The notes under the pieces: model-generated
Told to the model about the DNA's origin: nothing
The model's input: only the letters and a program-made list of their open reading frames with translations
Database searches by the model: none
Source of the DNA: a virus
Taxonomy: Duplodnaviria > Caudoviricetes
Strand: one strand, 5' to 3'
IMG/VR virus record: IMGVR_UViG_3300010163_000010
Coordinates: 32,001-96,000 of that record
DNA: 64,000 bases
Shown: one piece after another, positions 1-64,000 of the stretch
Layout of the letters: every line of letters starts with the position of its first letter
Numbering within the stretch: position 1 is the first letter of the stretch
Position numbers and translations under genes: made by a program

Positions 1-129
1 GTACGTATCGCCTACCCTCCCAGCAGGCTTCCCATTAATAAGCACATTTGAACTTCCACTGGTTAAACTCGTAGGAACACAAGAATCATGTCCCGAGTTC
101 TTATCTCCAAGTCTTGTAGCTCCAGGCAT
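1..129 (-). CDS. PAAR-domain spike tip protein (T4 gp5.4-like), truncated by window edge
   Basis: Manual translation from ATG at 129: MPGATRLGDKNSGHDSCVPTSLTSGSSNVLINGKPAGRVGDTY, with PAAR-type 'ATRLGD' and 'NVLINGKPAGRVGD' motifs; AGGTGA RBS upstream. Confidence 0.9.
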   Translation of the reverse strand, partial: MPGATRLGDKNSGHDSCVPTSLTSGSSNVLINGKPAGRVGDTY

Positions 130-140
130 ATTCAATCACC

Positions 141-428
141 TTAGTTGAGGCGAATAATTCCGCCGGATACTTTGAAGTTGCCATTGATCTCAACATCACC
201 GTTAATCTTCAGCTTATTACAGTTGATTGTGATGTTCTTGGCATTGAGAACAATATTTCCTGTTTTGGCATTGATATCAACGCTGGTGAATTTGATGCTG
301 TCGGGAACCTCAATGACCATCTGCTTCCCTTCATAGATCAAGACAGTCATGCCACCAGCCGATTCAAGCTCAGACCTGTGGATACCCCTCTTTTGAAGGG
401 TATCCGTCGGTTCACCGCTTTCAATCAT
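141..428 (-). CDS. Baseplate spike (gp5/gpV C-terminal beta-helix-like) protein
   Basis: Short beta-strand repeats (KINGDVEINGNFKVSGG) ending in IRLN, a typical PAAR-docking terminus; directly upstream of the PAAR gene. Confidence 0.65.
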   Translation of the reverse strand: MIESGEPTDTLQKRGIHRSELESAGGMTVLIYEGKQMVIEVPDSIKFTSVDINAKTGNIVLNAKNITINCNKLKINGDVEINGNFKVSGGIIRLN

Positions 429-441
429 ACTTGATTACCTC

Positions 442-747
442 TCAGACCCTGGGAACCAGAACCATGTAGCCGTCGGTATCCCGGACACCGCTCTTGGTCT
501 TCTTGATCTTCTTACCGCTAAGCATCTTGTTGTACCGGTCACGGATCCGAGTCAGAATGTCGTTCTCACCGGCGTTGTTGGCATTGATAATAATGGACAG
601 GATCTCCTCATCGCGGGCTTCCTTGCCGTACACAGGGATAGCCAGGAGCGCGATCATCAGATCCCGATTGACGTCTTTCATAACGACCTTATTCGCGGTC
701 TTCTTCTCCTGCTTCTCCAGGAGCATAGCACGCACATTCACAGACAT
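442..747 (-). CDS. Hypothetical protein with C-terminal DTDGYMVLVP motif
   Basis: 101-aa ORF, GAAAGGA RBS, RACA-N6-TA motif upstream. Confidence 0.75.
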   Translation of the reverse strand: MSVNVRAMLLEKQEKKTANKVVMKDVNRDLMIALLAIPVYGKEARDEEILSIIINANNAGENDILTRIRDRYNKMLSGKKIKKTKSGVRDTDGYMVLVPRV

Positions 748-768
748 AGTAACACATCCTTTCTACGT

Positions 769-780
769 TATTTAATTGTC
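769..780 (-). promoter_or_regulatory. Putative late-type promoter motif RACA-N6-TA
   Basis: GACAATTAAATA on minus strand, upstream of the 747 ORF / spike / PAAR operon. Confidence 0.55.
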
Positions 781-827
781 TTGATACGATTAAATAAACA
801 ATTATAAGACCATTTTATAATACCTCG

Positions 828-839
828 AACACCAATATA
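828..839 (+). promoter_or_regulatory. Putative late-type promoter motif AACA-N6-TA
   Basis: AACACCAATATA 30 bp upstream of the RNAP beta gene. Confidence 0.6.
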
Positions 840-869
840 AAGTTCGGAAATACGGAAGGATGTGATACA

Positions 870-3800
870 ATGGTATATCTGGACTATCTTGACAGCTTTA
901 CAGTTTATAAGGCAAAGCAGCCGGTAATCATGCCGGAAGCAACCAAGAACCGTAAAAAGAACCGGGCGTACGTGGTCCTTGCTCCTACGATCGAGCAAGG
1001 ATTTCAGTTTTTGTCTACTACCAACAACGTCAAATATCGGAATCTGACCAAGTACTTCATTCCGATGAAATGGAACGTTTCTTTGTACGGCAGCGGCCAC
1101 CAAATTGTGAAATTTGATGCTGAGGGAGAAGTATCTGATCTGCTTTCCAAATACCAGCACGGAAACCTTTCTGGTATCAAGAAAGTGGATCGCTTTATCC
1201 CTGGAAAAGCCGATCCCCTCAAACAGTTTAACGTCTTGGTAGAAGTGAACTACGTATTTGATACGATTCTGAATAACGCCAAGGATCATAGAAAGCTGTC
1301 AGTTAAGATAGATCAAGTGCTGACTGAACTCGGCAAAGCTATAGCAACGATAAGCTCTCTCGGCAATTATGAGATAACCACGCTGATCCCATTGACTCTG
1401 TGGTTCTCACATGAAGATTACACTAATCCTGATCAGTTGTGGAAGCCCACAACGAAAAATCCCATGGGACATGTGTTAAGGTCACTCTTGTCGTACCGGA
1501 AAACCTTAGATCTGCTCGCTGGGCCTGGTGAAAACTCTTCATTGGTTTTGCTTGATAACAATACACTGATCAGGCTTACACCGAGTAAACTCCCAGCAGA
1601 TAGTGCTGATGGCAACGAATACAACCTTTTCATTAAGGATATATACAAGCAGTTCTTTACCAAAGCGAAAAAGAGCGTTGCTTCGGTTATTGACTATGGC
1701 GATGATGAAGAAACCATCAAGGATGCTGCCGCGGAGAAGCAGTTAGCCCAGGCCAAGAAAGAGACCACTGTAGACTTAGCTCAGGAAAAAATTGAAAAAG
1801 ATCTCAAAATCGACCATGAAAAACTCAGCGATGAAAAAGCTGCAGAGGTTCGCAAGATTGCAGCTAAGGCAGTAAGGGAGAAAGAAGAGCTGGTAGAACC
1901 CGAAGAGGAAGCTGATACCCCTGAGGTGGATGATACCAAACTTTCTCAACAGGAAGCAGACGTTCTTCTTACTGCACAGATGGAAGGCCGGTCCGCAGAA
2001 TCAGCAAAGCGCAACGAGATGCTCAAGAAGAAATACACCGAACTTAAAATGGGAGACACTTCCATTAAACAATTGGTCGAAGAAGAAAAGGAAGTTGATG
2101 TCCCTACAGTCGCAATCCATGCTAAAACTCTTAATCCTGCAATGGAAAATATCACTGGTCAACGGTTTGAGGAAGTTTACGAAGAAAACCTAATGCAGCA
2201 TGATCTTGTGAATATCCTTCTTCATTTCTCCACTGCAAAACCGGCAATGTATCTGAATAAAGACATCAAAATCGTTGATGTCTCTACTCATGTCGATCGG
2301 GTCATCAGATACACCGTTCAGTTTGAGGATGAGGATCGCAAACGTCACAGTTTCTCATTCAAGCTTCCTAAGATGTACAAGCACAAGTATCTGTACCTGA
2401 ATGGACAAGAGCTTGTCATTACACACCAAAAGCTCCCATATCCGATCACCAAGGTATCTGCAGATCGATGCCAGCTTGTTACAAACTACAACAAGTTGTT
2501 TATCTATCGGTACGGAACAGCACTATCTCCCAGAATGACGAAACTGAAGAAGATCCTCAGTGGAGACAAGCTTCCTAACTTGGCTATTCGTAAAGGTGAC
2601 TGTACACGATTAAATTCTCAGCTTACAACGATCGAATTTGATGACTTCGCTTCTAACTTTGTGACCATTGACATCGGAAACCAGAATGATAACATTCGGT
2701 TTTGTTTTGACCCCGAAATCAATATGGCAACAATATCTTCCACTGCAAAGAAGCCGACTCCAGATGGCGAAGATGAAAGTGCACTGTTTCCGATCGCTGT
2801 ATCCAGAAAAGGATCTACCAAAACTCAGTACTGGTTGTCTGGAATTACAAACAATATCTACGATTCCACTGGTAAGTCTTGTGGAGAACTATCAGAGTTC
2901 TTCACTGAAAAGCTCATAGAGTATATACCCGATGCAGCAAAAGAACTTGATGCAACTACAGTTGGATCACGATTTATTTACTCTCGTGTGCACATCATGG
3001 ATACAGAGGTTCCTTTAATTCTGGTAATGGGAGCTGCTGATCCTGATGGTCTGATCGGAGCTCTTGAAAAGGGTAAGATTAACTATCAGTTTGTAGACAA
3101 GAGGCCCAAGGTCGACAAAAACACTACTGGGGTTATACCGTTTGCTGATGGGTACCTCGTGTTTGACCGATATCCGTATGAGAACTCTCTGCTGATGAAC
3201 GGCCTCATGATACTGCCTACAAAAGAATACAACTTCTACGATCTCAATACCAGAGATACGTACGTTGATATATTCGATCATATGTGTGGCAGAAAGACTA
3301 TGGCCGATAACCTTCCGGCATTCTACTATATGATGGTAGATCCGATAACTAAAGAGGTTCTGAATAAACTCGGACAACCTACAGATTTCACAACACTGCT
3401 GCACTTCTGCAACGGTGTTCTGGTTGATAACTCCTATCAGATCGATTCTATCTATCTGAATTCCAGATTACGGTCTACTGAGATCATTATGGCCCATCTT
3501 TACAGAGAGCTTGCTGTTGCCTGGAGTAACTATCGGTCTGGGCGCACAGATACATTCTCAATACCCGAGGATGCCATCATCAAGATTCTTCTTACATCCA
3601 AAATCGTAGACCCAAAGTCCAGGCTGAACATTACACTCGAACTGGAGAACGACCGTAATGTGAAGCTCAAGGGTCCGAGTGGGATGAACGAAGATCATTC
3701 CTTCACAATCGAGAAACGTGCATATCATCCTACTATGCGAGGGATTATCGGAACCAACAGTACAGCTTCTGGTGAGGTTGGTATTTGCCGGCACATGGTG

Positions 3801-5126
3801 ATTAATCCCAATATTCTTGATGCCAGAGGATTCATTGATGTCAACAAAAGTGAAGGATACGATGGAACTGAGCTTATGACTCCCGGTGAAGCTCTGTCTC
3901 CGTTCAGCGTTGAGTCTGCTGACATTGAGAGGTTGTGTATGTCTGTAGGTCAGGCTAAACACCTGGTACCGGTGGACTCACAGTGTTCTCCTCCAATCTC
4001 ATATGACTTCGAACGAGTTGCACCGTACCTTAGCAACGACTTTGCATTCCAAGCTAAGCAGGATGGTCAGGTTGTTGAAATCAAAGATGATATCATGATT
4101 ATCAAATACAAGGACGGAACTTTCGACGATGTAGACCTCTCTGTGCACCCGGCTAAGAATACAGACGGTGGATTCTATATCATGAATAACCTGTCTACTA
4201 ATCTCACAGCCGGAAAGAAGTTTAAGCAAGGAGAAATTCTTGCTTATGACAAGAAGTACATCAATGACTTGGATTTCTTTGGAGATCCTTCGGCTAACGT
4301 CGGTACATTAGCACGAGTAGCCTTTGAATGTAACGGCTGTGTATTTGAAGACTCTGGTTATATAACAGATGAATTTGCACATAAGTTTGCTACACACATA
4401 ACACGACAAAAGAGAGTTATCATATCCCCATTTGCAAACATCAAGTACATCGCAAAGGTTGGTCAATCAGTTAAAGCCAATGATCCTATTCTGGCTTTTG
4501 ATGATACCGAAGATGAATTCTCGTCACAGCTGCTTGCATCTATTGCGGATCAGGCTGAAGATCTTGATGAAATTATCGCTACAAGTGCTCCTGTCGTATC
4601 CAAATTCACAGGAACAATTAAGGATATTGACATCGTTTACACCGTACCGATTGAACAAATGACACCAAGTCTTCGCAAGGTTGTCCAGGACTATTCTAAA
4701 GAGGCAGCCAAGCGAGAAAAGACCCTTAGCAAATATGTTAGCGTATTCGATGCAAACACCATAACCAAGAACTCGACGATCTCAGAAGTTGACTCACAAG
4801 GTAAGGTTGGTGGCGTTAAAATCGGTGAAGGAGTCATCATCGATTTCTATATCGAGTACGAGGACATAGCTGGCAATGGCGATAAGGGATCTATTGGTGC
4901 TCTTAAGTTCACTACCTGTGAGGTTATACCTACAGAACTGGCAGCCTACAGCGAGAATAACCCGGACAAGAAAATCGATCTGTATGTATCGGCCTTCGGT
5001 GCATTTAAACGCATGGTTGCCGACGTCGAGAAGGTCGGCATTCTTACCAAGGTTCTTGTAGAAGAAAAGCGACGCATGAAAGAACAGTACGGAGAGAAAA
5101 TCAAGGCAGAATTAAAGAAGAAGTAG
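870..5126 (+). CDS. rpoB: Phage multisubunit RNA polymerase beta subunit (large N/middle part, probably virion RNAP)
   Basis: Beta motifs: KGPSGM..EKRAYHPTMRG..GEVG (cf. GPGGL..EVRDVHPTHYG..GPNIG), DIERLCMSVGQAKHLVP (cf. DANRALMG..QRQAVP), FEDSGYI, GDKGS, DLYVSAFGAFKRM; lacks the beta C-terminus and has an ~400-aa N-terminal extension. Confidence 0.92.
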   Translation: MVYLDYLDSFTVYKAKQPVIMPEATKNRKKNRAYVVLAPTIEQGFQFLSTTNNVKYRNLTKYFIPMKWNVSLYGSGHQIVKFDAEGEVSDLLSKYQHGNLSGIKKVDRFIPGKADPLKQFNVLVEVNYVFDTILNNAKDHRKLSVKIDQVLTELGKAIATISSLGNYEITTLIPLTLWFSHEDYTNPDQLWKPTTKNPMGHVLRSLLSYRKTLDLLAGPGENSSLVLLDNNTLIRLTPSKLPADSADGNEYNLFIKDIYKQFFTKAKKSVASVIDYGDDEETIKDAAAEKQLAQAKKETTVDLAQEKIEKDLKIDHEKLSDEKAAEVRKIAAKAVREKEELVEPEEEADTPEVDDTKLSQQEADVLLTAQMEGRSAESAKRNEMLKKKYTELKMGDTSIKQLVEEEKEVDVPTVAIHAKTLNPAMENITGQRFEEVYEENLMQHDLVNILLHFSTAKPAMYLNKDIKIVDVSTHVDRVIRYTVQFEDEDRKRHSFSFKLPKMYKHKYLYLNGQELVITHQKLPYPITKVSADRCQLVTNYNKLFIYRYGTALSPRMTKLKKILSGDKLPNLAIRKGDCTRLNSQLTTIEFDDFASNFVTIDIGNQNDNIRFCFDPEINMATISSTAKKPTPDGEDESALFPIAVSRKGSTKTQYWLSGITNNIYDSTGKSCGELSEFFTEKLIEYIPDAAKELDATTVGSRFIYSRVHIMDTEVPLILVMGAADPDGLIGALEKGKINYQFVDKRPKVDKNTTGVIPFADGYLVFDRYPYENSLLMNGLMILPTKEYNFYDLNTRDTYVDIFDHMCGRKTMADNLPAFYYMMVDPITKEVLNKLGQPTDFTTLLHFCNGVLVDNSYQIDSIYLNSRLRSTEIIMAHLYRELAVAWSNYRSGRTDTFSIPEDAIIKILLTSKIVDPKSRLNITLELENDRNVKLKGPSGMNEDHSFTIEKRAYHPTMRGIIGTNSTASGEVGICRHMVINPNILDARGFIDVNKSEGYDGTELMTPGEALSPFSVESADIERLCMSVGQAKHLVPVDSQCSPPISYDFERVAPYLSNDFAFQAKQDGQVVEIKDDIMIIKYKDGTFDDVDLSVHPAKNTDGGFYIMNNLSTNLTAGKKFKQGEILAYDKKYINDLDFFGDPSANVGTLARVAFECNGCVFEDSGYITDEFAHKFATHITRQKRVIISPFANIKYIAKVGQSVKANDPILAFDDTEDEFSSQLLASIADQAEDLDEIIATSAPVVSKFTGTIKDIDIVYTVPIEQMTPSLRKVVQDYSKEAAKREKTLSKYVSVFDANTITKNSTISEVDSQGKVGGVKIGEGVIIDFYIEYEDIAGNGDKGSIGALKFTTCEVIPTELAAYSENNPDKKIDLYVSAFGAFKRMVADVEKVGILTKVLVEEKRRMKEQYGEKIKAELKKK

Positions 5127-5295
5127 ATGATTTATAATGTGCTTGTGGTGATGATTTTGACAACTTCACTCAAATTTTACGAAAAGGCAAAAATCATGAA
5201 AAATACACGCTATAGCGTTATTTATCACTAAAACAGCGCTTTATCGTAAAAGAAAACGTCATTTAGAGAAGGTATATTAGGCGAAGAAAACAACA

Positions 5296-5330
5296 GGGCA
5301 GAGGGGGGATATCCCCCCTCTGCCCATTTT
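5296..5330. terminator. Bidirectional intrinsic terminator
   Basis: GGGCAGAGGGGGGAT/ATCCCCCCTCTGCCC inverted repeat flanked by A and T runs between convergent genes. Confidence 0.85.
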
Positions 5331-5929
5331 TATTTCCTGGTTGACCAAATATCATTATCCCCCATAACTGTTGTACGGGGAACATAAGATCGATCTACCA
5401 ACTTCCCTTCCGCTTTACGTGTATCACCAAGCAAAGTTTCCAGAGCTTTAATGATGTTCTTATTTTTATTGATCCAGTCAACAACTGGTGCCAGAACTAT
5501 CTGCGTGTCCTTGGCAACACGACGGGTCTTACGAATCTGCCGTATTAATTTCACAAGCTGACTCGGAGTATAGTCGGTTTTAACCTCAAGTTCAACCGCA
5601 TGCATAATATCCGACGTAGCCCGATTCATTTCAACTTCTTCTTGCTGTGCGGTCTTATAACGAGATTCAACCTGACGTAAGAAATCAAGAAAGCTCTTTA
5701 TCGATTCGCTAGTCTGATCCAACTCGTACATCGTGAGACATTTAGGAGGCTCATACGATGCAATATGTGCAGACACGGCTTTTGTGTCACCCGAAGACTG
5801 GATTTCTATGGGATCGTTAATATTGGCTGTACTGTCATCTTTAAGTACAAACATAGATTCACCACCTATCTGCTCGGTATTACTCTCTTGTTGAGCAGAT
5901 AATAGCGATCTAAGAGTTGATAAGGTCAT
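5330..5929 (-). CDS. Hypothetical coiled-coil protein
   Basis: 199-aa ORF, GGTGA RBS, helical charged C-terminal half. Confidence 0.75.
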   Translation of the reverse strand: MTLSTLRSLLSAQQESNTEQIGGESMFVLKDDSTANINDPIEIQSSGDTKAVSAHIASYEPPKCLTMYELDQTSESIKSFLDFLRQVESRYKTAQQEEVEMNRATSDIMHAVELEVKTDYTPSQLVKLIRQIRKTRRVAKDTQIVLAPVVDWINKNKNIIKALETLLGDTRKAEGKLVDRSYVPRTTVMGDNDIWSTRK

Positions 5930-5956
5930 ATCAATTCACCACGATGTATTTTGAGA

Positions 5957-5974
5957 TACATACTATATCCGTGA
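5957..5974 (+). promoter_or_regulatory. Putative early promoter motif TAYATAYTATA-N4-TGA
   Basis: TACATACTATAtccgTGA; one of 11 copies upstream of + strand genes. Confidence 0.7.
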
Positions 5975-6055
5975 TAGGCAGGCTGAAATAAATACCCCAG
6001 GGTGTCACCGCACCCTGGGGATTTTTCAGGTAAACGAGAAAGGAGGATTATCGGC

Positions 6056-6205
6056 ATGTTTAACATGGTTAAATGGGCTGATGAGCTGCGGAAGCAGTGT
6101 AAAGCATCATCCTATCCCTACCTGGCTAATATGTCTGAGGAAGAAGAGGAGCGCTTGTATCAGGCTTCTCTGGCACGCTTCCTTAGGCAGCACGGTCAGG
6201 TATAG
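6056..6205 (+). CDS. Small hypothetical protein (MFNMVKWADELRKQ...)
   Basis: ATG preceded by GAAAGGAGG; downstream of early motif and followed by a terminator hairpin at 6245-6279. Confidence 0.65.
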   Translation: MFNMVKWADELRKQCKASSYPYLANMSEEEEERLYQASLARFLRQHGQV

Positions 6206-6244
6206 ATATACCACGTATCGTCACGATCTTTGTGACGGAACAGG

Positions 6245-6279
6245 AAGAAACTCATCACTGCCTGGTGGGTTTCTTTTTT
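6245..6279 (+). terminator. Intrinsic terminator
   Basis: AAGAAACTCATCA / TGGTGGGTTTCTT stem followed by T run. Confidence 0.6.
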
Positions 6280-6318
6280 ACTCCAGACTCGTTATTATTT
6301 TGTTATACTGTATCAGAA

Positions 6319-6450
6319 GGAACCCACATTCTGCACCACGATTCACGGACATCGCTGCTAGATAACCGTCTGATAGTATAAGTGATCCATTCATTAGAAT
6401 GATATATACCGCCAGTGCCTTTGGATCGTAATAACTATCTGTCGCCGGCG
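6319..6450 (-). repeat. Dispersed in-frame variable cassette A (CGCCGGCG...GTGGGTTCC, 132 bp)
   Basis: Reads PPATDSYYDPKALAVYIILMNGSLILSDGYLAAMSVNRGAECGF with no stop; shares both boundary motifs with four other loci. Confidence 0.8.
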
Positions 6451-6950
6451 GGAGGTTCTTGCTGCCAGCAGTTGTCAGACCGATCCTCGCTGAAAGAGTT
6501 ATCTGCAGCATCATCCGGCTCAACAGGCGCACTCTCATCGAACGCACTTGTGTCTAACCAGTCGACAGGTGTGTAGAAGGAATGAACCTCTTTATCGCCC
6601 ATAACCCAGAAACCAGAGATTTCTGACCAGACAATCCACTGCCCAGGGCACACTACAAGCGGCCCAGAGACATCATCGTTGAGGATAATGTGAAGCTCAT
6701 CCAGTGCATTGTGACCATGGTCACACGCAATCTCCACATTGTCGACAGAAATCGTCTTTCCACCGGTAATGCAGCAAAAAGCATCCCCGAGCCACTCAAT
6801 CACCTGCTGCAGATTACCGGGGAAGTTTTCCTTGGTGCAAACGTACTGAATGCCAACCAGGTTTCCTTTGGGCACCAGTTTGAGAATCGACCTAAATCCC
6901 GTATCAGACTCAGGCCGCAGGTCTTTAATCCCATTCTCATCCAACTGCAT
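6435..6950 (-). CDS. Hypothetical protein
   Basis: 171-aa ORF with AAAGGAGA RBS; acidic tail whose last codons overlap cassette A. Confidence 0.8.
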   Translation of the reverse strand: MQLDENGIKDLRPESDTGFRSILKLVPKGNLVGIQYVCTKENFPGNLQQVIEWLGDAFCCITGGKTISVDNVEIACDHGHNALDELHIILNDDVSGPLVVCPGQWIVWSEISGFWVMGDKEVHSFYTPVDWLDTSAFDESAPVEPDDAADNSFSEDRSDNCWQQEPPAGDR

Positions 6951-6971
6951 TGTTGAAATCTCCTTTCTTAA

Positions 6972-7640
6972 TCAGAACTGGTAAAGTCCATATTCCTTCA
7001 TAAAATCATTCATGTCGCCTTTATAGGTCTCAATAGAACCATTGGTCTTACAGACCACAATCTTTATCAGATACTCGTACTTGGAGAAACCCAGATAGCC
7101 ATTGGCCATGATGTCGTACACGCCACTGATCCCTTGTCGATGAAAGTTAATGAACTGGAAGAGTTCGCCGAGATTACGAATCAGCCGCTCTTCCTGCCAA
7201 ACATCAATCTTGCTTCCATTCCCATCGTCATCAACAGCAACGAGTCTGGCTCCGATTATCATCTTGTCAATATGGGCAAGCTTGAAGTAGCTTTTCACCG
7301 GAATCTTGGTGTACATCATATCACCGGTATCGACCAGAACAAATCCATTGCTCTTCTCGTGATCTCCAGTCTTCATGAGCTTCAGCTCTTTAGAAGCCGC
7401 CTTATCCTGCCCAGACTCAATTTTCAGCTCACCACAGCCGTACACATTCTTCCAAACAACGAAGTTGCTGGAATTGGTGCACTTGAACGACGAGTGACCC
7501 TTAAACCGCTTCAGCCTCTTGTAGTACCAGTACTTCCAGGAGCTCTTCTTAAACTTAGGCTGCTTCGGTTTCTTTTTCTTGAGGTTATTCGGTTTTACGG
7601 GGATGAGCGTATAGAACCCATCCCCAGTGCTTGTACTCAT
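6972..7640 (-). CDS. Hypothetical protein, N-terminal DGFYTLIP motif; probable paralog of 7637-8263
   Basis: 222-aa ORF with ATGA overlap to the upstream gene; Lys-rich N-terminus. Confidence 0.8.
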   Translation of the reverse strand: MSTSTGDGFYTLIPVKPNNLKKKKPKQPKFKKSSWKYWYYKRLKRFKGHSSFKCTNSSNFVVWKNVYGCGELKIESGQDKAASKELKLMKTGDHEKSNGFVLVDTGDMMYTKIPVKSYFKLAHIDKMIIGARLVAVDDDGNGSKIDVWQEERLIRNLGELFQFINFHRQGISGVYDIMANGYLGFSKYEYLIKIVVCKTNGSIETYKGDMNDFMKEYGLYQF

Positions 7641-8263
7641 AGTATCACCTTCCCCTTATCGTCAAATTTGAGACCTAGTATGATCTGAAGGTTCCTGGGA
7701 TCGCCACAGCTGTGATCAAAGGTCATGTCGTCATAGATAATAAGAACCTTCTCAACATATTTGATTCGCTTGTATCCGCCATGCTTTCCCATCTTTATGT
7801 ATTTATCAAGGTTATCATACATCACAGTGTGAATCCAGTTTAATGCACGCTTGAGTTCCGCGGGAGTAGTAATCAGCAAGTACATACTGCTATTCTTAGA
7901 CGATCCTTCAAGACGTTCGATAACAATCGAATCCATACCACCGCCTTCAAGCAATACTTTTACGGAAAGCGCGATAGCCTTAACATGCCGCAATTTCTCA
8001 GAGCCATCTTTAATGGCCGAGAATTTAGTTCCAGTGGACCAATTAATATCATTGCAGACACTCTTCCAAGCTTTGTTCTGCCAGGACTTGGCGGCGTAGT
8101 TAATCTTGTAGTGCCTGTTGATATTAACGCTCGCACCAGCAACCGGTTTGGTGGTAGTCGGGAAAACCACGGTGTCCTCGACGATCCTGCACTCGCCAAT
8201 GGGATACTCCATCTGAATCTTGGGTCTGAGGATATAGAACCCGTCTTCGTCGTAGTTGTTCAT
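7637..8263 (-). CDS. Hypothetical protein, N-terminal DEDGFYILRP motif
   Basis: 208-aa ORF with GAAAGGAG RBS. Confidence 0.8.
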   Translation of the reverse strand: MNNYDEDGFYILRPKIQMEYPIGECRIVEDTVVFPTTTKPVAGASVNINRHYKINYAAKSWQNKAWKSVCNDINWSTGTKFSAIKDGSEKLRHVKAIALSVKVLLEGGGMDSIVIERLEGSSKNSSMYLLITTPAELKRALNWIHTVMYDNLDKYIKMGKHGGYKRIKYVEKVLIIYDDMTFDHSCGDPRNLQIILGLKFDDKGKVIL

Positions 8264-8402
8264 GGATATACTCCTTTCAATTCTGCATTATCTTAGTGTG
8301 ATATGATGAATCATAAAAGAATTACAATGTAGAAGCACTAACTGAAAATCGTTTTCTACCCTAAACTTCAAAGAAAGAACCGACATAAGTAAGTAAAATA
8401 TA

Positions 8403-8584
8403 TAGCAGCGAATATGCTGCCCTTCGAAGATGCCCTAAAAATGATTCTCGCTGAGAGCTGATGGGAGAGACCTTCAAGTCTCGGGAATCAGCTCGAACCT
8501 AAACTTTCTAATACGGGCAGCTTCGCTGTTAAAAAGTTTTAATATAGGGTTGGTTGCATGGAATTCCATTCCTATGCAACCAAC
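8403..8584. other. Structured non-coding element (nested hairpins) in an AT-rich divergent intergenic region
   Basis: 8403-8422 pairs with 8515-8531 and encloses hairpin 8455-8494; second hairpin 8549-8584; CCTAAA occurs three times nearby. Confidence 0.45.
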
Positions 8585-8776
8585 AACAAAAAAATAGAAG
8601 GACAAAATTTAGTAATTTATACACGACATCGATTCTAGTTGTGATAGTTGTAAAGGACTTTTTCGCTTCGTTCTCGGACTTTGACGTCCTTCCACTACGC
8701 TCGATTAAAATTTCATAAACACTAAAACTACGACTCCAGTCAACATAGACCGTTGGACTGGAGTAATTAAAGGAGC

Positions 8777-9340
8777 GTGAACATTTTGCTCATTGTACTT
8801 ACGTCTAATACTGATGAGGTCAAGAACATTCATCAGTATACAGAAAACTTCGTTGTCAATTACCTCAGTTGTGACCTTAGGCCCCCCTGCGCCGGCGAAA
8901 GTTACAATTTCAAGGTGTATCATCAGGATGGCATGTCCGTTGAGGAATACGATGAGTACACAAATGTCTCCGGGTATAACTACAAATTCATTCCGGTTCG
9001 TACGATAGACCAGGCATTGGATGATATCATCGACGGCATTATCGCCGCTGAAGATCGCTTAGACAGCACTAATGATCCTGATAATCCGAAAGAAGATCTT
9101 ATGGTTGTTTGTTGTTTCCCGAGACAATGGAACGCCCAGGCAGTGAAGTATATCAACAATGTCCTTACTCATAAGGCGGAAACTCAGATACTGGACATCT
9201 ATAAGCACTTCAAGATTACCAACGACAGTCAGCTTGAACAGATTGTCAAGAATCGACTGAATACGGAGTTCGTGTATCGTGATGATCCTATCGCCTATGG
9301 ATTTGCATTGTACAAAGCTCTCGGCGGTGATGTAATGTGA
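8777..9340 (+). CDS. Hypothetical protein
   Basis: 187-aa ORF, GTG start with AAAGGAG RBS. Confidence 0.8.
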   Translation: MNILLIVLTSNTDEVKNIHQYTENFVVNYLSCDLRPPCAGESYNFKVYHQDGMSVEEYDEYTNVSGYNYKFIPVRTIDQALDDIIDGIIAAEDRLDSTNDPDNPKEDLMVVCCFPRQWNAQAVKYINNVLTHKAETQILDIYKHFKITNDSQLEQIVKNRLNTEFVYRDDPIAYGFALYKALGGDVM

Positions 9341-10071
9341 GAATACCACATGTGCACCAGCTTGGGCCTGATACTCTTTCTGCGCCTACGTCTGAAATCA
9401 AGGTTGATATCAAACCGGAAGGATACATCGATGATCTCGGACTGTTTGAGGATAAGAAAGAGTACGTCAAGTTCATGATGAGACTCAAACAGATGATTCG
9501 TAACTCGTTTGAGTACACTGAGGCCATCAGCTTTCTCAAGAAGCAGTATGGGATGAACTATTGTGGTATTCATCCGAATCTGAAGATGTGTGATGGATTT
9601 CGAATTGAGCTGCACCACACGCCGCTGGTTTTGGAAGATTACTGCTCGATTATCATAAACAAGCGGATCAAGCGTGGAGAGACGCTGAAGATGTCAGCTA
9701 TCGCCAGTGAGGTAATGGAGGTTCATTATTTGGGTCTTGTTGGGTTGTACCCACTGTGTGAGCTGTGCCATCACTTTGCTCACTCTGCTCCTGGTGATGA
9801 GTTGTTCATTCCTATGGCTAACGTCTATGGGTATCCCGGTGAGTTCATGAACATTTATGGGGACTTTGTTCCGGCTGCCATGAAAACCAAGTGGGAGAAT
9901 GTGCAGGTGTTGAATAAGTCCTACACGATGATCAACAATGAACTTCCTTTAGAATTGCAGAAGCAATACATCTATATTGATGCCACCGAGGACGACGCCA
10001 TTGTTCCTGAGGGTATCAGTACGACAAAACTTGTCAAGTTCATAGATAAGCTGAATAAAAACGAGATATAG
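9337..10071 (+). CDS. HNH-like His/Cys metal-binding protein; paralog of 16524-17159
   Basis: YCGIH...IELHHTP...H...LCELCHHFAH pattern. Confidence 0.6.
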   Translation: MRIPHVHQLGPDTLSAPTSEIKVDIKPEGYIDDLGLFEDKKEYVKFMMRLKQMIRNSFEYTEAISFLKKQYGMNYCGIHPNLKMCDGFRIELHHTPLVLEDYCSIIINKRIKRGETLKMSAIASEVMEVHYLGLVGLYPLCELCHHFAHSAPGDELFIPMANVYGYPGEFMNIYGDFVPAAMKTKWENVQVLNKSYTMINNELPLELQKQYIYIDATEDDAIVPEGISTTKLVKFIDKLNKNEI

Positions 10072-10121
10072 AAATTGGACATGCGTGGTTAAGTACCGAG
10101 CCTGTCCAATTTTCTTTTGTC

Positions 10122-10139
10122 TATATACTATACAAGTGA
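10122..10139 (+). promoter_or_regulatory. Putative early promoter motif
   Basis: TATATACTATAcaagTGA upstream of RNase H. Confidence 0.7.
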
Positions 10140-10168
10140 ATAATGAACGGAGAGGATTGACGATAGAG

Positions 10169-10807
10169 ATGAGTCATAGGGTTGATTATCTACTGTTCAC
10201 TGACGCCTCGTGCCGGCGTGTTGACGATCGGCACTATTGCGCGTATGGAGACGTGATACTCAATACTGCAAATAACGAGTACACGAGCTTCGGAGGCCCG
10301 CTCGGGAATCAGAGCGTGGCGCACTGTGAAGCCTGGGCCATTTGGTCTGGGCTGCTGAAGACCAAGGAGATTATTGAGAGCCGTCCCGATAACAAACTCT
10401 GCAGAGTGCTGCTCATCAGCGATAGTAAGCTCAACGTTCTCGCGCTGAGCAAGTACTTGAGCAGCTGGGACATCAGTGACTGGAAGCATTGGAAGAAACA
10501 CAACTCCGAGGATCAGGTTAAGAATCAGGATCTGTACAGACGTATACTGGAACTGGTGTTCAATTGCGAACGAATGAAACTGAAGGTAACCCATATCAAT
10601 TCTCACCTTAAAGAAGACGACTGGCAGACGATCCAGGCTAAGTTGAGTAAGTTTGGTGTTACCGCAGATGAGAACACGTCGAAATTGTGTCTCAAGATGA
10701 ACGCGCTGGCTGACAGCATCGCTTCTGACATCAGTTGGGATCTCAGGTCTACAGATGATCCGGAAATGTTTATGCAGCTTGTGCCGCGCAGGCCAAGCAG
10801 TAAATAG
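10169..10807 (+). CDS. rnhA: Ribonuclease HI
   Basis: LFTDASC, CEAWAI, ISDSK, VKNQDL, HINSH, NALAD catalytic pattern; start moved to ATG 10169 after GGAGAGGA. Confidence 0.88.
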   Translation: MSHRVDYLLFTDASCRRVDDRHYCAYGDVILNTANNEYTSFGGPLGNQSVAHCEAWAIWSGLLKTKEIIESRPDNKLCRVLLISDSKLNVLALSKYLSSWDISDWKHWKKHNSEDQVKNQDLYRRILELVFNCERMKLKVTHINSHLKEDDWQTIQAKLSKFGVTADENTSKLCLKMNALADSIASDISWDLRSTDDPEMFMQLVPRRPSSK

Positions 10808-10815
10808 TTTCTACG

Positions 10816-10826
10816 CATATACTATA
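10816..10826 (+). promoter_or_regulatory. Putative early promoter motif
   Basis: CATATACTATA upstream of the 10852 gene. Confidence 0.6.
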
Positions 10827-10851
10827 TTTGGGTAAAGGAGGTGGAGTAACA

Positions 10852-11688
10852 ATGGGCAGAAGTTGTGCCGATAGACTCCATCAGATTCAGAAGGATATCG
10901 GTTTAACCGATAAAGAACTGAAAGAGGCCGTAAGAGAAGTGGCTCGGCCTCGGGAAGTGCAGCTTCCCACAATTCATGAAAAGCTTCCTAAAGTTGAAAA
11001 GGAGATGAATGAGTACAGGGTCGGCGGTAAACGCCATAAGAAAGCTGTCGCATACTGGTACTTGGAGGAGTATCTGAAGCCTGAGTATGCGCAGGAAATC
11101 TATGTTGAGCACCCGGACTATAAGGAGCTTGTGGAGTACGCCTACGAACAGGCGATGAATCTGGTACAACTTCAGTCCTTTGAGCTCGAGAAAGACATTG
11201 ATCTGTTCAGTGTCTTTCCGGATTACACTCCGGTAGGAAAATATGATATTCCCGAGGAGCAATGGGAGGAGTTTGATCAGTACTGCGAAAAGCATCCCGT
11301 AAAGAACGTATCTGACGTCTTTAAGCGTCGGAAGAAGTTCAAGAAATGGCGTAACAAGAGGAGCAGGAAGTATTGTACTAAAAAGTACATCGAACGGATG
11401 TATGATCCGTTATTTGCTCTTACTGTTACGGATGAAAAGGAGATATTAGCGAACCTGCAACGGATCAGCAGGGAGAATGAGCAGCGAATAATTGAGTTCC
11501 ACAAATTCTTAGACTCGTTGGTAGCAGACCAGTCAATAGGTTCTTCGGCGATGGCCAAGTTCAACGAGCAAACGAAGGTGATACAACAAAAGCATCGACA
11601 ACGTATCCATGATTTTATGAAAGCCCATGGAATGAGTCCAACCCCATTACGGTTAGATTATGATCCAGGGATTGAACCAGGAGGGTGA
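10852..11688 (+). CDS. Hypothetical charged protein
   Basis: ORF with AAAGGAGGTGGAG RBS before ATG 10852. Confidence 0.8.
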   Translation: MGRSCADRLHQIQKDIGLTDKELKEAVREVARPREVQLPTIHEKLPKVEKEMNEYRVGGKRHKKAVAYWYLEEYLKPEYAQEIYVEHPDYKELVEYAYEQAMNLVQLQSFELEKDIDLFSVFPDYTPVGKYDIPEEQWEEFDQYCEKHPVKNVSDVFKRRKKFKKWRNKRSRKYCTKKYIERMYDPLFALTVTDEKEILANLQRISRENEQRIIEFHKFLDSLVADQSIGSSAMAKFNEQTKVIQQKHRQRIHDFMKAHGMSPTPLRLDYDPGIEPGG

Positions 11689-11703
11689 TAAAGTAGATTC
11701 TGG

Positions 11704-11714
11704 TATATATTATA
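11704..11714 (+). promoter_or_regulatory. Putative early promoter motif
   Basis: TATATATTATA upstream of the kinase-like gene. Confidence 0.6.
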
Positions 11715-11739
11715 TATGGGTACAGGAGGTGAGAGATAG

Positions 11740-13584
11740 TTGGGCAACAAGTCTAGTAAGAAAAACGAGAAACTCTCCAAGAAGCACTTGCTCCCGTATG
11801 AGTTGGAACAGTATCGTGTGATCGGGGAGCCTGACATGACCCAGCACTGGCTGGAGATTTTCACTCCGGCTATCGTGAGTGATCTGTTCACAATTATGAA
11901 TAGCAGCAGTAACAATCAGCAGAAAGCCGAGTATATTAAGGAGGAGTTGGGATACTACGGCTTCATGGAAGTGGGATTGGGCACGAATGTGTACGCAATG
12001 CACAATCCCGCGTATCCCGGTGTGGTGTACAAATTTGCGCTGGATGATAATGGCCTTGCCGATAACTTTAACGATTCGATTCTTCAGGATATGATTGACG
12101 AGTGCATTGGCGGCAAGATCCGGCGTTCAACTCCTGTTCTGGCCAGACATCCTTCTGGAATTGTCTCGGTTCAGGAACGGTGGGTTGTGATCCGAGATCA
12201 GGATCGGATGGATACGTTTCGGGCTAGTATCCTGAAAGCACTTGAGAAGTTAGCCCAAAAGTTTCTCATAGTGGATCTGGCACCATCGGAATATCATCTT
12301 AACTATGGCGTAGACCGGCAGGGGAACTGGAGGTTCCTGGACGCGTCTGATTTGTATCCGCTTTCCAATATCAAAGGCGGTATCAAATGCAAGAAGCCGG
12401 TTGGTTGGGACGATGATGCCAACAAGATGATCCGCTGCGGTGGAAGCTTGAGGTATACGCCCGATTTCAGCAGGATTAAGTGCAGTAAGTGCGGCACAGA
12501 ATCTTTCCCGCTGGAAATAAGACCAAACGATAAGGAGGACAAAGCGAAGATGTCTAATGCTATGATGGACGGCTTGTCGATTGAGACGCGGGAGCAGATG
12601 TACCGCGATGAGATCGATGCGATTAGTCGTCGTTACGGCAGGATCCCGAGACCTGGTCCCGTGATTCAGGTTGACGAAGCTCGGAACAAGCCGCCGCAGG
12701 CCAAGTCCAAGGCCAGGTTTGTCCCGATGGATTCTTCGTCCGCCGGGGTCAGGACTCCTAACGGTTCGACTATGATCCTGGTCGATGACGATGACGTTTC
12801 GGTTCAGCGTCAGTCTCCTAAGAGCCCCAGTCCGGAAGCTCTCAAGAACACTCATACGTCGTTTAAGCGAGGGAATAACTGTTCCGTTATCTATTCTTTC
12901 AACGACGACGATGAGCAGCCTGAAGAGGAACCGGCAGATGACCCTCAGGAAGATGCCGCTGATAGTGGTGCTGTCATTATTGATACCACTGAGCCCGAGC
13001 CGGAAAAGGTGGATCCTCAGGATACCAAGAAGTCTTCTTCGAATGAGGATGAGCCTGAGTGTCTTGTCTCTTTGGAGTACGACAACGATGAGCTCTCGGC
13101 GATCAAGCTGAAGATAACCGGTGACATTGAGTCAGCTTTGTACAACGGGCTGGCTCCGATTTGCGTGTCGTTCGGCAAAGGCTCTAGTGTCTACACGGCT
13201 ATCAGCACTAAGGTTCTCATTGATATTCTCACTCCCATTTGCAAGGAACTTCGCGATGAGGAGATTGAGATATTGGGAGGCGCTGAAGATTCTGATGACG
13301 ATGAGACCGACGGCGAGGAAGATGACGACGATAGCGGCCCGTTCTATGAGTCTATGCGGGTTATCCGACAACTCCATGATGCTTTGGAAGATGACGATGC
13401 CGGTGAAGTTGAGCGGCTACTGCCTCGTCTCAGAGATGCGTTTAAGAATGACGATTTGATGTACGAAGGTGAACGTCTCTATGACACGCTTTCGGATCAT
13501 CAGTATCCGTTCTATACGTGGATCGATCGCAGGTACCTCAAATATATGAGGAATTTCGATCCGGATCTGAATATCATCGAGTGA
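11740..13584 (+). CDS. Protein-kinase-like protein with zinc ribbon and acidic C-terminal region
   Basis: Gly loop VGLGTN, VVYKFA lysine, VSVQE hinge, VDL..HLNYG catalytic loop, FLDA; then CKK..RCGG..KCSKCG. Confidence 0.65.
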   Translation: MGNKSSKKNEKLSKKHLLPYELEQYRVIGEPDMTQHWLEIFTPAIVSDLFTIMNSSSNNQQKAEYIKEELGYYGFMEVGLGTNVYAMHNPAYPGVVYKFALDDNGLADNFNDSILQDMIDECIGGKIRRSTPVLARHPSGIVSVQERWVVIRDQDRMDTFRASILKALEKLAQKFLIVDLAPSEYHLNYGVDRQGNWRFLDASDLYPLSNIKGGIKCKKPVGWDDDANKMIRCGGSLRYTPDFSRIKCSKCGTESFPLEIRPNDKEDKAKMSNAMMDGLSIETREQMYRDEIDAISRRYGRIPRPGPVIQVDEARNKPPQAKSKARFVPMDSSSAGVRTPNGSTMILVDDDDVSVQRQSPKSPSPEALKNTHTSFKRGNNCSVIYSFNDDDEQPEEEPADDPQEDAADSGAVIIDTTEPEPEKVDPQDTKKSSSNEDEPECLVSLEYDNDELSAIKLKITGDIESALYNGLAPICVSFGKGSSVYTAISTKVLIDILTPICKELRDEEIEILGGAEDSDDDETDGEEDDDDSGPFYESMRVIRQLHDALEDDDAGEVERLLPRLRDAFKNDDLMYEGERLYDTLSDHQYPFYTWIDRRYLKYMRNFDPDLNIIE

Positions 13585-13703
13585 ACCCGCTGGGATGATC
13601 TATAGTTCCAGTGGTTCATTATAAATTGACTGCTTGTGGAATATCCTTATAAGTCCATAGCAGTCAGTAAGTATCAACCCCGTGTATAAAAGGAGGAACA
13701 TTT

Positions 13704-14798
13704 ATGGCTATGGTAATCATTGGCTCTGAGAGCCTCATTCGTGATGAGGTTTTCACTAACTACCGGCAGGTGGCCGCCTTCAACCTGGGCAAGGGGAAGG
13801 GCTCGGCCGTCAATTCCGTCGGTCGTGAGATCGAGTACGAGAAGCTGGGCTTCCTGCCCAATGAGGACACGATCAACGGCATCAAGTCCGGTGACATCAA
13901 GCTCAAGAAGGTCATCAAGAAGGCCGTCAAGGTCCTGCACAAGCCGTCCATGGACAGCGAGTCCGCGACCCTGGGCTTGGGTGTTACGCAGCTGATCACC
14001 TTGATCACCTCTGACCGTAAGGCCAAGAAGGGGATTCCGGTGGTCGCTTTCATCACTGATCAGGATGACCCCGAGCGGAACAAGATCCTGGTCAAGTTCA
14101 TCAAGGCGATCCTGGGCGAGTTCGGCATCAAGACTTTGGATAAGGCTAAGGTAATTAAGAAGATCTTCAAGAAGCGCAAGAAGGCGCGTGATCGTGTGGC
14201 CAGCTACTGCAGCAAGAACAAGAACGGCTGCAACCTCTCTCAGAAGGGGGTTGAGCTCAAGAAGCTCAACTTTGTCTACTTTGAGATGGAGCTGCGCCAG
14301 AGCGGCATGGTCGACGTGGACCTGGCTGACCTGGCCGATCGGGATGTGGTCAACGCCTGCGTGCGGACGCTGCTGAGGGTGTATACCGCCGAGAACCTGA
14401 AGGATGCTTCCAGCAAGAGCATGGCCAAGAAGCTGGCCAAGAAGGATCGCCGGTCTGTTCGGGCCTACAATGATCTGCGGGAGATTCTCCTGACCGTCAA
14501 CGCCAACCTGAAGCTGCCTAAGGTCAAGTATGGGCAGAAGAAGAAGAACGGCCGCGCGGTGAAGCCCAAGCTGAACTGCAAGAAGTTCAAGAAGTTCTTC
14601 ATGAAGAAGGACAACCGCGCCCTGCTGGTGCTGATCTACTGGCACACCCTGGCCATTCTGGTCGGTGTCGAGGCTGGCTCTAAGGAGTACAACGCCCACA
14701 TGAAGCTGCTGTCCTCTCTGTTCAAGCCGGAGTTCATCAAGCAGTATCTGACGTCGACGGCTGCGTACGTCAAGGGTGAGTCTCTCGCCACGAAGTAA
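13704..14798 (+). CDS. Very basic, strongly codon-biased hypothetical protein
   Basis: 364 aa, Lys-rich, AAAGGAGG RBS, G/C-ending codons producing a long antisense shadow ORF. Confidence 0.85.
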   Translation: MAMVIIGSESLIRDEVFTNYRQVAAFNLGKGKGSAVNSVGREIEYEKLGFLPNEDTINGIKSGDIKLKKVIKKAVKVLHKPSMDSESATLGLGVTQLITLITSDRKAKKGIPVVAFITDQDDPERNKILVKFIKAILGEFGIKTLDKAKVIKKIFKKRKKARDRVASYCSKNKNGCNLSQKGVELKKLNFVYFEMELRQSGMVDVDLADLADRDVVNACVRTLLRVYTAENLKDASSKSMAKKLAKKDRRSVRAYNDLREILLTVNANLKLPKVKYGQKKKNGRAVKPKLNCKKFKKFFMKKDNRALLVLIYWHTLAILVGVEAGSKEYNAHMKLLSSLFKPEFIKQYLTSTAAYVKGESLATK

Positions 14799-14810
14799 GT
14801 GACCGATGAG

Positions 14811-14845
14811 GTCGGGTCCAGGAGATTCTTGGGCCCGATCTTTTT
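14811..14845 (+). terminator. Intrinsic terminator
   Basis: GTCGGGTCCAGGA/TCTTGGGCCCGAT stem followed by T run. Confidence 0.7.
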
Positions 14846-14860
14846 ATCGCTGGAGGTGTT

Positions 14861-15154
14861 TTGATGCCTAAGGTTAAAGCCTTGTATGAGTGCCGGCAGT
14901 GTGGTGCTCATTTTATGTCTGATGAAAAGTATGACGTCAGAAATCTGGAGACTTATAAGGATCTGCAGTTTTTCGATCAGCTCAACGCGTTAGGGGAGCA
15001 AGTGCGGACTGAGACTGCTCCCGTGTCTTGGGCGAAGCATCTGTGGGTGCCGTTGAAGATTGTGCATAAGTGCAATGAGAGTGTTCACGGTGTATGCGAT
15101 CTGATTGGGCTTTTGGAGCTCCCTGATGACTCCGGAGATAACGACAGATCGTGA
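14861..15154 (+). CDS. Small zinc-finger protein
   Basis: CRQC ... HKC ... VC; GGAGGTG RBS. Confidence 0.7.
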   Translation: MMPKVKALYECRQCGAHFMSDEKYDVRNLETYKDLQFFDQLNALGEQVRTETAPVSWAKHLWVPLKIVHKCNESVHGVCDLIGLLELPDDSGDNDRS

Positions 15155-15962
15155 TCGCCAGGGGTTCTATTCCCTGAAGCGTAAGTACAGCGAACTGTAC
15201 AAACGTGTGAACTATATCCAGAGGGACATCGATCTCATCCAAAACAAGATTACCGAGTATGATATCCGCTCGGCCAACACGTCAATTTTGGAACAGAATC
15301 ACAAGCTCAAAAAAGCTACGTTGGAGGCGATCAACAGTCTCCCTGGAAAAGACCGTAAGGTTATTATAGGAAAAATGATCAAGAACGACCCCTCTCTGCA
15401 AAAGGTTATAGTCAGAGGTGTTATACGTGCAAAGAGGGATCTGTTCTCGGCAAATCTCATTCAAGATGCTGATGTATTAAGCATTAAGAATGATGCTGTA
15501 TTCATTATAGGGCGAAAGCTCAGGTATACATCGTTTGGTGCTATAGAGTTTAGGCCGAAACATGTGTATTCGCTCTACATGAACATAGATGGAACAGAGT
15601 TCTACTATGATAAGACTGAGCAAAGAGTCTCTGTTAAAGGTATCCGGGATGAGATAGTCGAACATCCCGATCATCAAGCAGGGATGATGCAGTTCTTTGT
15701 GACTGTAATGAAGCATTTAATGTTGGACCGGCGAGATGCTCTCAGAAAGTATCTGATTGAGTTCTCATCGGCCTATAAGGAAAAGAAACTTCCGCCGTGT
15801 TACTACCGGGAACTCAGCAGTGACAACTTCTATCGAACAAAAATGGCCTTGGGCGACTACACGTTTGCTCTTGATTATGCCAGTGAAGATGAACTTGAAT
15901 TGATTGATGGTGTATATAACTATAAAAGGTTTGTACTCCCGTTAATTCAAAAGTATATCTGA
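15126..15962 (+). CDS. Divergent family-B DNA polymerase palm-like subunit (split-polymerase piece)
   Basis: Motif A-like EYDIRSANTS and motif C-like SIKNDAVF in a 278-aa protein; inference from motifs only. Confidence 0.5.
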   Translation: MTPEITTDRDRQGFYSLKRKYSELYKRVNYIQRDIDLIQNKITEYDIRSANTSILEQNHKLKKATLEAINSLPGKDRKVIIGKMIKNDPSLQKVIVRGVIRAKRDLFSANLIQDADVLSIKNDAVFIIGRKLRYTSFGAIEFRPKHVYSLYMNIDGTEFYYDKTEQRVSVKGIRDEIVEHPDHQAGMMQFFVTVMKHLMLDRRDALRKYLIEFSSAYKEKKLPPCYYRELSSDNFYRTKMALGDYTFALDYASEDELELIDGVYNYKRFVLPLIQKYI

Positions 15963-15976
15963 TCGGAGGAGTTGTC

Positions 15977-16486
15977 ATGATAATGAACATTCCCGTGCTG
16001 ATAACACTGTATGTTTTGGCAGCACTGTTGCTGGCTTTCGCCGGAACGGTAACTGTCTATGCGATTAAATTTCTACGGGCTGCCCGCGAAAATAAGAAGA
16101 AGACTGAGCTTGTTGTCAAGCTTACAGAGGAGAGAGTGCGGAAGGAATATAACCGCATCGCATTGCTTGACTACGACAAGCTCAACCGGGTTCTGTCTGT
16201 GATGTTCTCCCGGTACCTGATTCTCTCCTCTGACGCCAATGTCAGTGAAAAAGATCCTAATGCCTACCAGCAGCTGTATGCGTCAGCGCTGGCGAAAATG
16301 ATTGAATATCTCGGCCCGGAAACTATGAAGGCATTGGACTACCATTATGGTGATAATTATGTGATACGATGGGCCGAGTCCGCGTTCCGATCATTGGAAT
16401 TCGACGGAGTAGTGAGCAACATTGTTCATCTGCAAGGTAAGGTGAGTTGTAAGGATGTTGCGCAACGTTTGGCTACGTGGCAATAG
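15977..16486 (+). CDS. Membrane-anchored hypothetical protein
   Basis: N-terminal hydrophobic helix followed by a basic stretch; GGGAGA RBS. Confidence 0.75.
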   Translation: MIMNIPVLITLYVLAALLLAFAGTVTVYAIKFLRAARENKKKTELVVKLTEERVRKEYNRIALLDYDKLNRVLSVMFSRYLILSSDANVSEKDPNAYQQLYASALAKMIEYLGPETMKALDYHYGDNYVIRWAESAFRSLEFDGVVSNIVHLQGKVSCKDVAQRLATWQ

Positions 16487-16490
16487 AATT

Positions 16491-16524
16491 GGTGCTCGGG
16501 GAAACCCGAGCACCGTTCTTTTTC
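16491..16524. terminator. Terminator between convergent genes
   Basis: GGTGCTCGGG GAAA CCCGAGCACC followed by T run. Confidence 0.8.
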
Positions 16525-17159
16525 TATTTGAAACTGGCAAGTTTATCGGCTACATCAAACAGACCTTGATCCAGAGTTTGACCTTCAGCTCGCCGGCATT
16601 CATTGCAGTACCGGCGAATATATCCACGATGTTCAGGTTCCAATCCATCTTCCCATTTATCTATGAAGCGATCTAACCGGCCAAAGGTTGCCTTAACATC
16701 CAGGAAGATTCCTTTGTTTGACTTTTTGTTGTGAGCTCCTCCCATGTGTATGGGTTTAGAGAGCATAACGATCATGATGTTGTTTTCCTCATGCTCTGTG
16801 AGTACCTGGTCGCCAATGGAGAATGTTGTAACCTTTTCGTTTCCCCTTCTGAGATTAGCCTTGAGCACAATATCGCAGATGTCGAACAGGTTAAAGATAG
16901 GACCATGGTGCATTTCTATTTTGAGCCTGGGTTCATCGGTGGGGAGTCGTCCCATGATAGCACAACGGTTCAATCCGCCTGCTTTCAGTTTAGCTATGTA
17001 GTCGCTATACCTGTCGTCAGACCGTACAACCCATTCGCAGCCTTTGACATATTTTACATACCGGTCATAGTCTTCCAGCAGGTCATCGGGCTCAGCTTCG
17101 AACGATACATAGTTATCAGAGAACTCGCCAGATCCATATATGCGTGTAGCTCCAAACAT
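16524..17159 (-). CDS. HNH-like protein; paralog of 9337-10071
   Basis: RCAIMG...IEMHHGP...EH...MLSKPIH..AH aligns by eye with the 9337 ORF. Confidence 0.6.
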   Translation of the reverse strand: MFGATRIYGSGEFSDNYVSFEAEPDDLLEDYDRYVKYVKGCEWVVRSDDRYSDYIAKLKAGGLNRCAIMGRLPTDEPRLKIEMHHGPIFNLFDICDIVLKANLRRGNEKVTTFSIGDQVLTEHEENNIMIVMLSKPIHMGGAHNKKSNKGIFLDVKATFGRLDRFIDKWEDGLEPEHRGYIRRYCNECRRAEGQTLDQGLFDVADKLASFK

Positions 17160-17327
17160 ATCAGCCTATTCCTTTCATATACAGTGTAACAGATTTATAA
17201 GGATGTCGTACGCGTTTTTAAAGGTAGGCATCCACTCGTGTATATCTGGTTGTAGTATGGACACACCCACATTCGTTTCACTGGACTTTTGCTTGTTCGA
17301 CACACTCCTTTGTTGGTGCCAAATCTT

Positions 17328-17360
17328 CTGCCGCTGGGAATTCCCAGCGGCAGCTTTTTT
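17328..17360 (+). terminator. Intrinsic terminator-like hairpin
   Basis: CTGCCGCTGGGAA/TTCCCAGCGGCAG followed by T6. Confidence 0.65.
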
Positions 17361-17381
17361 AGTTATCAAAGGTAAACCCGG

Positions 17382-17393
17382 AACAACACTATA
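17382..17393 (+). promoter_or_regulatory. Putative late-type promoter AACA-N6-TA
   Basis: AACAACACTATA upstream of the structural/RNAP beta' operon. Confidence 0.6.
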
Positions 17394-17436
17394 GATTCAA
17401 GTAGTCTATATTATTAAGAAAGGAGGGCGTTGTGAC

Positions 17437-19614
17437 TTGACCTATGACTTTCTTAAGACCTTATACACCGATATCGTTCAAATGATTAAGGGAATGGTCG
17501 TAAAGCGAGCAGACCTTGCTCGTGAAAATGATACCATTGATACGATACGAGCGTTCGAAACGTACTTATCATGCGTGAATGGGACTCGGTATTTTCATAC
17601 ATTCAAGCCGTATGATATTCGAGTTCTCAAAAAGTATTATCCGGAAGATTTCGCGAATCGATGCTATGCCAATCCAGAAGCTATTCCTGTAGATGATCGA
17701 AATATGATCGTTAAGGATCAGGCTCAGCTTATTCTGGATACGTATGAAGAGAAGAATGAGTATTATCGGATACTCATGGGATTGCCCAGGCTTGATGATC
17801 ATCGATGGATCTACATAACCGACCAGCCGGATATCCGCAAAGATGTTCCGATTCATAAGTTGTCGATAGAGGAGATTTCACGCTTGGAGGTTCGGGGTAT
17901 TCTCCCCAAACTCCGCAGAAATAATCCTACAAAGCAATATCTCGATTATCTGGGTATTAATGCCATTGATCACCTTGATGCGCGGTTAGCTAAGCCATTT
18001 GAGATTCTTCGGTTGGGAATATGCTCCAATCCTCGTACTGAGGAGATGTTCCGGGAGCAATATTACAGAGCTAGATCTTATATAATGGCTACGATCTATC
18101 ATCGGGAAGAGTTTACCACTAAGACTCTTTATGATCCGGTTATTGGCATGCTAATGGTAACATTGGCGGCTGCCAATACGCTTGTGCCCAGCGAGAAAGA
18201 TTACCTTAACTTCGAAGAGATGCTCAATGCCATACTGGAATCTTATGGATTCCTCAGGTACTTTGAAAAGTTTCCGTTTACGTATAAACGGAGACTGGTC
18301 ATTGCTCTTGATCAACTTCTCAAGGTTAAAGGTACCGATGGGGTTCTAGTCGACGTATGCAGATTGTTTTCTCCTGATAATGATCTGATAGCTAACCGAT
18401 ACTATCTCATGAAGACACAAACCAAAGATCTTGATGGTAACGTAATCTTCAGCGGTAATCCTAATACGGATTATACCCTTCAGTTTGTCAAGTCTTCTAT
18501 TATTGAGCATGATATCAGCATGCAGGAAGAAGACCGGCTATCATATGAATCTGTAACAGATAATGATTACCTGTGGCAGCTTACACCAGACGAGAAGGAG
18601 AATCTTCTCACTAAAGACTTTAACCTGATGTTTACAAAATACGTTGGGGTTGATGCTGCGTATGACATTACGTCTTTAGTGTTTGAGGTATGCTGCTTTA
18701 TCAATCTGCTGATGTATGCCAGGGACAACCTGGCAAAAGTCACTATTCCCAATGTATATGCTACAGAAGGAAAGTGTTCTTTGTTCACGATGTTGAACTT
18801 TTTGCTTGCGGCAATGTCTCTGCGAGCGGGATTCGATGGGAATATTATCTATGAACCAGAGTCAATCGCCGAGATATGGCGATTCAACTATGGAGACATT
18901 CATGATAAACTTCAGGAAATTGTTGACAAGTATGAACTTCGTATTGATGTAGACAGGACATTGGTTGAAGGTTTCGATATTGAGCTTGCCGGACCTGCCG
19001 GCAACAATAATGCTACCGATATGATTAACATTTACGTCAAGAATCGTGAGCTATTTGACGCTATCTTAGACGAAATGAATTCAACTAATGATATTGGACA
19101 TTATATCGCTCTATCTAACACTAAAGATATGCTATTCACGTCATGTATAGAACGAAAGACATTTGTTAAGACAGATGGAACAATAGCTGCTACGTATCGT
19201 GATATGCTTAGCGATCTTGATCTGCGGTTGGTGAGCAAACTTGACAGTGTAGCCGATGACGAAGATAAACAGAATGCTCTCATTGTGTATATTCTGGAGC
19301 GTCTTGAGGAGATGTTTAATTCTCCGGAACTGCATTATCTGTTTTTGAATACTCCAACAGTTTACTCTACTCTCATTGGTAAGTATATTCGTATTGCGAT
19401 CAACGTATTCAAGTCTGCACCGACACAGCTTCGATCCGTCAATGTATTCTTCAATATCGGCGAACGTACCCCTGTGCGGGTTATCGATGAAGAAGAGGGC
19501 GAAGTTGTTCATAATGTAGACGATTGGATACATGTACAGGATGAACTCACGATTCATCGAGAGGTATTTCTCGATGAAGTAGTATGTGTAGGCAATAAGG
19601 TTTACGAAGAATAA
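17437..19614 (+). CDS. Probable virion structural (baseplate wedge-like) protein
   Basis: 725 aa; LLKVKGT..V..VC.LF resembles the KGT motif of baseplate/tail proteins; late-type promoter upstream. Confidence 0.5.
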   Translation: MTYDFLKTLYTDIVQMIKGMVVKRADLARENDTIDTIRAFETYLSCVNGTRYFHTFKPYDIRVLKKYYPEDFANRCYANPEAIPVDDRNMIVKDQAQLILDTYEEKNEYYRILMGLPRLDDHRWIYITDQPDIRKDVPIHKLSIEEISRLEVRGILPKLRRNNPTKQYLDYLGINAIDHLDARLAKPFEILRLGICSNPRTEEMFREQYYRARSYIMATIYHREEFTTKTLYDPVIGMLMVTLAAANTLVPSEKDYLNFEEMLNAILESYGFLRYFEKFPFTYKRRLVIALDQLLKVKGTDGVLVDVCRLFSPDNDLIANRYYLMKTQTKDLDGNVIFSGNPNTDYTLQFVKSSIIEHDISMQEEDRLSYESVTDNDYLWQLTPDEKENLLTKDFNLMFTKYVGVDAAYDITSLVFEVCCFINLLMYARDNLAKVTIPNVYATEGKCSLFTMLNFLLAAMSLRAGFDGNIIYEPESIAEIWRFNYGDIHDKLQEIVDKYELRIDVDRTLVEGFDIELAGPAGNNNATDMINIYVKNRELFDAILDEMNSTNDIGHYIALSNTKDMLFTSCIERKTFVKTDGTIAATYRDMLSDLDLRLVSKLDSVADDEDKQNALIVYILERLEEMFNSPELHYLFLNTPTVYSTLIGKYIRIAINVFKSAPTQLRSVNVFFNIGERTPVRVIDEEEGEVVHNVDDWIHVQDELTIHREVFLDEVVCVGNKVYEE

Positions 19615-19641
19615 ATTTAGAGGAAGGAGCGTTAAAGGCTA

Positions 19642-20529
19642 ATGGCACGTCTTTTTAGTAAAGGCGACAAAGCTCGGGTCTACGATGAGCTGCGCGATTC
19701 CGCCGGTAATATCCTGGCCGCTGGTTCTGGACATCAGATCATTGGTGACGTAGAAGTCATCTATAGATCCACGCGGAATGGGAAGCCGATTTTTACCAAG
19801 ACCCATTATACGAATGATCTGTTGGTCACTGGTGCCGTGTTCTTGTCCGAGAAGGTTAATAACGTCCGGTCATCGTTCTTAACTACGCCGATCGATTATT
19901 CCCTTGGTATTCACAAGATCGAGGAGATCGAGCGTACGTCAAAGACTGTTCCGCAGGAGCATATCGTCGGCTTCTGCGTGGGCGTTGGTGGTACTGGCGG
20001 CACCTATAATACTGTGCATAAAGTGCATAAGACTGATCTCACCGTTCCCACAATGGTTCCGTTCCGTGTAGTTAAGCTGGATCGAGATTTGCAGGCACAA
20101 GAGCGCCGGCGTTATCTTCTGCGGATTGTAAAGGGTGATTATGCCTATTACTACGGCAAACGGTTCAGCGTTGATCGTGAGATCAATGTCCTCTATGAGG
20201 ATGGAACAGTTGTACCTGTCGATGTGAATCTCATTGGAGATACTAACAAGAAGTTTATCAAGACGTTCACCAAATACACCTGCACGATCGATGAGACTGA
20301 TATCAGAGAGTATTTCAAGGTAACGGAAGGCTCAACACAACATTCTTTGGTGAACTCTATCGGTCTGCTCACCGGGTATCTCGGGAGAGCTGGTGACTCC
20401 GATGAGAAGAAAGATAACTTCGATGAGGTTTACAATGCACGGATGATGACCACGCTGAATACTGAGAACGGTGAGCTGAAGGATTCACAGTCTACGATCA
20501 AATATAACTATCGGCTGTATTTTGTGTAA
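19642..20529 (+). CDS. Probable virion structural protein
   Basis: 295 aa, beta-rich, GFCVGVGG; co-operonic with the baseplate-like gene. Confidence 0.45.
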   Translation: MARLFSKGDKARVYDELRDSAGNILAAGSGHQIIGDVEVIYRSTRNGKPIFTKTHYTNDLLVTGAVFLSEKVNNVRSSFLTTPIDYSLGIHKIEEIERTSKTVPQEHIVGFCVGVGGTGGTYNTVHKVHKTDLTVPTMVPFRVVKLDRDLQAQERRRYLLRIVKGDYAYYYGKRFSVDREINVLYEDGTVVPVDVNLIGDTNKKFIKTFTKYTCTIDETDIREYFKVTEGSTQHSLVNSIGLLTGYLGRAGDSDEKKDNFDEVYNARMMTTLNTENGELKDSQSTIKYNYRLYFV

Positions 20530-20548
20530 GTCTTGGGAGTGATACATT

Positions 20549-21775
20549 ATGGGAAGAATGTTAACTCCTGAGCAGCAAGCAGAAGCTTTTGCGATAATGA
20601 AGGATCCTAAGAATATCGATGTCCATGTTCTCAGTGCGTTGTTTGCTTATCACAAAAAGAGTGGCATCAAGTTCAGTGTTGAGGACGGGATAGTTATCGG
20701 CCCCAACGAGTCGCCGTTTGTGAAGCCCAATACTGTGACGACACTTGGGATCTATATCGCAAATAAGTACCTGCTTGAAGATCTTGGTATCTTCGGATAC
20801 ATAAATAAGAACATCAACGGGAAACTGCAAGAGAAGATCGATAATGCAATGGGAAAAGCCTGTCAGGCTCGAGAAATTACTCCTGAACAGTATGCTAACT
20901 ACATCGACCGAGGTCAGTGGCTGTATGGTGGTCCCTTTGGGTTTATCTCTGGTGTCTCGTTGTCTCATACAATTATGGAACTGCCTCCCGCGGCAAAGAA
21001 ACAGCGTAAGCAATTGATCGAAGAGAATCAAGATGCGATCGCGGCCAACGATGCCCAGGCTGTTCGTAATATGGAGCTCAAGATTGTTGATACCGCACTG
21101 AATGAGATGCGCAAGAAGGATGATCCGGCTATGGCGCTCTTTGATTCCGGATGCGGCATCGATCCTAAGAACCAGTACAAGACGATTTTTGTCATGAAGG
21201 GAGCCGTACAGGATAATACAGGAGAATCTCCTACTGGATATAAAGTCATCACTTCAAACTATGACGAAGGAATTACCAAAGAGGACATGCCTAAGATTGC
21301 TGATACTGTAGTAAGCAGTGCGTATTCTACTGGAGTATCCACGCAGGATTCTGGAACTAATGGTAAGAAGTACAACGCTTTGTTCCAGCGGGTGAGACTT
21401 CGGGAGCGTGGATCTGATTGTGGCACTAAGGATACTATTGATGTTACCATAACAGCAGATAATGCTGATAATTATATCTATCGCAATATCCTTGAAGGAT
21501 CGAAACTTGTCATGCTGATGCCGGATACGATTGGCAATTACATCGGAAAAACGGTGCATATGCGAACTGGTATTCATTGTAAGTGTCCTGATCCGGAGTA
21601 CTGTTCTGCTTGTATTGGTGATAGGCCGTATCGCGTTGGAATCCGTAATATCGGGTATGCATTTATGTCAATCTCCGGCTCTACTCTTAATGCATCGATG
21701 AAGAAAAAGCACGATATTTCAATAAAGACATATAAGGTCACGCTGCATGATATGCTTAAATACGTTGACCAGTGA
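20549..21775 (+). CDS. rpoC: Phage RNA polymerase beta' subunit, bridge-helix/trigger-loop piece
   Basis: SNYDEG (cf. SNFREG), TQDSGT..KK (cf. TANSGYLTRR), SDCGT, RTGIHC..YCSACIG (cf. RS..C..GVC..CYG), NIG, SMKKKH (cf. TMRTFH). Confidence 0.88.
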   Translation: MGRMLTPEQQAEAFAIMKDPKNIDVHVLSALFAYHKKSGIKFSVEDGIVIGPNESPFVKPNTVTTLGIYIANKYLLEDLGIFGYINKNINGKLQEKIDNAMGKACQAREITPEQYANYIDRGQWLYGGPFGFISGVSLSHTIMELPPAAKKQRKQLIEENQDAIAANDAQAVRNMELKIVDTALNEMRKKDDPAMALFDSGCGIDPKNQYKTIFVMKGAVQDNTGESPTGYKVITSNYDEGITKEDMPKIADTVVSSAYSTGVSTQDSGTNGKKYNALFQRVRLRERGSDCGTKDTIDVTITADNADNYIYRNILEGSKLVMLMPDTIGNYIGKTVHMRTGIHCKCPDPEYCSACIGDRPYRVGIRNIGYAFMSISGSTLNASMKKKHDISIKTYKVTLHDMLKYVDQ

Positions 21776-21797
21776 AGTTTTGGAGGTGTATTAACAA

Positions 21798-22415
21798 ATG
21801 ATACCTGATATTAACGAGCAGTACGCTTTTCGTACTGAGGTAAGTATTAGTAATGGCGAAGAGCGTATGGCCAAGTTCTACCGCAACGAAGATCTGAACT
21901 ACATGCGTAAGAAGCTGAACGCCAGCCGCAATCGCAGCAGCCGTGAGTTGGGTTATATGGGCAACCGGTGTTACGAGGCGGCTCGGACTCTTGTGGAATC
22001 GCTCGAGACCATTTATCGGCTTGAGGATTCTCAGCAGTTTGAGTTCATTACGACCGATACTGTTCTTGCGATTCCTAACGACACCAACTTCGCGGAAGCT
22101 GTTTTGACAACATCTGGGTACGTCCTTGCGCATGTTGAGCACATGGGAATTAAAGCGGAATCGATATTTCCGTACGACATTACCATTGCATTTACGCAGC
22201 AGGGTGGCCCTGAGAATGATGTCTATACACTACATTTTCAGTTCTATGATAAACAGATTGCTGATAACGACGGAACAAAAGTTAGCACGGTGAATGCTAA
22301 ACAAACCATTAAGGGCGCTATCCCGGCTCCTAGCGCTATTGGAATGAGCTTTATGCGTGCATATCAGCAAGCTCAAGCAAATACCCCAGGACATTATTTC
22401 CATACGGGCGATTAA
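21798..22415 (+). CDS. Hypothetical protein
   Basis: 205-aa ORF, GGAGGTG RBS. Confidence 0.8.
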   Translation: MIPDINEQYAFRTEVSISNGEERMAKFYRNEDLNYMRKKLNASRNRSSRELGYMGNRCYEAARTLVESLETIYRLEDSQQFEFITTDTVLAIPNDTNFAEAVLTTSGYVLAHVEHMGIKAESIFPYDITIAFTQQGGPENDVYTLHFQFYDKQIADNDGTKVSTVNAKQTIKGAIPAPSAIGMSFMRAYQQAQANTPGHYFHTGD

Positions 22416-22429
22416 AGCAGGTGTGATAA

Positions 22430-22933
22430 ATGACTGGTGCATCTATTGGTCAGGCCATATGGGTAATCCATAATGGCGCTACAACTACCGCTACATTGGG
22501 AACCCTGTATGCGGAGTATGTTGCTGGCCGCATTGGTCAGTATCAAATATACTATGTAGACCCGCAGTCAATCGAGGATTCCCGTAAAGAGAAGATCCTG
22601 AAACCTCTGGTAGGCGCCATGAGTATAACTGACGTTCAAAATCAAGGCATTCATCAAAAGGTAACAGTTACTTCTGAGGATGAGTTGTCGGTAACCCTAG
22701 GCGCTACTGGAGCATTACTGGATTTTGCTGATTTTGATCCACCTCATATAACAGTGAACTACCCATCGAATACCAAGCATTATGTAACTGCGCTTAGATC
22801 TCTTGGTGGTCCTCCAGGTGATACCATCTTTGTGCGCAAAGTTACCGGGTATCGTATGACTGGTTCCTGTAATGTGATCACACTTCCGGTTCCAAATATG
22901 ATTGCTGATTCAGGCTTTGTAATTATGGCTTGA
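22430..22933 (+). CDS. Hypothetical protein
   Basis: 167-aa ORF, AGGTG RBS. Confidence 0.7.
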   Translation: MTGASIGQAIWVIHNGATTTATLGTLYAEYVAGRIGQYQIYYVDPQSIEDSRKEKILKPLVGAMSITDVQNQGIHQKVTVTSEDELSVTLGATGALLDFADFDPPHITVNYPSNTKHYVTALRSLGGPPGDTIFVRKVTGYRMTGSCNVITLPVPNMIADSGFVIMA

Positions 22934-23173
22934 TACACAGCATAATATATGTATAAACGGGAGTTCATGGATGCGATGATACCTTGCATATTGGCTATTG
23001 CTGGTCATCCTAGGTAAGACCGTTGTTGTAATCTGGCCAAATTACGACAGGCAACATGCTGATTGCTGCGTGGACTCTATATCGGTGATCCCGTTAATAA
23101 AATATCTGATCTTTTCCATTTGGCAGAAACAGCTCATGCTCATACAATTTAATACAGTGTCCTTCTTCTTTGG

Positions 23174-23407
23174 TACACAGGCGTGTAACTGAAAGCGGTT
23201 GGGAAGCGGCATTAACAATGCTTGGCGGCAACGAGTGCCGCTTCCCACATTATATCCAGACTTGTCCATGCGGGACCACGAGGCTCATAACCTGAAGTCT
23301 GGGCGCCTCTGTCGTTTTGCCAGCGGCAGTGTCACTTCCTCCTCTTTATACCGTGGCGGCTAGATGGATTTCAGGTTGGCCTCCGGGTTTGGACATGCCC
23401 GGAGGCC
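23174..23407. ncRNA. Candidate structured non-coding RNA
   Basis: Consecutive hairpins including a 13-bp stem 23200-23212/23235-23247, a three-way junction 23256-23302 and a 10-bp stem GGCCTCCGGG/CCCGGAGGCC, in a 510-bp gene-free gap. Confidence 0.4.
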
Positions 23408-23446
23408 GATCTAATTTCCGTCCCACAAGGAAATCAAAGGAGTAAT

Positions 23447-24106
23447 ATGATGAGTAAGATTAAAGAGTGGTTCATCAAGTTTATGAACAAACTTGGGTTC
23501 TACACTGATAAGCAGGTACTTGAACGTTGCATCGATAATAATAGCAACTATGAGAAAATTATCGATACCATGAAGGGCGATATGGCCAAGCTGAAAGAAG
23601 AGGTTCATCAGCTCAGCATTCAGAATTTGGACCTCAATATGCAGAACAAACGGCTGGTGGATGCGCCGTTCGAAAATCAGGAGTACATAAAAGACCTCCA
23701 AACACAGCTTGGGGACATACTTCATGTTTCCCCATGTTTTGAATTTTCGAATGACATGGCTATCCCTGGATCTACATGCATCGTTACCGGCATTGAGGAT
23801 GATCCGCAGGGAGATGAGCGTTTCACAGTCGTAAGAGGACGGACCGTATTAACTGACGATATGACTCCGCTTATCGATCAGACTAAGAGCATTGAAGATC
23901 GCATGTCTCTGCTTATGGACTATATGAAACGGTGGGGTTTGTGTGATCGAATTGTGCGTGATCTGATGAGTTACGGGGCACTGTCAGTTAGTTTGGCGTA
24001 CAACAAAAACTGTACGGCATATGAGATGTATTATCAACTGTCGGCAGTCAGAATCACTGGTTCTGCGACATTCACGATTAATGATAGCGTGAAGTACGAA
24101 AACTAA
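23447..24106 (+). CDS. Hypothetical coiled-coil protein
   Basis: 219-aa ORF, AAAGGAG RBS. Confidence 0.8.
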   Translation: MMSKIKEWFIKFMNKLGFYTDKQVLERCIDNNSNYEKIIDTMKGDMAKLKEEVHQLSIQNLDLNMQNKRLVDAPFENQEYIKDLQTQLGDILHVSPCFEFSNDMAIPGSTCIVTGIEDDPQGDERFTVVRGRTVLTDDMTPLIDQTKSIEDRMSLLMDYMKRWGLCDRIVRDLMSYGALSVSLAYNKNCTAYEMYYQLSAVRITGSATFTINDSVKYEN

Positions 24107-24120
24107 ACGGAGAATATACA

Positions 24121-24150
24121 GGGGAGGCCATATGGCCTCCCCGTTGCTTT
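24121..24150. terminator. Terminator between convergent genes
   Basis: GGGGAGGCCA/TGGCCTCCCC stem. Confidence 0.7.
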
Positions 24151-24623
24151 TACTCTTCGGTATTGTTTATTTCCGTGGACTCATCGGTCTCATAGTCAAG
24201 GACCGCCATCTCTGCCTGAGGATCAGGAATATCGATCCCGAGATTCCCTTCGACATAATCCTCAGCGTCAATGGCTCCTCCAATCATCTCGAAGAGCTTG
24301 GACGCAGCCTCGGCCAACTGCTTGGAGCGATTGGCGTCGATAACACCCTCGCTGATGCAGTATATTGCGATCGATGCAATCTCCAGAATGGCGAAGACGA
24401 TAATTGCAGTGGTGTTGTTGCTGCATCCGATCATTCCGCAGATACCAACGATGCATCCGGCCGCCGACATCCAGAACTTGCGGGACTTGATTTTCTCCTT
24501 CCAGTTCGGCCTGGTTGTCTGGGTTTCCACCAGAGTGCTGGCCAATCGGATGAGCTCATCGGTGTTATCCGCAAGCATCGTCAGTTGTTCCTGTGTCAAA
24601 GTATTGGTCTGCTGATCCTCCAT
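24150..24623 (-). CDS. Holin
   Basis: NWKEKIKSRKFW followed by two hydrophobic helices and Y.I.EG.ID, a pattern typical of Bacillota phage holins. Confidence 0.75.
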   Translation of the reverse strand: MEDQQTNTLTQEQLTMLADNTDELIRLASTLVETQTTRPNWKEKIKSRKFWMSAAGCIVGICGMIGCSNNTTAIIVFAILEIASIAIYCISEGVIDANRSKQLAEAASKLFEMIGGAIDAEDYVEGNLGIDIPDPQAEMAVLDYETDESTEINNTEE

Positions 24624-25047
24624 TGTTTATTTCCTCCTCTGTTACAATGGTATTTGGTGGTTCTGGTATGTTAAAAGTAGGCTCAGGCGTACTCATACCA
24701 CGAGTTGGATTGGGGTTGTCTCGAATCGTTTTAGCCCACGGGAAGTCATTATATTTGAACACGTTTTCGATCGTCTTAGTGATGAGGTAGAATCCGATCT
24801 GACCGATGATAATCGTACAGACGTTGCTAGACAAAGTCTCGGCGATAGCAATCTTATCCATGAACGCCAGTATGTAAGAACACCAGATCCAGAGAACACC
24901 GTTGATGGTATAGATCCAGATAAGCTGCTTAGATGTACTATTGAGAGAATATGCCAAGCGCTGTTTGAACGTTATCACCTTAGCCGCAGATATCTCTTCT
25001 CTTTTTTCTTCCCGTGATTTGAATAGCTTGATCTTCATGGGAATCAC
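24565..25047 (-). CDS. Two-TM membrane protein (holin-like)
   Basis: Two hydrophobic segments (LIWIYTINGVLWIWCSYILA; VCTIIIGQIGFYLI); adjacent to the holin. Confidence 0.6.
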   Translation of the reverse strand: MIPMKIKLFKSREEKREEISAAKVITFKQRLAYSLNSTSKQLIWIYTINGVLWIWCSYILAFMDKIAIAETLSSNVCTIIIGQIGFYLITKTIENVFKYNDFPWAKTIRDNPNPTRGMSTPEPTFNIPEPPNTIVTEEEINNGGSADQYFDTGTTDDACG

Positions 25048-27209
25048 TGACTTTCTGTATAGTATTGAGGCGCCCTATTCGTATCGAGAGGTTCTTGCTT
25101 GATAATGGTAAACTGAATAATGTCTCCGATCGCAAGGTCGAATCCAGCATGGAACCTGATGCCTTCATTACACGTATTGTAATCAAGCTCTTCGCGAAGA
25201 ACGGTTTGTCCGTAGTTTACCAGAAGTTTATCAAGACCGAAGACATAATCAGGCACAGTAATCGTAAGTTCTGTACCGGGAGCAAGTGGTGCCGCCGGTT
25301 GATGTTCATATACAAACAGCTTGGTAACAACATTGCCGATACGTGCTTTAACTGCATTGATCTGATCGTTGAGATATGTTTCAAGGTCAGCAACTCCACA
25401 CTGAGTAGATGCAATCCATTCAAACTTGCTGGTAGCGTTTCCGCTGTTGCCCACATAGATGAATTTCTCATCCGCGTGCATCCAGATATCGCCAATGACC
25501 GTATAGTTACCAGTTGCAGGGTCGACATTGGGAGGCTCGATAGGCCGGACATGAATCATTGTAGGTGTGATTCCAAGATTATGTTCAATAGCAACCTCTG
25601 GAATATATGTTGATCCATCCCATGCAGTAAGAGGAGCACCACCGATAAAGTTGCTTTCGCCTTTGTGTTCGATGTACGTCGGATACCTCTTGGTTATATC
25701 GATCTGGCTATGGCTCAATGAGAACCAAGTGTGCATGGCCTCATTGTACACAAGCCAGATATACGATCCAGCTACATAGCCGCCACGAACAGGAGAACCG
25801 AAACAGTCGGCAATAGGCTCAGCAGGTCCATCGATGCATTTGGCAGTTGGTGCGGTTTCCAGGTCGTATTTTAACTTTACCAGTAAGCAGTAATGATCGC
25901 ACAGCTGATCGTATGTGATATCGAGATGAATATGTTGTCCAGATGTTCCCGTAGCATCAATGACGTTGAAGTTAGGGACATCCATCATGGCGCCTTGGAG
26001 GATCGTGAAATACAGATGATCGCCTTTGTTAAGTTCTGTTGTAAGCAGAACTACAGCGCCCATGACGTCAATGTCATAATCGACATCGTACACCAGCATA
26101 TGATTATCTCGAATGACTGTGAGTTCATCCCGTCGTTTATTGTAGTTTGGAACCGGAATAACGGTTGTATGATCGCGATCGGCCTCATATTCCTCATGAA
26201 GAACCTTCAGCGCATACCTGTAGTTACCAGTAGCTCCAAAGTTATTAGGAACAATCGATCCGTTGGATTCAATGAATTCTGTTACCTTCCAGACTATAAC
26301 TTCTCCCGCGGTGAGAGGGAACTTGAACTTAATGACTTTCTCATCATCACTCAATGTATAGTCCAGGTTGTTTCGAAGTATCGTTTGGCCGTAGTTGATT
26401 TCGTATGATTGTGCACCAATAGCTGCAACAGGGACATCCAGTTCATCGGTATCTTTCTCAACGGTTACTTTGTATTCCTTGGTTTCGAGATCATACTTTA
26501 AGGTTCCTCTCTTGGCAGTGGTAATATACGAGGTAATCTTGAAGAAGATGATTTCGCCTTCCATGAAACTGATACCATTGAGGAATCTGATACCGCCTTT
26601 AACGCTGGGCACATAGTCATAATCAATCCCGAATCTGAAGATGGTTTGCCCGTAGTTAATCGTGATCTTATCGATGTTGTGGTCAAATCCTGGAACGTCG
26701 ATAACATACTGGCCATTGTATAGGATCTCGTAAGCATACTCCCGCTCGACAGGAAGAACCACTTTTGTCACATCACTGTATATATCGCTGCTGAGCAGTA
26801 TCCAAGAGTCAAGCTTTTCGCCATAGACCATGAACATAGTAGTTCCCGGCTTCTGACCACCAGGGATTCTGTCACCAGAACCGCTAATGATAGGTTTCGG
26901 GCCGCTGTTGTTGAAGTCGAGAGTAGGTTCACACTCCACGTTAGTGTGAACAGTCAACAACAGGGGAAACCCATCACAAAGTACCTTATCGTGGATATGT
27001 GCTTCAAGGTGCCTGTAAGTTCCGTAGCTGCGAGTGTGATTCAGATGACGCAGCGGACTGGCGACATGCTTATCGTATTGGTGCAAATAGTCTTCAAGCA
27101 CTCCGCCGTTATCGCGCCTTAGAATGTTACTTGTAACTGTTTGCGGAAACATTGTATCCCAAATTTTACGCTTTACATTCCATTGGCGCATGCGGATATA
27201 CCTATTCAT
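25044..27209 (-). CDS. Virion tail/baseplate-associated protein with repeated NYGQT..R..DY beta domains
   Basis: Three INYGQT/VNYGQT repeats plus one degenerate copy; late-type promoter upstream. Confidence 0.6.
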   Translation of the reverse strand: MNRYIRMRQWNVKRKIWDTMFPQTVTSNILRRDNGGVLEDYLHQYDKHVASPLRHLNHTRSYGTYRHLEAHIHDKVLCDGFPLLLTVHTNVECEPTLDFNNSGPKPIISGSGDRIPGGQKPGTTMFMVYGEKLDSWILLSSDIYSDVTKVVLPVEREYAYEILYNGQYVIDVPGFDHNIDKITINYGQTIFRFGIDYDYVPSVKGGIRFLNGISFMEGEIIFFKITSYITTAKRGTLKYDLETKEYKVTVEKDTDELDVPVAAIGAQSYEINYGQTILRNNLDYTLSDDEKVIKFKFPLTAGEVIVWKVTEFIESNGSIVPNNFGATGNYRYALKVLHEEYEADRDHTTVIPVPNYNKRRDELTVIRDNHMLVYDVDYDIDVMGAVVLLTTELNKGDHLYFTILQGAMMDVPNFNVIDATGTSGQHIHLDITYDQLCDHYCLLVKLKYDLETAPTAKCIDGPAEPIADCFGSPVRGGYVAGSYIWLVYNEAMHTWFSLSHSQIDITKRYPTYIEHKGESNFIGGAPLTAWDGSTYIPEVAIEHNLGITPTMIHVRPIEPPNVDPATGNYTVIGDIWMHADEKFIYVGNSGNATSKFEWIASTQCGVADLETYLNDQINAVKARIGNVVTKLFVYEHQPAAPLAPGTELTITVPDYVFGLDKLLVNYGQTVLREELDYNTCNEGIRFHAGFDLAIGDIIQFTIIKQEPLDTNRAPQYYTESQ

Positions 27210-27230
27210 GGATAACAGACCTCCTTTCTT

Positions 27231-27242
27231 TATATGGTTGTT
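27231..27242 (-). promoter_or_regulatory. Putative late-type promoter AACA-N6-TA
   Basis: AACAACCATATA just upstream of the AAAGGAGG RBS. Confidence 0.6.
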
Positions 27243-27252
27243 TCAGATAGAC

Positions 27253-27363
27253 GGAACCCACCGTGATGCATTGGAGTTGGAGGAGCAAATATAAAGCCAT
27301 ATATACCATGCTCATCAACTATAAAAATTTCATCAGTATCAAACCCATAGTCCTCCGCCGGCG
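27253..27363 (-). repeat. Dispersed in-frame variable cassette B (111 bp)
   Basis: Reads SPAEDYGFDTDEIFIVDEHGIYGFIFAPPTPMHHGGFR; shares the palindromic CGCCGGCG with cassette B'. Confidence 0.8.
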
Positions 27364-27460
27364 ACAATTACGGAATATAGTGCAGTTATTGCTATATGTG
27401 CAGGGATAAGTAACTATTACACATATGTAAATAACCCGCCAACTGCACCTGGTGGGTTCC
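27356..27460 (+). repeat. Dispersed in-frame variable cassette B' (105 bp)
   Basis: Reads PPATITEYSAVIAICAGISNYYTYVNNPPTAPGGFR*. Confidence 0.8.
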
Positions 27461-27470
27461 GTTAAAGAAA

Positions 27471-27496
27471 TAAAAGCGGGGCCATCAGGCCCCGCA
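27471..27496 (-). terminator. Terminator of the tail-fibre gene
   Basis: GCGGGGCC/GGCCCCGC stem with T run on the minus strand. Confidence 0.7.
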
Positions 27497-27507
27497 GTAT
27501 GTTTTTC

Positions 27508-29526
27508 TTAGCCCACCGGAGTCTCGGTAGTCTCAACCGGTACCAGTACCAGCTGGCCAACCTGGGGATCGGTGACGTCGGACAGGCTGTTCACAATCAG
27601 AGGCACACGCAGTGCCAGCTCGTTGAACGTAGTCTGATCGACGTAAGTGCTGTCCAGCTCGGCCAGCGTCTTGCCGCCAACACTGGTAGCATCACCGGCG
27701 ATATTCACATGCAGCTTTTCGTCGTCGGCAATCTTGACGATCTTGCCAGCCACGTCGGTGTTGCTGTCGCTGGGAATGCCGTCATCGGTCAGCAGGTCGC
27801 CGCCGATAGCATCAGTGATACCGTAGCCAGCCAGAGTAGTCGGAGTATTGTCGATGCTGCTCCAGTCGACGTATTTGCCGGTCTTCAGGTATACGGTTGC
27901 ATACTCGGTAACGGCGCCGTCGGGAGTGTCAGGATCAGTCTTGGTAACAATCCATACACCATGGACCTGGCCGGCATTAGCAGGATCATACTCGATGACC
28001 ACATCACCCGGGTTGACCATGGTGTTCGTAACCCAGGTAGAGGGAGCATCGGTAGTCTCCTTGGTAACAGCCTTGGTGATATCGGAGGAGAGGTTGTCCT
28101 TGGAGATGATGCCCTTCAGCTTGCTGACATCAAGCTCCGTGATGCCGCTGCCGCCCTTGAGCGCAGCAATGTCACCCAGAACCGTATCGGCTGTATCGGC
28201 ATCGCCCAGAGTAGTCTGAATATTGGTGACCTTCTCAACCAGGCCGGCAACCGCTGCGGTGCCTGTATCAGGATCAGCCGGCTTGCCGTTCAGAATCTGG
28301 TCGATCGCGGTCTTGTGCTCATCAAACGTGGTGCTGTCGACGGCATCGGTAATACCATAGCCGACCAGAGTAGTGGGCTTATTGGTAACGCCGGACCACG
28401 CAACAGCGGAGGCCTCGCCGGCGGTATAGGGCAGGTACGCATCTTTCCAGTCGGAGGTACCAAGCTTGGTCTCGTCGACCACATAGTACATCATACCGGC
28501 CTTGGTGATATTGCCCTCGCCGTCGGTCTCATCAGCGATCTTAACAGTATCACCCTTCTGTACCTGAGTAGTGGTCAGGCCAGCCAGATCGGCCTCAGAT
28601 GTGATGACATGCATCTCAGACAGGGCCGCCTTGGGCACAACGGCCACGTCAAGGATGCCGGTCTTGATCCAGGAGGCGTCAGAATTCTTCAGGTCGTTCT
28701 GGAGGGTGGCGATATCCTTCTTGATAGTGCCGTCTGTGTCGGCATCGCCGATAGTGTCATTGATAGCATCGATATCAGTCTTCAGCGCCAGGTCAGCCAG
28801 CTTCTTGCCGCCGACAGAGCCAGCGTCGCCGGTGATATCGAAGTCCAGTTTGCCGTCGGCATTGGTCTGGGTAATCTTACCAGCCGCAGTCCAGTCCTCG
28901 GCGTCGCCGGCATTCTTGGCACCATGATCAACGATGGAGGCGGAGCCAACCGCATCGGTGATGCCATAACCGGCCAGAGTAGTCGGAGTATTGACGATAC
29001 GATCCCACTTAACGTCAGAGGCAGCATCAGTCAGCGCGGCAAACTCCACTGTGGGAGGGTCACCCTCGGCAGCACCGGCAGTGACATTCTTGACCACATG
29101 GGTGGATACGACATTGCCCTCGCTGTCTTTGATCTGAACGATGTCGCCGATGTGCACGGAGGCCTTGTCCACAGCATCCAGAGAGGCAGCATCGACCACC
29201 TTACCGCCCACATCGTCAGGCAGGTTGCTGCGATCGATTACGCCGGTGATCTTGGACGCCTCAACCTCGGTAACACCGGAGCCGTCCTCCAGCTTCGGCA
29301 GAACCTCATGGTCGATTGTGGCAACGCGGTTGATGAGGGAAATCAGCAGATCGGAGACGTTATCGCCGGCCTCAAGAACGGTACCGAAGCCGAACGGTTT
29401 GGTCTCGAGCTTTTCGATAGTGGAGGCTTTGCCCAGGCCCACGATGTCCGCAGACGTGCCGAGATAGATAGAGTCCCAATCGGTGCCATTGAATCGCCGA
29501 ATCGTAGATTTCAGAATAGTAGCCAT
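27508..29526 (-). CDS. Tail fibre-like protein
   Basis: Three W..[IV].N[TK]PTTL.GYGITDA tail-fibre repeats; two I.GDA.SVGGK.LA.L repeats; strong codon bias. Confidence 0.8.
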   Translation of the reverse strand: MATILKSTIRRFNGTDWDSIYLGTSADIVGLGKASTIEKLETKPFGFGTVLEAGDNVSDLLISLINRVATIDHEVLPKLEDGSGVTEVEASKITGVIDRSNLPDDVGGKVVDAASLDAVDKASVHIGDIVQIKDSEGNVVSTHVVKNVTAGAAEGDPPTVEFAALTDAASDVKWDRIVNTPTTLAGYGITDAVGSASIVDHGAKNAGDAEDWTAAGKITQTNADGKLDFDITGDAGSVGGKKLADLALKTDIDAINDTIGDADTDGTIKKDIATLQNDLKNSDASWIKTGILDVAVVPKAALSEMHVITSEADLAGLTTTQVQKGDTVKIADETDGEGNITKAGMMYYVVDETKLGTSDWKDAYLPYTAGEASAVAWSGVTNKPTTLVGYGITDAVDSTTFDEHKTAIDQILNGKPADPDTGTAAVAGLVEKVTNIQTTLGDADTADTVLGDIAALKGGSGITELDVSKLKGIISKDNLSSDITKAVTKETTDAPSTWVTNTMVNPGDVVIEYDPANAGQVHGVWIVTKTDPDTPDGAVTEYATVYLKTGKYVDWSSIDNTPTTLAGYGITDAIGGDLLTDDGIPSDSNTDVAGKIVKIADDEKLHVNIAGDATSVGGKTLAELDSTYVDQTTFNELALRVPLIVNSLSDVTDPQVGQLVLVPVETTETPVG

Positions 29527-29555
29527 AATTTTAAGTCACTCCTTTATCAAATAGA

Positions 29556-30905
29556 TTAGGGGCTTGATTGCTCTTGCTTGAGTATGATAAACTGAATCTT
29601 ATCACCAGAATTCAGCACGATGTTATTCTTGAGTATCACATCGTTATTGCTAACGGTGTAATCGATACTCGGACGCAGCATCGTCTGACCATAGTTGACG
29701 ATAATCTTATCGATACCACCATTGAACCCAGTGATATTCGAAATCTCAGTAACGTTATCATCGATAATCTCCATATTCTGGACAATCGAGATGATATTGC
29801 CGGGCTTCTTATCCAACCGGTCAATCAACGGATCATACTTGTTTTCGATCGCCGTGACCGCCGTATTAACGGCATTATCGGTGTAAGATTTAAGCGCAGC
29901 CTCAAGATCATCGGCATTGTTTTGAATCTTCTCATCGATATAGTCACGAAGTTCTATGATTTCACGAGTTGCCTCTTCACGGAACATTCTCAGGCGTTCA
30001 GACAGCATAGAAACCGTTGTTTGCAGGGCCGAATCCGTGGATCGCAGTAGTACCCAATTGCTGTTCTGTTTGTCATATACAAGCATTATAATGTTGTTTG
30101 GGGCTATTGTGATGGCCAGGGGCTCGCCACTTGTATCGACAATGGGCATATATTCTCCATTATTGTATGAGAGTTTTGCCCCGGGAAACAGCGGATTGGT
30201 TACTCGTACGGTGATGACAGAAAGATCAGGAAGATCTCCGGTGTAGGGTTTGTGCCGAATATCAGCCATCAGCCCGCCATTGATTGTCTCGGCAAAGATG
30301 CCGTGTCCGCTGATGTCTGCCCAACCTTCAAACATTTGCTTAATATAGTTGTATCTGCCTTCATAAGCAGCACATGCGTTGTTGTCATAATAACGGATAA
30401 ATACATGGCCTTCATCGGACTTATATGCGACACATATGCCGTTATCTGACGGCCAGTTCAGTTGCTCATAGTTCTCATATGTAACTGGGGCAAATAGTAT
30501 GGCCGGATGATGCATTTGCCGAAGTACCGTGTCGGGTGTAAAGTTTATTCCAACATCATCGAGTTGTGTTAATCGACTGTAGATAGTTACGCCATCGACA
30601 GTATCGGCATTGAGAATATCCTTACTGTAGTTATACTTATTGAGTATGGGTTGAAGATATTTGAGGCTGTTCGGTGAAAACAGCTCTCCTGTATGGGGAT
30701 TACGTATAACAAGTGTGCCGTCCTTGTAGTTGATTCCAAGCTCTCCTGGAGCGAGTTTCTGTCCATCAGCCTCGCTCATCACCTCCGGCAATATGATCCG
30801 AAAGATATCAGATAAGAGTTGGCACTGCCACGCAGACAGCGTGGTATTAACAGGATCACGCGTCATAACAGCTCTTACCTCCTTTTTATAAGGTTGTTTC
30901 GACAT
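29556..30905 (-). CDS. Tail fibre/baseplate attachment protein
   Basis: N-terminal LAPGELGINYKDG fibre-attachment-like motif, coiled coil, C-terminal VNYGQT..R..DY domain. Confidence 0.6.
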   Translation of the reverse strand: MSKQPYKKEVRAVMTRDPVNTTLSAWQCQLLSDIFRIILPEVMSEADGQKLAPGELGINYKDGTLVIRNPHTGELFSPNSLKYLQPILNKYNYSKDILNADTVDGVTIYSRLTQLDDVGINFTPDTVLRQMHHPAILFAPVTYENYEQLNWPSDNGICVAYKSDEGHVFIRYYDNNACAAYEGRYNYIKQMFEGWADISGHGIFAETINGGLMADIRHKPYTGDLPDLSVITVRVTNPLFPGAKLSYNNGEYMPIVDTSGEPLAITIAPNNIIMLVYDKQNSNWVLLRSTDSALQTTVSMLSERLRMFREEATREIIELRDYIDEKIQNNADDLEAALKSYTDNAVNTAVTAIENKYDPLIDRLDKKPGNIISIVQNMEIIDDNVTEISNITGFNGGIDKIIVNYGQTMLRPSIDYTVSNNDVILKNNIVLNSGDKIQFIILKQEQSSP

Positions 30906-30911
30906 AATAGA

Positions 30912-30934
30912 AGGGGAGGGAATCGTCCCTCCCC
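30912..30934 (-). terminator. Intergenic hairpin (terminator or processing site)
   Basis: GGGGAGGGA/TCCCTCCCC stem. Confidence 0.5.
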
Positions 30935-30938
30935 AAGT

Positions 30939-33900
30939 CTATTCGTCTTCGTAGTTTGCGTCAATAGCGTACGGTGCATTCCCGTGATGAATGAGTCCAG
31001 GAATGACAACCTTAGCGTCTCGTTCGTTTATGCCGACAAGATCGGTATCGGCAATATCATGGAACTTACGCTTGAAATCCTTGACCCATTCTTCAGCTTC
31101 ATGCTTGTTCTGCTCAAGGTAATCAAGCATTGCTTTCAATCTGCCGTTGAAGATATACTCTTCTAGCAGAACGTCATAGTAACCACGCATGGTATACTCT
31201 GTGATATGAATGGGTATCATTCGTGCATAGTTTCGATTCGGCCGCTGGATACTCTCGGATGTATCAGGTTCATTCCAGTATGCGATGCAAGCTTTCTTAG
31301 CCTTGCTCAGCCATTCATCTTTCTTGCTGTAGAAGATATCAACGCAGCGAATGATTTCTTTGAAATCAAGCAGCAGAATCTTTCCGGCTGTAATTTCCTG
31401 GTATTTATCCCTGGATACATAGTGACCATTGACGAACAGCATCATCCGATTCTGAATGAAAGCTACTTCTCTGAGACTGTAGTCTATGACCATTCGATAT
31501 GCGGATTCACGTTCACGCACATCAGTGTCAGGAGATTCATAATCGATATGAAGCCTCCCGATATTGCTTGAGAACATTACAGAGAAATCGGTGGTGTCTA
31601 TCAATGCCGTAGAGATCACATGAGAACGTCCTGTATACAGACGCTCGAGTCTTAGGTCAAATCGATCAGGCCCGGTGACCAGACGTTTGTAAAAGACATT
31701 TACGTTCTCCTGTTTGATTGCCCCGGAGTTCAAGAGGTCCGCAACAATGCTGATGTATCGAATACCGAGTTTCCCTCTGAAGTTCATTACAACATCGTCG
31801 AACAGGAATGCTGTAACGTTATCATGATCGAACTGAACGTGTATGAGTCGCTCATTGACTCGGATAATGATAGATTCTGTATCAGAGTAGCAAATCTTAT
31901 CATCGATGTCATCCAGGAACTCAAACCACACATCATTCTCTTCAGGGGCCTCTGCATCGAAACTTTCTCCCATGTGAATCTTGTGCAGCTTATTGTCTGT
32001 TCGCGGCTTAAACAGTTCAACATCGCTCGCGGTTCCATGAGCTCCATAGTCGAATACTACTGTAGCATTTTTGCCATCAAAGAATCCTTTGGGCATATAA
32101 TAGTAAGCTTCTGTCAGCGGGTGACTGATGATCTCCTGGATGTAGTCAGGCAAGGTCAGTGCTGGGATATCAATCCACAAATCTCCTACATTCATCGGGT
32201 CGGGTTCAAACTCGGAGTAAATGTATGTGAGATTGTGTTTCTCCGCACGACTGATGAGGACATTGCTGGCATTCTCTGGCACAGCTAACCAGTAGTCACC
32301 GATGTCAACATCGAACGGTTCGTCATCAGACATGATATACTTGATCGGTTTGGATCTCTTAGTGGGATCAGTGGATCCTTGCCGCATTTCGGTATTTTTA
32401 TTGTAGATGTAGGCTGTGAGAAGTACTTTATAGACAGCCATATTCAGGCTCTGCTCGTTCATCTGATCAAGATAGTTGTTCCACAGATCTACAACTTGCC
32501 TGCGATACATGGAATCAGGATCATCAATGTAGCTGGTAATCAGCTCTTTCTTTTGTTTGACCGTTAGAGCTGCGATCTCCGCTCCGGTAATGGTGATGCC
32601 AGTCTCTTCATCCATATAGGAGATATTGCTAAGAGAGTATTCTTCCTCGACATCAACTCGATCAATACCATCGAGAAGTTCATTGATAACATCATCCATA
32701 TCCGGATTATCTTCGCCGGTATCTGCGATAATATCTCCAACGGCAGGATCGGCTGACATGGGTCCGCTATGGACTTCGTACTCATCGATAACCTCTGTAG
32801 TATCCATCTCTGGATTTTCAATGGCCGAATCATTCATCTGTGGATTATCAGGCAGTTTGCCATAATCGATCTGGTGATAAACTTTAACAGCCGGATCATC
32901 CACTCCATCTCCAGACTGAATGACCAGATACTTCTGATGATGCTTGCTGAGTTTGTAGTATGTGAACAGCAGGTCTGTATATCTTTCCGGACCTTCATCG
33001 GGTTTTAAACCAAGAGAGTACATACCTTCTTTGAGATCTTCGGGAAGATTATACGGGTCAAGACCAAATGACTCGATAACTTCGATCGTGTCCTGATTGA
33101 ATACTTCAGGGACAACGTTGACCAGTAACTCGTACCACATATTCGTATCGTGTTCATTCGGAGGAGCGGTTGATACACGTACGAATTGATCTTCATTGTA
33201 ATCATATACCTTACCACGAAGAATCAAAAGATTTCGATAGAATCGATTCATCTTAATATGGAGTCTGGCCAAGTTCTCTTCATCGATATATTCACCGAGG
33301 TTTGTGATCTGTGTATCTTGTTCAGCGTTGAATTTGATCAGAGTCAGTCCATCGATGTCAATCTCCGGGTCGAGTATTACATACCGGAGAATCCCGATCT
33401 TATCCTCAATGTATTCAGTATGCTTATCAAATAGCCTCATGACTTCATAGTCGCTGTAGATCATTCCATTATAGAAGAGTATGTCTCTATGTGACTCAAA
33501 CGGTACGAGACTGACAATACCATAGACTGCGTTTCCATCGATTCTGTAGATGTTTGTCTTAATGAATGTAGGTTTACCAAAGATATGGTTATCACACATC
33601 AGAAAGTCTGATTGTTCATTGCAGAAGAACGGGAATTTTTCCCAAGCTCTATAGCAGTATGCGGCTATACGACTGAACTTATCCAGAATAGTCACATCAT
33701 CATCTGCAGCACGGATTTCTTCATCGATCGGTTTCAGATTGTTTAAATATTCGTTGTCTGTATTGTATGGATCTTCAATGTAATCAAATTCCGGATATGT
33801 GACTAGTCGAGATACTTCGGGCATTGGGACATAGGAACTATCATCGGTGAATACACGAACGATGCAATCCTTATCCGCAGTAATGCACGGATAGAACATT

Positions 33901-34604
33901 GTATTCACATTGATATCATCGGCTCCATTGTTTATTATCATTCTGTGATAACAGTATTTACTGTACATGGAATCAATATATGTTCCAACGCCAGCTTTGA
34001 TCTCAAAGATACCCAGTAATGAACCACTGAAGATTAAATCTATCGATCGTTTATAGGTGCAGCTGAATTCCAGTGTGTCTGCATCGATCCGTTTTACCTC
34101 GGGGATCTTAAGTACCCCATCGGCAATATAGTAAGCGGAATGTTCCGGGTGCGACATATCACAGTACGGATGCGCTCTAAGGTTTATCCGTTCAATGTGA
34201 GTATGCGTTGTGCCGGCAGTTTCTGCGTCTGGATCAACAGCACTGTATCTCTTAGCGATATTGTCGATAAAGATCAGTTTGACATCTTGTGTTTCGAAGT
34301 ACTGCTTGGGCAAAATGCCGTACAGATGCACCCAGCCTTCGATCCAGGTGATATCTTCCGGGTTGACATACTCGTCATCTACCCAGACCTCGAAGAGCCC
34401 TTTATCGCCGATATCAGTCATAAAGTGCGGATTAAGATATCCAATACGATCGATATCATTGTAAAGAACCTTGCAGTGCTTTATTTTGCGTTCTTTGATT
34501 ACATTCCAGGTAGAGCGAATACGATAATCTTCCGTAGAGAGGAGACCCATCTCACTGAGCGTATTGTAGAACTCGCTGTTTCGTTTTATCTCAGAGATAA
34601 TCAC
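30939..34604 (-). CDS. Large probable virion structural protein
   Basis: 1221 aa in the tail operon; repeated S..EP.....GD.W-type motifs. Confidence 0.6.
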   Translation of the reverse strand: MIISEIKRNSEFYNTLSEMGLLSTEDYRIRSTWNVIKERKIKHCKVLYNDIDRIGYLNPHFMTDIGDKGLFEVWVDDEYVNPEDITWIEGWVHLYGILPKQYFETQDVKLIFIDNIAKRYSAVDPDAETAGTTHTHIERINLRAHPYCDMSHPEHSAYYIADGVLKIPEVKRIDADTLEFSCTYKRSIDLIFSGSLLGIFEIKAGVGTYIDSMYSKYCYHRMIINNGADDINVNTMFYPCITADKDCIVRVFTDDSSYVPMPEVSRLVTYPEFDYIEDPYNTDNEYLNNLKPIDEEIRAADDDVTILDKFSRIAAYCYRAWEKFPFFCNEQSDFLMCDNHIFGKPTFIKTNIYRIDGNAVYGIVSLVPFESHRDILFYNGMIYSDYEVMRLFDKHTEYIEDKIGILRYVILDPEIDIDGLTLIKFNAEQDTQITNLGEYIDEENLARLHIKMNRFYRNLLILRGKVYDYNEDQFVRVSTAPPNEHDTNMWYELLVNVVPEVFNQDTIEVIESFGLDPYNLPEDLKEGMYSLGLKPDEGPERYTDLLFTYYKLSKHHQKYLVIQSGDGVDDPAVKVYHQIDYGKLPDNPQMNDSAIENPEMDTTEVIDEYEVHSGPMSADPAVGDIIADTGEDNPDMDDVINELLDGIDRVDVEEEYSLSNISYMDEETGITITGAEIAALTVKQKKELITSYIDDPDSMYRRQVVDLWNNYLDQMNEQSLNMAVYKVLLTAYIYNKNTEMRQGSTDPTKRSKPIKYIMSDDEPFDVDIGDYWLAVPENASNVLISRAEKHNLTYIYSEFEPDPMNVGDLWIDIPALTLPDYIQEIISHPLTEAYYYMPKGFFDGKNATVVFDYGAHGTASDVELFKPRTDNKLHKIHMGESFDAEAPEENDVWFEFLDDIDDKICYSDTESIIIRVNERLIHVQFDHDNVTAFLFDDVVMNFRGKLGIRYISIVADLLNSGAIKQENVNVFYKRLVTGPDRFDLRLERLYTGRSHVISTALIDTTDFSVMFSSNIGRLHIDYESPDTDVRERESAYRMVIDYSLREVAFIQNRMMLFVNGHYVSRDKYQEITAGKILLLDFKEIIRCVDIFYSKKDEWLSKAKKACIAYWNEPDTSESIQRPNRNYARMIPIHITEYTMRGYYDVLLEEYIFNGRLKAMLDYLEQNKHEAEEWVKDFKRKFHDIADTDLVGINERDAKVVIPGLIHHGNAPYAIDANYEDE

Positions 34605-34634
34605 TGACAGTTCATCTCCTTTCTTAAAAAGTAA

Positions 34635-34660
34635 GTGGGAGGGAGCAGCCTCCCTCCCAC
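34635..34660 (-). terminator. Intrinsic terminator
   Basis: GTGGGAGGGAG/CTCCCTCCCAC stem with T-rich tail on the minus strand. Confidence 0.65.
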
Positions 34661-34666
34661 CGTAAT

Positions 34667-35731
34667 TCAGGACAACATCAGCTGCATGCGCTTATACATG
34701 TCGGCGCCTTTATTCTTCTCCATAACAGGCTCAAGAGCCATACGGGAAATCAGAGGTGACTCAAAGAGCACCATGCAAATCGTATACAGATGATACCCGG
34801 GATAGTCTATTCCCATGGTAGTAGCCGGGCCGTACAGCCTGATCCACTTATCATAGACGATGCCATCGTCAAGACCCCTCATAGAGGGGTACATGTTTTT
34901 CAGTTCGGTGATGAATAACGACATCCGGTCAAAGCTGTCCAGATGGAACTGGGCATCCATACCCTCGGTGATCATCTTGGACAACTTCGGGAAGTATGTA
35001 TTCTTGAACCGCTGCAGGAACATTTTCTGGCCAACATCGGTTCCGTACATCTGAATCAGCTCGAACTCTGAGGCTAAGTATCGAACCTTATCCTTCATGA
35101 TCGGATCCATGTGTGCAACGCTGTTGATGGCCCGCTCGAGCATATTCGCATAAACCAGAACCATACCATCACCGAAGTCAGCCGGAACCTGAGAGCTGCT
35201 GCGTGTAATTACTAGAGCCAATGCTGCGGCGAATATAACTGCCATAATGGCATTGTAATTTCGGGCAAGAGGAACCTGGTATTTGCCGTATTGATCCAGG
35301 ATAAAGAAGTCAGAGACGTTTACAAATACCCGGGCACTGGAACCGCTTCCTTGGATAATATAAGGAATGCAGGTCGGAAGTTTGTATGTCTCGCTGTATA
35401 CCGGGATGATGCTCCCATTGAGGATAAGCTCCTTGAGCTGCTTTTTGCAGGAGATCTTGTACCTGGGACCCTCGAAGAGTTCGTACATAACCGTTGGGTC
35501 AAGCTGAGACAATTCGATCTGCATGAATCCCTGATCAGGCAAGACCATGAGCGGAATTACATCGATCAGCCTCCGACCGTTGATCATGGTATTTTTGTTG
35601 GCGTATTCGAAGACCTCTGACTCGCCAAGCCGGTAGAAGATTCGGCGTTCGGCGACGGATTCGCCAAGCATAAAGGCCTCTTCTGTATCCGGATATGTTA
35701 TGGAAGGCAGGAAAGTGGTACCCTTGATCAT
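34667..35731 (-). CDS. Hypothetical protein, probably virion-associated
   Basis: Long ORF; start placed at MIKG after the AAAGGAGA RBS; late-type promoter upstream. Confidence 0.75.
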   Translation of the reverse strand: MIKGTTFLPSITYPDTEEAFMLGESVAERRIFYRLGESEVFEYANKNTMINGRRLIDVIPLMVLPDQGFMQIELSQLDPTVMYELFEGPRYKISCKKQLKELILNGSIIPVYSETYKLPTCIPYIIQGSGSSARVFVNVSDFFILDQYGKYQVPLARNYNAIMAVIFAAALALVITRSSSQVPADFGDGMVLVYANMLERAINSVAHMDPIMKDKVRYLASEFELIQMYGTDVGQKMFLQRFKNTYFPKLSKMITEGMDAQFHLDSFDRMSLFITELKNMYPSMRGLDDGIVYDKWIRLYGPATTMGIDYPGYHLYTICMVLFESPLISRMALEPVMEKNKGADMYKRMQLMLS

Positions 35732-35762
35732 TCTGATTCTCCTTTCCATTCTCATATTGATC

Positions 35763-35815
35763 TATAGACATGTTTCGGGATATTAATTTATGATATTACG
35801 AGAGACATTTGGATA
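35763..35815. promoter_or_regulatory. Divergent pair of RACA-N6-TA motifs
   Basis: AACATGTCTATA (minus, 35763-35774) and GACATTTGGATA (plus, 35804-35815). Confidence 0.55.
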
Positions 35816-35840
35816 TAGGAATGCGAGGTGATTACTCTCC

Positions 35841-36551
35841 ATGGCTACGGATAATAAGAATAAGGTATACATAAACAAGGACGGCAAAAAGGTCTTGCGG
35901 GTGACTGAGGTCATTCAGTCTCTGGCCAAAGATCAGATTCCGTACTGGGCGAATATGCTTGGGTTCAAGCATATCGACTACAAGAAGGAGCTTGAACGCT
36001 GCGGTAACGTTGGGACTATGGTCCACGTTATGATCGAAAAGTTCATGAAGTCTGGTGAGCTTCCGGCTGATATGGATTACAACCACTATGGGGTTCGTGA
36101 CGGCAAGTCTCGGCATGAGGTGGACAATGCCCTTCAGTCGTTTCTTTCCTGGTACGAGGATAACAGCGGCTGGTATCGCGTGAAGTTTAGCGAGAAGCAG
36201 ATCATCGGTCAGAAGATGGGCGGTACGATTGACTGTGGGATACATGGAATCATCGACCCTAAGAAGGTAATCTTTGTGGACTATAAGACCAGTCCTGATT
36301 ATTACCTCACACAGTTTCTTCAGTTGAGTGGCTACGTCAGAATCTTTGAGGAGCTCTATGGGCCTGATAAGGTTGAAGGTGTTATGGTCATATTGGCTGA
36401 CAAGAAGGAAGGCAAGAAAGCCAGAGCCAAGATCATACCTCGGGAAAAGCTGGATATGCTGATGATCTGCTTTGACTGCCTGTATAATACCGCACTGACC
36501 ACCAAGATGCTCAATAAGACTTGGAAGAAGCTTTCGGAGGATATCAAATAA
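35841..36551 (+). CDS. PD-(D/E)XK (RecB/Cas4-like) exonuclease
   Basis: RVTEVI, GTMVH..IE, SE, GGTIDC, VDYKTS, QLSGY motifs. Confidence 0.85.
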   Translation: MATDNKNKVYINKDGKKVLRVTEVIQSLAKDQIPYWANMLGFKHIDYKKELERCGNVGTMVHVMIEKFMKSGELPADMDYNHYGVRDGKSRHEVDNALQSFLSWYEDNSGWYRVKFSEKQIIGQKMGGTIDCGIHGIIDPKKVIFVDYKTSPDYYLTQFLQLSGYVRIFEELYGPDKVEGVMVILADKKEGKKARAKIIPREKLDMLMICFDCLYNTALTTKMLNKTWKKLSEDIK

Positions 36552-37219
36552 TGGAATACGCAATAGGGCCGTTGGCTAAAAAGCCTTTTGAGATTATCGG
36601 GAGAATCCGGCTTCCTATGATCTCGTGGAATCCTGTGCCCGCAGGAGATACGAACAAGATGATCATCTCGGAACAGGCGCATGACATCTTTTACGGTGAG
36701 TTGTCCGCGTCTAAGATTCCGCAGATTATCCCTAATGAGTCCGCGTTTTATCTGGAGCTCTATAACGGGCTCAAGCCTGGGGAGGGCGCGGTTATCTCCA
36801 GTAAGATTCTGTTGGTTACTTCGGTAGAATCATACAAGGTGATTCCCACTGATCCTGATAATCCGATGATAAACCTGACGTTCAGGTATAAGGTTATTGA
36901 GATGAATTCAAAATCCACGGATATACCAGTTGTGGAATCTGTTATCTCACATATTATCATCCCTACGGACACTACTTGTGTTCTGTTCATCGAGGGGGAT
37001 AAGATACCTAACGCAAAACTTGCTCGGGCATTTAATGTTTTCAGGCATGGCGATAAGATCTATCACGCTAAGCGCAGTATGCACGTCGTCAATAGTGCAT
37101 CGGATGTACTTAACTGTACCGTTGTGGTTGGTTCTACTGATGAGTTGGCAGATAGTGCCGATCTTCCGTCGGATGATTGGCTCTATTATATTGCACAAAA
37201 GTTATATGGCGGAGTATGA
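36551..37219 (+). CDS. Hypothetical protein
   Basis: ATG 36551 overlaps the upstream stop; GGAGG RBS. Confidence 0.75.
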   Translation: MEYAIGPLAKKPFEIIGRIRLPMISWNPVPAGDTNKMIISEQAHDIFYGELSASKIPQIIPNESAFYLELYNGLKPGEGAVISSKILLVTSVESYKVIPTDPDNPMINLTFRYKVIEMNSKSTDIPVVESVISHIIIPTDTTCVLFIEGDKIPNAKLARAFNVFRHGDKIYHAKRSMHVVNSASDVLNCTVVVGSTDELADSADLPSDDWLYYIAQKLYGGV

Positions 37220-37231
37220 GGAGGTACACCA

Positions 37232-38182
37232 ATGAGTTATGCTGATAGGGCGTTCGTTTATATCTGCAAGAAGATTCTCGAACACGGCATCAGTGATGAG
37301 AATTTTGAAGTGAGACCGAAGTGGGCCGATGGAACTCCGGCTCACACTCTTTACACCTGCAACGTCGTCACGAACTATGATCTGAGCGGCGGTATTCCGG
37401 TGATGACGTTGCGTAAGCAGAATTACAAGAATGCCATCGACGAGATTCTGTGGATCTACCAGAAGAAGTCCAATGACGTTAGCCGGCTGCATTCGCACAT
37501 TTGGGATTCCTGGGCTGACGAAAATGGGACCATTGGCAAGGCGTATGGCTATCAGATTCGTCAGCGGTATCGGGTCGCGAAATATCCCTCTAAGCATTTC
37601 ATGAACCTTAGCGATGATCTTCTGGATATGTATCCTTCCTTGCAGCTGCGTAAGGATAGCTGGGCGTGGATGGACCAGATGGATGCGGTGCTGTGGATGC
37701 TTAAGAACGACCCCATGAACCGAGCAATCATCACTAATGTCTACAACCATGCTGATTTGGCTGATATGAACCTGAGGCCCTGTGCGTACAGTATGACCTA
37801 CACCGTTACGCAAGATAGTCAGGGCCAGCTGCACCTTAACGGGCTCCTCAATCAGCGGTCCCAGGATATGCTCACAGCTAATAACTGGAATGTGCTGCAG
37901 TATTCGGTTTTGATACATATGATTGCCCAGTGCTGCGGCATGATACCTGGAACACTTACGCATATTATCGCAAATGCCCATATCTATGACCGGCACATTC
38001 CTATCGTTGAAGACCTTATTAAACAGTATGAGGCGGATATAGTCACTAACCGCCAAATCACAAATCCCAAATTCTGGATGAATCCCGACATCAAGAACTT
38101 CTACAAATTCACCTTGGATGATTTTAGGCTAGAAGACTACACGTATCATAATTTTGATAGTCGGTTTGAGGTTGCGGTATGA
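37232..38182 (+). CDS. thyA: Thymidylate synthase
   Basis: EILWI, IWDSWAD, IGKAYGYQ, LRPCA, NQRSQD, NAHIYDRH. Confidence 0.97.
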   Translation: MSYADRAFVYICKKILEHGISDENFEVRPKWADGTPAHTLYTCNVVTNYDLSGGIPVMTLRKQNYKNAIDEILWIYQKKSNDVSRLHSHIWDSWADENGTIGKAYGYQIRQRYRVAKYPSKHFMNLSDDLLDMYPSLQLRKDSWAWMDQMDAVLWMLKNDPMNRAIITNVYNHADLADMNLRPCAYSMTYTVTQDSQGQLHLNGLLNQRSQDMLTANNWNVLQYSVLIHMIAQCCGMIPGTLTHIIANAHIYDRHIPIVEDLIKQYEADIVTNRQITNPKFWMNPDIKNFYKFTLDDFRLEDYTYHNFDSRFEVAV

Positions 38183-38781
38183 AAGCGATCGTCTGTACAA
38201 GTTGCAATTGGAAAATCGGAAATGCGGGGAAGCTGCTGTTTGACATTCCCGAGGATCGCCGTATGTTCCGGTATCACACAACCAGCATCGACTGGACGTA
38301 TACGCCTTGCTGGCATCCCCAGATGCCCATTGTCATCATGGGCCGCAAGACGTACGAGAGCCTTCCCGGCAAAAGGCCGTTGCCCAATCGGATTAATTGG
38401 ATTCTCTCCGATTCCCTCAAAGGTTCTGACCCAGAGGGGTTCAAGGTGGTCAGTTTGTCGGATATCCTGCGGCCGTGTTATGTGGAGAATCCGAACGTTT
38501 GGGTCATAGGCGGAGCGGAGGTATATCGGACATTAGCACCGTACTGCAGTCATTTCTATATCACATGCGTGAATCAGCACATTGAAGATTCTAATGCTGA
38601 TACCGCTATGTTTGATATTCATCGGAGCATTGATCCGAATGTGTCCTGCGAGATCGCCAGCAGTTCTGCCTGGTACGAATTTAAGCATAACGGTGAAAAT
38701 GTGCAATATCGGTTCGCCGTTTACCGCAACTATAAACGGATAAGGATGTATACAAGCGATGAACAAACAGTATCCCGATGA
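38179..38781 (+). CDS. folA: Dihydrofolate reductase
   Basis: IGNAGKL, PED...F..HT, IMGRKTYESLP..RPLPNR.N, WVIGGAEVY. Confidence 0.95.
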   Translation: MKAIVCTSCNWKIGNAGKLLFDIPEDRRMFRYHTTSIDWTYTPCWHPQMPIVIMGRKTYESLPGKRPLPNRINWILSDSLKGSDPEGFKVVSLSDILRPCYVENPNVWVIGGAEVYRTLAPYCSHFYITCVNQHIEDSNADTAMFDIHRSIDPNVSCEIASSSAWYEFKHNGENVQYRFAVYRNYKRIRMYTSDEQTVSR

Positions 38782-39430
38782 AGTGGTAAAGGAGACCCTT
38801 TCTCCGCAGGTTTTCCTTCTGGCTGTGGAGAATACCCTTAACCTCTCTAAGTCCGAGGGTGGTCCTAAGGATATGGTAGTTAGCAGATTCCTGTGCCACT
38901 TACTGCCGCTCTGCTATTTCCAGGGTATGTTCTCCGCTGTTGATGCGGTGGCTGCTGCGAAGAAGGAGAATGCTCGTATCGACGATCCTGAGGCTATGGC
39001 TGATAAGATTCTCGATGTGGGATACTCCAGGTATCTTTATGCGGTGAATTACTGTAAGGATGTCGAGGATGTCGATCTTGCTCCGATGGGATTTATCGAA
39101 TTCGTACATAAACTAGTCGAGTCGTTCGATAACCCATCAGTTCTTGAGGTAGCTATTGGTCATGCTATTGACCGGTTGGACAAGCATGTGCGAGAGTCGG
39201 CAAAGAAGGACATTGAGTCGGCAATGGGCAACACCTCTGATGACGTCGAACCCATAGAAATGCCTGATTTCGATACCTCTGATCCTGAGGTTCTGAAGGA
39301 GTTCTTCACGCTGTTCCAGGAGCTGGGAACGATCTACAACAGCCGAGACAAATATGAGACTGAAGAAGAGAAAAAGAAATACGACAGGTTTGTCGTCCTC
39401 TATAATACCATTTTGGGCGAGCAGCAGTAA
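38759..39430 (+). CDS. Hypothetical protein
   Basis: 223-aa helical ORF overlapping the folA end. Confidence 0.75.
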   Translation: MNKQYPDEVVKETLSPQVFLLAVENTLNLSKSEGGPKDMVVSRFLCHLLPLCYFQGMFSAVDAVAAAKKENARIDDPEAMADKILDVGYSRYLYAVNYCKDVEDVDLAPMGFIEFVHKLVESFDNPSVLEVAIGHAIDRLDKHVRESAKKDIESAMGNTSDDVEPIEMPDFDTSDPEVLKEFFTLFQELGTIYNSRDKYETEEEKKKYDRFVVLYNTILGEQQ

Positions 39431-39432
39431 CG

Positions 39433-39476
39433 TATATACTATAAGTACGAGCGGGAATAAAATCTCGCTCGTACTT
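39433..39476 (+). promoter_or_regulatory. Putative early promoter plus 5' hairpin
   Basis: TATATACTATA followed by stem AAGTACGAGCG/CGCTCGTACTT. Confidence 0.7.
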
Positions 39477-39504
39477 TATATATTACTAAAGGAGTGTGCG
39501 ATTT

Positions 39505-40785
39505 ATGAATTCCATTACGGTAGGGGACCTGTACTTCTTGAAGAGCCCTATTATCAGCACTAGTCACAGTATCGAGCAGGAGAAGAAATTGAGCTACCTC
39601 CTGGGAACAGTGTCCACGAGGCCGGCTGTTGTTATCCGTGCTCCCGCGTGGTGGGATGAGTTCGAGACCGTTACGGTTATCCCCGCTATGAGCAAGGGCA
39701 ACCCCGCCTTGAAGATGCATCTGACTGATCGGTATGGGCGGATGTCCAAAGCCGAGTACCCGTTTATCCCGCACAACCCGTATACGGTTCCGGTGTCCAG
39801 GTTGGGTAAGTATATCGGCTCTTTGGACAGAGAGGAGCTTAAGGAGCTCTTATATGCTTTTACGTGGATCCATGATGCCACCATGCAGGAAAACCCGACC
39901 TGTAGAGTCCCGTCTATCTACCAGCACGTAAGAGCTAAAAAGATACCGCCGGTCAATAACTGGTTAGATCATCACGACATAAGAGCAGAAACGGAGCTCG
40001 TCGTCGATGAAAATAATATCTTGACTTGTAAGGAGGATCTGACGATGAATGGATTCAAGATCATTCCTGCCGACACCCCTGTCGAGAAGCAGGAACGCCC
40101 GAAAACCGTCGTAACCAAAGCTACCGCGTTCAAACCGAGAGCGCGTGATGAGTCCAAGGAGTTCCCGCCGTCGACGTTCAGCGATGAGACCCTGCACCAG
40201 GTCGCTTCCCGGTTTAATATTAGCGCTGGCTACTATAACAACACGATCACCAAGCGGGATCCGAGCGTTCTGCGGCCTGACGAGATTGATACCATCCGTA
40301 AGAATCTCACCGCAAGAGAGTTTGATGAGATGGCCCAGTACTATAAGACCTTGACGCCCTTCGATGCGTTTGTCCTCGGGCCTCGTCTGCCCACCAGGGT
40401 CCTCATCAACATCACCGGGTTCAGCTACGATAACACTCTGGTGCTGAAGTCTCTGTGCAACTATATGCGCGATATGGATACCGAGGAATACAAAACCAGA
40501 ATCGTCAACCGCGCAGTGAGCAAACTGACAAAGACTCAGGCACCTAAGCCTGCTGATCAATCGGCAGTCACGGAATCCACATCTCCGGATTACAAGCAAT
40601 ACCTGGCTCGGGTGAAGCCGTGGCTCAATCCGAAGAAGATCACTAAGATGCCGCCCAGTATGGCTGAGCTGTTCGTGCAGATTCCGATGGGCATGGTTAA
40701 GCGTGCGTACCATGGCACGCAGTTCGATCAGAAGTACGCTGCAGCTATGGAACTCTACAGCAAGACTACTTCCGGGAATAAGTAA
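39505..40785 (+). CDS. Protein with N-terminal PemK/MazF-like domain and long C-terminal extension
   Basis: GDLYFL..RPAVVI..TVTVIPAMS..TVPVSRLGKYIGSL..EEL pattern of the MazF fold. Confidence 0.65.
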   Translation: MNSITVGDLYFLKSPIISTSHSIEQEKKLSYLLGTVSTRPAVVIRAPAWWDEFETVTVIPAMSKGNPALKMHLTDRYGRMSKAEYPFIPHNPYTVPVSRLGKYIGSLDREELKELLYAFTWIHDATMQENPTCRVPSIYQHVRAKKIPPVNNWLDHHDIRAETELVVDENNILTCKEDLTMNGFKIIPADTPVEKQERPKTVVTKATAFKPRARDESKEFPPSTFSDETLHQVASRFNISAGYYNNTITKRDPSVLRPDEIDTIRKNLTAREFDEMAQYYKTLTPFDAFVLGPRLPTRVLINITGFSYDNTLVLKSLCNYMRDMDTEEYKTRIVNRAVSKLTKTQAPKPADQSAVTESTSPDYKQYLARVKPWLNPKKITKMPPSMAELFVQIPMGMVKRAYHGTQFDQKYAAAMELYSKTTSGNK

Positions 40786-40830
40786 AGTAAATCCACCTCC
40801 TTTAATATCTGATTTGAATTCCAACCCACA

Positions 40831-40848
40831 TATATACTATAATCATGA
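40831..40848 (+). promoter_or_regulatory. Putative early promoter motif
   Basis: TATATACTATAatcaTGA. Confidence 0.7.
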
Positions 40849-40883
40849 AGGTCAGAAGATCAAGATATAGGAGGTAGACAATT

Positions 40884-41129
40884 ATGACCATCGTCAACAA
40901 GATCGACAGCTCCGTGCTGGAGCGGTTGATAATCAACTCTCTCCGCAAGGCAAATGCGGGGAAGAGCAGCAGCGACATCGACTGGCAGGTTCAGTCGGTA
41001 AAAAAATTCATGAATAGTTTCGGCATCAAGTTCATCGATGCCATCGAATGCGAGGACGGCTGCGTGTACCAGTACAGCCGTTTTGGCAATATCACCAAGC
41101 AGGCGATCCGCACCTGCGAGATTGTGTAG
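40884..41129 (+). CDS. Small hypothetical protein
   Basis: 81 aa, AGGAGGT RBS, own promoter and terminator. Confidence 0.8.
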   Translation: MTIVNKIDSSVLERLIINSLRKANAGKSSSDIDWQVQSVKKFMNSFGIKFIDAIECEDGCVYQYSRFGNITKQAIRTCEIV

Positions 41130-41148
41130 TAGCAGCAGGAACGAGATG

Positions 41149-41180
41149 GCCCGGGGAAATCCCCGGGCCGTTTCTTTTTC
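41149..41180 (+). terminator. Intrinsic terminator
   Basis: GGCCCGGGGA/TCCCCGGGCC followed by T run. Confidence 0.85.
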
Positions 41181-41193
41181 CTGTGATGGGCAC

Positions 41194-41307
41194 GGAACCC
41201 ACTAGAACTTCGATAATCGACACTGCTTATCATACCATCAACGTAGTGATTAGGACCTTCATGTATTACAATGTTGTATACCCCACAGATAGCATCTGCC
41301 GCCGGCG
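41194..41307 (-). repeat. Dispersed in-frame variable cassette C (114 bp)
   Basis: Reads SPAADAICGVYNIVIHEGPNHYVDGMISSVDYRSSSGFR. Confidence 0.8.
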
Positions 41308-41371
41308 AGTGAAAATTTTATTTTTATTTTTGATTGTATACGGATCATCTTTATAAAGGATGTGATGCGTT

Positions 41372-41539
41372 ATGTTAGAGCCCGTTGATGTTCCCGATGA
41401 TAAGAATAATCATAAAATGCTCTATCCGAGTAATGATCACCCCATTTCTACTTGGTATGGGGTGATTCTTGAGGAAGGCCTTAGGAATGCAAGTAACTAT
41501 GTCACAACAACTCTGAAGCGTATGAGGGATACCGAATGA
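41372..41539 (+). CDS. Small hypothetical protein (55 aa) coupled to sbcD
   Basis: Manual translation MLEPVDVPDDKNNHK...RMRDTE*; AAGGATGTG RBS; ATGA overlap with sbcD. Confidence 0.55.
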   Translation: MLEPVDVPDDKNNHKMLYPSNDHPISTWYGVILEEGLRNASNYVTTTLKRMRDTE

Positions 41540-42720
41540 GGGATTTCAAAGTATTTGTGTCTTTGGCTGATCTTCACTTTGGCGTAAAGCATGTCTCAGC
41601 CGCTAGTATGCGGGATCAGCTGAAGGAACACTTTTTCAAGACCGTTGACCGGATGCCGTATCTTGATGGCATCTTTATTCTCGGCGATACTTTGCACACC
41701 ACAACGACGTCGTTGAACAGCGACTATTCTGAACTGTTCATGTGGTTTGCGAGTAAGATCTATAAGTTGGCCCGGAAGAGAAACGCCACGGTTATCTGGA
41801 TCGCTGGGACGTTGTCTCACGATGGCCAACAGTTGTCTACTATTAAGCACTATGTCAACAATGACGATGGAATAGACTTCAGGGTATACGATACGGTTGA
41901 AGAGACCGAGATTTGGGATACCTATAAGCTGCTCATTCTCCCTGACGTGAAGGTTAAGAAGCTTAGTGACATTGGAGATAAGCTGGTGCCTGGTCGGTAC
42001 GATATGATCCTTGGACATGGTACTATCGATACTATGCAGTACTTTGTTCAGGAATCAGAAAACATGCCCACTAAGACCTATGTCTATGATGTCGAAAAAT
42101 TGATGGCCGCATCGAAAGGCCCTGTGATGTTTGGCCATATTCATCAGTACCAGACTATCGCCAATAAGTTCTGCTATGTGGGACCGTTCACGATGCTTGA
42201 GCGTGGCTGGCAGGACGCTGGTTTCGTTATCGGCGCTATCTACAATAAGGACACAACGAAATTCAAGTTTGAGCACTACTTAAATCCGGATTCCGCATCG
42301 TATACTGAAATTAATGTCACTCGGCATATTCTTAATACCATACCTATCGATGAGATCATTGAGTCTATCGATGAGATCATCAGCGAGACAAAAGAAAATG
42401 ATCTGATTACACTTCGTATTACTCGTGGGGATGAGATCAGTTCTGCTGAAAAAGTTATGATGTTAGAGAATCGGTATCGTTCTGACCGACGGATCTCTAT
42501 TGTGAAGAAGATCAAGAACAAGCAGGATCGGGATCGCGAGCAAGTTCAGAAGGATCGTAAGGATCATTTTGCTTATCTCATGGATGAAACTGAAGATCTC
42601 CCGGTAATTCTGTATCGGTACTATGAAGAGGAGATCAAACCTACAATTCCGGCTAACAGCGGGGCTGATAATCTGGTTCTTGAAGATTTCATCCGCGCTT
42701 TAAGCACCCCTACAAACTAG
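41536..42720 (+). CDS. sbcD: SbcD/Mre11-like metallophosphoesterase nuclease
   Basis: ADLHFG, ILGD, GTLSHD, LGHG, FGHIH motifs. Confidence 0.88.
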   Translation: MRDFKVFVSLADLHFGVKHVSAASMRDQLKEHFFKTVDRMPYLDGIFILGDTLHTTTTSLNSDYSELFMWFASKIYKLARKRNATVIWIAGTLSHDGQQLSTIKHYVNNDDGIDFRVYDTVEETEIWDTYKLLILPDVKVKKLSDIGDKLVPGRYDMILGHGTIDTMQYFVQESENMPTKTYVYDVEKLMAASKGPVMFGHIHQYQTIANKFCYVGPFTMLERGWQDAGFVIGAIYNKDTTKFKFEHYLNPDSASYTEINVTRHILNTIPIDEIIESIDEIISETKENDLITLRITRGDEISSAEKVMMLENRYRSDRRISIVKKIKNKQDRDREQVQKDRKDHFAYLMDETEDLPVILYRYYEEEIKPTIPANSGADNLVLEDFIRALSTPTN

Positions 42721-42740
42721 GTAAAGGATCAATTAGTACA

Positions 42741-42768
42741 AAGCCGGGCCTTCGGGGGTCCGGCTTTT
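42741..42768 (+). terminator. Intrinsic terminator
   Basis: AAGCCGGGCC TTCG GGGTCCGGCTT followed by T. Confidence 0.75.
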
Positions 42769-42795
42769 CTGTTCTTACATCCGTTTGAACTATTC

Positions 42796-42813
42796 TATAT
42801 ACTATTACCTTGA
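42796..42813 (+). promoter_or_regulatory. Putative early promoter motif
   Basis: TATATACTATTacctTGA upstream of the helicase gene. Confidence 0.6.
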
Positions 42814-42831
42814 GCATGGTGGGGTTTCCAT

Positions 42832-44619
42832 ATGAGCATGAATTATTTGAAAATGCTTACGGCTGTCGATAAGCTTCCGGTTCATACCGACATTGAGACT
42901 CTTGACATATATTGCGAGTATCTTTTGAATGATACCAGCAAATACATTAACTACGCGAATTTGACTAATCTTCAGGATTACATTGAGAGAATGGATCCGA
43001 AGGTTTTTATCACCAATGATGCCAAGATGGCTCGGTATGAATTTGTTCGATGCTATCTGGAGGCCCGTATAACTCGTGGTATCGTTTCGCGCAAGATGTG
43101 TTTGCGTTATATTGCTGAAAACGTTGAGCACCGGTACTGGAAAATTATTCAGCGGGACATCCTGAACTCGATCGAAGAGGATTCGCTGAAGAAGAAAGAT
43201 ATCGAGTTCATCAATGACATGGTGTTCGCTCAGTTGAACGTCATGTTCCTGCATAAGTATCGTGCTCCTCTTGTGCGTCTTCTGGAAGACCTTGAGAACA
43301 ATGAGTTTGGTAAGACTCCTGAAGACTGCTCGAATGCTATTCAGCTATTCCAATCTGCGCTGAATGAACTCACAACAGCTCAGCGTAGGTCCAAGCAGGA
43401 TAACCGGTTTAATCTCACTGACGCGAATCATTTCTATGCCGTTATGTCCGAGGCGTGTGCTCGGTTTTTGTCCGATAGCCAGTATTGGCAAACTGGCATG
43501 CAAGGACTGAACGATATGCTCGGTGGTGGTCTTGAGAATTCCCGTACGTACAATATCATTGGTGCAACGGGTGGTTTTAAGTCCGGTCTTCTGTTGAACT
43601 TGATGAAGATGGTGAAGCTTCGTAATAAGGGTCATGAGCACAAAGATCCCAAGAAGCGTCCGACCATTCTGTTTTTGTCCCAAGAGAATAATATTTGGGA
43701 GACCATTCTCCGTATCTTTAATATTTTTGGTACTACAAAGAACGTGCGTAACTTTACCGCAGCTGAGATTATGGAGATCTTGGCCAAGGGTGGTTTCTGC
43801 CTGGTTAATGATGATCTGGATATCGATATCGAATTCCGGTACTATGGGAACATGGACATTGGTGTCAATGATATCCGCGGTATTGTTGAAGAGATCGAGA
43901 ATGGCAACCGCGAGGTCATCGGTATCTTCCAGGACTATATTGAGAGGCTTCGTCCGCCGGTTATGAGCGTAGATCGCCGCACACAACTCAGCGATTGTTC
44001 TAACCAGCTTCATGACCTGGCGATTGACCTGGACATCTGGATTGTCACCGGTTCTCAGTTTAACCGTAATGGTGTTGCGGTTATTGAGGATATGCGTGCT
44101 TCGAATAAGCATGACATCGGCATGAAGGTTGGCAGCAAGGACATTTCTGAGTCCTTTGGTATGCTCAAGAACTTCGATGTGAATATCTGTATTATCATCG
44201 AGTATGACGCTAACGAGGAGCGGTTCTGGTTATCGTTCCGACGATTAAAATTCCGCGGTGACGACACCGATAGGTTGAGCTACTTTGTTCAACCGTTTGT
44301 TGGCAAGAACAGTAAGATTCAGCTCATGGAGGATATTAATCTGGAGCAGCCGTTGTATCGAACCTCTATGATCGATGAGGTCAACGCCGGAATCATCGAT
44401 GATGCTGTAGCCATGAAGGATATCACCAGAAGGACCAGAACTATTCTGGAGCCGCTGACCGATGATCCTGAGGATATCGATATCGCAAACTTCGTTGGCG
44501 AGTATATGAGCGATCTGGCCAAGTCTACCGGTGAACGGTCTGATGGCCGTATCGACGATGTTGATGGGTTCTACGTCTTGATTCCTGCACTTCCGGGGAT
44601 GATGACGATTACCAAATAG
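42832..44619 (+). CDS. dnaB: DnaB-like replicative helicase
   Basis: TG..GLNDMLGGG, Walker A GATGGFKS, FLSQEN, QDYI, TGSQFNR, ISES, KFR. Confidence 0.9.
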   Translation: MSMNYLKMLTAVDKLPVHTDIETLDIYCEYLLNDTSKYINYANLTNLQDYIERMDPKVFITNDAKMARYEFVRCYLEARITRGIVSRKMCLRYIAENVEHRYWKIIQRDILNSIEEDSLKKKDIEFINDMVFAQLNVMFLHKYRAPLVRLLEDLENNEFGKTPEDCSNAIQLFQSALNELTTAQRRSKQDNRFNLTDANHFYAVMSEACARFLSDSQYWQTGMQGLNDMLGGGLENSRTYNIIGATGGFKSGLLLNLMKMVKLRNKGHEHKDPKKRPTILFLSQENNIWETILRIFNIFGTTKNVRNFTAAEIMEILAKGGFCLVNDDLDIDIEFRYYGNMDIGVNDIRGIVEEIENGNREVIGIFQDYIERLRPPVMSVDRRTQLSDCSNQLHDLAIDLDIWIVTGSQFNRNGVAVIEDMRASNKHDIGMKVGSKDISESFGMLKNFDVNICIIIEYDANEERFWLSFRRLKFRGDDTDRLSYFVQPFVGKNSKIQLMEDINLEQPLYRTSMIDEVNAGIIDDAVAMKDITRRTRTILEPLTDDPEDIDIANFVGEYMSDLAKSTGERSDGRIDDVDGFYVLIPALPGMMTITK

Positions 44620-44644
44620 ATTTTACAAATAGGAGGAACTACAT

Positions 44645-45295
44645 ATGGCTAATGACAAACCCCTTGTTAAGGCCGAGAACGTAGAGATCTTTTGGATCGA
44701 GTGCAATGAGGAGGCCGCGATCGATGCCAAGAAGTCCGAGGAGGTCACCACGGCATTTCTCAACGAGACACTCCTACCGAAGCTGACTGCCATGGCTACC
44801 CAGCCGTGCATGTGTCAGCAGAAGGAGCTGCAGGAGCGCGCTATCGCTAAGGCCAGGCTGATGCCCAATCTGTCTACAGCTAGGGCTGTTGCCGTGGAGA
44901 TCACTCAGGCCGACGTTGATCGATTTGAGTACGGCGTGGTGGTCACGCTTAATGCCGGCATTGATCCTATCATCGTCTGCATTATCGAGAGCTGCAAGTG
45001 CTGTGGCCGGGTCAGAACCATCCAGGGTTCGGCGAAGGATGTTACACTGCTTGTGGCTCGTGCCGTTACCAGTGCTCTCAACGACGGAACTATTCCTATT
45101 CCGTATGACATTCAGCCTGCGACTGACGGTACCCCTAAGGTGGATGTGCCCCTTAGCGAGTATGCCATGGAGGACTTGGATACCGGCGAGGTTACCGCCT
45201 GTGACAGCCTCGGCAAAGCTCTCTTTGGGAATAACAGCACGGAAGACGTTATGATCTCGGATATCGACGAAAAGCCTCCTGCAGCCGAGAAGTAA
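44645..45295 (+). CDS. Hypothetical protein with Cys motifs
   Basis: 216 aa, AGGAGG RBS, CMC and CKCCG. Confidence 0.8.
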   Translation: MANDKPLVKAENVEIFWIECNEEAAIDAKKSEEVTTAFLNETLLPKLTAMATQPCMCQQKELQERAIAKARLMPNLSTARAVAVEITQADVDRFEYGVVVTLNAGIDPIIVCIIESCKCCGRVRTIQGSAKDVTLLVARAVTSALNDGTIPIPYDIQPATDGTPKVDVPLSEYAMEDLDTGEVTACDSLGKALFGNNSTEDVMISDIDEKPPAAEK

Positions 45296-45300
45296 ATAAA

Positions 45301-45328
45301 GTCGGGTGGGCATAATAACCCACCCGAC
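45301..45328. terminator. Bidirectional terminator
   Basis: GTCGGGTGGG/CCCACCCGAC between convergent genes. Confidence 0.75.
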
Positions 45329-45330
45329 TG

Positions 45331-45786
45331 CTACACGATGTCTTCCCCGACGTGTTTGAGATGCTCATTCCAGTTCTTTTTGATGCTTATTGCTGACCGG
45401 GTTGCGATCGTATCAAATACAGTACCGATCAACTTCGGCGGAATGTACCGCATAGTTTGCTTCAGGTAGAACTGGGATGGGCACTCTCGATCGTTTAGAT
45501 ACATAAGCATCCACCACAAACTCGGGGTATCGTAAATATCAAGACTGAGCAGGTACGGCTTGAACTTATAGTACCTTCGTTCAGCTAGAGTCACCTTTAA
45601 CTCCTCGACGTATGGGGCGACAAACTTGTAGTATATCTCGAACAGGTTCTTATCGGGCACTACAAGCGTTCCATCGTCGGTCGTGCTGTAGAAGGTGATT
45701 TTGTTGACGTCATACCGATCCTTGCGGTTAATGATATCGTCAAGAGTCCGGATTACCTTGGTTTGTGTCTCTGTTGGGATGGCCAT
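45331..45786 (-). CDS. Baseplate wedge protein (T4 gp53/LysM-like)
   Basis: YKFKPYLLSLDIYDTPSLWWMLMYLN pattern. Confidence 0.65.
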   Translation of the reverse strand: MAIPTETQTKVIRTLDDIINRKDRYDVNKITFYSTTDDGTLVVPDKNLFEIYYKFVAPYVEELKVTLAERRYYKFKPYLLSLDIYDTPSLWWMLMYLNDRECPSQFYLKQTMRYIPPKLIGTVFDTIATRSAISIKKNWNEHLKHVGEDIV

Positions 45787-45789
45787 GAA

Positions 45790-46128
45790 TTATCCCTCCT
45801 TCTTTTCCTTCTCTTTATCTCGAATAAACATTAGAAATCCCTCATCGACTTTACCGGTAGGGAAAATGAGAAGGAACTCCGCACCCTTATTGAATCTGAC
45901 CGGGCATCGGGTTCCAGCAAGGATTGGAAGTTCCAGCGCGTGGTCTGCTTCAATAAGTCCGGCGGTTACCGGATAGTTTTCGTTGACAAAATATCCGCTG
46001 TTCAGTGTGATTTTGTCCACAGTGTCATCCTGCGGAACAGTTGGCATATATTCAGGAACATTAACCTGCACTTTGAAATTGATGCGGTGTGTGATATCTT
46101 TATAGTCACGAGCCGCATATGCCTTCAT
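45790..46128 (-). CDS. Hypothetical protein, possibly baseplate-related
   Basis: Beta-rich ORF upstream of the gp53-like gene; start position uncertain. Confidence 0.6.
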   Translation of the reverse strand: MKAYAARDYKDITHRINFKVQVNVPEYMPTVPQDDTVDKITLNSGYFVNENYPVTAGLIEADHALELPILAGTRCPVRFNKGAEFLLIFPTGKVDEGFLMFIRDKEKEKKEG

Positions 46129-46261
46129 GATAAGGCGGTCTTTCTTGATTACGTGACTCTGTTTACGTCCAAGAGTGGAGTTCTTTTCCATACATGACAC
46201 CTTCAATCACGATGGTAATTTGATTTATAACTTTGTCCAAGAGAGGGGTGATACATCACAA

Positions 46262-47593
46262 ATGAGTAAAAAGGGTAAACTCGGAAGAAAGGTGCAGCCT
46301 CCTAAAGATGGTCCTATTCATATAGGTAATAAGATAGAATACAACACGCTTACCCGCAGTCAGAAGAAGGCCGATAAGATCTTCAGTGACTGGTTTTTTG
46401 GAGAAAAGAACTCTGATACTCAGATACTTCGGATAGGTGCAACCGGAGGAAGCGGAAAGTCGTATCTGATCAGTTACTTGCTGGATGCATACAATTTCGA
46501 TCAGTCGAATTGTTATGTCATGGCATACACGGGACAGGCCGTGAATGTTCTGCGTAAGAATCAGATTTTGGCCAACACGATTCACTCCACGGTTATGTAT
46601 CCCAAAGAGGAACCCGTGTATGATAAAGAGACCGGGAAACCGCTGCTGAAACGTGGTGTACCTGTAACCAAGCAGGTATTTGTTCCTCTGAGAAGAATCC
46701 CTTCGGAGATACAACTTATCATCATTGATGAGGCATCATTCCTCCCTGAGGAACTTGAGAATATCCTGAAGAGATACAATGTTCCTATTTTGGAGGTAGG
46801 CGATCCCATACAGCTTCCTCCTGTTGGGGATAGGCAGGTATTCACCATGGATACTCTTAATTATTTCTTCGATGAAGTAATGCGTCAAGACCGAGACAGC
46901 GGGATCTATGATCTGGCCAATAAACTTCGTCGTGGAGATAATATCTATTTGTCTGATTACCATGATGATATGCTGTTTCTTCATGCACAGCAAACGGTGG
47001 AAGAGACGTTCTATCGGTTCCTGCCGTTCTTTCGATCTGCGGATATCATCATTACTAATACCAACAAGCAGCGGCAGATTGTGACTGATTTGTATCGCAA
47101 GGTCATCCTGAAGGCTAAGACCCCATATCCGATGAAAGGTGAGAAGGTTATTTGTCGTCGTAATAACCGGCAATTGTTCTTGGATCAGTATATTCTCACC
47201 AATGGTACTATCGGTACCGCGTTGGATACAGTTGGCAGGAGTCAGATAGATAAGCAAGCTGGAACGTTCTTTATGGATTTCCAGCCGGATGTCACGAAGC
47301 ATCTTGGGATGTATTATACCAATCTTGTGTGTGACAGCGAATTCTTTCGCAAGAATTATGGTGTGACTGATGATTTGGCATATAAGCGGCCTGGAGAGAA
47401 GTTTGAGTTCGCACATGCCATCACCACACATCTATCTCAGGGGGCCAGTTTTCCTACGGTGTTGTACATGGATTCATACAACCGTGATCCTGAGTATCAG
47501 ATGCGCATACGTTACACCGCAATAACACGGGCGGAACAGCGAGTGATATATATTCTGCCCTATACACCATATCCAGACTGGGAGGTATTTTAA
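46262..47593 (+). CDS. Dda/RecD-like SF1 DNA helicase
   Basis: GATGGSGKS, AYTGQA, NTIHS, IIDEAS, GDPIQLPPV, EVMRQ, AITTHLSQG, YTAITRA. Confidence 0.92.
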   Translation: MSKKGKLGRKVQPPKDGPIHIGNKIEYNTLTRSQKKADKIFSDWFFGEKNSDTQILRIGATGGSGKSYLISYLLDAYNFDQSNCYVMAYTGQAVNVLRKNQILANTIHSTVMYPKEEPVYDKETGKPLLKRGVPVTKQVFVPLRRIPSEIQLIIIDEASFLPEELENILKRYNVPILEVGDPIQLPPVGDRQVFTMDTLNYFFDEVMRQDRDSGIYDLANKLRRGDNIYLSDYHDDMLFLHAQQTVEETFYRFLPFFRSADIIITNTNKQRQIVTDLYRKVILKAKTPYPMKGEKVICRRNNRQLFLDQYILTNGTIGTALDTVGRSQIDKQAGTFFMDFQPDVTKHLGMYYTNLVCDSEFFRKNYGVTDDLAYKRPGEKFEFAHAITTHLSQGASFPTVLYMDSYNRDPEYQMRIRYTAITRAEQRVIYILPYTPYPDWEVF

Positions 47594-48597
47594 TGGAACT
47601 TGAACGTTTGCCGAAGATCTTTTATTACCTGGAGATAGCTAAGGCTGCCTCCAGGCGTGCTACTTGCCTGAGGAGGCACTATGGTGTTGTAATCGTGAAA
47701 GATGATGAGATCGTCTCCACCGGTTACAACGGTGCTGCTCGTGGCATTGAGGATTGTCTTGAGCGAGGCACCTGCACGCGCAAAGAACTCGGTATCCCCA
47801 GGGGTACCAACTACGAGGCGTGCTTGGCCCGTGATACCAGGATTATGTCTCCGGCTGGATCTCATCTGAGCATTGAGTGGTTCGCTAATGCTAATGCGGC
47901 CGAATTTGACGTATATGCGGTTGATCCTGATACCGGTAAGTTCGTCAGAACTAAGGCCGAGCGTGCATTTAAGACCAAAGATGTGATGCAACTAACACGG
48001 GTGCATTTTGATCACGGTGGATATGTCGATTGCACCGAGGATCATCGCATCATGATGTCTAACTTCACGTACAAGGCGGCTAGCGAGCTTAAACTTGATG
48101 ACTTGGTAATGGGTATGCGCTATGTGTCTGTTATGGGATGTGCGCCTCATGCCGACATTGTTCCGCTTAGGTACACTCATAAGGTTACTAAGCTTGAACA
48201 CGTCGATTATCGCGGTCCAGTGTATGACATCACTGTTCCCGAGTATCACAACTTCGCTATCAATCTTGGCGACATGAGCTGCATATTTGTGCATAACTGC
48301 CGGTCTGTGCACGCAGAAGCCAATGCCTTGATCTCGGCTGGACGCAAGCAGCTTATTCACGGCACGATGTACCTGTATGGATGGGACGTTGAAGCTCAGC
48401 AAGTTGTTCGTCGGCCTAATGTCTGTATCATGTGCAGGCGGATGATCATTAACTCCGGCCTGGATCAAGTTATCTATGCCGATCCTGATGGATTAGCATA
48501 CAATAAAGAAGTTGGTTATGGCTATCGGGCAGAGAATATCTCTGATTGGGTTAAGGCTGGCGAGCCTGCAATAGAGCCTGGAAAACCGGGTTATTGA
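47593..48597 (+). CDS. dCMP deaminase containing an intein
   Basis: RATC.RR..G.VIV, TGYNG, HAEANA, C.MC..MIINSG; interrupted by a 159-aa insertion. Confidence 0.92.
   Translation: MELERLPKIFYYLEIAKAASRRATCLRRHYGVVIVKDDEIVSTGYNGAARGIEDCLERGTCTRKELGIPRGTNYEACLARDTRIMSPAGSHLSIEWFANANAAEFDVYAVDPDTGKFVRTKAERAFKTKDVMQLTRVHFDHGGYVDCTEDHRIMMSNFTYKAASELKLDDLVMGMRYVSVMGCAPHADIVPLRYTHKVTKLEHVDYRGPVYDITVPEYHNFAINLGDMSCIFVHNCRSVHAEANALISAGRKQLIHGTMYLYGWDVEAQQVVRRPNVCIMCRRMIINSGLDQVIYADPDGLAYNKEVGYGYRAENISDWVKAGEPAIEPGKPGY
47821..48297 (+). mobile_element. Mini-intein (no homing endonuclease)
   Basis: Block A CLARDTRI, block B CTEDHRI, block F VYDITV..HNF, block G FVHN followed by Cys+1. Confidence 0.93.
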
Positions 48598-48605
48598 TAC
48601 CTTCC

Positions 48606-48617
48606 AACAACAGTATA
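48606..48617 (+). promoter_or_regulatory. Putative late-type promoter AACA-N6-TA
   Basis: AACAACAGTATA, identical to the copy upstream of gyrB. Confidence 0.6.
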
Positions 48618-48648
48618 ACCCAATCGAATAGAAAGGCAGGTATCTAAG

Positions 48649-49245
48649 ATGGCCATGCGCATTGCCGATTTCTGCATTGAACAGGTCAAGGCTAAAGGCT
48701 GGTTTTCTATTGCCAACCTGTACTTCGATAACTCTTACTGCATCTTCCCATTCACACAGGCCGGCCGCGTGTGTTATTCTCCGTCGGCCGACGTTTTCTT
48801 TTCCACAAGCACCATCGACTCGGTGAATACCCAGCATATGATGTGGTATTATCTGGCTGAGGCAGATGACCGGCATTTGTCTTTGTACCAGACGTTCACT
48901 TGTACCGGTGGGGATCATCTGCAGCATTTCGATTCTCATCTGTTTAACTACTCTCGGCAAACACCTTCTGGGATCGATGAGTTCCCAGTTCCTACGCTGC
49001 CCTCTGAGGCTACGGTAAAGGGATACACTCTGGACGAAAACGGTCAGTATGTCTCTGGCGGCAGGCATGAAGAGATCTGCATGGAAGATGACCGCATTAT
49101 CTCTGCGTTGGATTTGTACCCTGAGCGTAAATCGTTGTATGATTACATTGGCGTTCAGATCGGCGGGTACCAGGAGTTTATCAAGAATCACGAGGTCTTT
49201 TGCAAGGCTGTGAACAAACACTTCAATCTCTCGGACTGTATTTAA
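48649..49245 (+). CDS. Hypothetical protein
   Basis: 198-aa ORF, GAAAGG RBS. Confidence 0.75.
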   Translation: MAMRIADFCIEQVKAKGWFSIANLYFDNSYCIFPFTQAGRVCYSPSADVFFSTSTIDSVNTQHMMWYYLAEADDRHLSLYQTFTCTGGDHLQHFDSHLFNYSRQTPSGIDEFPVPTLPSEATVKGYTLDENGQYVSGGRHEEICMEDDRIISALDLYPERKSLYDYIGVQIGGYQEFIKNHEVFCKAVNKHFNLSDCI

Positions 49246-49258
49246 ATACACGCCAACA

Positions 49259-49368
49259 AACAGTCATATAACCCTACTGTACTATGGTGTGTATTCTGGG
49301 AAAGTCTTTTCCGGGTACATATTATAGTAGTGAGATGTAGAGGTGCATAGCCGTTGGCGTGCACCTCT
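49259..49368 (+). promoter_or_regulatory. Tandem late-type (49259-49270) and early-type (49316-49333) motifs plus leader hairpin
   Basis: AACAGTCATATA; TACATATTATAgtagTGA; stem AGAGGTGCA/TGCACCTCT. Confidence 0.6.
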
Positions 49369-49425
49369 GTCTTCTCTTCCCGTCCACGGATAAGGGTTAG
49401 ACAAATTTTACAGGAGGAATGATCT

Positions 49426-50061
49426 ATGGGCAAGAAGAACAAAAGCTTGAAGTACTACAGGGACTACGGCAACAAGAAGAAGAAGTCCAAGAAGAGCAAG
49501 GGTGGTAAGAGCTACTACGGCAAGCCCCAGTGCAAGGATGTCAAGCTGACCCTGGACAAGAAGGATGTCAAGGAGAACCGGAAGATCGTCATGAGCCCGG
49601 TCGACATCCCGGACAAGTTCGCCAAGAATCGGGCCAAGTGCAACCACGCCGGCCAGATGATGAGTGTCGACGACTACAAGAGCCTCACGCCGAACTATGC
49701 GGCGTACACCCCGATGCTGGACTGGGCGGTTAAGAAGTACGGTGCCAACCACGTCCACGTCTGCCGGAGCTGCTTCGACGTTGTGGTCGATCGCGACGTT
49801 GTCGACAGCGACAATGTCATCGACGCCTTGACCACGCTGTACGTGGCTGTGAACGTCGCCGTGAGCAACAAGCGGATGAAGGATGATGAGGTGAAGTCGT
49901 TCAACAAGATGAAGGGCCAGCTGGATGACTTCCGCCAGCTGATCGAGGTCTTGGGCGAGATCAAGCTCTGCTCTCAGCAGAACGGCTCGGGTTCGAATCC
50001 GACAGGCGTCACCGCCGGCACGCCGGTTAACGCTAACGACGGCAGCGTGTTCATGCGCTAG
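49426..50061 (+). CDS. Basic, strongly codon-biased hypothetical protein with C/H zinc-like motif
   Basis: Lys-rich N-terminus, CNH...CRSC; AGGAGG RBS. Confidence 0.85.
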   Translation: MGKKNKSLKYYRDYGNKKKKSKKSKGGKSYYGKPQCKDVKLTLDKKDVKENRKIVMSPVDIPDKFAKNRAKCNHAGQMMSVDDYKSLTPNYAAYTPMLDWAVKKYGANHVHVCRSCFDVVVDRDVVDSDNVIDALTTLYVAVNVAVSNKRMKDDEVKSFNKMKGQLDDFRQLIEVLGEIKLCSQQNGSGSNPTGVTAGTPVNANDGSVFMR

Positions 50062-50073
50062 ACATGCATACAA

Positions 50074-50103
50074 AACGGGGTCCTTCGGGGCCCCGTTCTT
50101 TTA
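50074..50103 (+). terminator. Intrinsic terminator
   Basis: AACGGGGTCC TTCG GGGCCCCGTT followed by T run. Confidence 0.8.
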
Positions 50104-50152
50104 CTCTGCGTATGCGTATACGGCAGTCCTATTGTATTTGTATCGTATGACA

Positions 50153-50164
50153 AACAACAGTATA
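50153..50164 (+). promoter_or_regulatory. Putative late-type promoter AACA-N6-TA
   Basis: AACAACAGTATA upstream of gyrB. Confidence 0.55.
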
Positions 50165-50206
50165 GAAACTCAGAATAGTATGAGTTTAAAGGAGTGAGAA
50201 CCGCAA

Positions 50207-52579
50207 GTGGCAACCAAGTATGATGCCAGTTCGATTGTTTCGATTAAGGACGACCGGACAAGGCTGAGACTGCGTCCTACGCAATTTATTCCCAGCACCT
50301 ATGCCGATGGTGCATTGCACATTATCTTCGAGATCATTGATAACTCGATCGATGAGTTGTCCATTGATGATCCCGTTGGTAATCACTTGTCCGTGACCTT
50401 CGACGTTAAGACCAAGGAGGTCACGGTTATCGATGATGGCCGCGGCATTCCGCAGGAGCGGCTGCTTGAAGTGTGCACAGTACTGAATACCTCGGGCAAG
50501 TTTAACAACACCGAAGAGACTGCCTATGCGCATAGCGGTGGTACGTTCGGCGTTGGATACAAAACTGCGGTGTTCCTTTCCAAGACATGTGAAGTGACGT
50601 CTATGCGAAAGGGCAAATCATTGACGTATAAGTTCAAAGACGGCCTCTTGACTGATACGATCAACACAAAATGCAAAGAGCATGGCACCATGACCAAATT
50701 CACCATCGATAACGATATCATCGAGATCAATGGTGTTTCGGTTGAGGACATCAAACAGCGGCTGTATGAGAAAAGCTTCTGCTTCCCTGATATTTATATC
50801 GTGTTTACGATACTGGACGACGGGAAAGAGGTTAAGACTCATACGTTCTTTGGCAATACCTTGCTCGACTTAGTGAAGAAGGATAAGCCGGATACCGAGA
50901 TCATCCAGGTGTCTGATTCCCGTAAGGTTCGATTGTTGAAGAACATTGCCGATGATGACATCAGTGAGATTAAAGTAGTGACTGAAGCGGCTTTCGCGTT
51001 CAAAGATGGTGCTCTTGATGCTGATACTGATACCTTCATCACAAGCTATGCGAATAGCATTAAGACCTACGATGGTGGGTCGCATGTTGAGGGGTTGAAG
51101 CTTGGCATTGTGAAGTTCTTTAAGGAAGTCGTTGTTCCTAAGTTTGGCAAACGGGACAAGGGTTTGCCCGTTATGCCCAGCGACATCACTTCTGGTCTGT
51201 GTGGTGTCGTTAGTGTTAAGCTCAATAAACCGGAATTCAGCGCTCAGCACAAGTCCAGGCTGACCAACACTGAGGTAAAGTACGCGGTCAGGGATGCCGT
51301 GTTCGATACCCTCAGTGAGCAGAAGCCGGCTGTGATCAATGCTATCGCTGATTTCGTCAAACGTGTCACCAGAGGACGCATTGCGTCCAAGAAGAGCCGA
51401 AAGAAGGATGTCGACAATGCATTCTCAAATGACCGGATTGTGATGTATACCCCGATCATCTATAACATGAAAACGACTTCTCCGGAATTGGTGCTCGCAG
51501 AAGGAAACTCTGCGGCATCTGCAGCAGCCACTGCCAGGGATCCGAATAACCAGGCGATCTATATGGTTAAGAAGCCGAAGAACGTCTACGATGTTGACAT
51601 TGATGACGTGGCCCGGACGACCCTCGGTGTGTTCAACAATCTGTGTGACATCTGCAACATCGAACCTGGCAAAAAGTGTGATCCCAGCAAATCCACTATG
51701 CAGAGGATTCTCATGCTGACCGATGGTGATGTCGATGGTGATAATATCGCTGTGTCAGTGGTTGCGCTCTTTGCTAAGCACTGTAAGCCGATGATCGATG
51801 CGGGTATGATCGGACGCATTCTGCCTCCGGCGTATTCGTTTACGACTAAGAAGGGCAAAACTCGCTTTGTGCGATCTAAGCGTGAGTTCTTTGATATCAT
51901 CATGAATCGCTTTGTGTCCGAAGTAACGGTTTCGCTGAATGGGAAGAAGATGACCAATAAGCAGCTGTATGCTTTCCTGGATCATAACTTTGAATACGAC
52001 ACCGATCTTGAGGCACTGAGTGATTGGTTCTGCTGCGAGCCCAAGGCCATGGAGTATATCATCTGGAAGTACCATGGAGACTACAAAGAGCAGAAGAAGT
52101 CGTACTGGATGACCGCTATGAAGAGGTATAGCGATATCCGGGTTCTGCTGGAGAATGGTTCGGTTGTTCTCGATGGTGAGCTTCCCGGTGGTAGTTTCAT
52201 CAACATTGCTTTTGACGAGAATTTCGATAGACGTATTCGGGAATTCAAAGTCAAGCAGTCCGCGAACAGCGAGATAACCGGGTATAAGATTGGGGATTCG
52301 GATGACAAGAAGACTTTGTACGATGTGATGCACATGTTCCGGGGCTATATGCCGTCCGGGGTTAAGCGTTACAAGGGACTTGGTGAGCTGGATACGGCTG
52401 AGATGCAGGAACTCTGTATGAACCGGGATAAGCGAACGGTCATCATCTTCAAGTTCAAAGACTTTGAATCCGACATGGATAAGATTGACATCATCATGTC
52501 CACGAAGGCAGAAGCAGCAGAGGCCCGTGCGGACATCGTCACATCCATTCGTTTGGCCAATCGTGACCTGGACACCTAA
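50207..52579 (+). CDS. gyrB: Type IIA topoisomerase B subunit (GyrB/ParE-like)
   Basis: EIIDNSIDE, DDGRGIP, SGKF, GTFGVG, GGSH..G, AEGNSA, TDGDVDG, RYKGLGE. Confidence 0.95.
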   Translation: MATKYDASSIVSIKDDRTRLRLRPTQFIPSTYADGALHIIFEIIDNSIDELSIDDPVGNHLSVTFDVKTKEVTVIDDGRGIPQERLLEVCTVLNTSGKFNNTEETAYAHSGGTFGVGYKTAVFLSKTCEVTSMRKGKSLTYKFKDGLLTDTINTKCKEHGTMTKFTIDNDIIEINGVSVEDIKQRLYEKSFCFPDIYIVFTILDDGKEVKTHTFFGNTLLDLVKKDKPDTEIIQVSDSRKVRLLKNIADDDISEIKVVTEAAFAFKDGALDADTDTFITSYANSIKTYDGGSHVEGLKLGIVKFFKEVVVPKFGKRDKGLPVMPSDITSGLCGVVSVKLNKPEFSAQHKSRLTNTEVKYAVRDAVFDTLSEQKPAVINAIADFVKRVTRGRIASKKSRKKDVDNAFSNDRIVMYTPIIYNMKTTSPELVLAEGNSAASAAATARDPNNQAIYMVKKPKNVYDVDIDDVARTTLGVFNNLCDICNIEPGKKCDPSKSTMQRILMLTDGDVDGDNIAVSVVALFAKHCKPMIDAGMIGRILPPAYSFTTKKGKTRFVRSKREFFDIIMNRFVSEVTVSLNGKKMTNKQLYAFLDHNFEYDTDLEALSDWFCCEPKAMEYIIWKYHGDYKEQKKSYWMTAMKRYSDIRVLLENGSVVLDGELPGGSFINIAFDENFDRRIREFKVKQSANSEITGYKIGDSDDKKTLYDVMHMFRGYMPSGVKRYKGLGELDTAEMQELCMNRDKRTVIIFKFKDFESDMDKIDIIMSTKAEAAEARADIVTSIRLANRDLDT

Positions 52580-52593
52580 GAGGAGGAAGACTA

Positions 52594-52950
52594 ATGAAGA
52601 TTGTCGATAAGAACGTCACCAGGAACAGCATTGTCTCGATCACTGTGTTGTTGGAGAGTCCCACGGATAAGGCCGCTTACGACAAGATCGATGTGGTCAA
52701 GACTTGCCCGCACTGCGGCAAGCCGACCAAGCCGGCTCCGGACTCCTACAAGATCCTGATTCACAACCCGCTTACCAAGCCCATCCCGGGCAGTCCGGTT
52801 GACCTCGGGGAGATCCACACCAAGTGCTCGTCGTGTGGCAAGGAGATCGTTGATGCATCGCAGTATGATCTCTCGGCGTTCAACGAGGTCACCCAGTTCC
52901 TTGATCAGCTGAGGGATGCGGCTAAGAATAAAGTGAAAAGCCGGAGGTAG
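52594..52950 (+). CDS. Small zinc-finger protein between gyrB and gyrA
   Basis: CPHC and CSSC pairs; GAGGAGG RBS. Confidence 0.8.
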   Translation: MKIVDKNVTRNSIVSITVLLESPTDKAAYDKIDVVKTCPHCGKPTKPAPDSYKILIHNPLTKPIPGSPVDLGEIHTKCSSCGKEIVDASQYDLSAFNEVTQFLDQLRDAAKNKVKSRR

Positions 52951-52960
52951 ACGTTAAGTT

Positions 52961-55603
52961 ATGGCAAAACGCAAGAAACAGGAACAGAGCAGTGGACCAA
53001 TTAAACTCATACCGATTCCTGGCGGTCGGTATGAGCAGTTCCTGCACAGGAAACGTCAGAAGGAGATCAGGCAGATCCCCAAAGACTCGTATGACTATCT
53101 GACTACTTTGGTGGATATCAACGGCAGTGTTAACATCGAAGATATGTCGGAGGTTGGTGTCGGGGATTACACCCTCTCCAAAGGTCTTATCCACGCGATG
53201 AATATGAACGTTGGCCGGCAGATTCCGTGGATTGAGGATGGTCTCAAATCTGTTGAGCGCCGGGCACTGTATGCAATGTGGGTTGGCGGCTACTACGGCA
53301 ATAAGAGCATCAAAGTTGCATCTGTTGTAGGTGCCATGATTGAGAAGTATTACCCTCATGGCGACAGAGCGCCGGCTGACACCATATATCGTCTGGGACG
53401 ATCCAAGACTATGATGTTGCCGTATGTGCGGCCCAAAGGCAACTATGGTAACATGCAGGATTTGGAACCGGCTGCATCAAGATATGCTGAAGCATCTTTG
53501 AGTGATTATGCCAGAGATTGCTTCTTTGGTGATATTGGGCCCAGGAGACCGCTCTATGATGAGCGTGACACCTATGAGTACACCAGCAAAGAGCCTATCT
53601 ATCTGATCAGCCGGTATCCGAATATTCTGATGCAATGGAACTTGGGTATTGGCAAAGGAGCTGCCAGTTGGCTCGGTGCTTTCAATAGCATTGAATTGAT
53701 GAAGGCGACTCTGGATCTAATGAAAGACCCCAATGCGGTGATTGATATTTATCCGGATGCCCCAGTGCCGGTAAATATTGTGAATAAGGATGAACTTGCA
53801 GGGTGCTTTGATCGAGCTAAGTTCAAAGTGATGATGCGTGCTCCTTATCACACAATAGTAGATCAGCGCCGGTCTGGAAACAAGATTGAGGACAAGTTAG
53901 CTATTGTCTTCACGGCACTGCCTCTTGGCGTAGTTGGTAATCAGATCGCAGATGAGATAACCCGGATCAAGAAAGATGAAGCCAAGAAGGCATCCAAGCG
54001 ACTCCCCGAAGTGCTGAATGTTGAGATTGCTGTGGACGATGTATCCCCAGGTGGCATCGAGATCATTGTGGAGTATGAGCGTGGGTATGATCCGCATGTG
54101 TTGGCCGAAAAGCTCTATAAGTCCACATCGTTGGGGAAGACAATCGGCGTCAACTACAATCTGATCATTGATAATATGCCGGTTGTCAAAACGCCTCGGG
54201 AAATACTGCTGATTTGGATTAATCAGCGCTATGATCAGAAGCGTCGGTATTTTCATCAGCTGGTTATACAATCGGCTATTGATCGTGCCACCTATGATGC
54301 CCTGGTAATGGTTCTTAGCACTTCTGATGCGACCGATAAGGCCATTGCGCTGATCAGGAAATCCAAAGACAAGACTGCCGCAATCGAAGCTTTGCAGAAA
54401 GCATTCAGCATGACCAACTTCCAGGCTCGGCAGGTGATCAAGATCCCTCTTGGTAACCTGTCCAAAATGAGCATCACCGAGGTTATTCAGAAGCGTGATG
54501 AGGCGATTAAGTCCTATAAGCACTATCGGAAAATGCTCAGTGACGATGGATCTATCCAGAAGGCGGTCTATGATGAGGTTGTGGCTGGCATGAAGAAATA
54601 TGGAAAGCCGCGAGTCGCGAACCTTATGAATTTGGAGAGCGAGGGTGTTGGATCGGATACTGATACAAAGTATTTGATCTATAATTCCGAGTATTACTTC
54701 TGTGTGGATAAGCCGGAAGATTTACCTGGAATCATTGATTCGTTGAACAACACCTATCAAATGGTTCAGGTTCAGAATTCTGATAACGTCCTGGTGTTTA
54801 CCCGTGCAGGTAAGTTAAAGATTCTTAATGGCTATGCATTTAATCTGACGGATACCGGAATTGCTGTCAGTACCCTCGGGATCAAGGATATCGCTAGTAT
54901 CGTGAACGGCAACCCAACCAGAGAATATATGGATCTGGTGATGGTTACTGAGCAGGGATACGGCAAGCGCATATCATTTGCCGAGGCGACCAAGTCCGTT
55001 AAGAGCAGCGTCATTAACCTGAGCACCGGAGATTCCCTTGCAGCGGTGATTCCGGTGAAGACAAATAATCACCCGGATTCGATTATTGGGATGATTCAGG
55101 GAGACAAGATGTATTATTTGCGTCTTGACAGCTTCCCGGTCTACAAGAGAGCCTCTGCCGGCAATCGACTCATCAAGGGTGTAAAAGATCTTCAGATCAC
55201 TGGAGCAGTATACTTTGACGCCACCGATGGGTCGAACTATATGCTGATCTACGGGGAATCTGGATATATCAAGCTTCTTGATATGGCGTTCCTGTCGTTT
55301 GCTAAGCGCGGCAATAACTCGGTGTCCCTTCAAGGTAAGAAGATTATCGGCGCTGCGCTGATTCACGGCAAACCTAAAGCGTTGTCGAATCATGACCCCG
55401 AGGCAGATACACGGTCGGAGTTTGACGACAGCGTTATGTTGTACTGGGGCAAGGGCAAACTGGAAATCAACTTGCAGATCGGCAAGACTGTGCTGTTCAA
55501 AGCTGCTACCGGCGAGACACAGAAGTTCAAGATGTCAACATCGATTGGCAGCCCGGTAAAAGTTCTGAAGGTATCCAAAAACGAGTGGTACCATATTCAG
55601 TAG
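52961..55603 (+). CDS. gyrA: Type IIA topoisomerase A subunit (GyrA/ParC-like) with beta-pinwheel CTD
   Basis: DGLKSVERR, KVASVVG, YPHGD, GNYG, AASRY (catalytic Tyr), P.IL..GIG.G, CTD repeats T..G..K. Confidence 0.93.
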   Translation: MAKRKKQEQSSGPIKLIPIPGGRYEQFLHRKRQKEIRQIPKDSYDYLTTLVDINGSVNIEDMSEVGVGDYTLSKGLIHAMNMNVGRQIPWIEDGLKSVERRALYAMWVGGYYGNKSIKVASVVGAMIEKYYPHGDRAPADTIYRLGRSKTMMLPYVRPKGNYGNMQDLEPAASRYAEASLSDYARDCFFGDIGPRRPLYDERDTYEYTSKEPIYLISRYPNILMQWNLGIGKGAASWLGAFNSIELMKATLDLMKDPNAVIDIYPDAPVPVNIVNKDELAGCFDRAKFKVMMRAPYHTIVDQRRSGNKIEDKLAIVFTALPLGVVGNQIADEITRIKKDEAKKASKRLPEVLNVEIAVDDVSPGGIEIIVEYERGYDPHVLAEKLYKSTSLGKTIGVNYNLIIDNMPVVKTPREILLIWINQRYDQKRRYFHQLVIQSAIDRATYDALVMVLSTSDATDKAIALIRKSKDKTAAIEALQKAFSMTNFQARQVIKIPLGNLSKMSITEVIQKRDEAIKSYKHYRKMLSDDGSIQKAVYDEVVAGMKKYGKPRVANLMNLESEGVGSDTDTKYLIYNSEYYFCVDKPEDLPGIIDSLNNTYQMVQVQNSDNVLVFTRAGKLKILNGYAFNLTDTGIAVSTLGIKDIASIVNGNPTREYMDLVMVTEQGYGKRISFAEATKSVKSSVINLSTGDSLAAVIPVKTNNHPDSIIGMIQGDKMYYLRLDSFPVYKRASAGNRLIKGVKDLQITGAVYFDATDGSNYMLIYGESGYIKLLDMAFLSFAKRGNNSVSLQGKKIIGAALIHGKPKALSNHDPEADTRSEFDDSVMLYWGKGKLEINLQIGKTVLFKAATGETQKFKMSTSIGSPVKVLKVSKNEWYHIQ

Positions 55604-55618
55604 AGAGAATATTCGAGA

Positions 55619-55678
55619 TATATACTATATCGGTGAAGTGAGGGGACGTGTTCAGTAATATGCTGGGCACGTCCCCTC
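55619..55678 (+). promoter_or_regulatory. Putative early promoter plus 5' hairpin
   Basis: TATATACTATAtcggTGA then GAGGGGACGTG/CACGTCCCCTC stem. Confidence 0.7.
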
Positions 55679-55702
55679 CTTACATTTACAACAGGAGGTT
55701 TC

Positions 55703-57043
55703 ATGATGAAAGGCATTATCATTAACAGCCAGACCAGTGCGGCTATGCTCTCCACGTTTTTGGAGGCGGCTGTACCGCATCTGAAGGTGGAGAACATCTC
55801 CGCCGGCCAGAAGTACTATACCTTGGCTGTCGACAATGGGGTTCTGCGGCTGAACCACGGTGTCAAGGTTGGCATTGAGCAGTGGGGCACCAAGCTCGAC
55901 TCCGACTTCGCCAAGCTGCCGCTGTTGCCTCTGTCGATGGGCCAGGAGATGGTAGAGAAGGTCATCAGTAACTCCAAGGGCGGCATGTTCGATGTGAACA
56001 GCCCCGACCAGCTGTATGAGTACTACTCAGTGATCTCTGAGAATATGATGATCGTGGTTGATCCTAAGCTCGCGGCTGGCGTTTGCGGAGGCAAATTCAG
56101 GATCTATCGGATTCCGGCGAGTATTGTTGATAGTGAGTGGGCTGTGGTATCGGTCTTGCGTTATGAGGGAGCTACCGTCGGGACTCAGCAGTATAAGACG
56201 TTTGGTGTTGAGTGCTATGACGAAGAGGATCTTTGCTGTATTGATAGGTGGCTTGCCATCAACTGCGGTGCTCGTACGATTGAGGAGGCCACGGGTATCA
56301 AGCCCATTTACGAGGGCGACTCTCTGCTCAGTGCATACTATGCCTTGCAGCTTATCACTGATGCTGGGCAATATGAACCCAATGATACCGAGATTGAGTA
56401 TCACTTCGGCCCCGGTTGGGACAATGCGCATCAGGCCAAGAAATTAAGCCTTGCCATTGGGATGGTACCCAAAATGTGCGGGTACACCCATAATGATGAC
56501 GAGGGAACTGGTCGTGCGTTTATGGGTATGCTCTATAGCGAGGATGGCATCGTTGCCCAGTATATCGCGGGTTATCACATGCCCACCGAGGAGCAGCTCA
56601 ATCAGCTCTATAACATGCATTACCAGATTGTGGATTTGATGGTTGCTGGTAAGTTGGAAAAGACCATGCCGGATTACACCGACAAGTTCGAGTCGTATAT
56701 CCAGTATACCGGCACTAACCTCTCTAGCTGCATTGCTATGTTAGTGGACCTTACCGATGATGCTGTATCTGCAGAAGACAACGTGGATATCGATGAGCGG
56801 GAATCCAATCCTGGTAATGCTGCCATTGCGCAGCTTGAACGCTGCGGATGCTCGGAGGTCTACTGCAACTTTGACATCGGCAATACCGAACATATCACTG
56901 GCGCGGTGTGCACGCCTGACGACGAGGACGACGAGGACGAGCCGGAGAAGTTCGTGAGGTCTGCGTGCCCGTTTATGTATCCCTGCTACGGGATTAACTG
57001 CAAGGCCATCGAGGCCAGGGACGATGAGGACGAAGGCGACTGA
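55703..57043 (+). CDS. Hypothetical acidic protein with Cys-rich C-terminus
   Basis: 446 aa, AGGAGGT RBS. Confidence 0.85.
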   Translation: MMKGIIINSQTSAAMLSTFLEAAVPHLKVENISAGQKYYTLAVDNGVLRLNHGVKVGIEQWGTKLDSDFAKLPLLPLSMGQEMVEKVISNSKGGMFDVNSPDQLYEYYSVISENMMIVVDPKLAAGVCGGKFRIYRIPASIVDSEWAVVSVLRYEGATVGTQQYKTFGVECYDEEDLCCIDRWLAINCGARTIEEATGIKPIYEGDSLLSAYYALQLITDAGQYEPNDTEIEYHFGPGWDNAHQAKKLSLAIGMVPKMCGYTHNDDEGTGRAFMGMLYSEDGIVAQYIAGYHMPTEEQLNQLYNMHYQIVDLMVAGKLEKTMPDYTDKFESYIQYTGTNLSSCIAMLVDLTDDAVSAEDNVDIDERESNPGNAAIAQLERCGCSEVYCNFDIGNTEHITGAVCTPDDEDDEDEPEKFVRSACPFMYPCYGINCKAIEARDDEDEGD

Positions 57044-57047
57044 TACC

Positions 57048-57152
57048 GGAACCCACCAGCTTCAGTAGCCAGAATTCCATTCTGTACGGTTGATCCTGCT
57101 GGCGTTGTCATCGGAGGAATCGGTATTCCCTTACTATAAATCGTCGCCGGCG
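57048..57152 (-). repeat. Dispersed in-frame variable cassette D (105 bp)
   Basis: Reads PPATIYSKGIPIPPMTTPAGSTVQNGILATEAGGFR; sits between the stop codon at 57043 and that gene's terminator. Confidence 0.8.
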
Positions 57153-57162
57153 GTAGAAAGGG

Positions 57163-57199
57163 AACGGGCAGGGGTTATTTACCTGCCCGTTTCTTTTTC
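57163..57199 (+). terminator. Intrinsic terminator
   Basis: AACGGGCAGG/CCTGCCCGTT followed by T run. Confidence 0.8.
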
Positions 57200-57203
57200 T
57201 TTG

Positions 57204-57215
57204 GACATCACTATA
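57204..57215 (+). promoter_or_regulatory. Putative late-type promoter GACA-N6-TA
   Basis: GACATCACTATA upstream of the operon containing the RNAP beta C-terminal piece. Confidence 0.55.
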
Positions 57216-57256
57216 GTAAGATGCTTTAAGACAGGTCTTAGGGTGGTGATGTTACA

Positions 57257-58402
57257 TTGCTCAAAAAGATATTTGGGGATAGGATCTCTAAATCTCTTAC
57301 CCCTGCAGCTACAAAGACTCTTGAAAGAAAGATTGGGGAATACGTTGACCGGAACTCTGAGATTCTGCTGACTCTTGATCTGAGCAGGCGTTATTCCTTC
57401 GCCGACAATGACCGGCAGGTTGTCTATGAGGCCATGGGCGTCTCCAAAGAAGAGATGGAGAAGGCCGTGAAGGAGAGCAAGCAGATTCACAACAACAACA
57501 AGATCCAGTCAAATCCGTTCTATATCTCGTGCGTTCTTGTGTGCAGCGAATACTTTGCCAAGAAAAACGAGAGCATGGTAGTTACGGTTTTCACGTATAT
57601 GTCCCTTATGATGTGGACATCTCTTCATAAAGGCTTCTTCAAGTATGAGGCCAGAAAAGAGATTATGGACTATACCTTAGGACACTTGGACAATACGTTT
57701 TTAATTCGATCGTTCCCGTCATTATTTGCGTTCATTCAAGATAACGCAAAGACAACAGTAACTACGTACAAAGATCGTATTATCAAGTGTGAGGACACAG
57801 ACATCACATGGGTTGTGGATTCTCTTTGGACTCGGTTAAAAGGTAAGATCAAGAACATTGCTTCTGAATATTACTACAACCATGAAAAGGGAAACTATCT
57901 CAATGCGGATGAAGCCGTCTTTACCGGCAATGAGTATCGAGAGATCGATAATATCTCGTTCGATATTGATCGCCTAACCAACAAGGTATATACAAGTTTG
58001 ACGAACCGGCAATATGACAAACGGTTCATTAAATACAGCATCTCTTCTGCTAATACCTCATACCAGAGGTTGAATAATCTCATCGAGGACATTATCGACA
58101 GCGATGATGGGCGTATGCGTGCACTCATTAGCGCCATGATTGAGTTCTATGTTCAGCAGGCAGGTAAACCCATATCCTATGTAGCCAAGGGTGACTTCAT
58201 TGCCTATATGAAAACGGCATTCTCATCGAATACCGAGGTCGCTCAAATGGGTGTTATCAAGAGCACCATTGATGCCTGGCTGGCAGAGAATATGTATAAG
58301 TACGGCCGGGCAAACTACGGTAAAACGGTGAAGATTCAGTATCGCCGCTGCCTGTACATGTTCTTCGTGTTCATTATCAACTATGAAGCTAAACGTTCCT
58401 AA
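57257..58402 (+). CDS. Helical hypothetical protein
   Basis: 381-aa ORF, TTG start, GGTGGTG RBS. Confidence 0.8.
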   Translation: MLKKIFGDRISKSLTPAATKTLERKIGEYVDRNSEILLTLDLSRRYSFADNDRQVVYEAMGVSKEEMEKAVKESKQIHNNNKIQSNPFYISCVLVCSEYFAKKNESMVVTVFTYMSLMMWTSLHKGFFKYEARKEIMDYTLGHLDNTFLIRSFPSLFAFIQDNAKTTVTTYKDRIIKCEDTDITWVVDSLWTRLKGKIKNIASEYYYNHEKGNYLNADEAVFTGNEYREIDNISFDIDRLTNKVYTSLTNRQYDKRFIKYSISSANTSYQRLNNLIEDIIDSDDGRMRALISAMIEFYVQQAGKPISYVAKGDFIAYMKTAFSSNTEVAQMGVIKSTIDAWLAENMYKYGRANYGKTVKIQYRRCLYMFFVFIINYEAKRS

Positions 58403-58420
58403 TGAAAGGAGTCTTTAAAT

Positions 58421-58699
58421 ATGGATAGGCCGGCATGCGTTAAGTTCCTCACACCGGAGGAGAATGAGTGCCTGGAGTCCTTGCTCAGGGCGCAGGATCT
58501 TTTTGACACTATTTGTCAGGATGATCCGCAAAATCCCACGGATTCGTATAATTTCGGGCACTATGTCGATGCCGCTCGGAATGCCATTCTGGTGCGCGGT
58601 GCCAGGCGTATGGATCCGCAGAATCTTCTCAAGAGGAACCCGAACAGCAAGGCGGCTAAGCTGATTCCGGCTGAGGGTGAGAAGCATGGGCTTACGTAA
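58421..58699 (+). CDS. Small hypothetical protein
   Basis: 92 aa, GAAAGGAG RBS. Confidence 0.75.
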   Translation: MDRPACVKFLTPEENECLESLLRAQDLFDTICQDDPQNPTDSYNFGHYVDAARNAILVRGARRMDPQNLLKRNPNSKAAKLIPAEGEKHGLT

Positions 58700-59429
58700 G
58701 GATATCGAGAGCGACATCTATGCGCTCTTGGATGATATGGACCCATCTGGAAAGAATACTGACCGTATGCGGTCCTTCTTCAAGACCATGGATGACAAGA
58801 CGTTCTATAAGCACATGGATGAGTTCTTTGATAATCCGGATAAGAATTTCCCTGTGGCCTATGATGCCTACAATAATCCGGTGAACATGGACTTTGCCCA
58901 TAAGGTCGCCAAGAAACACAACGTTCCCATCTACGAGCGTATTTACCGGCCGTATCTGACCGGTGATACCGAAGATCCCCCTGGAACTGTGAATGAGATA
59001 ATGGTTCTCGATGTTCCGGTCAAACGGCTGAAGCAGACCATGTTCAATAAGAACCATGCGTCTACGACTGCTCGTAAGCGTGATCCTAAGACTGGTCAGA
59101 TGTCCGGTGAGGATCGTACAGCCAGGGTTACGGACGTTGAGACATTTTCGCTCATCGTTCAAGGTCAGTATAATGCGGCGCAGGAATTCTATGGGCCGAT
59201 GGCAGATGACATGGCAGCACATTATGAGATGCTGCGGCGAATCCAGAGAGATGGCGAAGTTGAATTGCGCGATCTCCCCAATGACCCGCTCGATAAGGTC
59301 ACGCTGAACACGATTAACGTGTACATGATAGGCGCATGTCTTCAATCTAATCTCATTGATGAGTCCGGATATATTCTCCCAGTTACTTTGAAAGGCCGCG
59401 AAGATAAATTGTCTACAATTAAACGATAG
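58686..59429 (+). CDS. rpoB: Phage RNA polymerase beta subunit, C-terminal piece
   Basis: KRLKQTMFNKNHAS..RDPKTGQ..ARVTDVETFSL..AAQEF.GPMADD (cf. KL.H.V.DK.HAR..TQQP..QRFGEMEVWAL..LQE.L..KSDD). Confidence 0.82.
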   Translation: MGLRKDIESDIYALLDDMDPSGKNTDRMRSFFKTMDDKTFYKHMDEFFDNPDKNFPVAYDAYNNPVNMDFAHKVAKKHNVPIYERIYRPYLTGDTEDPPGTVNEIMVLDVPVKRLKQTMFNKNHASTTARKRDPKTGQMSGEDRTARVTDVETFSLIVQGQYNAAQEFYGPMADDMAAHYEMLRRIQRDGEVELRDLPNDPLDKVTLNTINVYMIGACLQSNLIDESGYILPVTLKGREDKLSTIKR

Positions 59430-59443
59430 GAAGGAGTACTGTC

Positions 59444-59611
59444 ATGCATTCCGAGAAAACTCCCGAGCAGCTTCGTGAAGAGCTGATGAAGCTCGTTGAG
59501 AATAATGCGAACCTCGCAGATGGCAAAGCGTGCTTTTTCAACGAGATTGCTACTCCCGGTATTCAGCGTCCGGTTAAGCCCAAAGACGTCGGTGTGAAGC
59601 CGGCGCGGTAA
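59444..59611 (+). CDS. Small hypothetical protein (55 aa)
   Basis: Manual translation MHSEKTPEQLREELMKLV...KPAR*; GGAAGGAG RBS. Confidence 0.65.
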   Translation: MHSEKTPEQLREELMKLVENNANLADGKACFFNEIATPGIQRPVKPKDVGVKPAR

Positions 59612-59618
59612 AAGAGAT

Positions 59619-59647
59619 GCCCAGGGTGTCATTCAAACACCCTGGGC
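59619..59647 (+). terminator. Hairpin, probable terminator
   Basis: GCCCAGGGTGT/ACACCCTGGGC stem; weak T tail. Confidence 0.55.
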
Positions 59648-59678
59648 TATTGCCGCAACTATAGAAATGTGTTTCGGG

Positions 59679-59689
59679 TACATACTATA
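59679..59689 (+). promoter_or_regulatory. Putative early promoter motif
   Basis: TACATACTATA. Confidence 0.6.
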
Positions 59690-59720
59690 GTTAGGCAATA
59701 AAAGAAAGGAGTAGATCAAC

Positions 59721-60572
59721 GTGTTAACTAAACCTACTAAAGACCACCGGTACCGGGTGGGTTTTGATTCGGTACACTACGTACGGCTCTTTATCATCGC
59801 CTGTTTGCTTGCGGCTATTGTCGGAGCTGTGTCGATGGCGTTCTTTCTTTTGAGGGTTTACGATAAGAGCATGCAGCTCCTGGAGACCGAGAAAACTAAT
59901 CTTCAGGAGGACATTGTCACTCTGGGGTACACGCACCAGGAGACCTTGGAGGAGACTATCTCGAAGTATGAGAATTACATCAGTGCGCTTAATGAACAAC
60001 ACGAGAAAGAGTTGTCTGCTCGTGATGCAAAGATTGAAGAGCTGTCAGGTTCTCTTGAGGAACTCAATGCTTTGTTTGAATCGATCGATGATGATCTGAG
60101 TTTCACCGTTCTAAAGCGCTACTGGTATGTCTTTAAGGACGCAGAAAATGGTTCAGGAATTACACCTGAGCTGGTAGCCTTCGTTGATTCGAAGTGCAAA
60201 GACTGGAATGTTAATCCGCATTGGATGTGGGCCATTTGGTGGTCTGAGTCGAACTGGAAAATCGATGTGGATAACGATAAATCTTCTGCCCGCGGATTAG
60301 GGCAGCTTCTTTCTGGAACCGGGAAGTATCTCTATGAGAATACTCTCGGTCATGGATCTGGAACATACAATCATCGTATGGCCTATGATCCGTTTATCAA
60401 TGCTGAGTTAACCATTGCGCATATCGGCAATGACTTAGCTAAAGGCAGCATGACCGCTGCCGTTCAACACTACTCTGGCGGCGGGGGTTCAACGTACTAT
60501 AATAAGGCAGTAAAAAATGCCGCCAGGTATGGTATCAAGCTGTCAGACAGCAATGCAACGTACCCGTATTAG
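59721..60572 (+). CDS. Membrane-anchored lytic transglycosylase (SLT domain)
   Basis: N-terminal TM helix, coiled coil, then AIWWSESNW, SSARGLGQL, DPFINA, HYSGG. Confidence 0.85.
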   Translation: MLTKPTKDHRYRVGFDSVHYVRLFIIACLLAAIVGAVSMAFFLLRVYDKSMQLLETEKTNLQEDIVTLGYTHQETLEETISKYENYISALNEQHEKELSARDAKIEELSGSLEELNALFESIDDDLSFTVLKRYWYVFKDAENGSGITPELVAFVDSKCKDWNVNPHWMWAIWWSESNWKIDVDNDKSSARGLGQLLSGTGKYLYENTLGHGSGTYNHRMAYDPFINAELTIAHIGNDLAKGSMTAAVQHYSGGGGSTYYNKAVKNAARYGIKLSDSNATYPY

Positions 60573-60627
60573 GTATCGTCCGTGTAACCACGGTTGATAT
60601 ACATTTACTTTACAGGAGGAATGACCT

Positions 60628-61836
60628 ATGACCGAAGAAGAGATCTCCACCCTCATCCCTAAGACGACAACCCCCAGAGGCATCATCACCACCACCGACG
60701 AGGTCAAAGCTGCCACTACACGTAAGCTGCTGTTCGTCGGCACTGGCGACGGCGGCTGCAATATCGCCTCTGACATCGGTGGTGCGTTGGCTCAGAGCGG
60801 AGCGCGCGTGATCGCCTACAATACCTGCACTCGGGCGATGAACGATGTGTCCGCCCATCTGAAGATCTTCCCCGATGGCGAGGACGGCTCTGGTAAGGCG
60901 AGGAGTTACTCCAAGGATATCTTCAAGAACGGTGTCTACAAGGATATCATTAAAGGTATCCGCACGCTGTCTACGCGGGACGGCCCGTTCGAGTATATCG
61001 TGGTCTGCAGCACTGCCGATGGCGGCACCGGATCTGGTATTTCTCCGGTATGTGCCAAGCTGATCAAGGATAATGTCGACGTGCCGGTCATGATCCTCGG
61101 TGTCTATCCGGCTACGTGGGAGGATGCCATTGCGCAGTTCAATGCGCTGCAGTGGCAGGCTGAGGTAGAGAAGACCGGTCTTCCCTATTTCGTTCTCGAT
61201 AACGATCAGCCTGAGACCAGCAAGAAGATTATTCACAAACAGATCAACAGCTACGCGGCCAGAATGATGTCGCTGTTAGCCGGTCAGGAGTTCGGGAATA
61301 CCGGAATCAGCATGATCGATGACCGCAACCTGTTTTCGCTGCTGGCTCCCAGATCTGGTCAGAATCACCGGGCTCTTATCGCGATTTCCGCCGAGCGCCT
61401 GCGCAACGACCAGTCGCTGGATGACTATGTCGAGAAGATGCTGCGCAGCTGCAACCAGCCAATGCCTTCCAGTATCGGCGGGATCGGCATATTCGTTCGC
61501 GGCCCGCATGACCTGATCGAGCGGATCGATACCAGTCTGCAGGGTTTCCAGGATAAGTACGGCCGGGCCATCCTGCACTTCGCCCACATCGAGGAAGGCG
61601 ACGATATCAAAGTCGCGATTCTCCTGACCGATTGCGACGAGCCCAGCCAGCGGCTGCTCGAGATGAAGAATCGCTATGATGATGTGATGGTATGCCGGTC
61701 GTCCGCCAAGTCGATTCTCGACGACTTCGATTTGGATATGGATGACGATCCGATGGATATGGGCATGAGCATTGTTCAGCGGCCCACGGATATCGCGGAC
61801 AAGAACATCGACATCTCTGCACTGGATCTTCTGTAA
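60628..61836 (+). CDS. phuZ: PhuZ/TubZ-like tubulin
   Basis: FVGTGDGGCNIA, DGSGK.R, tubulin signature ADGGTGSG, LDND, IDD.N; acidic tail. Confidence 0.88.
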   Translation: MTEEEISTLIPKTTTPRGIITTTDEVKAATTRKLLFVGTGDGGCNIASDIGGALAQSGARVIAYNTCTRAMNDVSAHLKIFPDGEDGSGKARSYSKDIFKNGVYKDIIKGIRTLSTRDGPFEYIVVCSTADGGTGSGISPVCAKLIKDNVDVPVMILGVYPATWEDAIAQFNALQWQAEVEKTGLPYFVLDNDQPETSKKIIHKQINSYAARMMSLLAGQEFGNTGISMIDDRNLFSLLAPRSGQNHRALIAISAERLRNDQSLDDYVEKMLRSCNQPMPSSIGGIGIFVRGPHDLIERIDTSLQGFQDKYGRAILHFAHIEEGDDIKVAILLTDCDEPSQRLLEMKNRYDDVMVCRSSAKSILDDFDLDMDDDPMDMGMSIVQRPTDIADKNIDISALDLL

Positions 61837-61850
61837 GATTTAGCACACCG

Positions 61851-61879
61851 GCGGGTGGGGAATCTTCCCCACCCGTCTT
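61851..61879 (+). terminator. Hairpin after the tubulin gene
   Basis: GCGGGTGGGGAA/TTCCCCACCCGT stem. Confidence 0.6.
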
Positions 61880-61886
61880 ACAGGAG

Positions 61887-62144
61887 GTGATATTGGTGGA
61901 TAGCGACAAAACGTACTACGATCAGAGTGATATGCTCGAGTTCTTTTACGACGCATTGGCTCACGGTCGTAAAGATGACGCCGCTACGATTCTGAAGGTG
62001 ATGGCCAGCAGCTGCCCGTTGTATAAGGCCGGCGTCTGCCTGGAATCGTTCTTCTGCCCCGATTGCAAGTTCTACCTCAATAATGGGGTGATCATTCCGA
62101 TGCGGCGTGACTCTGCTGAAAAGACCATTCAGGTACACGACTAA
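61887..62144 (+). CDS. Small Cys-rich protein
   Basis: CP...C....CPDC; AGGAGGTG RBS. Confidence 0.7.
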   Translation: MILVDSDKTYYDQSDMLEFFYDALAHGRKDDAATILKVMASSCPLYKAGVCLESFFCPDCKFYLNNGVIIPMRRDSAEKTIQVHD

Positions 62145-62157
62145 GGAGGTTTTATCA

Positions 62158-63336
62158 ATGGCTGTTAAGAAGAAGACGACGAAGAGTAAGAAGTCGGCCC
62201 CGACCCCGACCGCGCGGTCGATTGTCAGTGGCATCAACAAGAGCATCATCGCTGGGCTGAAGACCGCTCATTTGCCGGCGTTCAGCGAGCTCTCGATTCA
62301 GCCGAATCAGCTCAGCTTGGCGTTCAAGGGCGAGCGGTATCTGGAGGCCGTTCTCGGCGATACCAATCACCGGTTCTATGAGCATCTGGTCTTCTCGTCC
62401 ATCTACGACGTTGCGGTGAACATGGTTCAGCAGAAGATTGCCGCGCCCAACGTTCAGATGCCTGGTGTGTGGACTCATATCATGGTGAACTCTCTTGCGT
62501 CTCGACTTCTCGAGGATGTGACCTATACAACCGCAGATGGTAACGAGGCCAAAGCTCTCTTTGTTGTTAAGGCCGAGGTTACCGCTCCGGTCATAACCTC
62601 GGAAAATGTCCTTACGGAGTCCGAGCTCTACAGCTTCCCGCCCAATCTTCGTATGGCGTATGTCGACTATACTCCCAAAGTGTTTGTCGACTTGCTGGAT
62701 GGGTTAGTTGCAGAGATGCTTTCGCAAATGGAGTTCTTTGCTCTGTCGAATTACACGCCGCATACGATCCTTCCGGATAACGATACCATTCCGTCTCTTC
62801 GTGGTTATCCGGGGTATCTCAAGGCATATATGGGAGACGATGTGAGCAACTGGTACAACGGAATCAAAGATATTATTATGCATGGGGAGATCTCCTTCGA
62901 AGATCAGCTCCGGGAGTTCACTGATACTATCATCGTTGATTTCGTGAACGCTATTATCATGGGGATTATGTACGGCGGTGTGTCTAAAGAGACTACGTTG
63001 AAGCTGCGGAAAATTAAGATTTCCCCCAGAGTGGATGAGATGTATATTGACATTCTGGATCCGAAACTCACGATGCCGTGTTTGATCACGTACGACGTTG
63101 GCGATGGTAGCGATCCGTTGTTTACCGTTTTCAACATTATTCCCAAGTATTTGATCGAGTTGTTTACAGAGGATAAGCCGACACAGACAGCAAAGCGGTT
63201 TGTGAATAAGCAGATCAATGATGCGCAGACCGCATTGACCCGGTTGTGTTTTGATATCGTTACAGCCGAGATGCTTGGGCGGGCTTGTCAGTTTATCGAC
63301 GACCCGGAAGCCGTCGAGTCTGACGACGCAAATTGA
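62158..63336 (+). CDS. Hypothetical protein
   Basis: ATG 62158 after AAGGAGG; basic N-terminal tail. Confidence 0.85.
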   Translation: MAVKKKTTKSKKSAPTPTARSIVSGINKSIIAGLKTAHLPAFSELSIQPNQLSLAFKGERYLEAVLGDTNHRFYEHLVFSSIYDVAVNMVQQKIAAPNVQMPGVWTHIMVNSLASRLLEDVTYTTADGNEAKALFVVKAEVTAPVITSENVLTESELYSFPPNLRMAYVDYTPKVFVDLLDGLVAEMLSQMEFFALSNYTPHTILPDNDTIPSLRGYPGYLKAYMGDDVSNWYNGIKDIIMHGEISFEDQLREFTDTIIVDFVNAIIMGIMYGGVSKETTLKLRKIKISPRVDEMYIDILDPKLTMPCLITYDVGDGSDPLFTVFNIIPKYLIELFTEDKPTQTAKRFVNKQINDAQTALTRLCFDIVTAEMLGRACQFIDDPEAVESDDAN

Positions 63337-63338
63337 TC

Positions 63339-63388
63339 TATATACTATAAGTGTGACCATGAGGATGTGTTCTTGTGGTCACACTTAT
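63339..63388 (+). promoter_or_regulatory. Putative early promoter plus 5' hairpin
   Basis: TATATACTATAagtgTGA overlapping stem ATAAGTGTGACCA/TGGTCACACTTAT. Confidence 0.7.
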
Positions 63389-63412
63389 TGATAAAGGAAG
63401 GTGAGTAAACTC

Positions 63413-64000
63413 ATGAGCAAGAATCGGAACAATAATAACAAGTTCACGAACCGCGCGTCTAAGCGGTTCAACGACATGCCCAAGATCGAGGTCATGCCGC
63501 AGTCGGAAATCTTCGATATCCTCAATTCCGACATGAAGACGATCATCGATCAGGTGACCGCCTATCGGGATCACAGGGTTGGCGCCGTGTTCCCGTCCTA
63601 TGTCTCGAACGGCTTCGCGAACCTCTCCACGACTCTGTACTTCTATGAGTACGTGAAGGATCACGTCAAGCCCAAGAAGCGCGGCATCAAGACGGATCTC
63701 GAAGAGGCCGATCTCGAGTCCTTGCGGATGATCTTGGCCGATGCGCACAAGAAGAGCGCTTCCGGGGTCTACCAGATCGAGAAGGAGTATACCGAGCGCA
63801 ACGAGTTGCTCGGCAAGGCCTTCAAGAGGCTGTGCCCCGAGATCTACAGGCTTACTGGAAAGTTTGAGACGTTGTCGAAGTCTCAGCGACGGGAGCTTAC
63901 GATTCTGTTCTGGGGTGATCCGGTGTACAACTTCCGGTTTATCCACAAGCACATTAATCGGAGTACTGTGTCCGACAAGAAGAAGCTGAAGATCTTGAAA
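63413..64000 (+). CDS. Hypothetical protein, truncated by window edge
   Basis: Open from ATG 63413 (MSKNRNNNNKFTNRASKR...) to the window end; AAAGGAAGGTG RBS; codon-biased. Confidence 0.8.
   Translation, partial: MSKNRNNNNKFTNRASKRFNDMPKIEVMPQSEIFDILNSDMKTIIDQVTAYRDHRVGAVFPSYVSNGFANLSTTLYFYEYVKDHVKPKKRGIKTDLEEADLESLRMILADAHKKSASGVYQIEKEYTERNELLGKAFKRLCPEIYRLTGKFETLSKSQRRELTILFWGDPVYNFRFIHKHINRSTVSDKKKLKILK

Follow-up and report, generated by a model that had tools for sequence, protein, structure and literature searches.

Clients of the T4 and RB69 clamp gp45 carry short peptides, known from the C-termini of gp43, gp33 and gp55 and from the ligase (PDB 6DRT), and late transcription in T4 is clamp-activated. 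The PIP box that is recognised by PCNA reads Qxx[LIM]xx[FY][FY] and the bacterial beta-clamp motif reads QL[SD]LF. Bacterial SSB ends in a C-terminal tip, DDDIPF, and T7 gp4 and gp2.5 have acidic C-tails. The phiKZ/AR9 supergroup of jumbo phages has been described as lacking a classical sliding clamp (PMC7824862). A clamp-derived polymerase subunit was first reported for Chimalliviridae in October 2026. This protein, Rhc (RNase H-clamp), is the third subunit of a split family-B DNA polymerase, in which RNase HI is fused to the clamp-derived part that also supports late transcription; its clamp domain was reported to be monomeric (PMC13648698).

The window analysed here is a stretch of 64,000 nucleotides from a contig of 105,182 bp (a 41% complete genome) of an uncultured gut jumbo phage. 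About twenty unrelated DNA- or RNA-handling proteins of this phage and its relatives carry a 12-residue tag, idealised as R-D-x-D-G-F-h-x-L-x-P-R. The consensus derived from 64 sites is R-D-x-[DE]-G-F-h-x-L-x-[PRK]-[RKT], i.e. a core D-G-F-h-x-L preceded by R-D-x, with the first R not universal, and followed by x-[P/R/K]-[R/K/T]. Three related phages of 230-288 kb contain 17-25 copies per genome. No paper describing the tag was found in the literature, and no sequencing run was listed as containing the window. A 14-column scoring matrix was trained on the relatives G001, G003 and G004 only and was then applied to the contig. The seven peptides listed in a preliminary description of the window all translate as claimed, on the claimed strands and each at the claimed end of a called ORF; they are given below together with one site beyond the window.

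451..480, minus strand: DTDGYMVLVP, 2 residues before the stop of the 101-aa protein P0001 (ORF 442-747); 25 bits
6912..6941, minus strand: DENGIKDLRP, N-terminus of ORF 6435-6950; not a member of the family
7599..7628, minus strand: TGDGFYTLIP, residues 5-14 of the 222-aa protein P0002 (ORF 6972-7640), with a lysine-rich stretch after it
8222..8251, minus strand: DEDGFYILRP, residues 5-14 of the 208-aa protein P0003 (ORF 7637-8263); 29.6 bits
10757..10786, plus strand: DPEMFMQLVP(RR), a degenerate copy 6 residues before the stop of RNase HI (ORF 10085-10807); 16.2 bits
15153..15182, plus strand: DRQGFYSLKR, near the N-terminus of the 285-aa phrog_21037 protein (ORF 15105-15962); 26 bits
44557..44586, plus strand: DVDGFYVLIP, C-terminal tail of a divergent DnaB helicase (ORF 42832-44619); 20.7 bits
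7335-7358 in genome coordinates, minus strand: NDGFYELKP, beyond the window

Six of the seven peptides were backed by the matrix trained on the relatives. The seventh, DENGIKDLRP, scored below 8 bits with the leave-one-genome-out matrix and its protein has no ortholog in the three relatives, and it was rejected as a copy. Two of the peptides that had been put forward as weaker variants are members: DRQGFYSLKR is retained in all four orthologs, and DPEMFMQLVP passes on its score, one of three RNase H orthologs having a tag at the same place. On the contig, the leave-one-genome-out matrix gave eight matches of at least 12 bits against a shuffle mean of 0.105 (200 shuffles), and six of at least 18 bits against none in the shuffles. 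The simpler pattern DG[FYW][FYM]x[LIVM]xP matched five times in the six-frame translation of the whole contig, always within 15 residues of an ORF end, and the fifth of these matches is the site beyond the window.

Tag sites are concentrated at protein ends, with 52 of 70 in four genomes lying within 40 aa of one, whereas 20,000 random placements gave a mean of 20.5 and a maximum of 35. Nineteen sites are within 40 aa of the N-terminus. The C-terminal copies stop 1-30 residues before the stop codon, with P-R/K after the core. A GIY-YIG N-terminal motif was considered as the origin of the N-terminal copies and discarded, there being no match to such a family. At the DNA level the copies are dissimilar: identical tag residues use the same codon in 51 of 131 cases, and mean nucleotide identity between copies is 51%. 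A search with a DNA pattern found 7-8 matches per related genome (3 in G005, a partial record), where the pattern in reverse, as a control, found 0-1; nearly all of the matches were in frame at ORF ends. Taken together, the shuffles, this control and the comparison of codons exclude chance or a DNA repeat as the source of the tag. Selection acts on the peptide and not on the DNA, as had been proposed from the differing codons. Pattern counts in AR9, phiR1-37, PALS_2, LPJP1 and phiKZ equalled those of the control. By sequence comparison, the tag is confined to one clade of gut jumbo phages and conserved across it.

Enrichment at protein ends and conservation in orthologs were the two checks named in the preliminary description, and both gave a positive answer; in orthologs the tag persists while the tails around it diverge. 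Among P0001 homologs, 114 of 117 have it in the last 20 aa. The P0001 gene is always divergent from a gene for a 1418-aa RNA polymerase beta-like protein, in an order conserved in four genomes. In the AF2 model of P0001, residues 71-100 (pLDDT 82-89) form a hairpin and then the tag strand; the remainder of the protein is poorly modelled. The N-terminal tag of P0002 (13.7 bits leave-one-out, 19.8 bits with the full matrix) is retained in three related genomes and five database homologs, and the P0003 ortholog in G001 has YRDDDGFIILKR at residue 11. These two adjacent genes are not paralogs, sharing no similarity beyond the tag. ESM Atlas gave nothing usable on the function of P0003, nor did PDB sequence searches with the carriers of unknown function. 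At the same place as the RNase HI copy the G003 ortholog reads RGFITMIPRR, and the G001 and G004 orthologs have no tag. In the DnaB tail the tag is the sole conserved island among orthologs down to 57% identity. Where Pfam or PHROG domains were matched, the tag sites lie outside them, in agreement with the preliminary description: beyond RNase_H (residues 35-174), beyond divDNAB (which ends at residue 514, the tag beginning at 576) and ahead of the phrog_21037 match (residues 30-282).

All annotated carriers handle nucleic acid, which fits one hub on phage DNA. Pfam identified two in the window, DnaB and RNase H. Further carriers are an HNH_3 nuclease, HNH homing nucleases, an SF2 helicase, a DGR reverse transcriptase, bAvd, a PC4-like protein, NAD ligase, GyrA, Bro-N/ANT and an HTH protein. 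Three tags in tandem are present in a protein homologous to the beta subunit of the AR9 non-virion RNA polymerase (PDB 7S00 chain c, E 7.6e-41). By matrix scan, there is none in the beta-like RNA polymerase protein encoded in the window, which is probably the virion enzyme. The divDNApol and PolB-exo subunits of the DNA polymerase are untagged too, the sole match there being weak, internal and probably part of the fold. The catalytic subunit ends instead in an invariant C-terminal peptide of its own, YYTNIVRI, which could occupy the canonical clamp pocket. Presence of the tag among orthologs is sporadic (RNase H 2/4, GyrA 1/4, SF2 helicase 2/3), as fits a tunable docking motif; judged from these orthologs, it is gained and lost among accessory enzymes.

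A candidate receptor was found in the relatives. G001, G003 and G004 each encode a 245-aa protein (in G001 at 173671-174408) whose gene always directly follows that of PolB-exo. Its AF2 model (pLDDT 89.9, pTM 0.84) has a predicted two-domain PCNA/gp45 fold over residues 1-245, with Z-scores of 9.4-11.2 to PCNA, 9-1-1 and gp45. Every top Foldseek match was PCNA, 9-1-1 or beta clamp. With VIA-align, the best 39 chains were all clamps or processivity factors (Z 6.6-11.2, the next score being 4.8), including T4 gp45 with its bound ligase peptide (6DRT). In one lineage the protein is fused to the polymerase exonuclease subunit (P0172). All IMG/VR contigs with this family belong to the clade that uses the tag. 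A distant lineage, L108, has no DGF tag in 17 kb, and the matching region of tag-using phages is also tag-free. The gene is absent from the contig studied here and is known from the relatives only. An earlier candidate, encoded directly after divDNApol, proved to be a P-loop protein and no clamp.

The profiles PF00712 (DNA_pol3_beta) and PF00705 (PCNA_N) matched nothing in these genomes, tblastn with the clamp-fold protein against GenBank phages gave no match and a profile search of the AR9 proteome found nothing. None of 51 representative homologs has the tag, and no natural fusion of clamp and tag was found. A search for a clamp loader gave no match to DNA_pol3_delta2 (PF13177) and only sub-threshold matches to AAA (PF00004), with no RFC-like protein among them. 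A divergent loader is possible, as is a loader-free monomer like Rhc or UL42. Because the clamp domain of Rhc, to which it appears related, was reported as a monomer, the protein may not form a ring that offers three pockets to clients.

We read the tag as a probable lineage-specific docking tag, and the chances that its receptor is the modelled PCNA/gp45-fold protein of the relatives, the likeliest one, are in our judgement about even. The non-virion DNA and RNA enzymes carry it on flexible extensions at either terminus. On this model three hydrophobic residues exposed in the tag would plug into a pocket of one phage-encoded receptor on phage DNA, the clamp-fold protein beside the exonuclease subunit of the split family-B polymerase. 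Docking would bring the helicase, the ligase, RNase H, the non-virion RNA polymerase, the regulators and even selfish nucleases together at sites of DNA replication. If the receptor is a clamp, the system would work like PIP-box or T4 gp45 client tails with another consensus. Hub docking had been suggested from the window alone; end enrichment, conservation and the nature of the carriers support it, less the one peptide that is not a member. Against a clamp as the receptor, the consensus fits no known clamp-binding motif (it has neither a Q anchor nor LDFLF), and clamps do not usually have clients such as DnaB, a PC4-like ssDNA-binding protein or HTH regulators.

The tag could instead dock on another hub: the polymerase itself, as the acidic tails of T7 gp4 and gp2.5 do, a phage protein that binds ssDNA or belongs to the nucleoid, or a protein of the host. 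We hold this to be unlikely. The homologous DnaB tails of AR9, LPJP1 and PALS_2 do end in SSB-like tips (DSGIPF, EDDIPF, IFDDF), a second AR9 protein has DDDIPF, and the tagging of both DnaB and the PC4-like ssDNA binder recalls the shared tails of the T7 helicase and SSB. However, about twenty clients that include regulators and homing nucleases are many for a patch on the polymerase, and the tag, unlike SSB tips, lies away from the extreme C-terminus and is also N-terminal. Its confinement to one clade across genomes of 37-51% GC, and its absence from the five other phages searched, argue for a phage-encoded rather than a host receptor. The 'IPF' peptide of AR9 is itself not a tag of many proteins, being carried by DnaB and one other protein only. 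Direct binding of phage DNA by the tag and its basic flank, as a small beta-hairpin module with no protein receptor, would accord with the confident hairpin and strand in the P0001 model, with the frequent basic residues at +6 to +8 and beyond, and with carriers that all act on nucleic acid. It is nevertheless very improbable: acidic (D, D/E) and hydrophobic (F, h, L) residues occupy the invariant positions, which suits a protein pocket and not DNA, and the N-terminal copies leave no room for an upstream hairpin.

An import signal, analogous to an NLS, by which a transport or sorting machine would bring DNA-handling proteins into a phage-made replication compartment, is unlikely. It would account for the tag being found on just those proteins that have to reach phage DNA, among them selfish HNH nucleases, components of the DGR, regulators and the non-virion RNA polymerase, and for its lack on the injected, probably virion, RNA polymerase; position at either end, tandem copies and basic residues after the tag are likewise in keeping with it. 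However, in most genomes the tag is missing from proteins for which import would be required (the polymerase subunits, GyrB, GyrA in 3/4 genomes and RNase H in 2/4). A phmmer search of four proteomes with phiKZ gp54 and gp69 (chimallin and PicA/Imp1), albeit a weak test, gave nothing below E 0.5. Moreover, AR9-like phages are described as having no chimallin, and known import into the phage nucleus is said to use no terminal signals (PMC13282480). A terminal signal shared by about twenty phage enzymes and hitch-hiking selfish nucleases, for a compartment not made of chimallin, is distinctly unlikely; were import the true reading, no linear 'NLS' would have been known from a bacterial virus before this one. 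Between the clamp-type tether and the import signal offered in the preliminary description, the clamp-fold candidate in the relatives favours a PIP-like or T4-like tether, and import is weakened.

A portable tag of this kind, marking the non-virion DNA and RNA machinery as a whole, would allow clients of the replisome and of transcription to be listed from sequence alone in uncultured jumbo phages, also where their function is unknown, as for P0001, P0002 and P0003 in the window, and would be a direct handle on the hub via peptide pull-down. Because the non-virion RNA polymerase carries three copies, a link between replication and late transcription becomes testable. Acquisition of the tag by homing nucleases and the DGR reverse transcriptase suggests that selfish and accessory elements exploit the docking code.

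Among known systems, the SSB tip and the T7 tails resemble the tag as acidic-then-aromatic peptides that a helicase and an ssDNA-binding protein carry in their tails, and it is in such tips that the homologous DnaB tails of AR9-type phages end. They differ in that the tag lies short of the extreme C-terminus, is also N-terminal and tandem, and is spread over about twenty proteins instead of belonging to a single hub protein. With the PIP box and the beta-clamp motif it shares a terminal or loop position in disordered tails, many unrelated clients in DNA transactions, basic flanks, copies in tandem and orthologs that often gain or lose it, but the sequence is another one, with no glutamine anchor, and the genomes that use it have no PCNA_N or DNA_pol3_beta match. 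The likeness to gp45 of T4 and RB69 extends to a short acidic-aromatic-hydrophobic peptide that polymerase-associated enzymes, ligase, RNase H and proteins of late transcription in one phage bear at their flexible ends, to a protein of gp45/PCNA fold encoded beside the polymerase (here in the relatives), and to a tagged non-virion (late) RNA polymerase that recalls the clamp-activated late transcription of T4. Here, however, the consensus R-D-x-D-G-F-h-x-L-x-P-R stands against (S/T)LDFLF in T4, no clamp loader was found, the catalytic polymerase subunit is untagged, the clamp-fold protein has no sequence similarity to gp45, and the clients include DnaB, homing nucleases, the DGR reverse transcriptase and HTH proteins.

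No client tag is described for Rhc, and the word 'motif' is absent from the text of the report (PMC13648698). In the tag clade it is the tag that RNase HI and the non-virion RNA polymerase have instead; the clamp-fold protein is either free-standing or part of a fusion with the exonuclease subunit, and RNase HI is separate and tagged in 2/4 genomes. In both, RNase HI and late transcription are linked to a clamp (a candidate one in the tag clade), and the replication kit is the same, with exonuclease and polymerase in separate subunits, a divergent DnaB and a clamp-derived fold that is tied to the polymerase. The 245-aa protein appears to correspond to the Rhc clamp domain of Chimalliviridae.

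Seven copies of a peptide tag at protein ends had been reported from the window in the preliminary description, and all seven were found at the positions and ends it gave. The consensus of the tag is R-D-x-D-G-F-h-x-L-x-P-R. A 14-column scoring matrix made by iteration returned 70 sites of at least 12.4 bits in four genomes, versus about one in shuffled proteomes. After retraining without the window's contig, as a guard against circularity, the matrix scored 8 sites on that contig at 12 bits or higher (0.105 expected) and 6 at 18 bits or higher, a level that no site reached in 200 shuffles. Six of the seven reported copies pass the retrained matrix, while DENGIKDLRP (6912-6941) fails. Two degenerate copies lie outside the window:

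genome 99269-99979: C-end of a 236-aa protein
genome 102153-104657: N-terminal extension of the NAD ligase

Translated in six frames, the contig contains five instances of the pattern DG[FYW][FYM]x[LIVM]xP, none of them more than 15 residues from an ORF end. Enrichment at termini is borne out across the four genomes, as 52 of the 70 sites are no further than 40 residues from an end (19 N-side, 33 C-side), versus a mean of 20.5 and a maximum of 35 under random placement. The copies do differ in their codons, with the same codon used for only 51 of 131 identical residues. Given this mismatch and the spread of GC among related genomes (37-51%), it is the peptide that is under selection. Residue counts were taken from 64 strong sites, position 0 being the D or E ahead of the glycine:

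position -3: R, 40/64
position -2: D, 55/64
position 0: D or E, 55/64
position +1: G, 63/64
position +2: F, 62/64
position +3: hydrophobic, 58/64
position +5: L, 63/64
position +7: P, R or K, 61/64
position +8: R, K or T, 53/64

The AF2 model of P0001, a tagged protein of 101 aa, is confident in the last 30 residues only (pLDDT 82-89), which form a hairpin, then a D-G turn, then an F-h-x-L strand. N-terminal copies lie too near the methionine to fit the hairpin, therefore the core of the tag is D-G-F-h-x-L-x-P.

The tag is also conserved in orthologs. In DnaB it is the sole conserved island of a divergent tail, in orthologs down to 57% identity, and in 14 protein families the end that bears it is unchanged across three or four genomes. 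Among 117 database homologs of P0001 (43-100% identical), 114 have the tag within their final 20 residues, and near-variants occur in the remaining three. Presence is patchy among orthologs of RNase H (2/4 genomes), GyrA (1/4) and the SF2 helicase (2/3). A back-translated DNA pattern of the tag gave 7-8 matches in each related genome, or 3 in G005, which is a partial record, versus 0-1 for the reversed pattern used as control. No excess over the control was found in AR9, phiR1-37, PALS_2, LPJP1 or phiKZ; the tag is thus private to the clade of the window phage.

The window spans bases 32001-96000 of a viral contig (105,182 bp), which is 41% complete according to CheckV. The window codes for a 1418-aa RNA polymerase beta-like protein, two topoisomerase II subunits, a divergent DnaB (Pfam divDNAB) and RNase HI. 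Its helicase has distant kin in AR9/PBS1, phiR1-37 and Staphylococcus jumbo phages, the nearer kin of the phage are contigs from uncultured viruses in IMG/VR, 230-288 kb long, and P0001 homologs occur in metagenome bins that carry the labels Muribaculaceae, Duncaniella and Ruminococcus. On account of this gene content, kinship and bin labelling, the window is a piece of a jumbo phage from the gut or rumen, one of a clade with its own multisubunit RNA polymerases. Relatives G001, G003 and G004 were taken whole, with genes called by a simple codon-usage ORF picker. A single ORF of 4552 codons (genome 17486-31144, minus strand) ends 856 bases ahead of the window's first base, and its orthologs in relatives are 3114-3571 aa long.

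The tag is absent from structural proteins, and all annotatable carriers are nucleic-acid-handling proteins:

DnaB and RNase HI
HNH_3 nuclease, SF2 helicase, DGR-type reverse transcriptase (two copies), bAvd and PC4-like protein
NAD ligase, GyrA, Bro-N/ANT protein and HTH protein
HNH homing nuclease family
homolog of the AR9 non-virion RNA polymerase beta subunit, with three tags in a C-terminal extension in 3/3 genomes

The window's 1418-aa RNA polymerase beta-like protein bears no tag, does not match the non-virion enzyme of solved structure and is probably the virion polymerase. Its gene (870-5126, plus strand) is divergent from that of P0001 (442-747, minus strand) in 4/4 genomes; speculatively, the size and C-terminal docking tail of P0001 are reminiscent of T4 gp33. 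In G003 the ortholog of this polymerase gene appears split (68215-73779), with a tagged HNH endonuclease gene (68574-69359) separating the main part of 1385 aa from a fragment of 67 aa. The DGR-type reverse transcriptase, with two tags, lies together with a bAvd-like protein, with one, in G003 (144893-147122) and G001 (227397-230360), and the diversity-generating element of the phage seems to be connected to this docking system too.

Beta clamp and PCNA Pfam profiles gave no match in the genomes searched, and the phiKZ/AR9 supergroup of jumbo phages is stated to be without a classical clamp (Iyer et al. 2021, PMC7824862). A candidate receptor, a 245-aa protein with a PCNA/gp45 fold (AF2 pLDDT 89.9), is coded directly after the PolB-exonuclease subunit in relatives; it is not on the window's contig:

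G001 173671-174408, minus strand: clamp-fold protein
G003 141273-142007, plus strand: clamp-fold protein
G004 68093-68833, minus strand: clamp-fold protein

Its structure matches are sliding clamps and viral processivity factors only (Foldseek E down to 1e-5). The 39 chains that score best in VIA-align all belong to these kinds (Z 6.6-11.2, residues 1-245), T4 gp45 with a ligase peptide among them, and the next score is 4.8. The family is small (52 clusters among 1.84 billion proteins), its gene invariably adjoins that of the exonuclease subunit, and in one distant lineage the two are fused in a 937-aa protein (P0172, L108 10001-12814). None of 51 representative homologs bears the tag. The gene that follows the catalytic subunit of the polymerase was rejected as a clamp, as it encodes a P-loop protein. 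The polymerase operon (G001 181036-185826, syntenic in G003, G004 and L108) holds a P-loop protein with GAGGNGKDT, two proteins without assigned function and one of 640-650 aa that matches Cpn60/TCP-1 weakly. The catalytic subunit, divDNApol, ends in a nearly invariant YYTNIVRI in 4/4 lineages, including L108 (no DGF tag in 17 kb), and this peptide may be how the polymerase itself contacts the clamp-fold subunit:

G001 178908-180956: divDNApol
G003 134479-135354: divDNApol
G004 164792-166804: divDNApol
L108 7166-9196: divDNApol

Taking all docking readings together, the carriers very likely share a docking partner. An import signal would account equally well for the carrier list, but is weakened because essential enzymes are untagged in most genomes, no homolog of chimallin or PicA (phage-nucleus shell and importer) was detected by phmmer in four proteomes, a weak test, and AR9-like phages are described as having no chimallin nucleus (PMC13282480). 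A hub of T7-like or SSB-like type is suggested by the SSB-type tips that the homologous tail of DnaB bears in AR9, LPJP1 and PALS_2. These DnaB-like helicases end like the bacterial SSB tip, in DSGIPF (AR9 g007, L082), EDDIPF (LPJP1, L085) and IFDDF (PALS_2, L084). A 356-aa AR9 protein (133928-134998) has an internal DDDIPF, and its last residues are DGGINF.

The clamp-fold protein has about an even chance of being the docking partner, on the strength of its predicted fold, gene position, exonuclease fusion and the parallel with Rhc, the RNase H-clamp polymerase subunit of Chimalliviridae. However, Rhc is reported to be monomeric (PMC13648698). The catalytic polymerase, moreover, is untagged and has an ending of its own, profile searches of the genomes found no clamp loader, and DnaB and regulators would be unusual clamp clients.

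Docking of many clients on one DNA-bound hub by a short motif is a well-known kind of system. Neither this tag nor a client-tag system in jumbo phages was found described in a literature search; what is new here is the consensus of the tag, the list of its clients and its candidate receptor. The split polymerase of Chimalliviridae has as its third subunit Rhc, in which a clamp-derived domain is joined to RNase HI, and Rhc additionally supports late transcription (PMC13648698, preprint October 2026). The window's clade is alike in having the same kind of split polymerase tied to a clamp-derived fold. It differs in that the tag is carried by RNase HI and by the late polymerase, rather than RNase HI being covalently fused to the clamp, which is as expected if the tag stands in for the covalent link of Rhc.

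Follow-up and report, generated by a model that had tools for sequence, protein, structure and literature searches.

Short cassettes with fixed ends in a jumbo phage contig

The window analysed here is a stretch of 64,000 nucleotides from the 105,182-bp contig of an uncultured PBS1/AR9-related jumbo phage, the contig being 41% complete. Five short cassettes, each running from CGCCGGCG to GTGGGTTC, lie in the window (Table 1), and the coordinates, strands and lengths given for them in a preliminary description were all reproduced. Over the whole contig there are 12 such cassettes of 99-171 bp, comprising these five, six in a back-to-back array with units separated by 8-14 nt, and one further copy. 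They are scattered over 83 kb in mixed orientation relative to neighbouring genes. All 12 GTGGGTTC words in the contig belong to cassettes, and one cassette outside the window has the right end GTGGGTTCT, a single base change.

Table 1. Cassettes and associated features in the window
Feature	Position	Strand	Description
Cassette A	6319..6450	-	132 bp, single; P-face core C-CGCCGGCG-A
Host ORF	6435..6950	-	171 aa; last codons and stop inside cassette A
Cassette B	27253..27363	-	111 bp; S-face core T-CGCCGGCG-G; left half of back-to-back pair
Shared asymmetric 10-mer core of B/B'	27355..27364	.	read outward on both strands
Cassette B'	27356..27460	+	105 bp; P-face; right half of B/B' pair
Flank past right site of cassette C	41135..41193	-	about 60 nt, with terminator hairpin
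Cassette C	41194..41307	-	114 bp; S-face
TCACT	41308..41312	-	five bases before core of C; also in same array slot
Cassette D	57048..57152	-	105 bp; P-face

As previously noted, the cassettes occupy intergenic gaps or gene ends beside terminators. Cassette A, which overlaps the stop of its host ORF, precedes a terminator-like hairpin (about 6245-6279). The B/B' pair is bounded by 12-bp inverted repeats, with a terminator hairpin next to B' at 27476-27495, and cassette D sits between the stop of ORF 55703-57043 and the terminator of that ORF. The gap orthologous to that of B/B' holds no cassette in relatives, and relatives likewise have no counterpart of cassette D in the gap lying upstream of the following conserved gene.

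The flank past the right site of cassette C is nearly identical to that of the array's final cassette, at a distance of 66 kb, and TCACT forms the start of the partner cassette in the array slot. The two slots share both flanks while their interiors (114 and 99 bp) are unrelated, which suggests block replacement between the ends, although copying of the common flank alone, with the interiors left in place, could also have produced this pattern. Common flanks around different content also hint that silent slots, too, undergo change.

A common coding frame and a two-faced left site

All 12 cassette lengths are multiples of three, and all 12 cassettes are stop-free in one common frame, which in the five window loci reads [PS]PA...[GSC]GF[RL], as first described. 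The probability that 12 of 12 interiors are stop-free is ~10^-13.5 in base shuffles and that of 12 lengths sharing one class modulo 3 is 5.6e-6; in the remaining five reading frames stops are nearly always present. Extra copies with random frames or in-frame stops had been named as evidence against a coding role, and the seven further copies are all in frame. Moreover, the enrichment over shuffled sequence is real: four motif pairs with a gap of 82-112 were observed in the window versus a mean of 0.01 in window shuffles, and order-3 Markov genomes (n=60) yielded none.

An in-frame start codon with a ribosome-binding site was found in none of the 12 cassettes, extending what had been claimed for the first five, and none lies inside a long ORF of the contig. 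Stops downstream of the cassettes vary, and conservation ends at GGG TTC C, beyond which the sequence is unrelated flank. Decayed copies were not found on the contig. Coding selection in a single frame is evident in all 12 start-less cassettes, and retention of that frame in every copy supports the earlier proposal that they behave as silent coding cassettes.

New to the present analysis is the structure of the left site. All eight cassette cores (8/8, in both orientations) are a single asymmetric 10-mer, CCGCCGGCGA / TCGCCGGCGG, with two coding faces, six cassettes beginning PPA+A and six SPA+G. Two orphan 10-mers (window -2689 and 28416), located within conserved genes and lacking a right site, were taken as chance occurrences. 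Near the right site, the base ahead of GT GGG is T, G, G, A and G in the five window cassettes, as reported; adenine-templated variation of this N-GT codon is compatible with these bases, but the edge of a conserved site explains them equally well.

Unrelated interiors of loop-like composition

Between these ends the interiors are mutually unrelated (mean pairwise z 0.3; longest common interior word 10 nt) and have no fixed non-A positions in common. No cassette interior is repeated elsewhere in the contig, no sign of mosaic interiors was detected among the 12 cassettes, and none of them is an A-to-N copy of another, no ordered cassette pair exceeding 45% identity at non-A positions. The predicted residue composition is binding-loop-like, with G, Y, W and K at 11, 8, 2 and 1.5% versus 7.9, 4.0, 0.8 and 8.0% in phage genes. 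Interior GC content is 39% versus 46% for the genome. Third codon positions are 46% T, NNT codons being frequent, and few codons (9/407) are ones in which an A-to-N change would create a stop.

Correspondence to DGR-diversified lectin domains in relatives

Four related records (G002, G003, G004 and G006:C66) contain a classical diversity-generating retroelement (DGR), each with an Avd-like gene, an AAC-rich template and a reverse transcriptase-like gene, the latter with a Pfam match in G002-G004. As a positive control, mismatches between template and variable repeats fell at template A in 13/13, 17/17 and 15/15 cases (45/45). In one relative, the template also shows a change in AAC-repeat length. 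The DGR targets are C-type-lectin tail proteins of the DUF6273 type, Pfam DUF6273 matches occurring in tail proteins of the DGR-bearing relatives. The structure predicted for the target domain (pLDDT 97.5) is similar to that of C-type lectins, with the variable loop forming a beta-hairpin flanked by the WW strand and the GFRP strand (cf. PMC10743442).

The variable regions of these relatives end in GGG TTY CGN CC, which is the cassette right site and also the conserved 3' end of their template repeats. The right end of the cassettes matches the boundary of the variable region and the left end lies near it; these nearly identical boundaries bear out the link to C-type lectins and GFR endings that had been suggested. 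Taken together, the cassettes score higher against the family hairpin profile than shuffled sequences do (P 0.0025), and cassette C matches the DUF6273-type variable-region profile best of all (21 bits, z 6.5). Eleven of the 12 interiors match the profile weakly or not at all, with scores of -5 to 7 versus a median of 15 for real loops, and cassette loops are 34-57 aa long versus 28-36 for family loops. This weak match and greater length mean that a receiving gene may belong to another subfamily. The exact left motif starts none of about 200 family loops, among which SP, SS and SA are the commonest starts.

Search for a receiver, enzymes and other carriers

Among the checks suggested by the preliminary description were searches for an ORF with the motif pair in frame, a reverse transcriptase, an A-rich template and a site-specific recombinase. 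On the 41%-complete contig, no expressed gene with the motif pair, no reverse transcriptase and no A-rich template were found, nor any credible recombinase: PF00239 had no match, and the sole PF00589 match (11.8 bits) is sub-threshold and within a conserved gene. The contig aligns collinearly with 36-151 kb of G002, while the DGR target locus of G002 lies at 224-231 kb and 0-3 kb. This locus, like the reverse transcriptase gene of the relatives, falls in the portion absent from the contig, which would explain why neither a receiver nor a reverse transcriptase or recombinase was seen.

About 215 family proteins were searched for a receiver and none had the motif pair; P0297, from a 1.2-kb contig, has a PPA-containing 39-aa loop, but its DNA differs. 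Loci of multi-domain lectin proteins lack cassettes, one of them being a classical multi-target DGR. The motif-pair matches examined in viral and metagenome contigs were in random frames and mostly GC-rich, and no related phage was among them. When motif pairs were sought de novo, the detector picked out the system in this phage and none in the four DGR-bearing relatives. Six proteins of this phage were found in the protein collection, as singletons at 90% identity. Cassette peptides matched nothing in Pfam, the protein atlas or annotated phages, and MAFFT alignment of cassettes with lectin domains was uninformative. Identities as tRNA, Rfam or CRISPR-like elements were rejected, given no Rfam or tRNA match, two different end sites and a coding frame.

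A probable silent loop library and its alternatives

We infer that the cassettes probably constitute a silent library of whole alternative binding loops exchanged by DNA recombination. The genes served would be tail or adhesin genes with a C-type-lectin fold (DUF6273-type), one or two in number and presumably located in the unsequenced 59% of the genome. They are predicted to read ...W-x-x-[S/P]PA-loop-xGFRP... and to carry CCGCCGGCGA or TCGCCGGCGG with GTGGGTTCC downstream in the same frame. Gene conversion or a double crossover from the left 10-mer to the right 9-mer would replace the entire loop, the two faces probably serving two receiver slots; candidate enzymes are phage recombination proteins or a recombinase encoded in the missing part. 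Jumps of whole loops in sequence and length would replace or supplement the point-mutation DGR of the relatives. Ends of 9-10 bp are short for homologous recombination, which counts against a library, and no switching event was seen on the contig. More tentatively, and possible rather than probable, a jumbo-phage lineage may have converted its DGR variable-region slot into a two-ended exchange slot, with a genome-wide library of pre-selected unrelated loops, a two-faced 10-bp site for two receptor-binding genes and an unrecognised recombination acting on the 9-10 bp ends. Of the earlier interpretation, the silent coding cassettes and the lectin link are supported, and the expressed gene and the swapping are predictions.

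Judged by sequence, the cassettes are not classical DGR products, having no template, no common interior and lengths of 99-171 bp; 12 interiors that differ in length and sequence cannot share one template. A looser connection, with the cassettes as alternative templates or captured cDNA of a reverse transcriptase in the missing part that home via the right site as an IMH-like end, seems unlikely to us. It draws on the DGR that acts on the lectin domain in all four relatives having that region, on the identity of the right site with the 3' end conserved in both their repeats, template and variable, on the NNT codons and scarce stop-prone codons, and on the AAC-repeat length change. Against this stand the absent A-rich template, the lack of A-to-N copies among cassettes and of shared fixed non-A positions, the mixed orientation, and downstream flanks that, unlike a priming spacer, are unconserved, with array units closely adjoining; rare lysine is uninformative, being equally rare in real family loops. 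Somewhat less likely again, the cassettes would be coding yet form no working lectin-tip library, as loops discarded by misplaced homing or donors for another family. Most interiors are indeed longer than family loops, match the profile weakly and are AT-richer than the genome, and the scattered sites lie in gaps that are cassette-free in relatives. However, the reading frame and the two end sites are intact in 12/12, apart from a single base in one right end, and with no decayed copies inert relics are unlikely unless all are very recent; the right-end match, in DNA and protein, to the family diversified in relatives is moreover specific.

The inverted right sites that bound pairs, as at B/B', and a directional 10-mer resembling a crossover site, with pairs in both orientations, recall a two-site shufflon, in which an invertase flips DNA between inverted right sites and between left sites so that two inversions swap loops; relatives also encode a serine resolvase in the region missing here, which would fit such a scheme. 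We regard this as very improbable: 51/51 orthologues keep the strand and order of G002 despite opposed sites 20-50 kb apart, no credible recombinase is present on the contig, and the resolvase also occurs in cassette-free relatives. The location beside terminators and the inverted ends of pairs would suit non-coding elements, whether bipartite DNA or RNA elements or miniature inverted-repeat elements, or else small peptides translated on their own. These are scarcely credible, as a non-coding element would have no cause to conserve stop-free interiors and frame (P about 1e-13 and 6e-6), starts linked to ribosome-binding sites are lacking, downstream stops vary, and there is no Rfam or tRNA match.

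Relation to known diversification systems

Phage receptor-binding proteins are known to vary by point hypermutation (DGRs) or by flipping of whole tips (shufflons, which besides Rin include Min, Gin and Cin), and Bordetella phage BPP-1 Mtd is among the C-type-lectin targets of DGRs. Silent-cassette gene conversion is exemplified by Neisseria pilE/pilS. Gut-phage tentaclins likewise combine a DGR with C-type-lectin/DUF6273 targets (PMC10743442). The cassettes match such variable regions in segment size (about 100-150 bp), in a position corresponding to the hairpin loop between WW..SP and GFRP, and in the sequence of the 3' end, but differ in lacking a template repeat or adenine-specific relation and in having 12 unrelated, dispersed, start-less interiors.

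The presence of multiple silent, start-less, in-frame donor cassettes is shared with tprK, vlsE and pilE/pilS, where the donors feed the variable segment of a single surface protein. Treponema tprK donor cassettes have 4-bp conserved repeats at their joints (PMC8480903, PMC10063172), and Borrelia vls cassettes are about 90% identical to vlsE (PMC11499132). In contrast, the present system is viral, its donors are mutually unrelated and without homology for segmental mosaics, and it combines a two-faced core with two distinct, fixed sites at the ends and has back-to-back pairs spread over 83 kb. The Rin shufflon of Bifidobacterium prophages uses an 11-bp rix site (PMC6109161), and start-less coding pieces behind a short asymmetric site, some back to back, are common to both. 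Rin-type shufflons, however, swap whole C-termini at one invertase-adjacent site, whereas here an internal loop of 30-55 aa lies between two sites at dispersed positions; the cassettes also lack a terminal stop of their own, an adjacent recombinase and any net inversion relative to G002.

No account of such a system in any virus emerged from targeted literature searches. If the library is real, storing complete unrelated loops for a lectin slot would be a third route, in which loop length and sequence change in one step with variants already tested by selection, and the two-ended slot would amount to viral V-segment-like swapping outside DGRs, shufflons and vls-type conversion. Two questions would then follow, concerning the enzyme that acts on ends of 9-10 bp and the origin of the unrelated loops. 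Gene callers and DGR finders do not see start-less cassettes of 100 bp, which may therefore be widely missed; those described here were detected by combining the motif pair with a frame test.

Extent and coding character of the cassette family

The five start-less, stop-free segments of the window (cassettes A, B, B', C and D), each consisting of a left site, a variable interior and a right site, were recovered with the coordinates and features assigned to them in the preliminary description. The whole contig of the same record (G000) carries 12 cassettes: these five, one single cassette and six in an array. Lengths range from 99 to 171 bp, and 12/12 are divisible by 3 and open in one common frame; the proposal of in-frame segments thus extends to every additional copy in the contig-wide scan, all being multiples of 3 and stop-free in that same frame. 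All GTGGGTTC words of the contig (12/12) lie inside cassettes, and no decayed copies were found in the contig beyond one single-base change. A start codon with ribosome-binding site was found in none of the cassettes, and none lies within a long ORF.

Positions of the cassettes (window or whole-contig coordinates as indicated)
Feature	Coordinates	Strand	Organization
Cassette A	window 6319-6450	-	
Cassette B	window 27253-27363	-	
Cassette B'	window 27356-27460	+	
Cassette C	window 41194-41307	-	
Cassette D	window 57048-57152	-	
Cassette array	G000 6,108-6,870		six cassettes; three back-to-back pairs sharing palindromic core; 8 and 14 nt between pairs
Single cassette outside window	G000 31,230-31,334		

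Motif pairs occurred at a mean of 0.01 in shuffles of the window and in 0/60 order-3 Markov genomes. Together with the probabilities of stop-free interiors (~10^-13.5) and of a shared length class (5.6e-6), this excludes an origin by chance; the family is real and statistically very strong.

Cassette ends and site direction

Cassettes start with [SP]PA and finish with xGT GGG TTC C. At 8/8 cores, the left site is the 10-mer CCGCCGGCGA on one or the other strand, and is therefore more than a palindrome. Six cassettes start with PPA followed by A and six with SPA followed by G, with one of each in every back-to-back pair, a pattern expected with a probability of ~1/256 under free mixing across the palindrome. 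Since every core reads as an asymmetric 10-mer and each pair holds one face of either kind, any exchange respects site direction. This suggests two receiver slots, a receiver being a proposed expressed gene whose loop the cassettes would replace. Interiors have 39% GC and encode segments enriched in G, I, Y, S, T and D and depleted in K, Q and R.

Cassette C lies 66 kb from the last cassette of the array, and the two have ~60 nt in common past the right site, terminator hairpin included, and 5 nt ahead of the core, while their interiors (114 and 99 bp, respectively) are unrelated. The simplest reading is slot duplication, followed by block replacement of the content between both sites; alternatively, the flank may have been copied independently.

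Genomic placement

The record is linear, 105,182 bp long and an estimated 41% complete; its bases 32,001-96,000 make up the window. Among the genes of the window are those for the beta subunit of a phage RNA polymerase and for a tape-measure-like protein of 4,552 aa; tubulin and gyrase are found at syntenic positions in relatives. The closest annotated relatives are PBS1, AR9, phiR1-37 and Staphylococcus jumbo phages (~25-28% identity), with identities of up to 50-77% to uncultured relatives. Six G000 proteins were recovered from the protein collection, all singletons at 90% identity. The contig is collinear with 36-151 kb of the related phage record G002.

Cassettes occupy gaps between stop codon and terminator or lie directly beyond terminators, in both orientations. 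No cassettes were present in the equivalent gaps compared in relatives, and the library is therefore lineage-specific. ORF 6950-6435 terminates inside cassette A (window 6435-6451, minus strand); were the cassette excised with the edge CC retained, the acidic tail of this ORF would finish PF-stop, which suggests a precise insertion into the end of a gene. At the position equivalent to cassette D, in the gap preceding the window 57257 orthologue, G002 and three other sequences (L126, L215 and L218) carry a tiny conserved acidic ORF of ~10-20 aa with an MD start and a strong ribosome-binding site.

Fibre-like structural genes lie on either side of B/B' (window 27508-29526 and 25044-27209, both minus strand). 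Internal repeats are present in the product of the former, whose N-terminus is similar to that of the DUF6273 tail proteins from relatives; the gene contains neither a lectin domain nor a cassette slot. Window 39496-40785 (plus strand) encodes a 429-aa protein, conserved in G002, with a PemK/MazF-like N-terminal domain (Pfam PF02452, E 2.5e-6).

Relation to the lectin targets of relatives

A Pfam RT match was obtained in three related records (G002, G003 and G004), and a fourth, G006:C66, has the same layout: an Avd-like gene, a template rich in AAC and a tail protein carrying a DUF6273-type domain. All template/variable mismatches counted fall at template adenines (13/13, 17/17 and 15/15). 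The variable region begins at [ST][SAP]P after a WW motif and finishes GGG TTY CGN CC (GFRP). The predicted structure of one such domain (pLDDT 97.5) resembles C-type-lectin folds, and in this model the variable segment is a surface beta-hairpin, as likewise reported for DUF6273 targets (PMC10743442).

Cassette interiors fit the family hairpin profile modestly (joint P 0.0025; cassette C, z 6.5) and are longer, at 34-57 aa, than the mostly 28-36 aa of 203 collected family loops; the receiver therefore probably belongs to a related subfamily. The lectin-loop assignment leans more on cassette ends and genomic context than on the interiors. No RT, DUF6273 or recombinase matches were found on the 41%-complete contig, but this is uninformative, because the G002 DGR and its target (224-231 kb and 0-3 kb) and serine resolvase (11 kb) all map to the portion absent from it. 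The cassette role is well supported but unproven, the deciding gene lying off the contig.

Mechanism and comparison with known systems

The cassettes are silent and frame-selected, with two fixed ends and a directional core, and there is likely one case of the same slot holding different content. We consider it probable that double crossover or gene conversion, acting at both cassette ends, would replace the entire loop of an expressed gene. A DGR-linked route, to which the presence of DGRs in the clade and the identity of the right site with their 3' end would point, is unlikely, since the contig shows neither a template nor an A-to-N relation among cassettes nor a conserved downstream spacer. 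That the cassettes are inert relics, or serve another receiver family, appears slightly less likely still. Exchange through paired inversions is very unlikely, as 51/51 orthologues keep strand and order relative to G002 and no net inversion is seen, and it would be most surprising if the cassettes were a non-coding element or peptides.

Replacement from silent cassettes would resemble antigenic variation at tprK (PMC8480903, PMC10063172) and vlsE (PMC11499132), but the phage cassettes do not show the homology by which vls and pil are recognized. By their boundaries they would occupy the variable-region slot of a DGR, yet the template and adenine tests were both negative. Their sites are similar to those of the Rin shufflon (PMC6109161), from which they differ in the internal loop, the two site types and the lack of an adjacent recombinase. 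The cassettes are assigned to none of these three systems, and no description of a virus with such a system was found in the literature, in a search thin on subscription journals.

Further observations in relatives

Overlapping contig ends of G002 (L138:72-330 and the end of L149) carry two different variable-region alleles, each departing from the template at adenines only, which indicates an active DGR in that population. The DGR template of G006:C66 (124,440-124,550; L192) has approximately eight consecutive AAC codons against approximately four in the variable repeat, and its length appears to have changed through repeat slippage. The short motif DG[FY]xxLx[PK] is found repeatedly close to protein termini, in genes of window 6972-8263 and in the tails of the DGR RT of G002 and G003 and of the Avd-like gene product of G006. 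Several glycine-rich (PF21722-like) tail-protein segments in G003 (175-217 kb) and G004 share an end motif, and both genomes have several DUF6273-type domains; together these probably form a modular adhesin family. In an ENA contig (L220), a DGR with a single template is accompanied by at least eight lectin-type domains spread over at least four genes, one of the proteins being 1,339 aa long with five domains.
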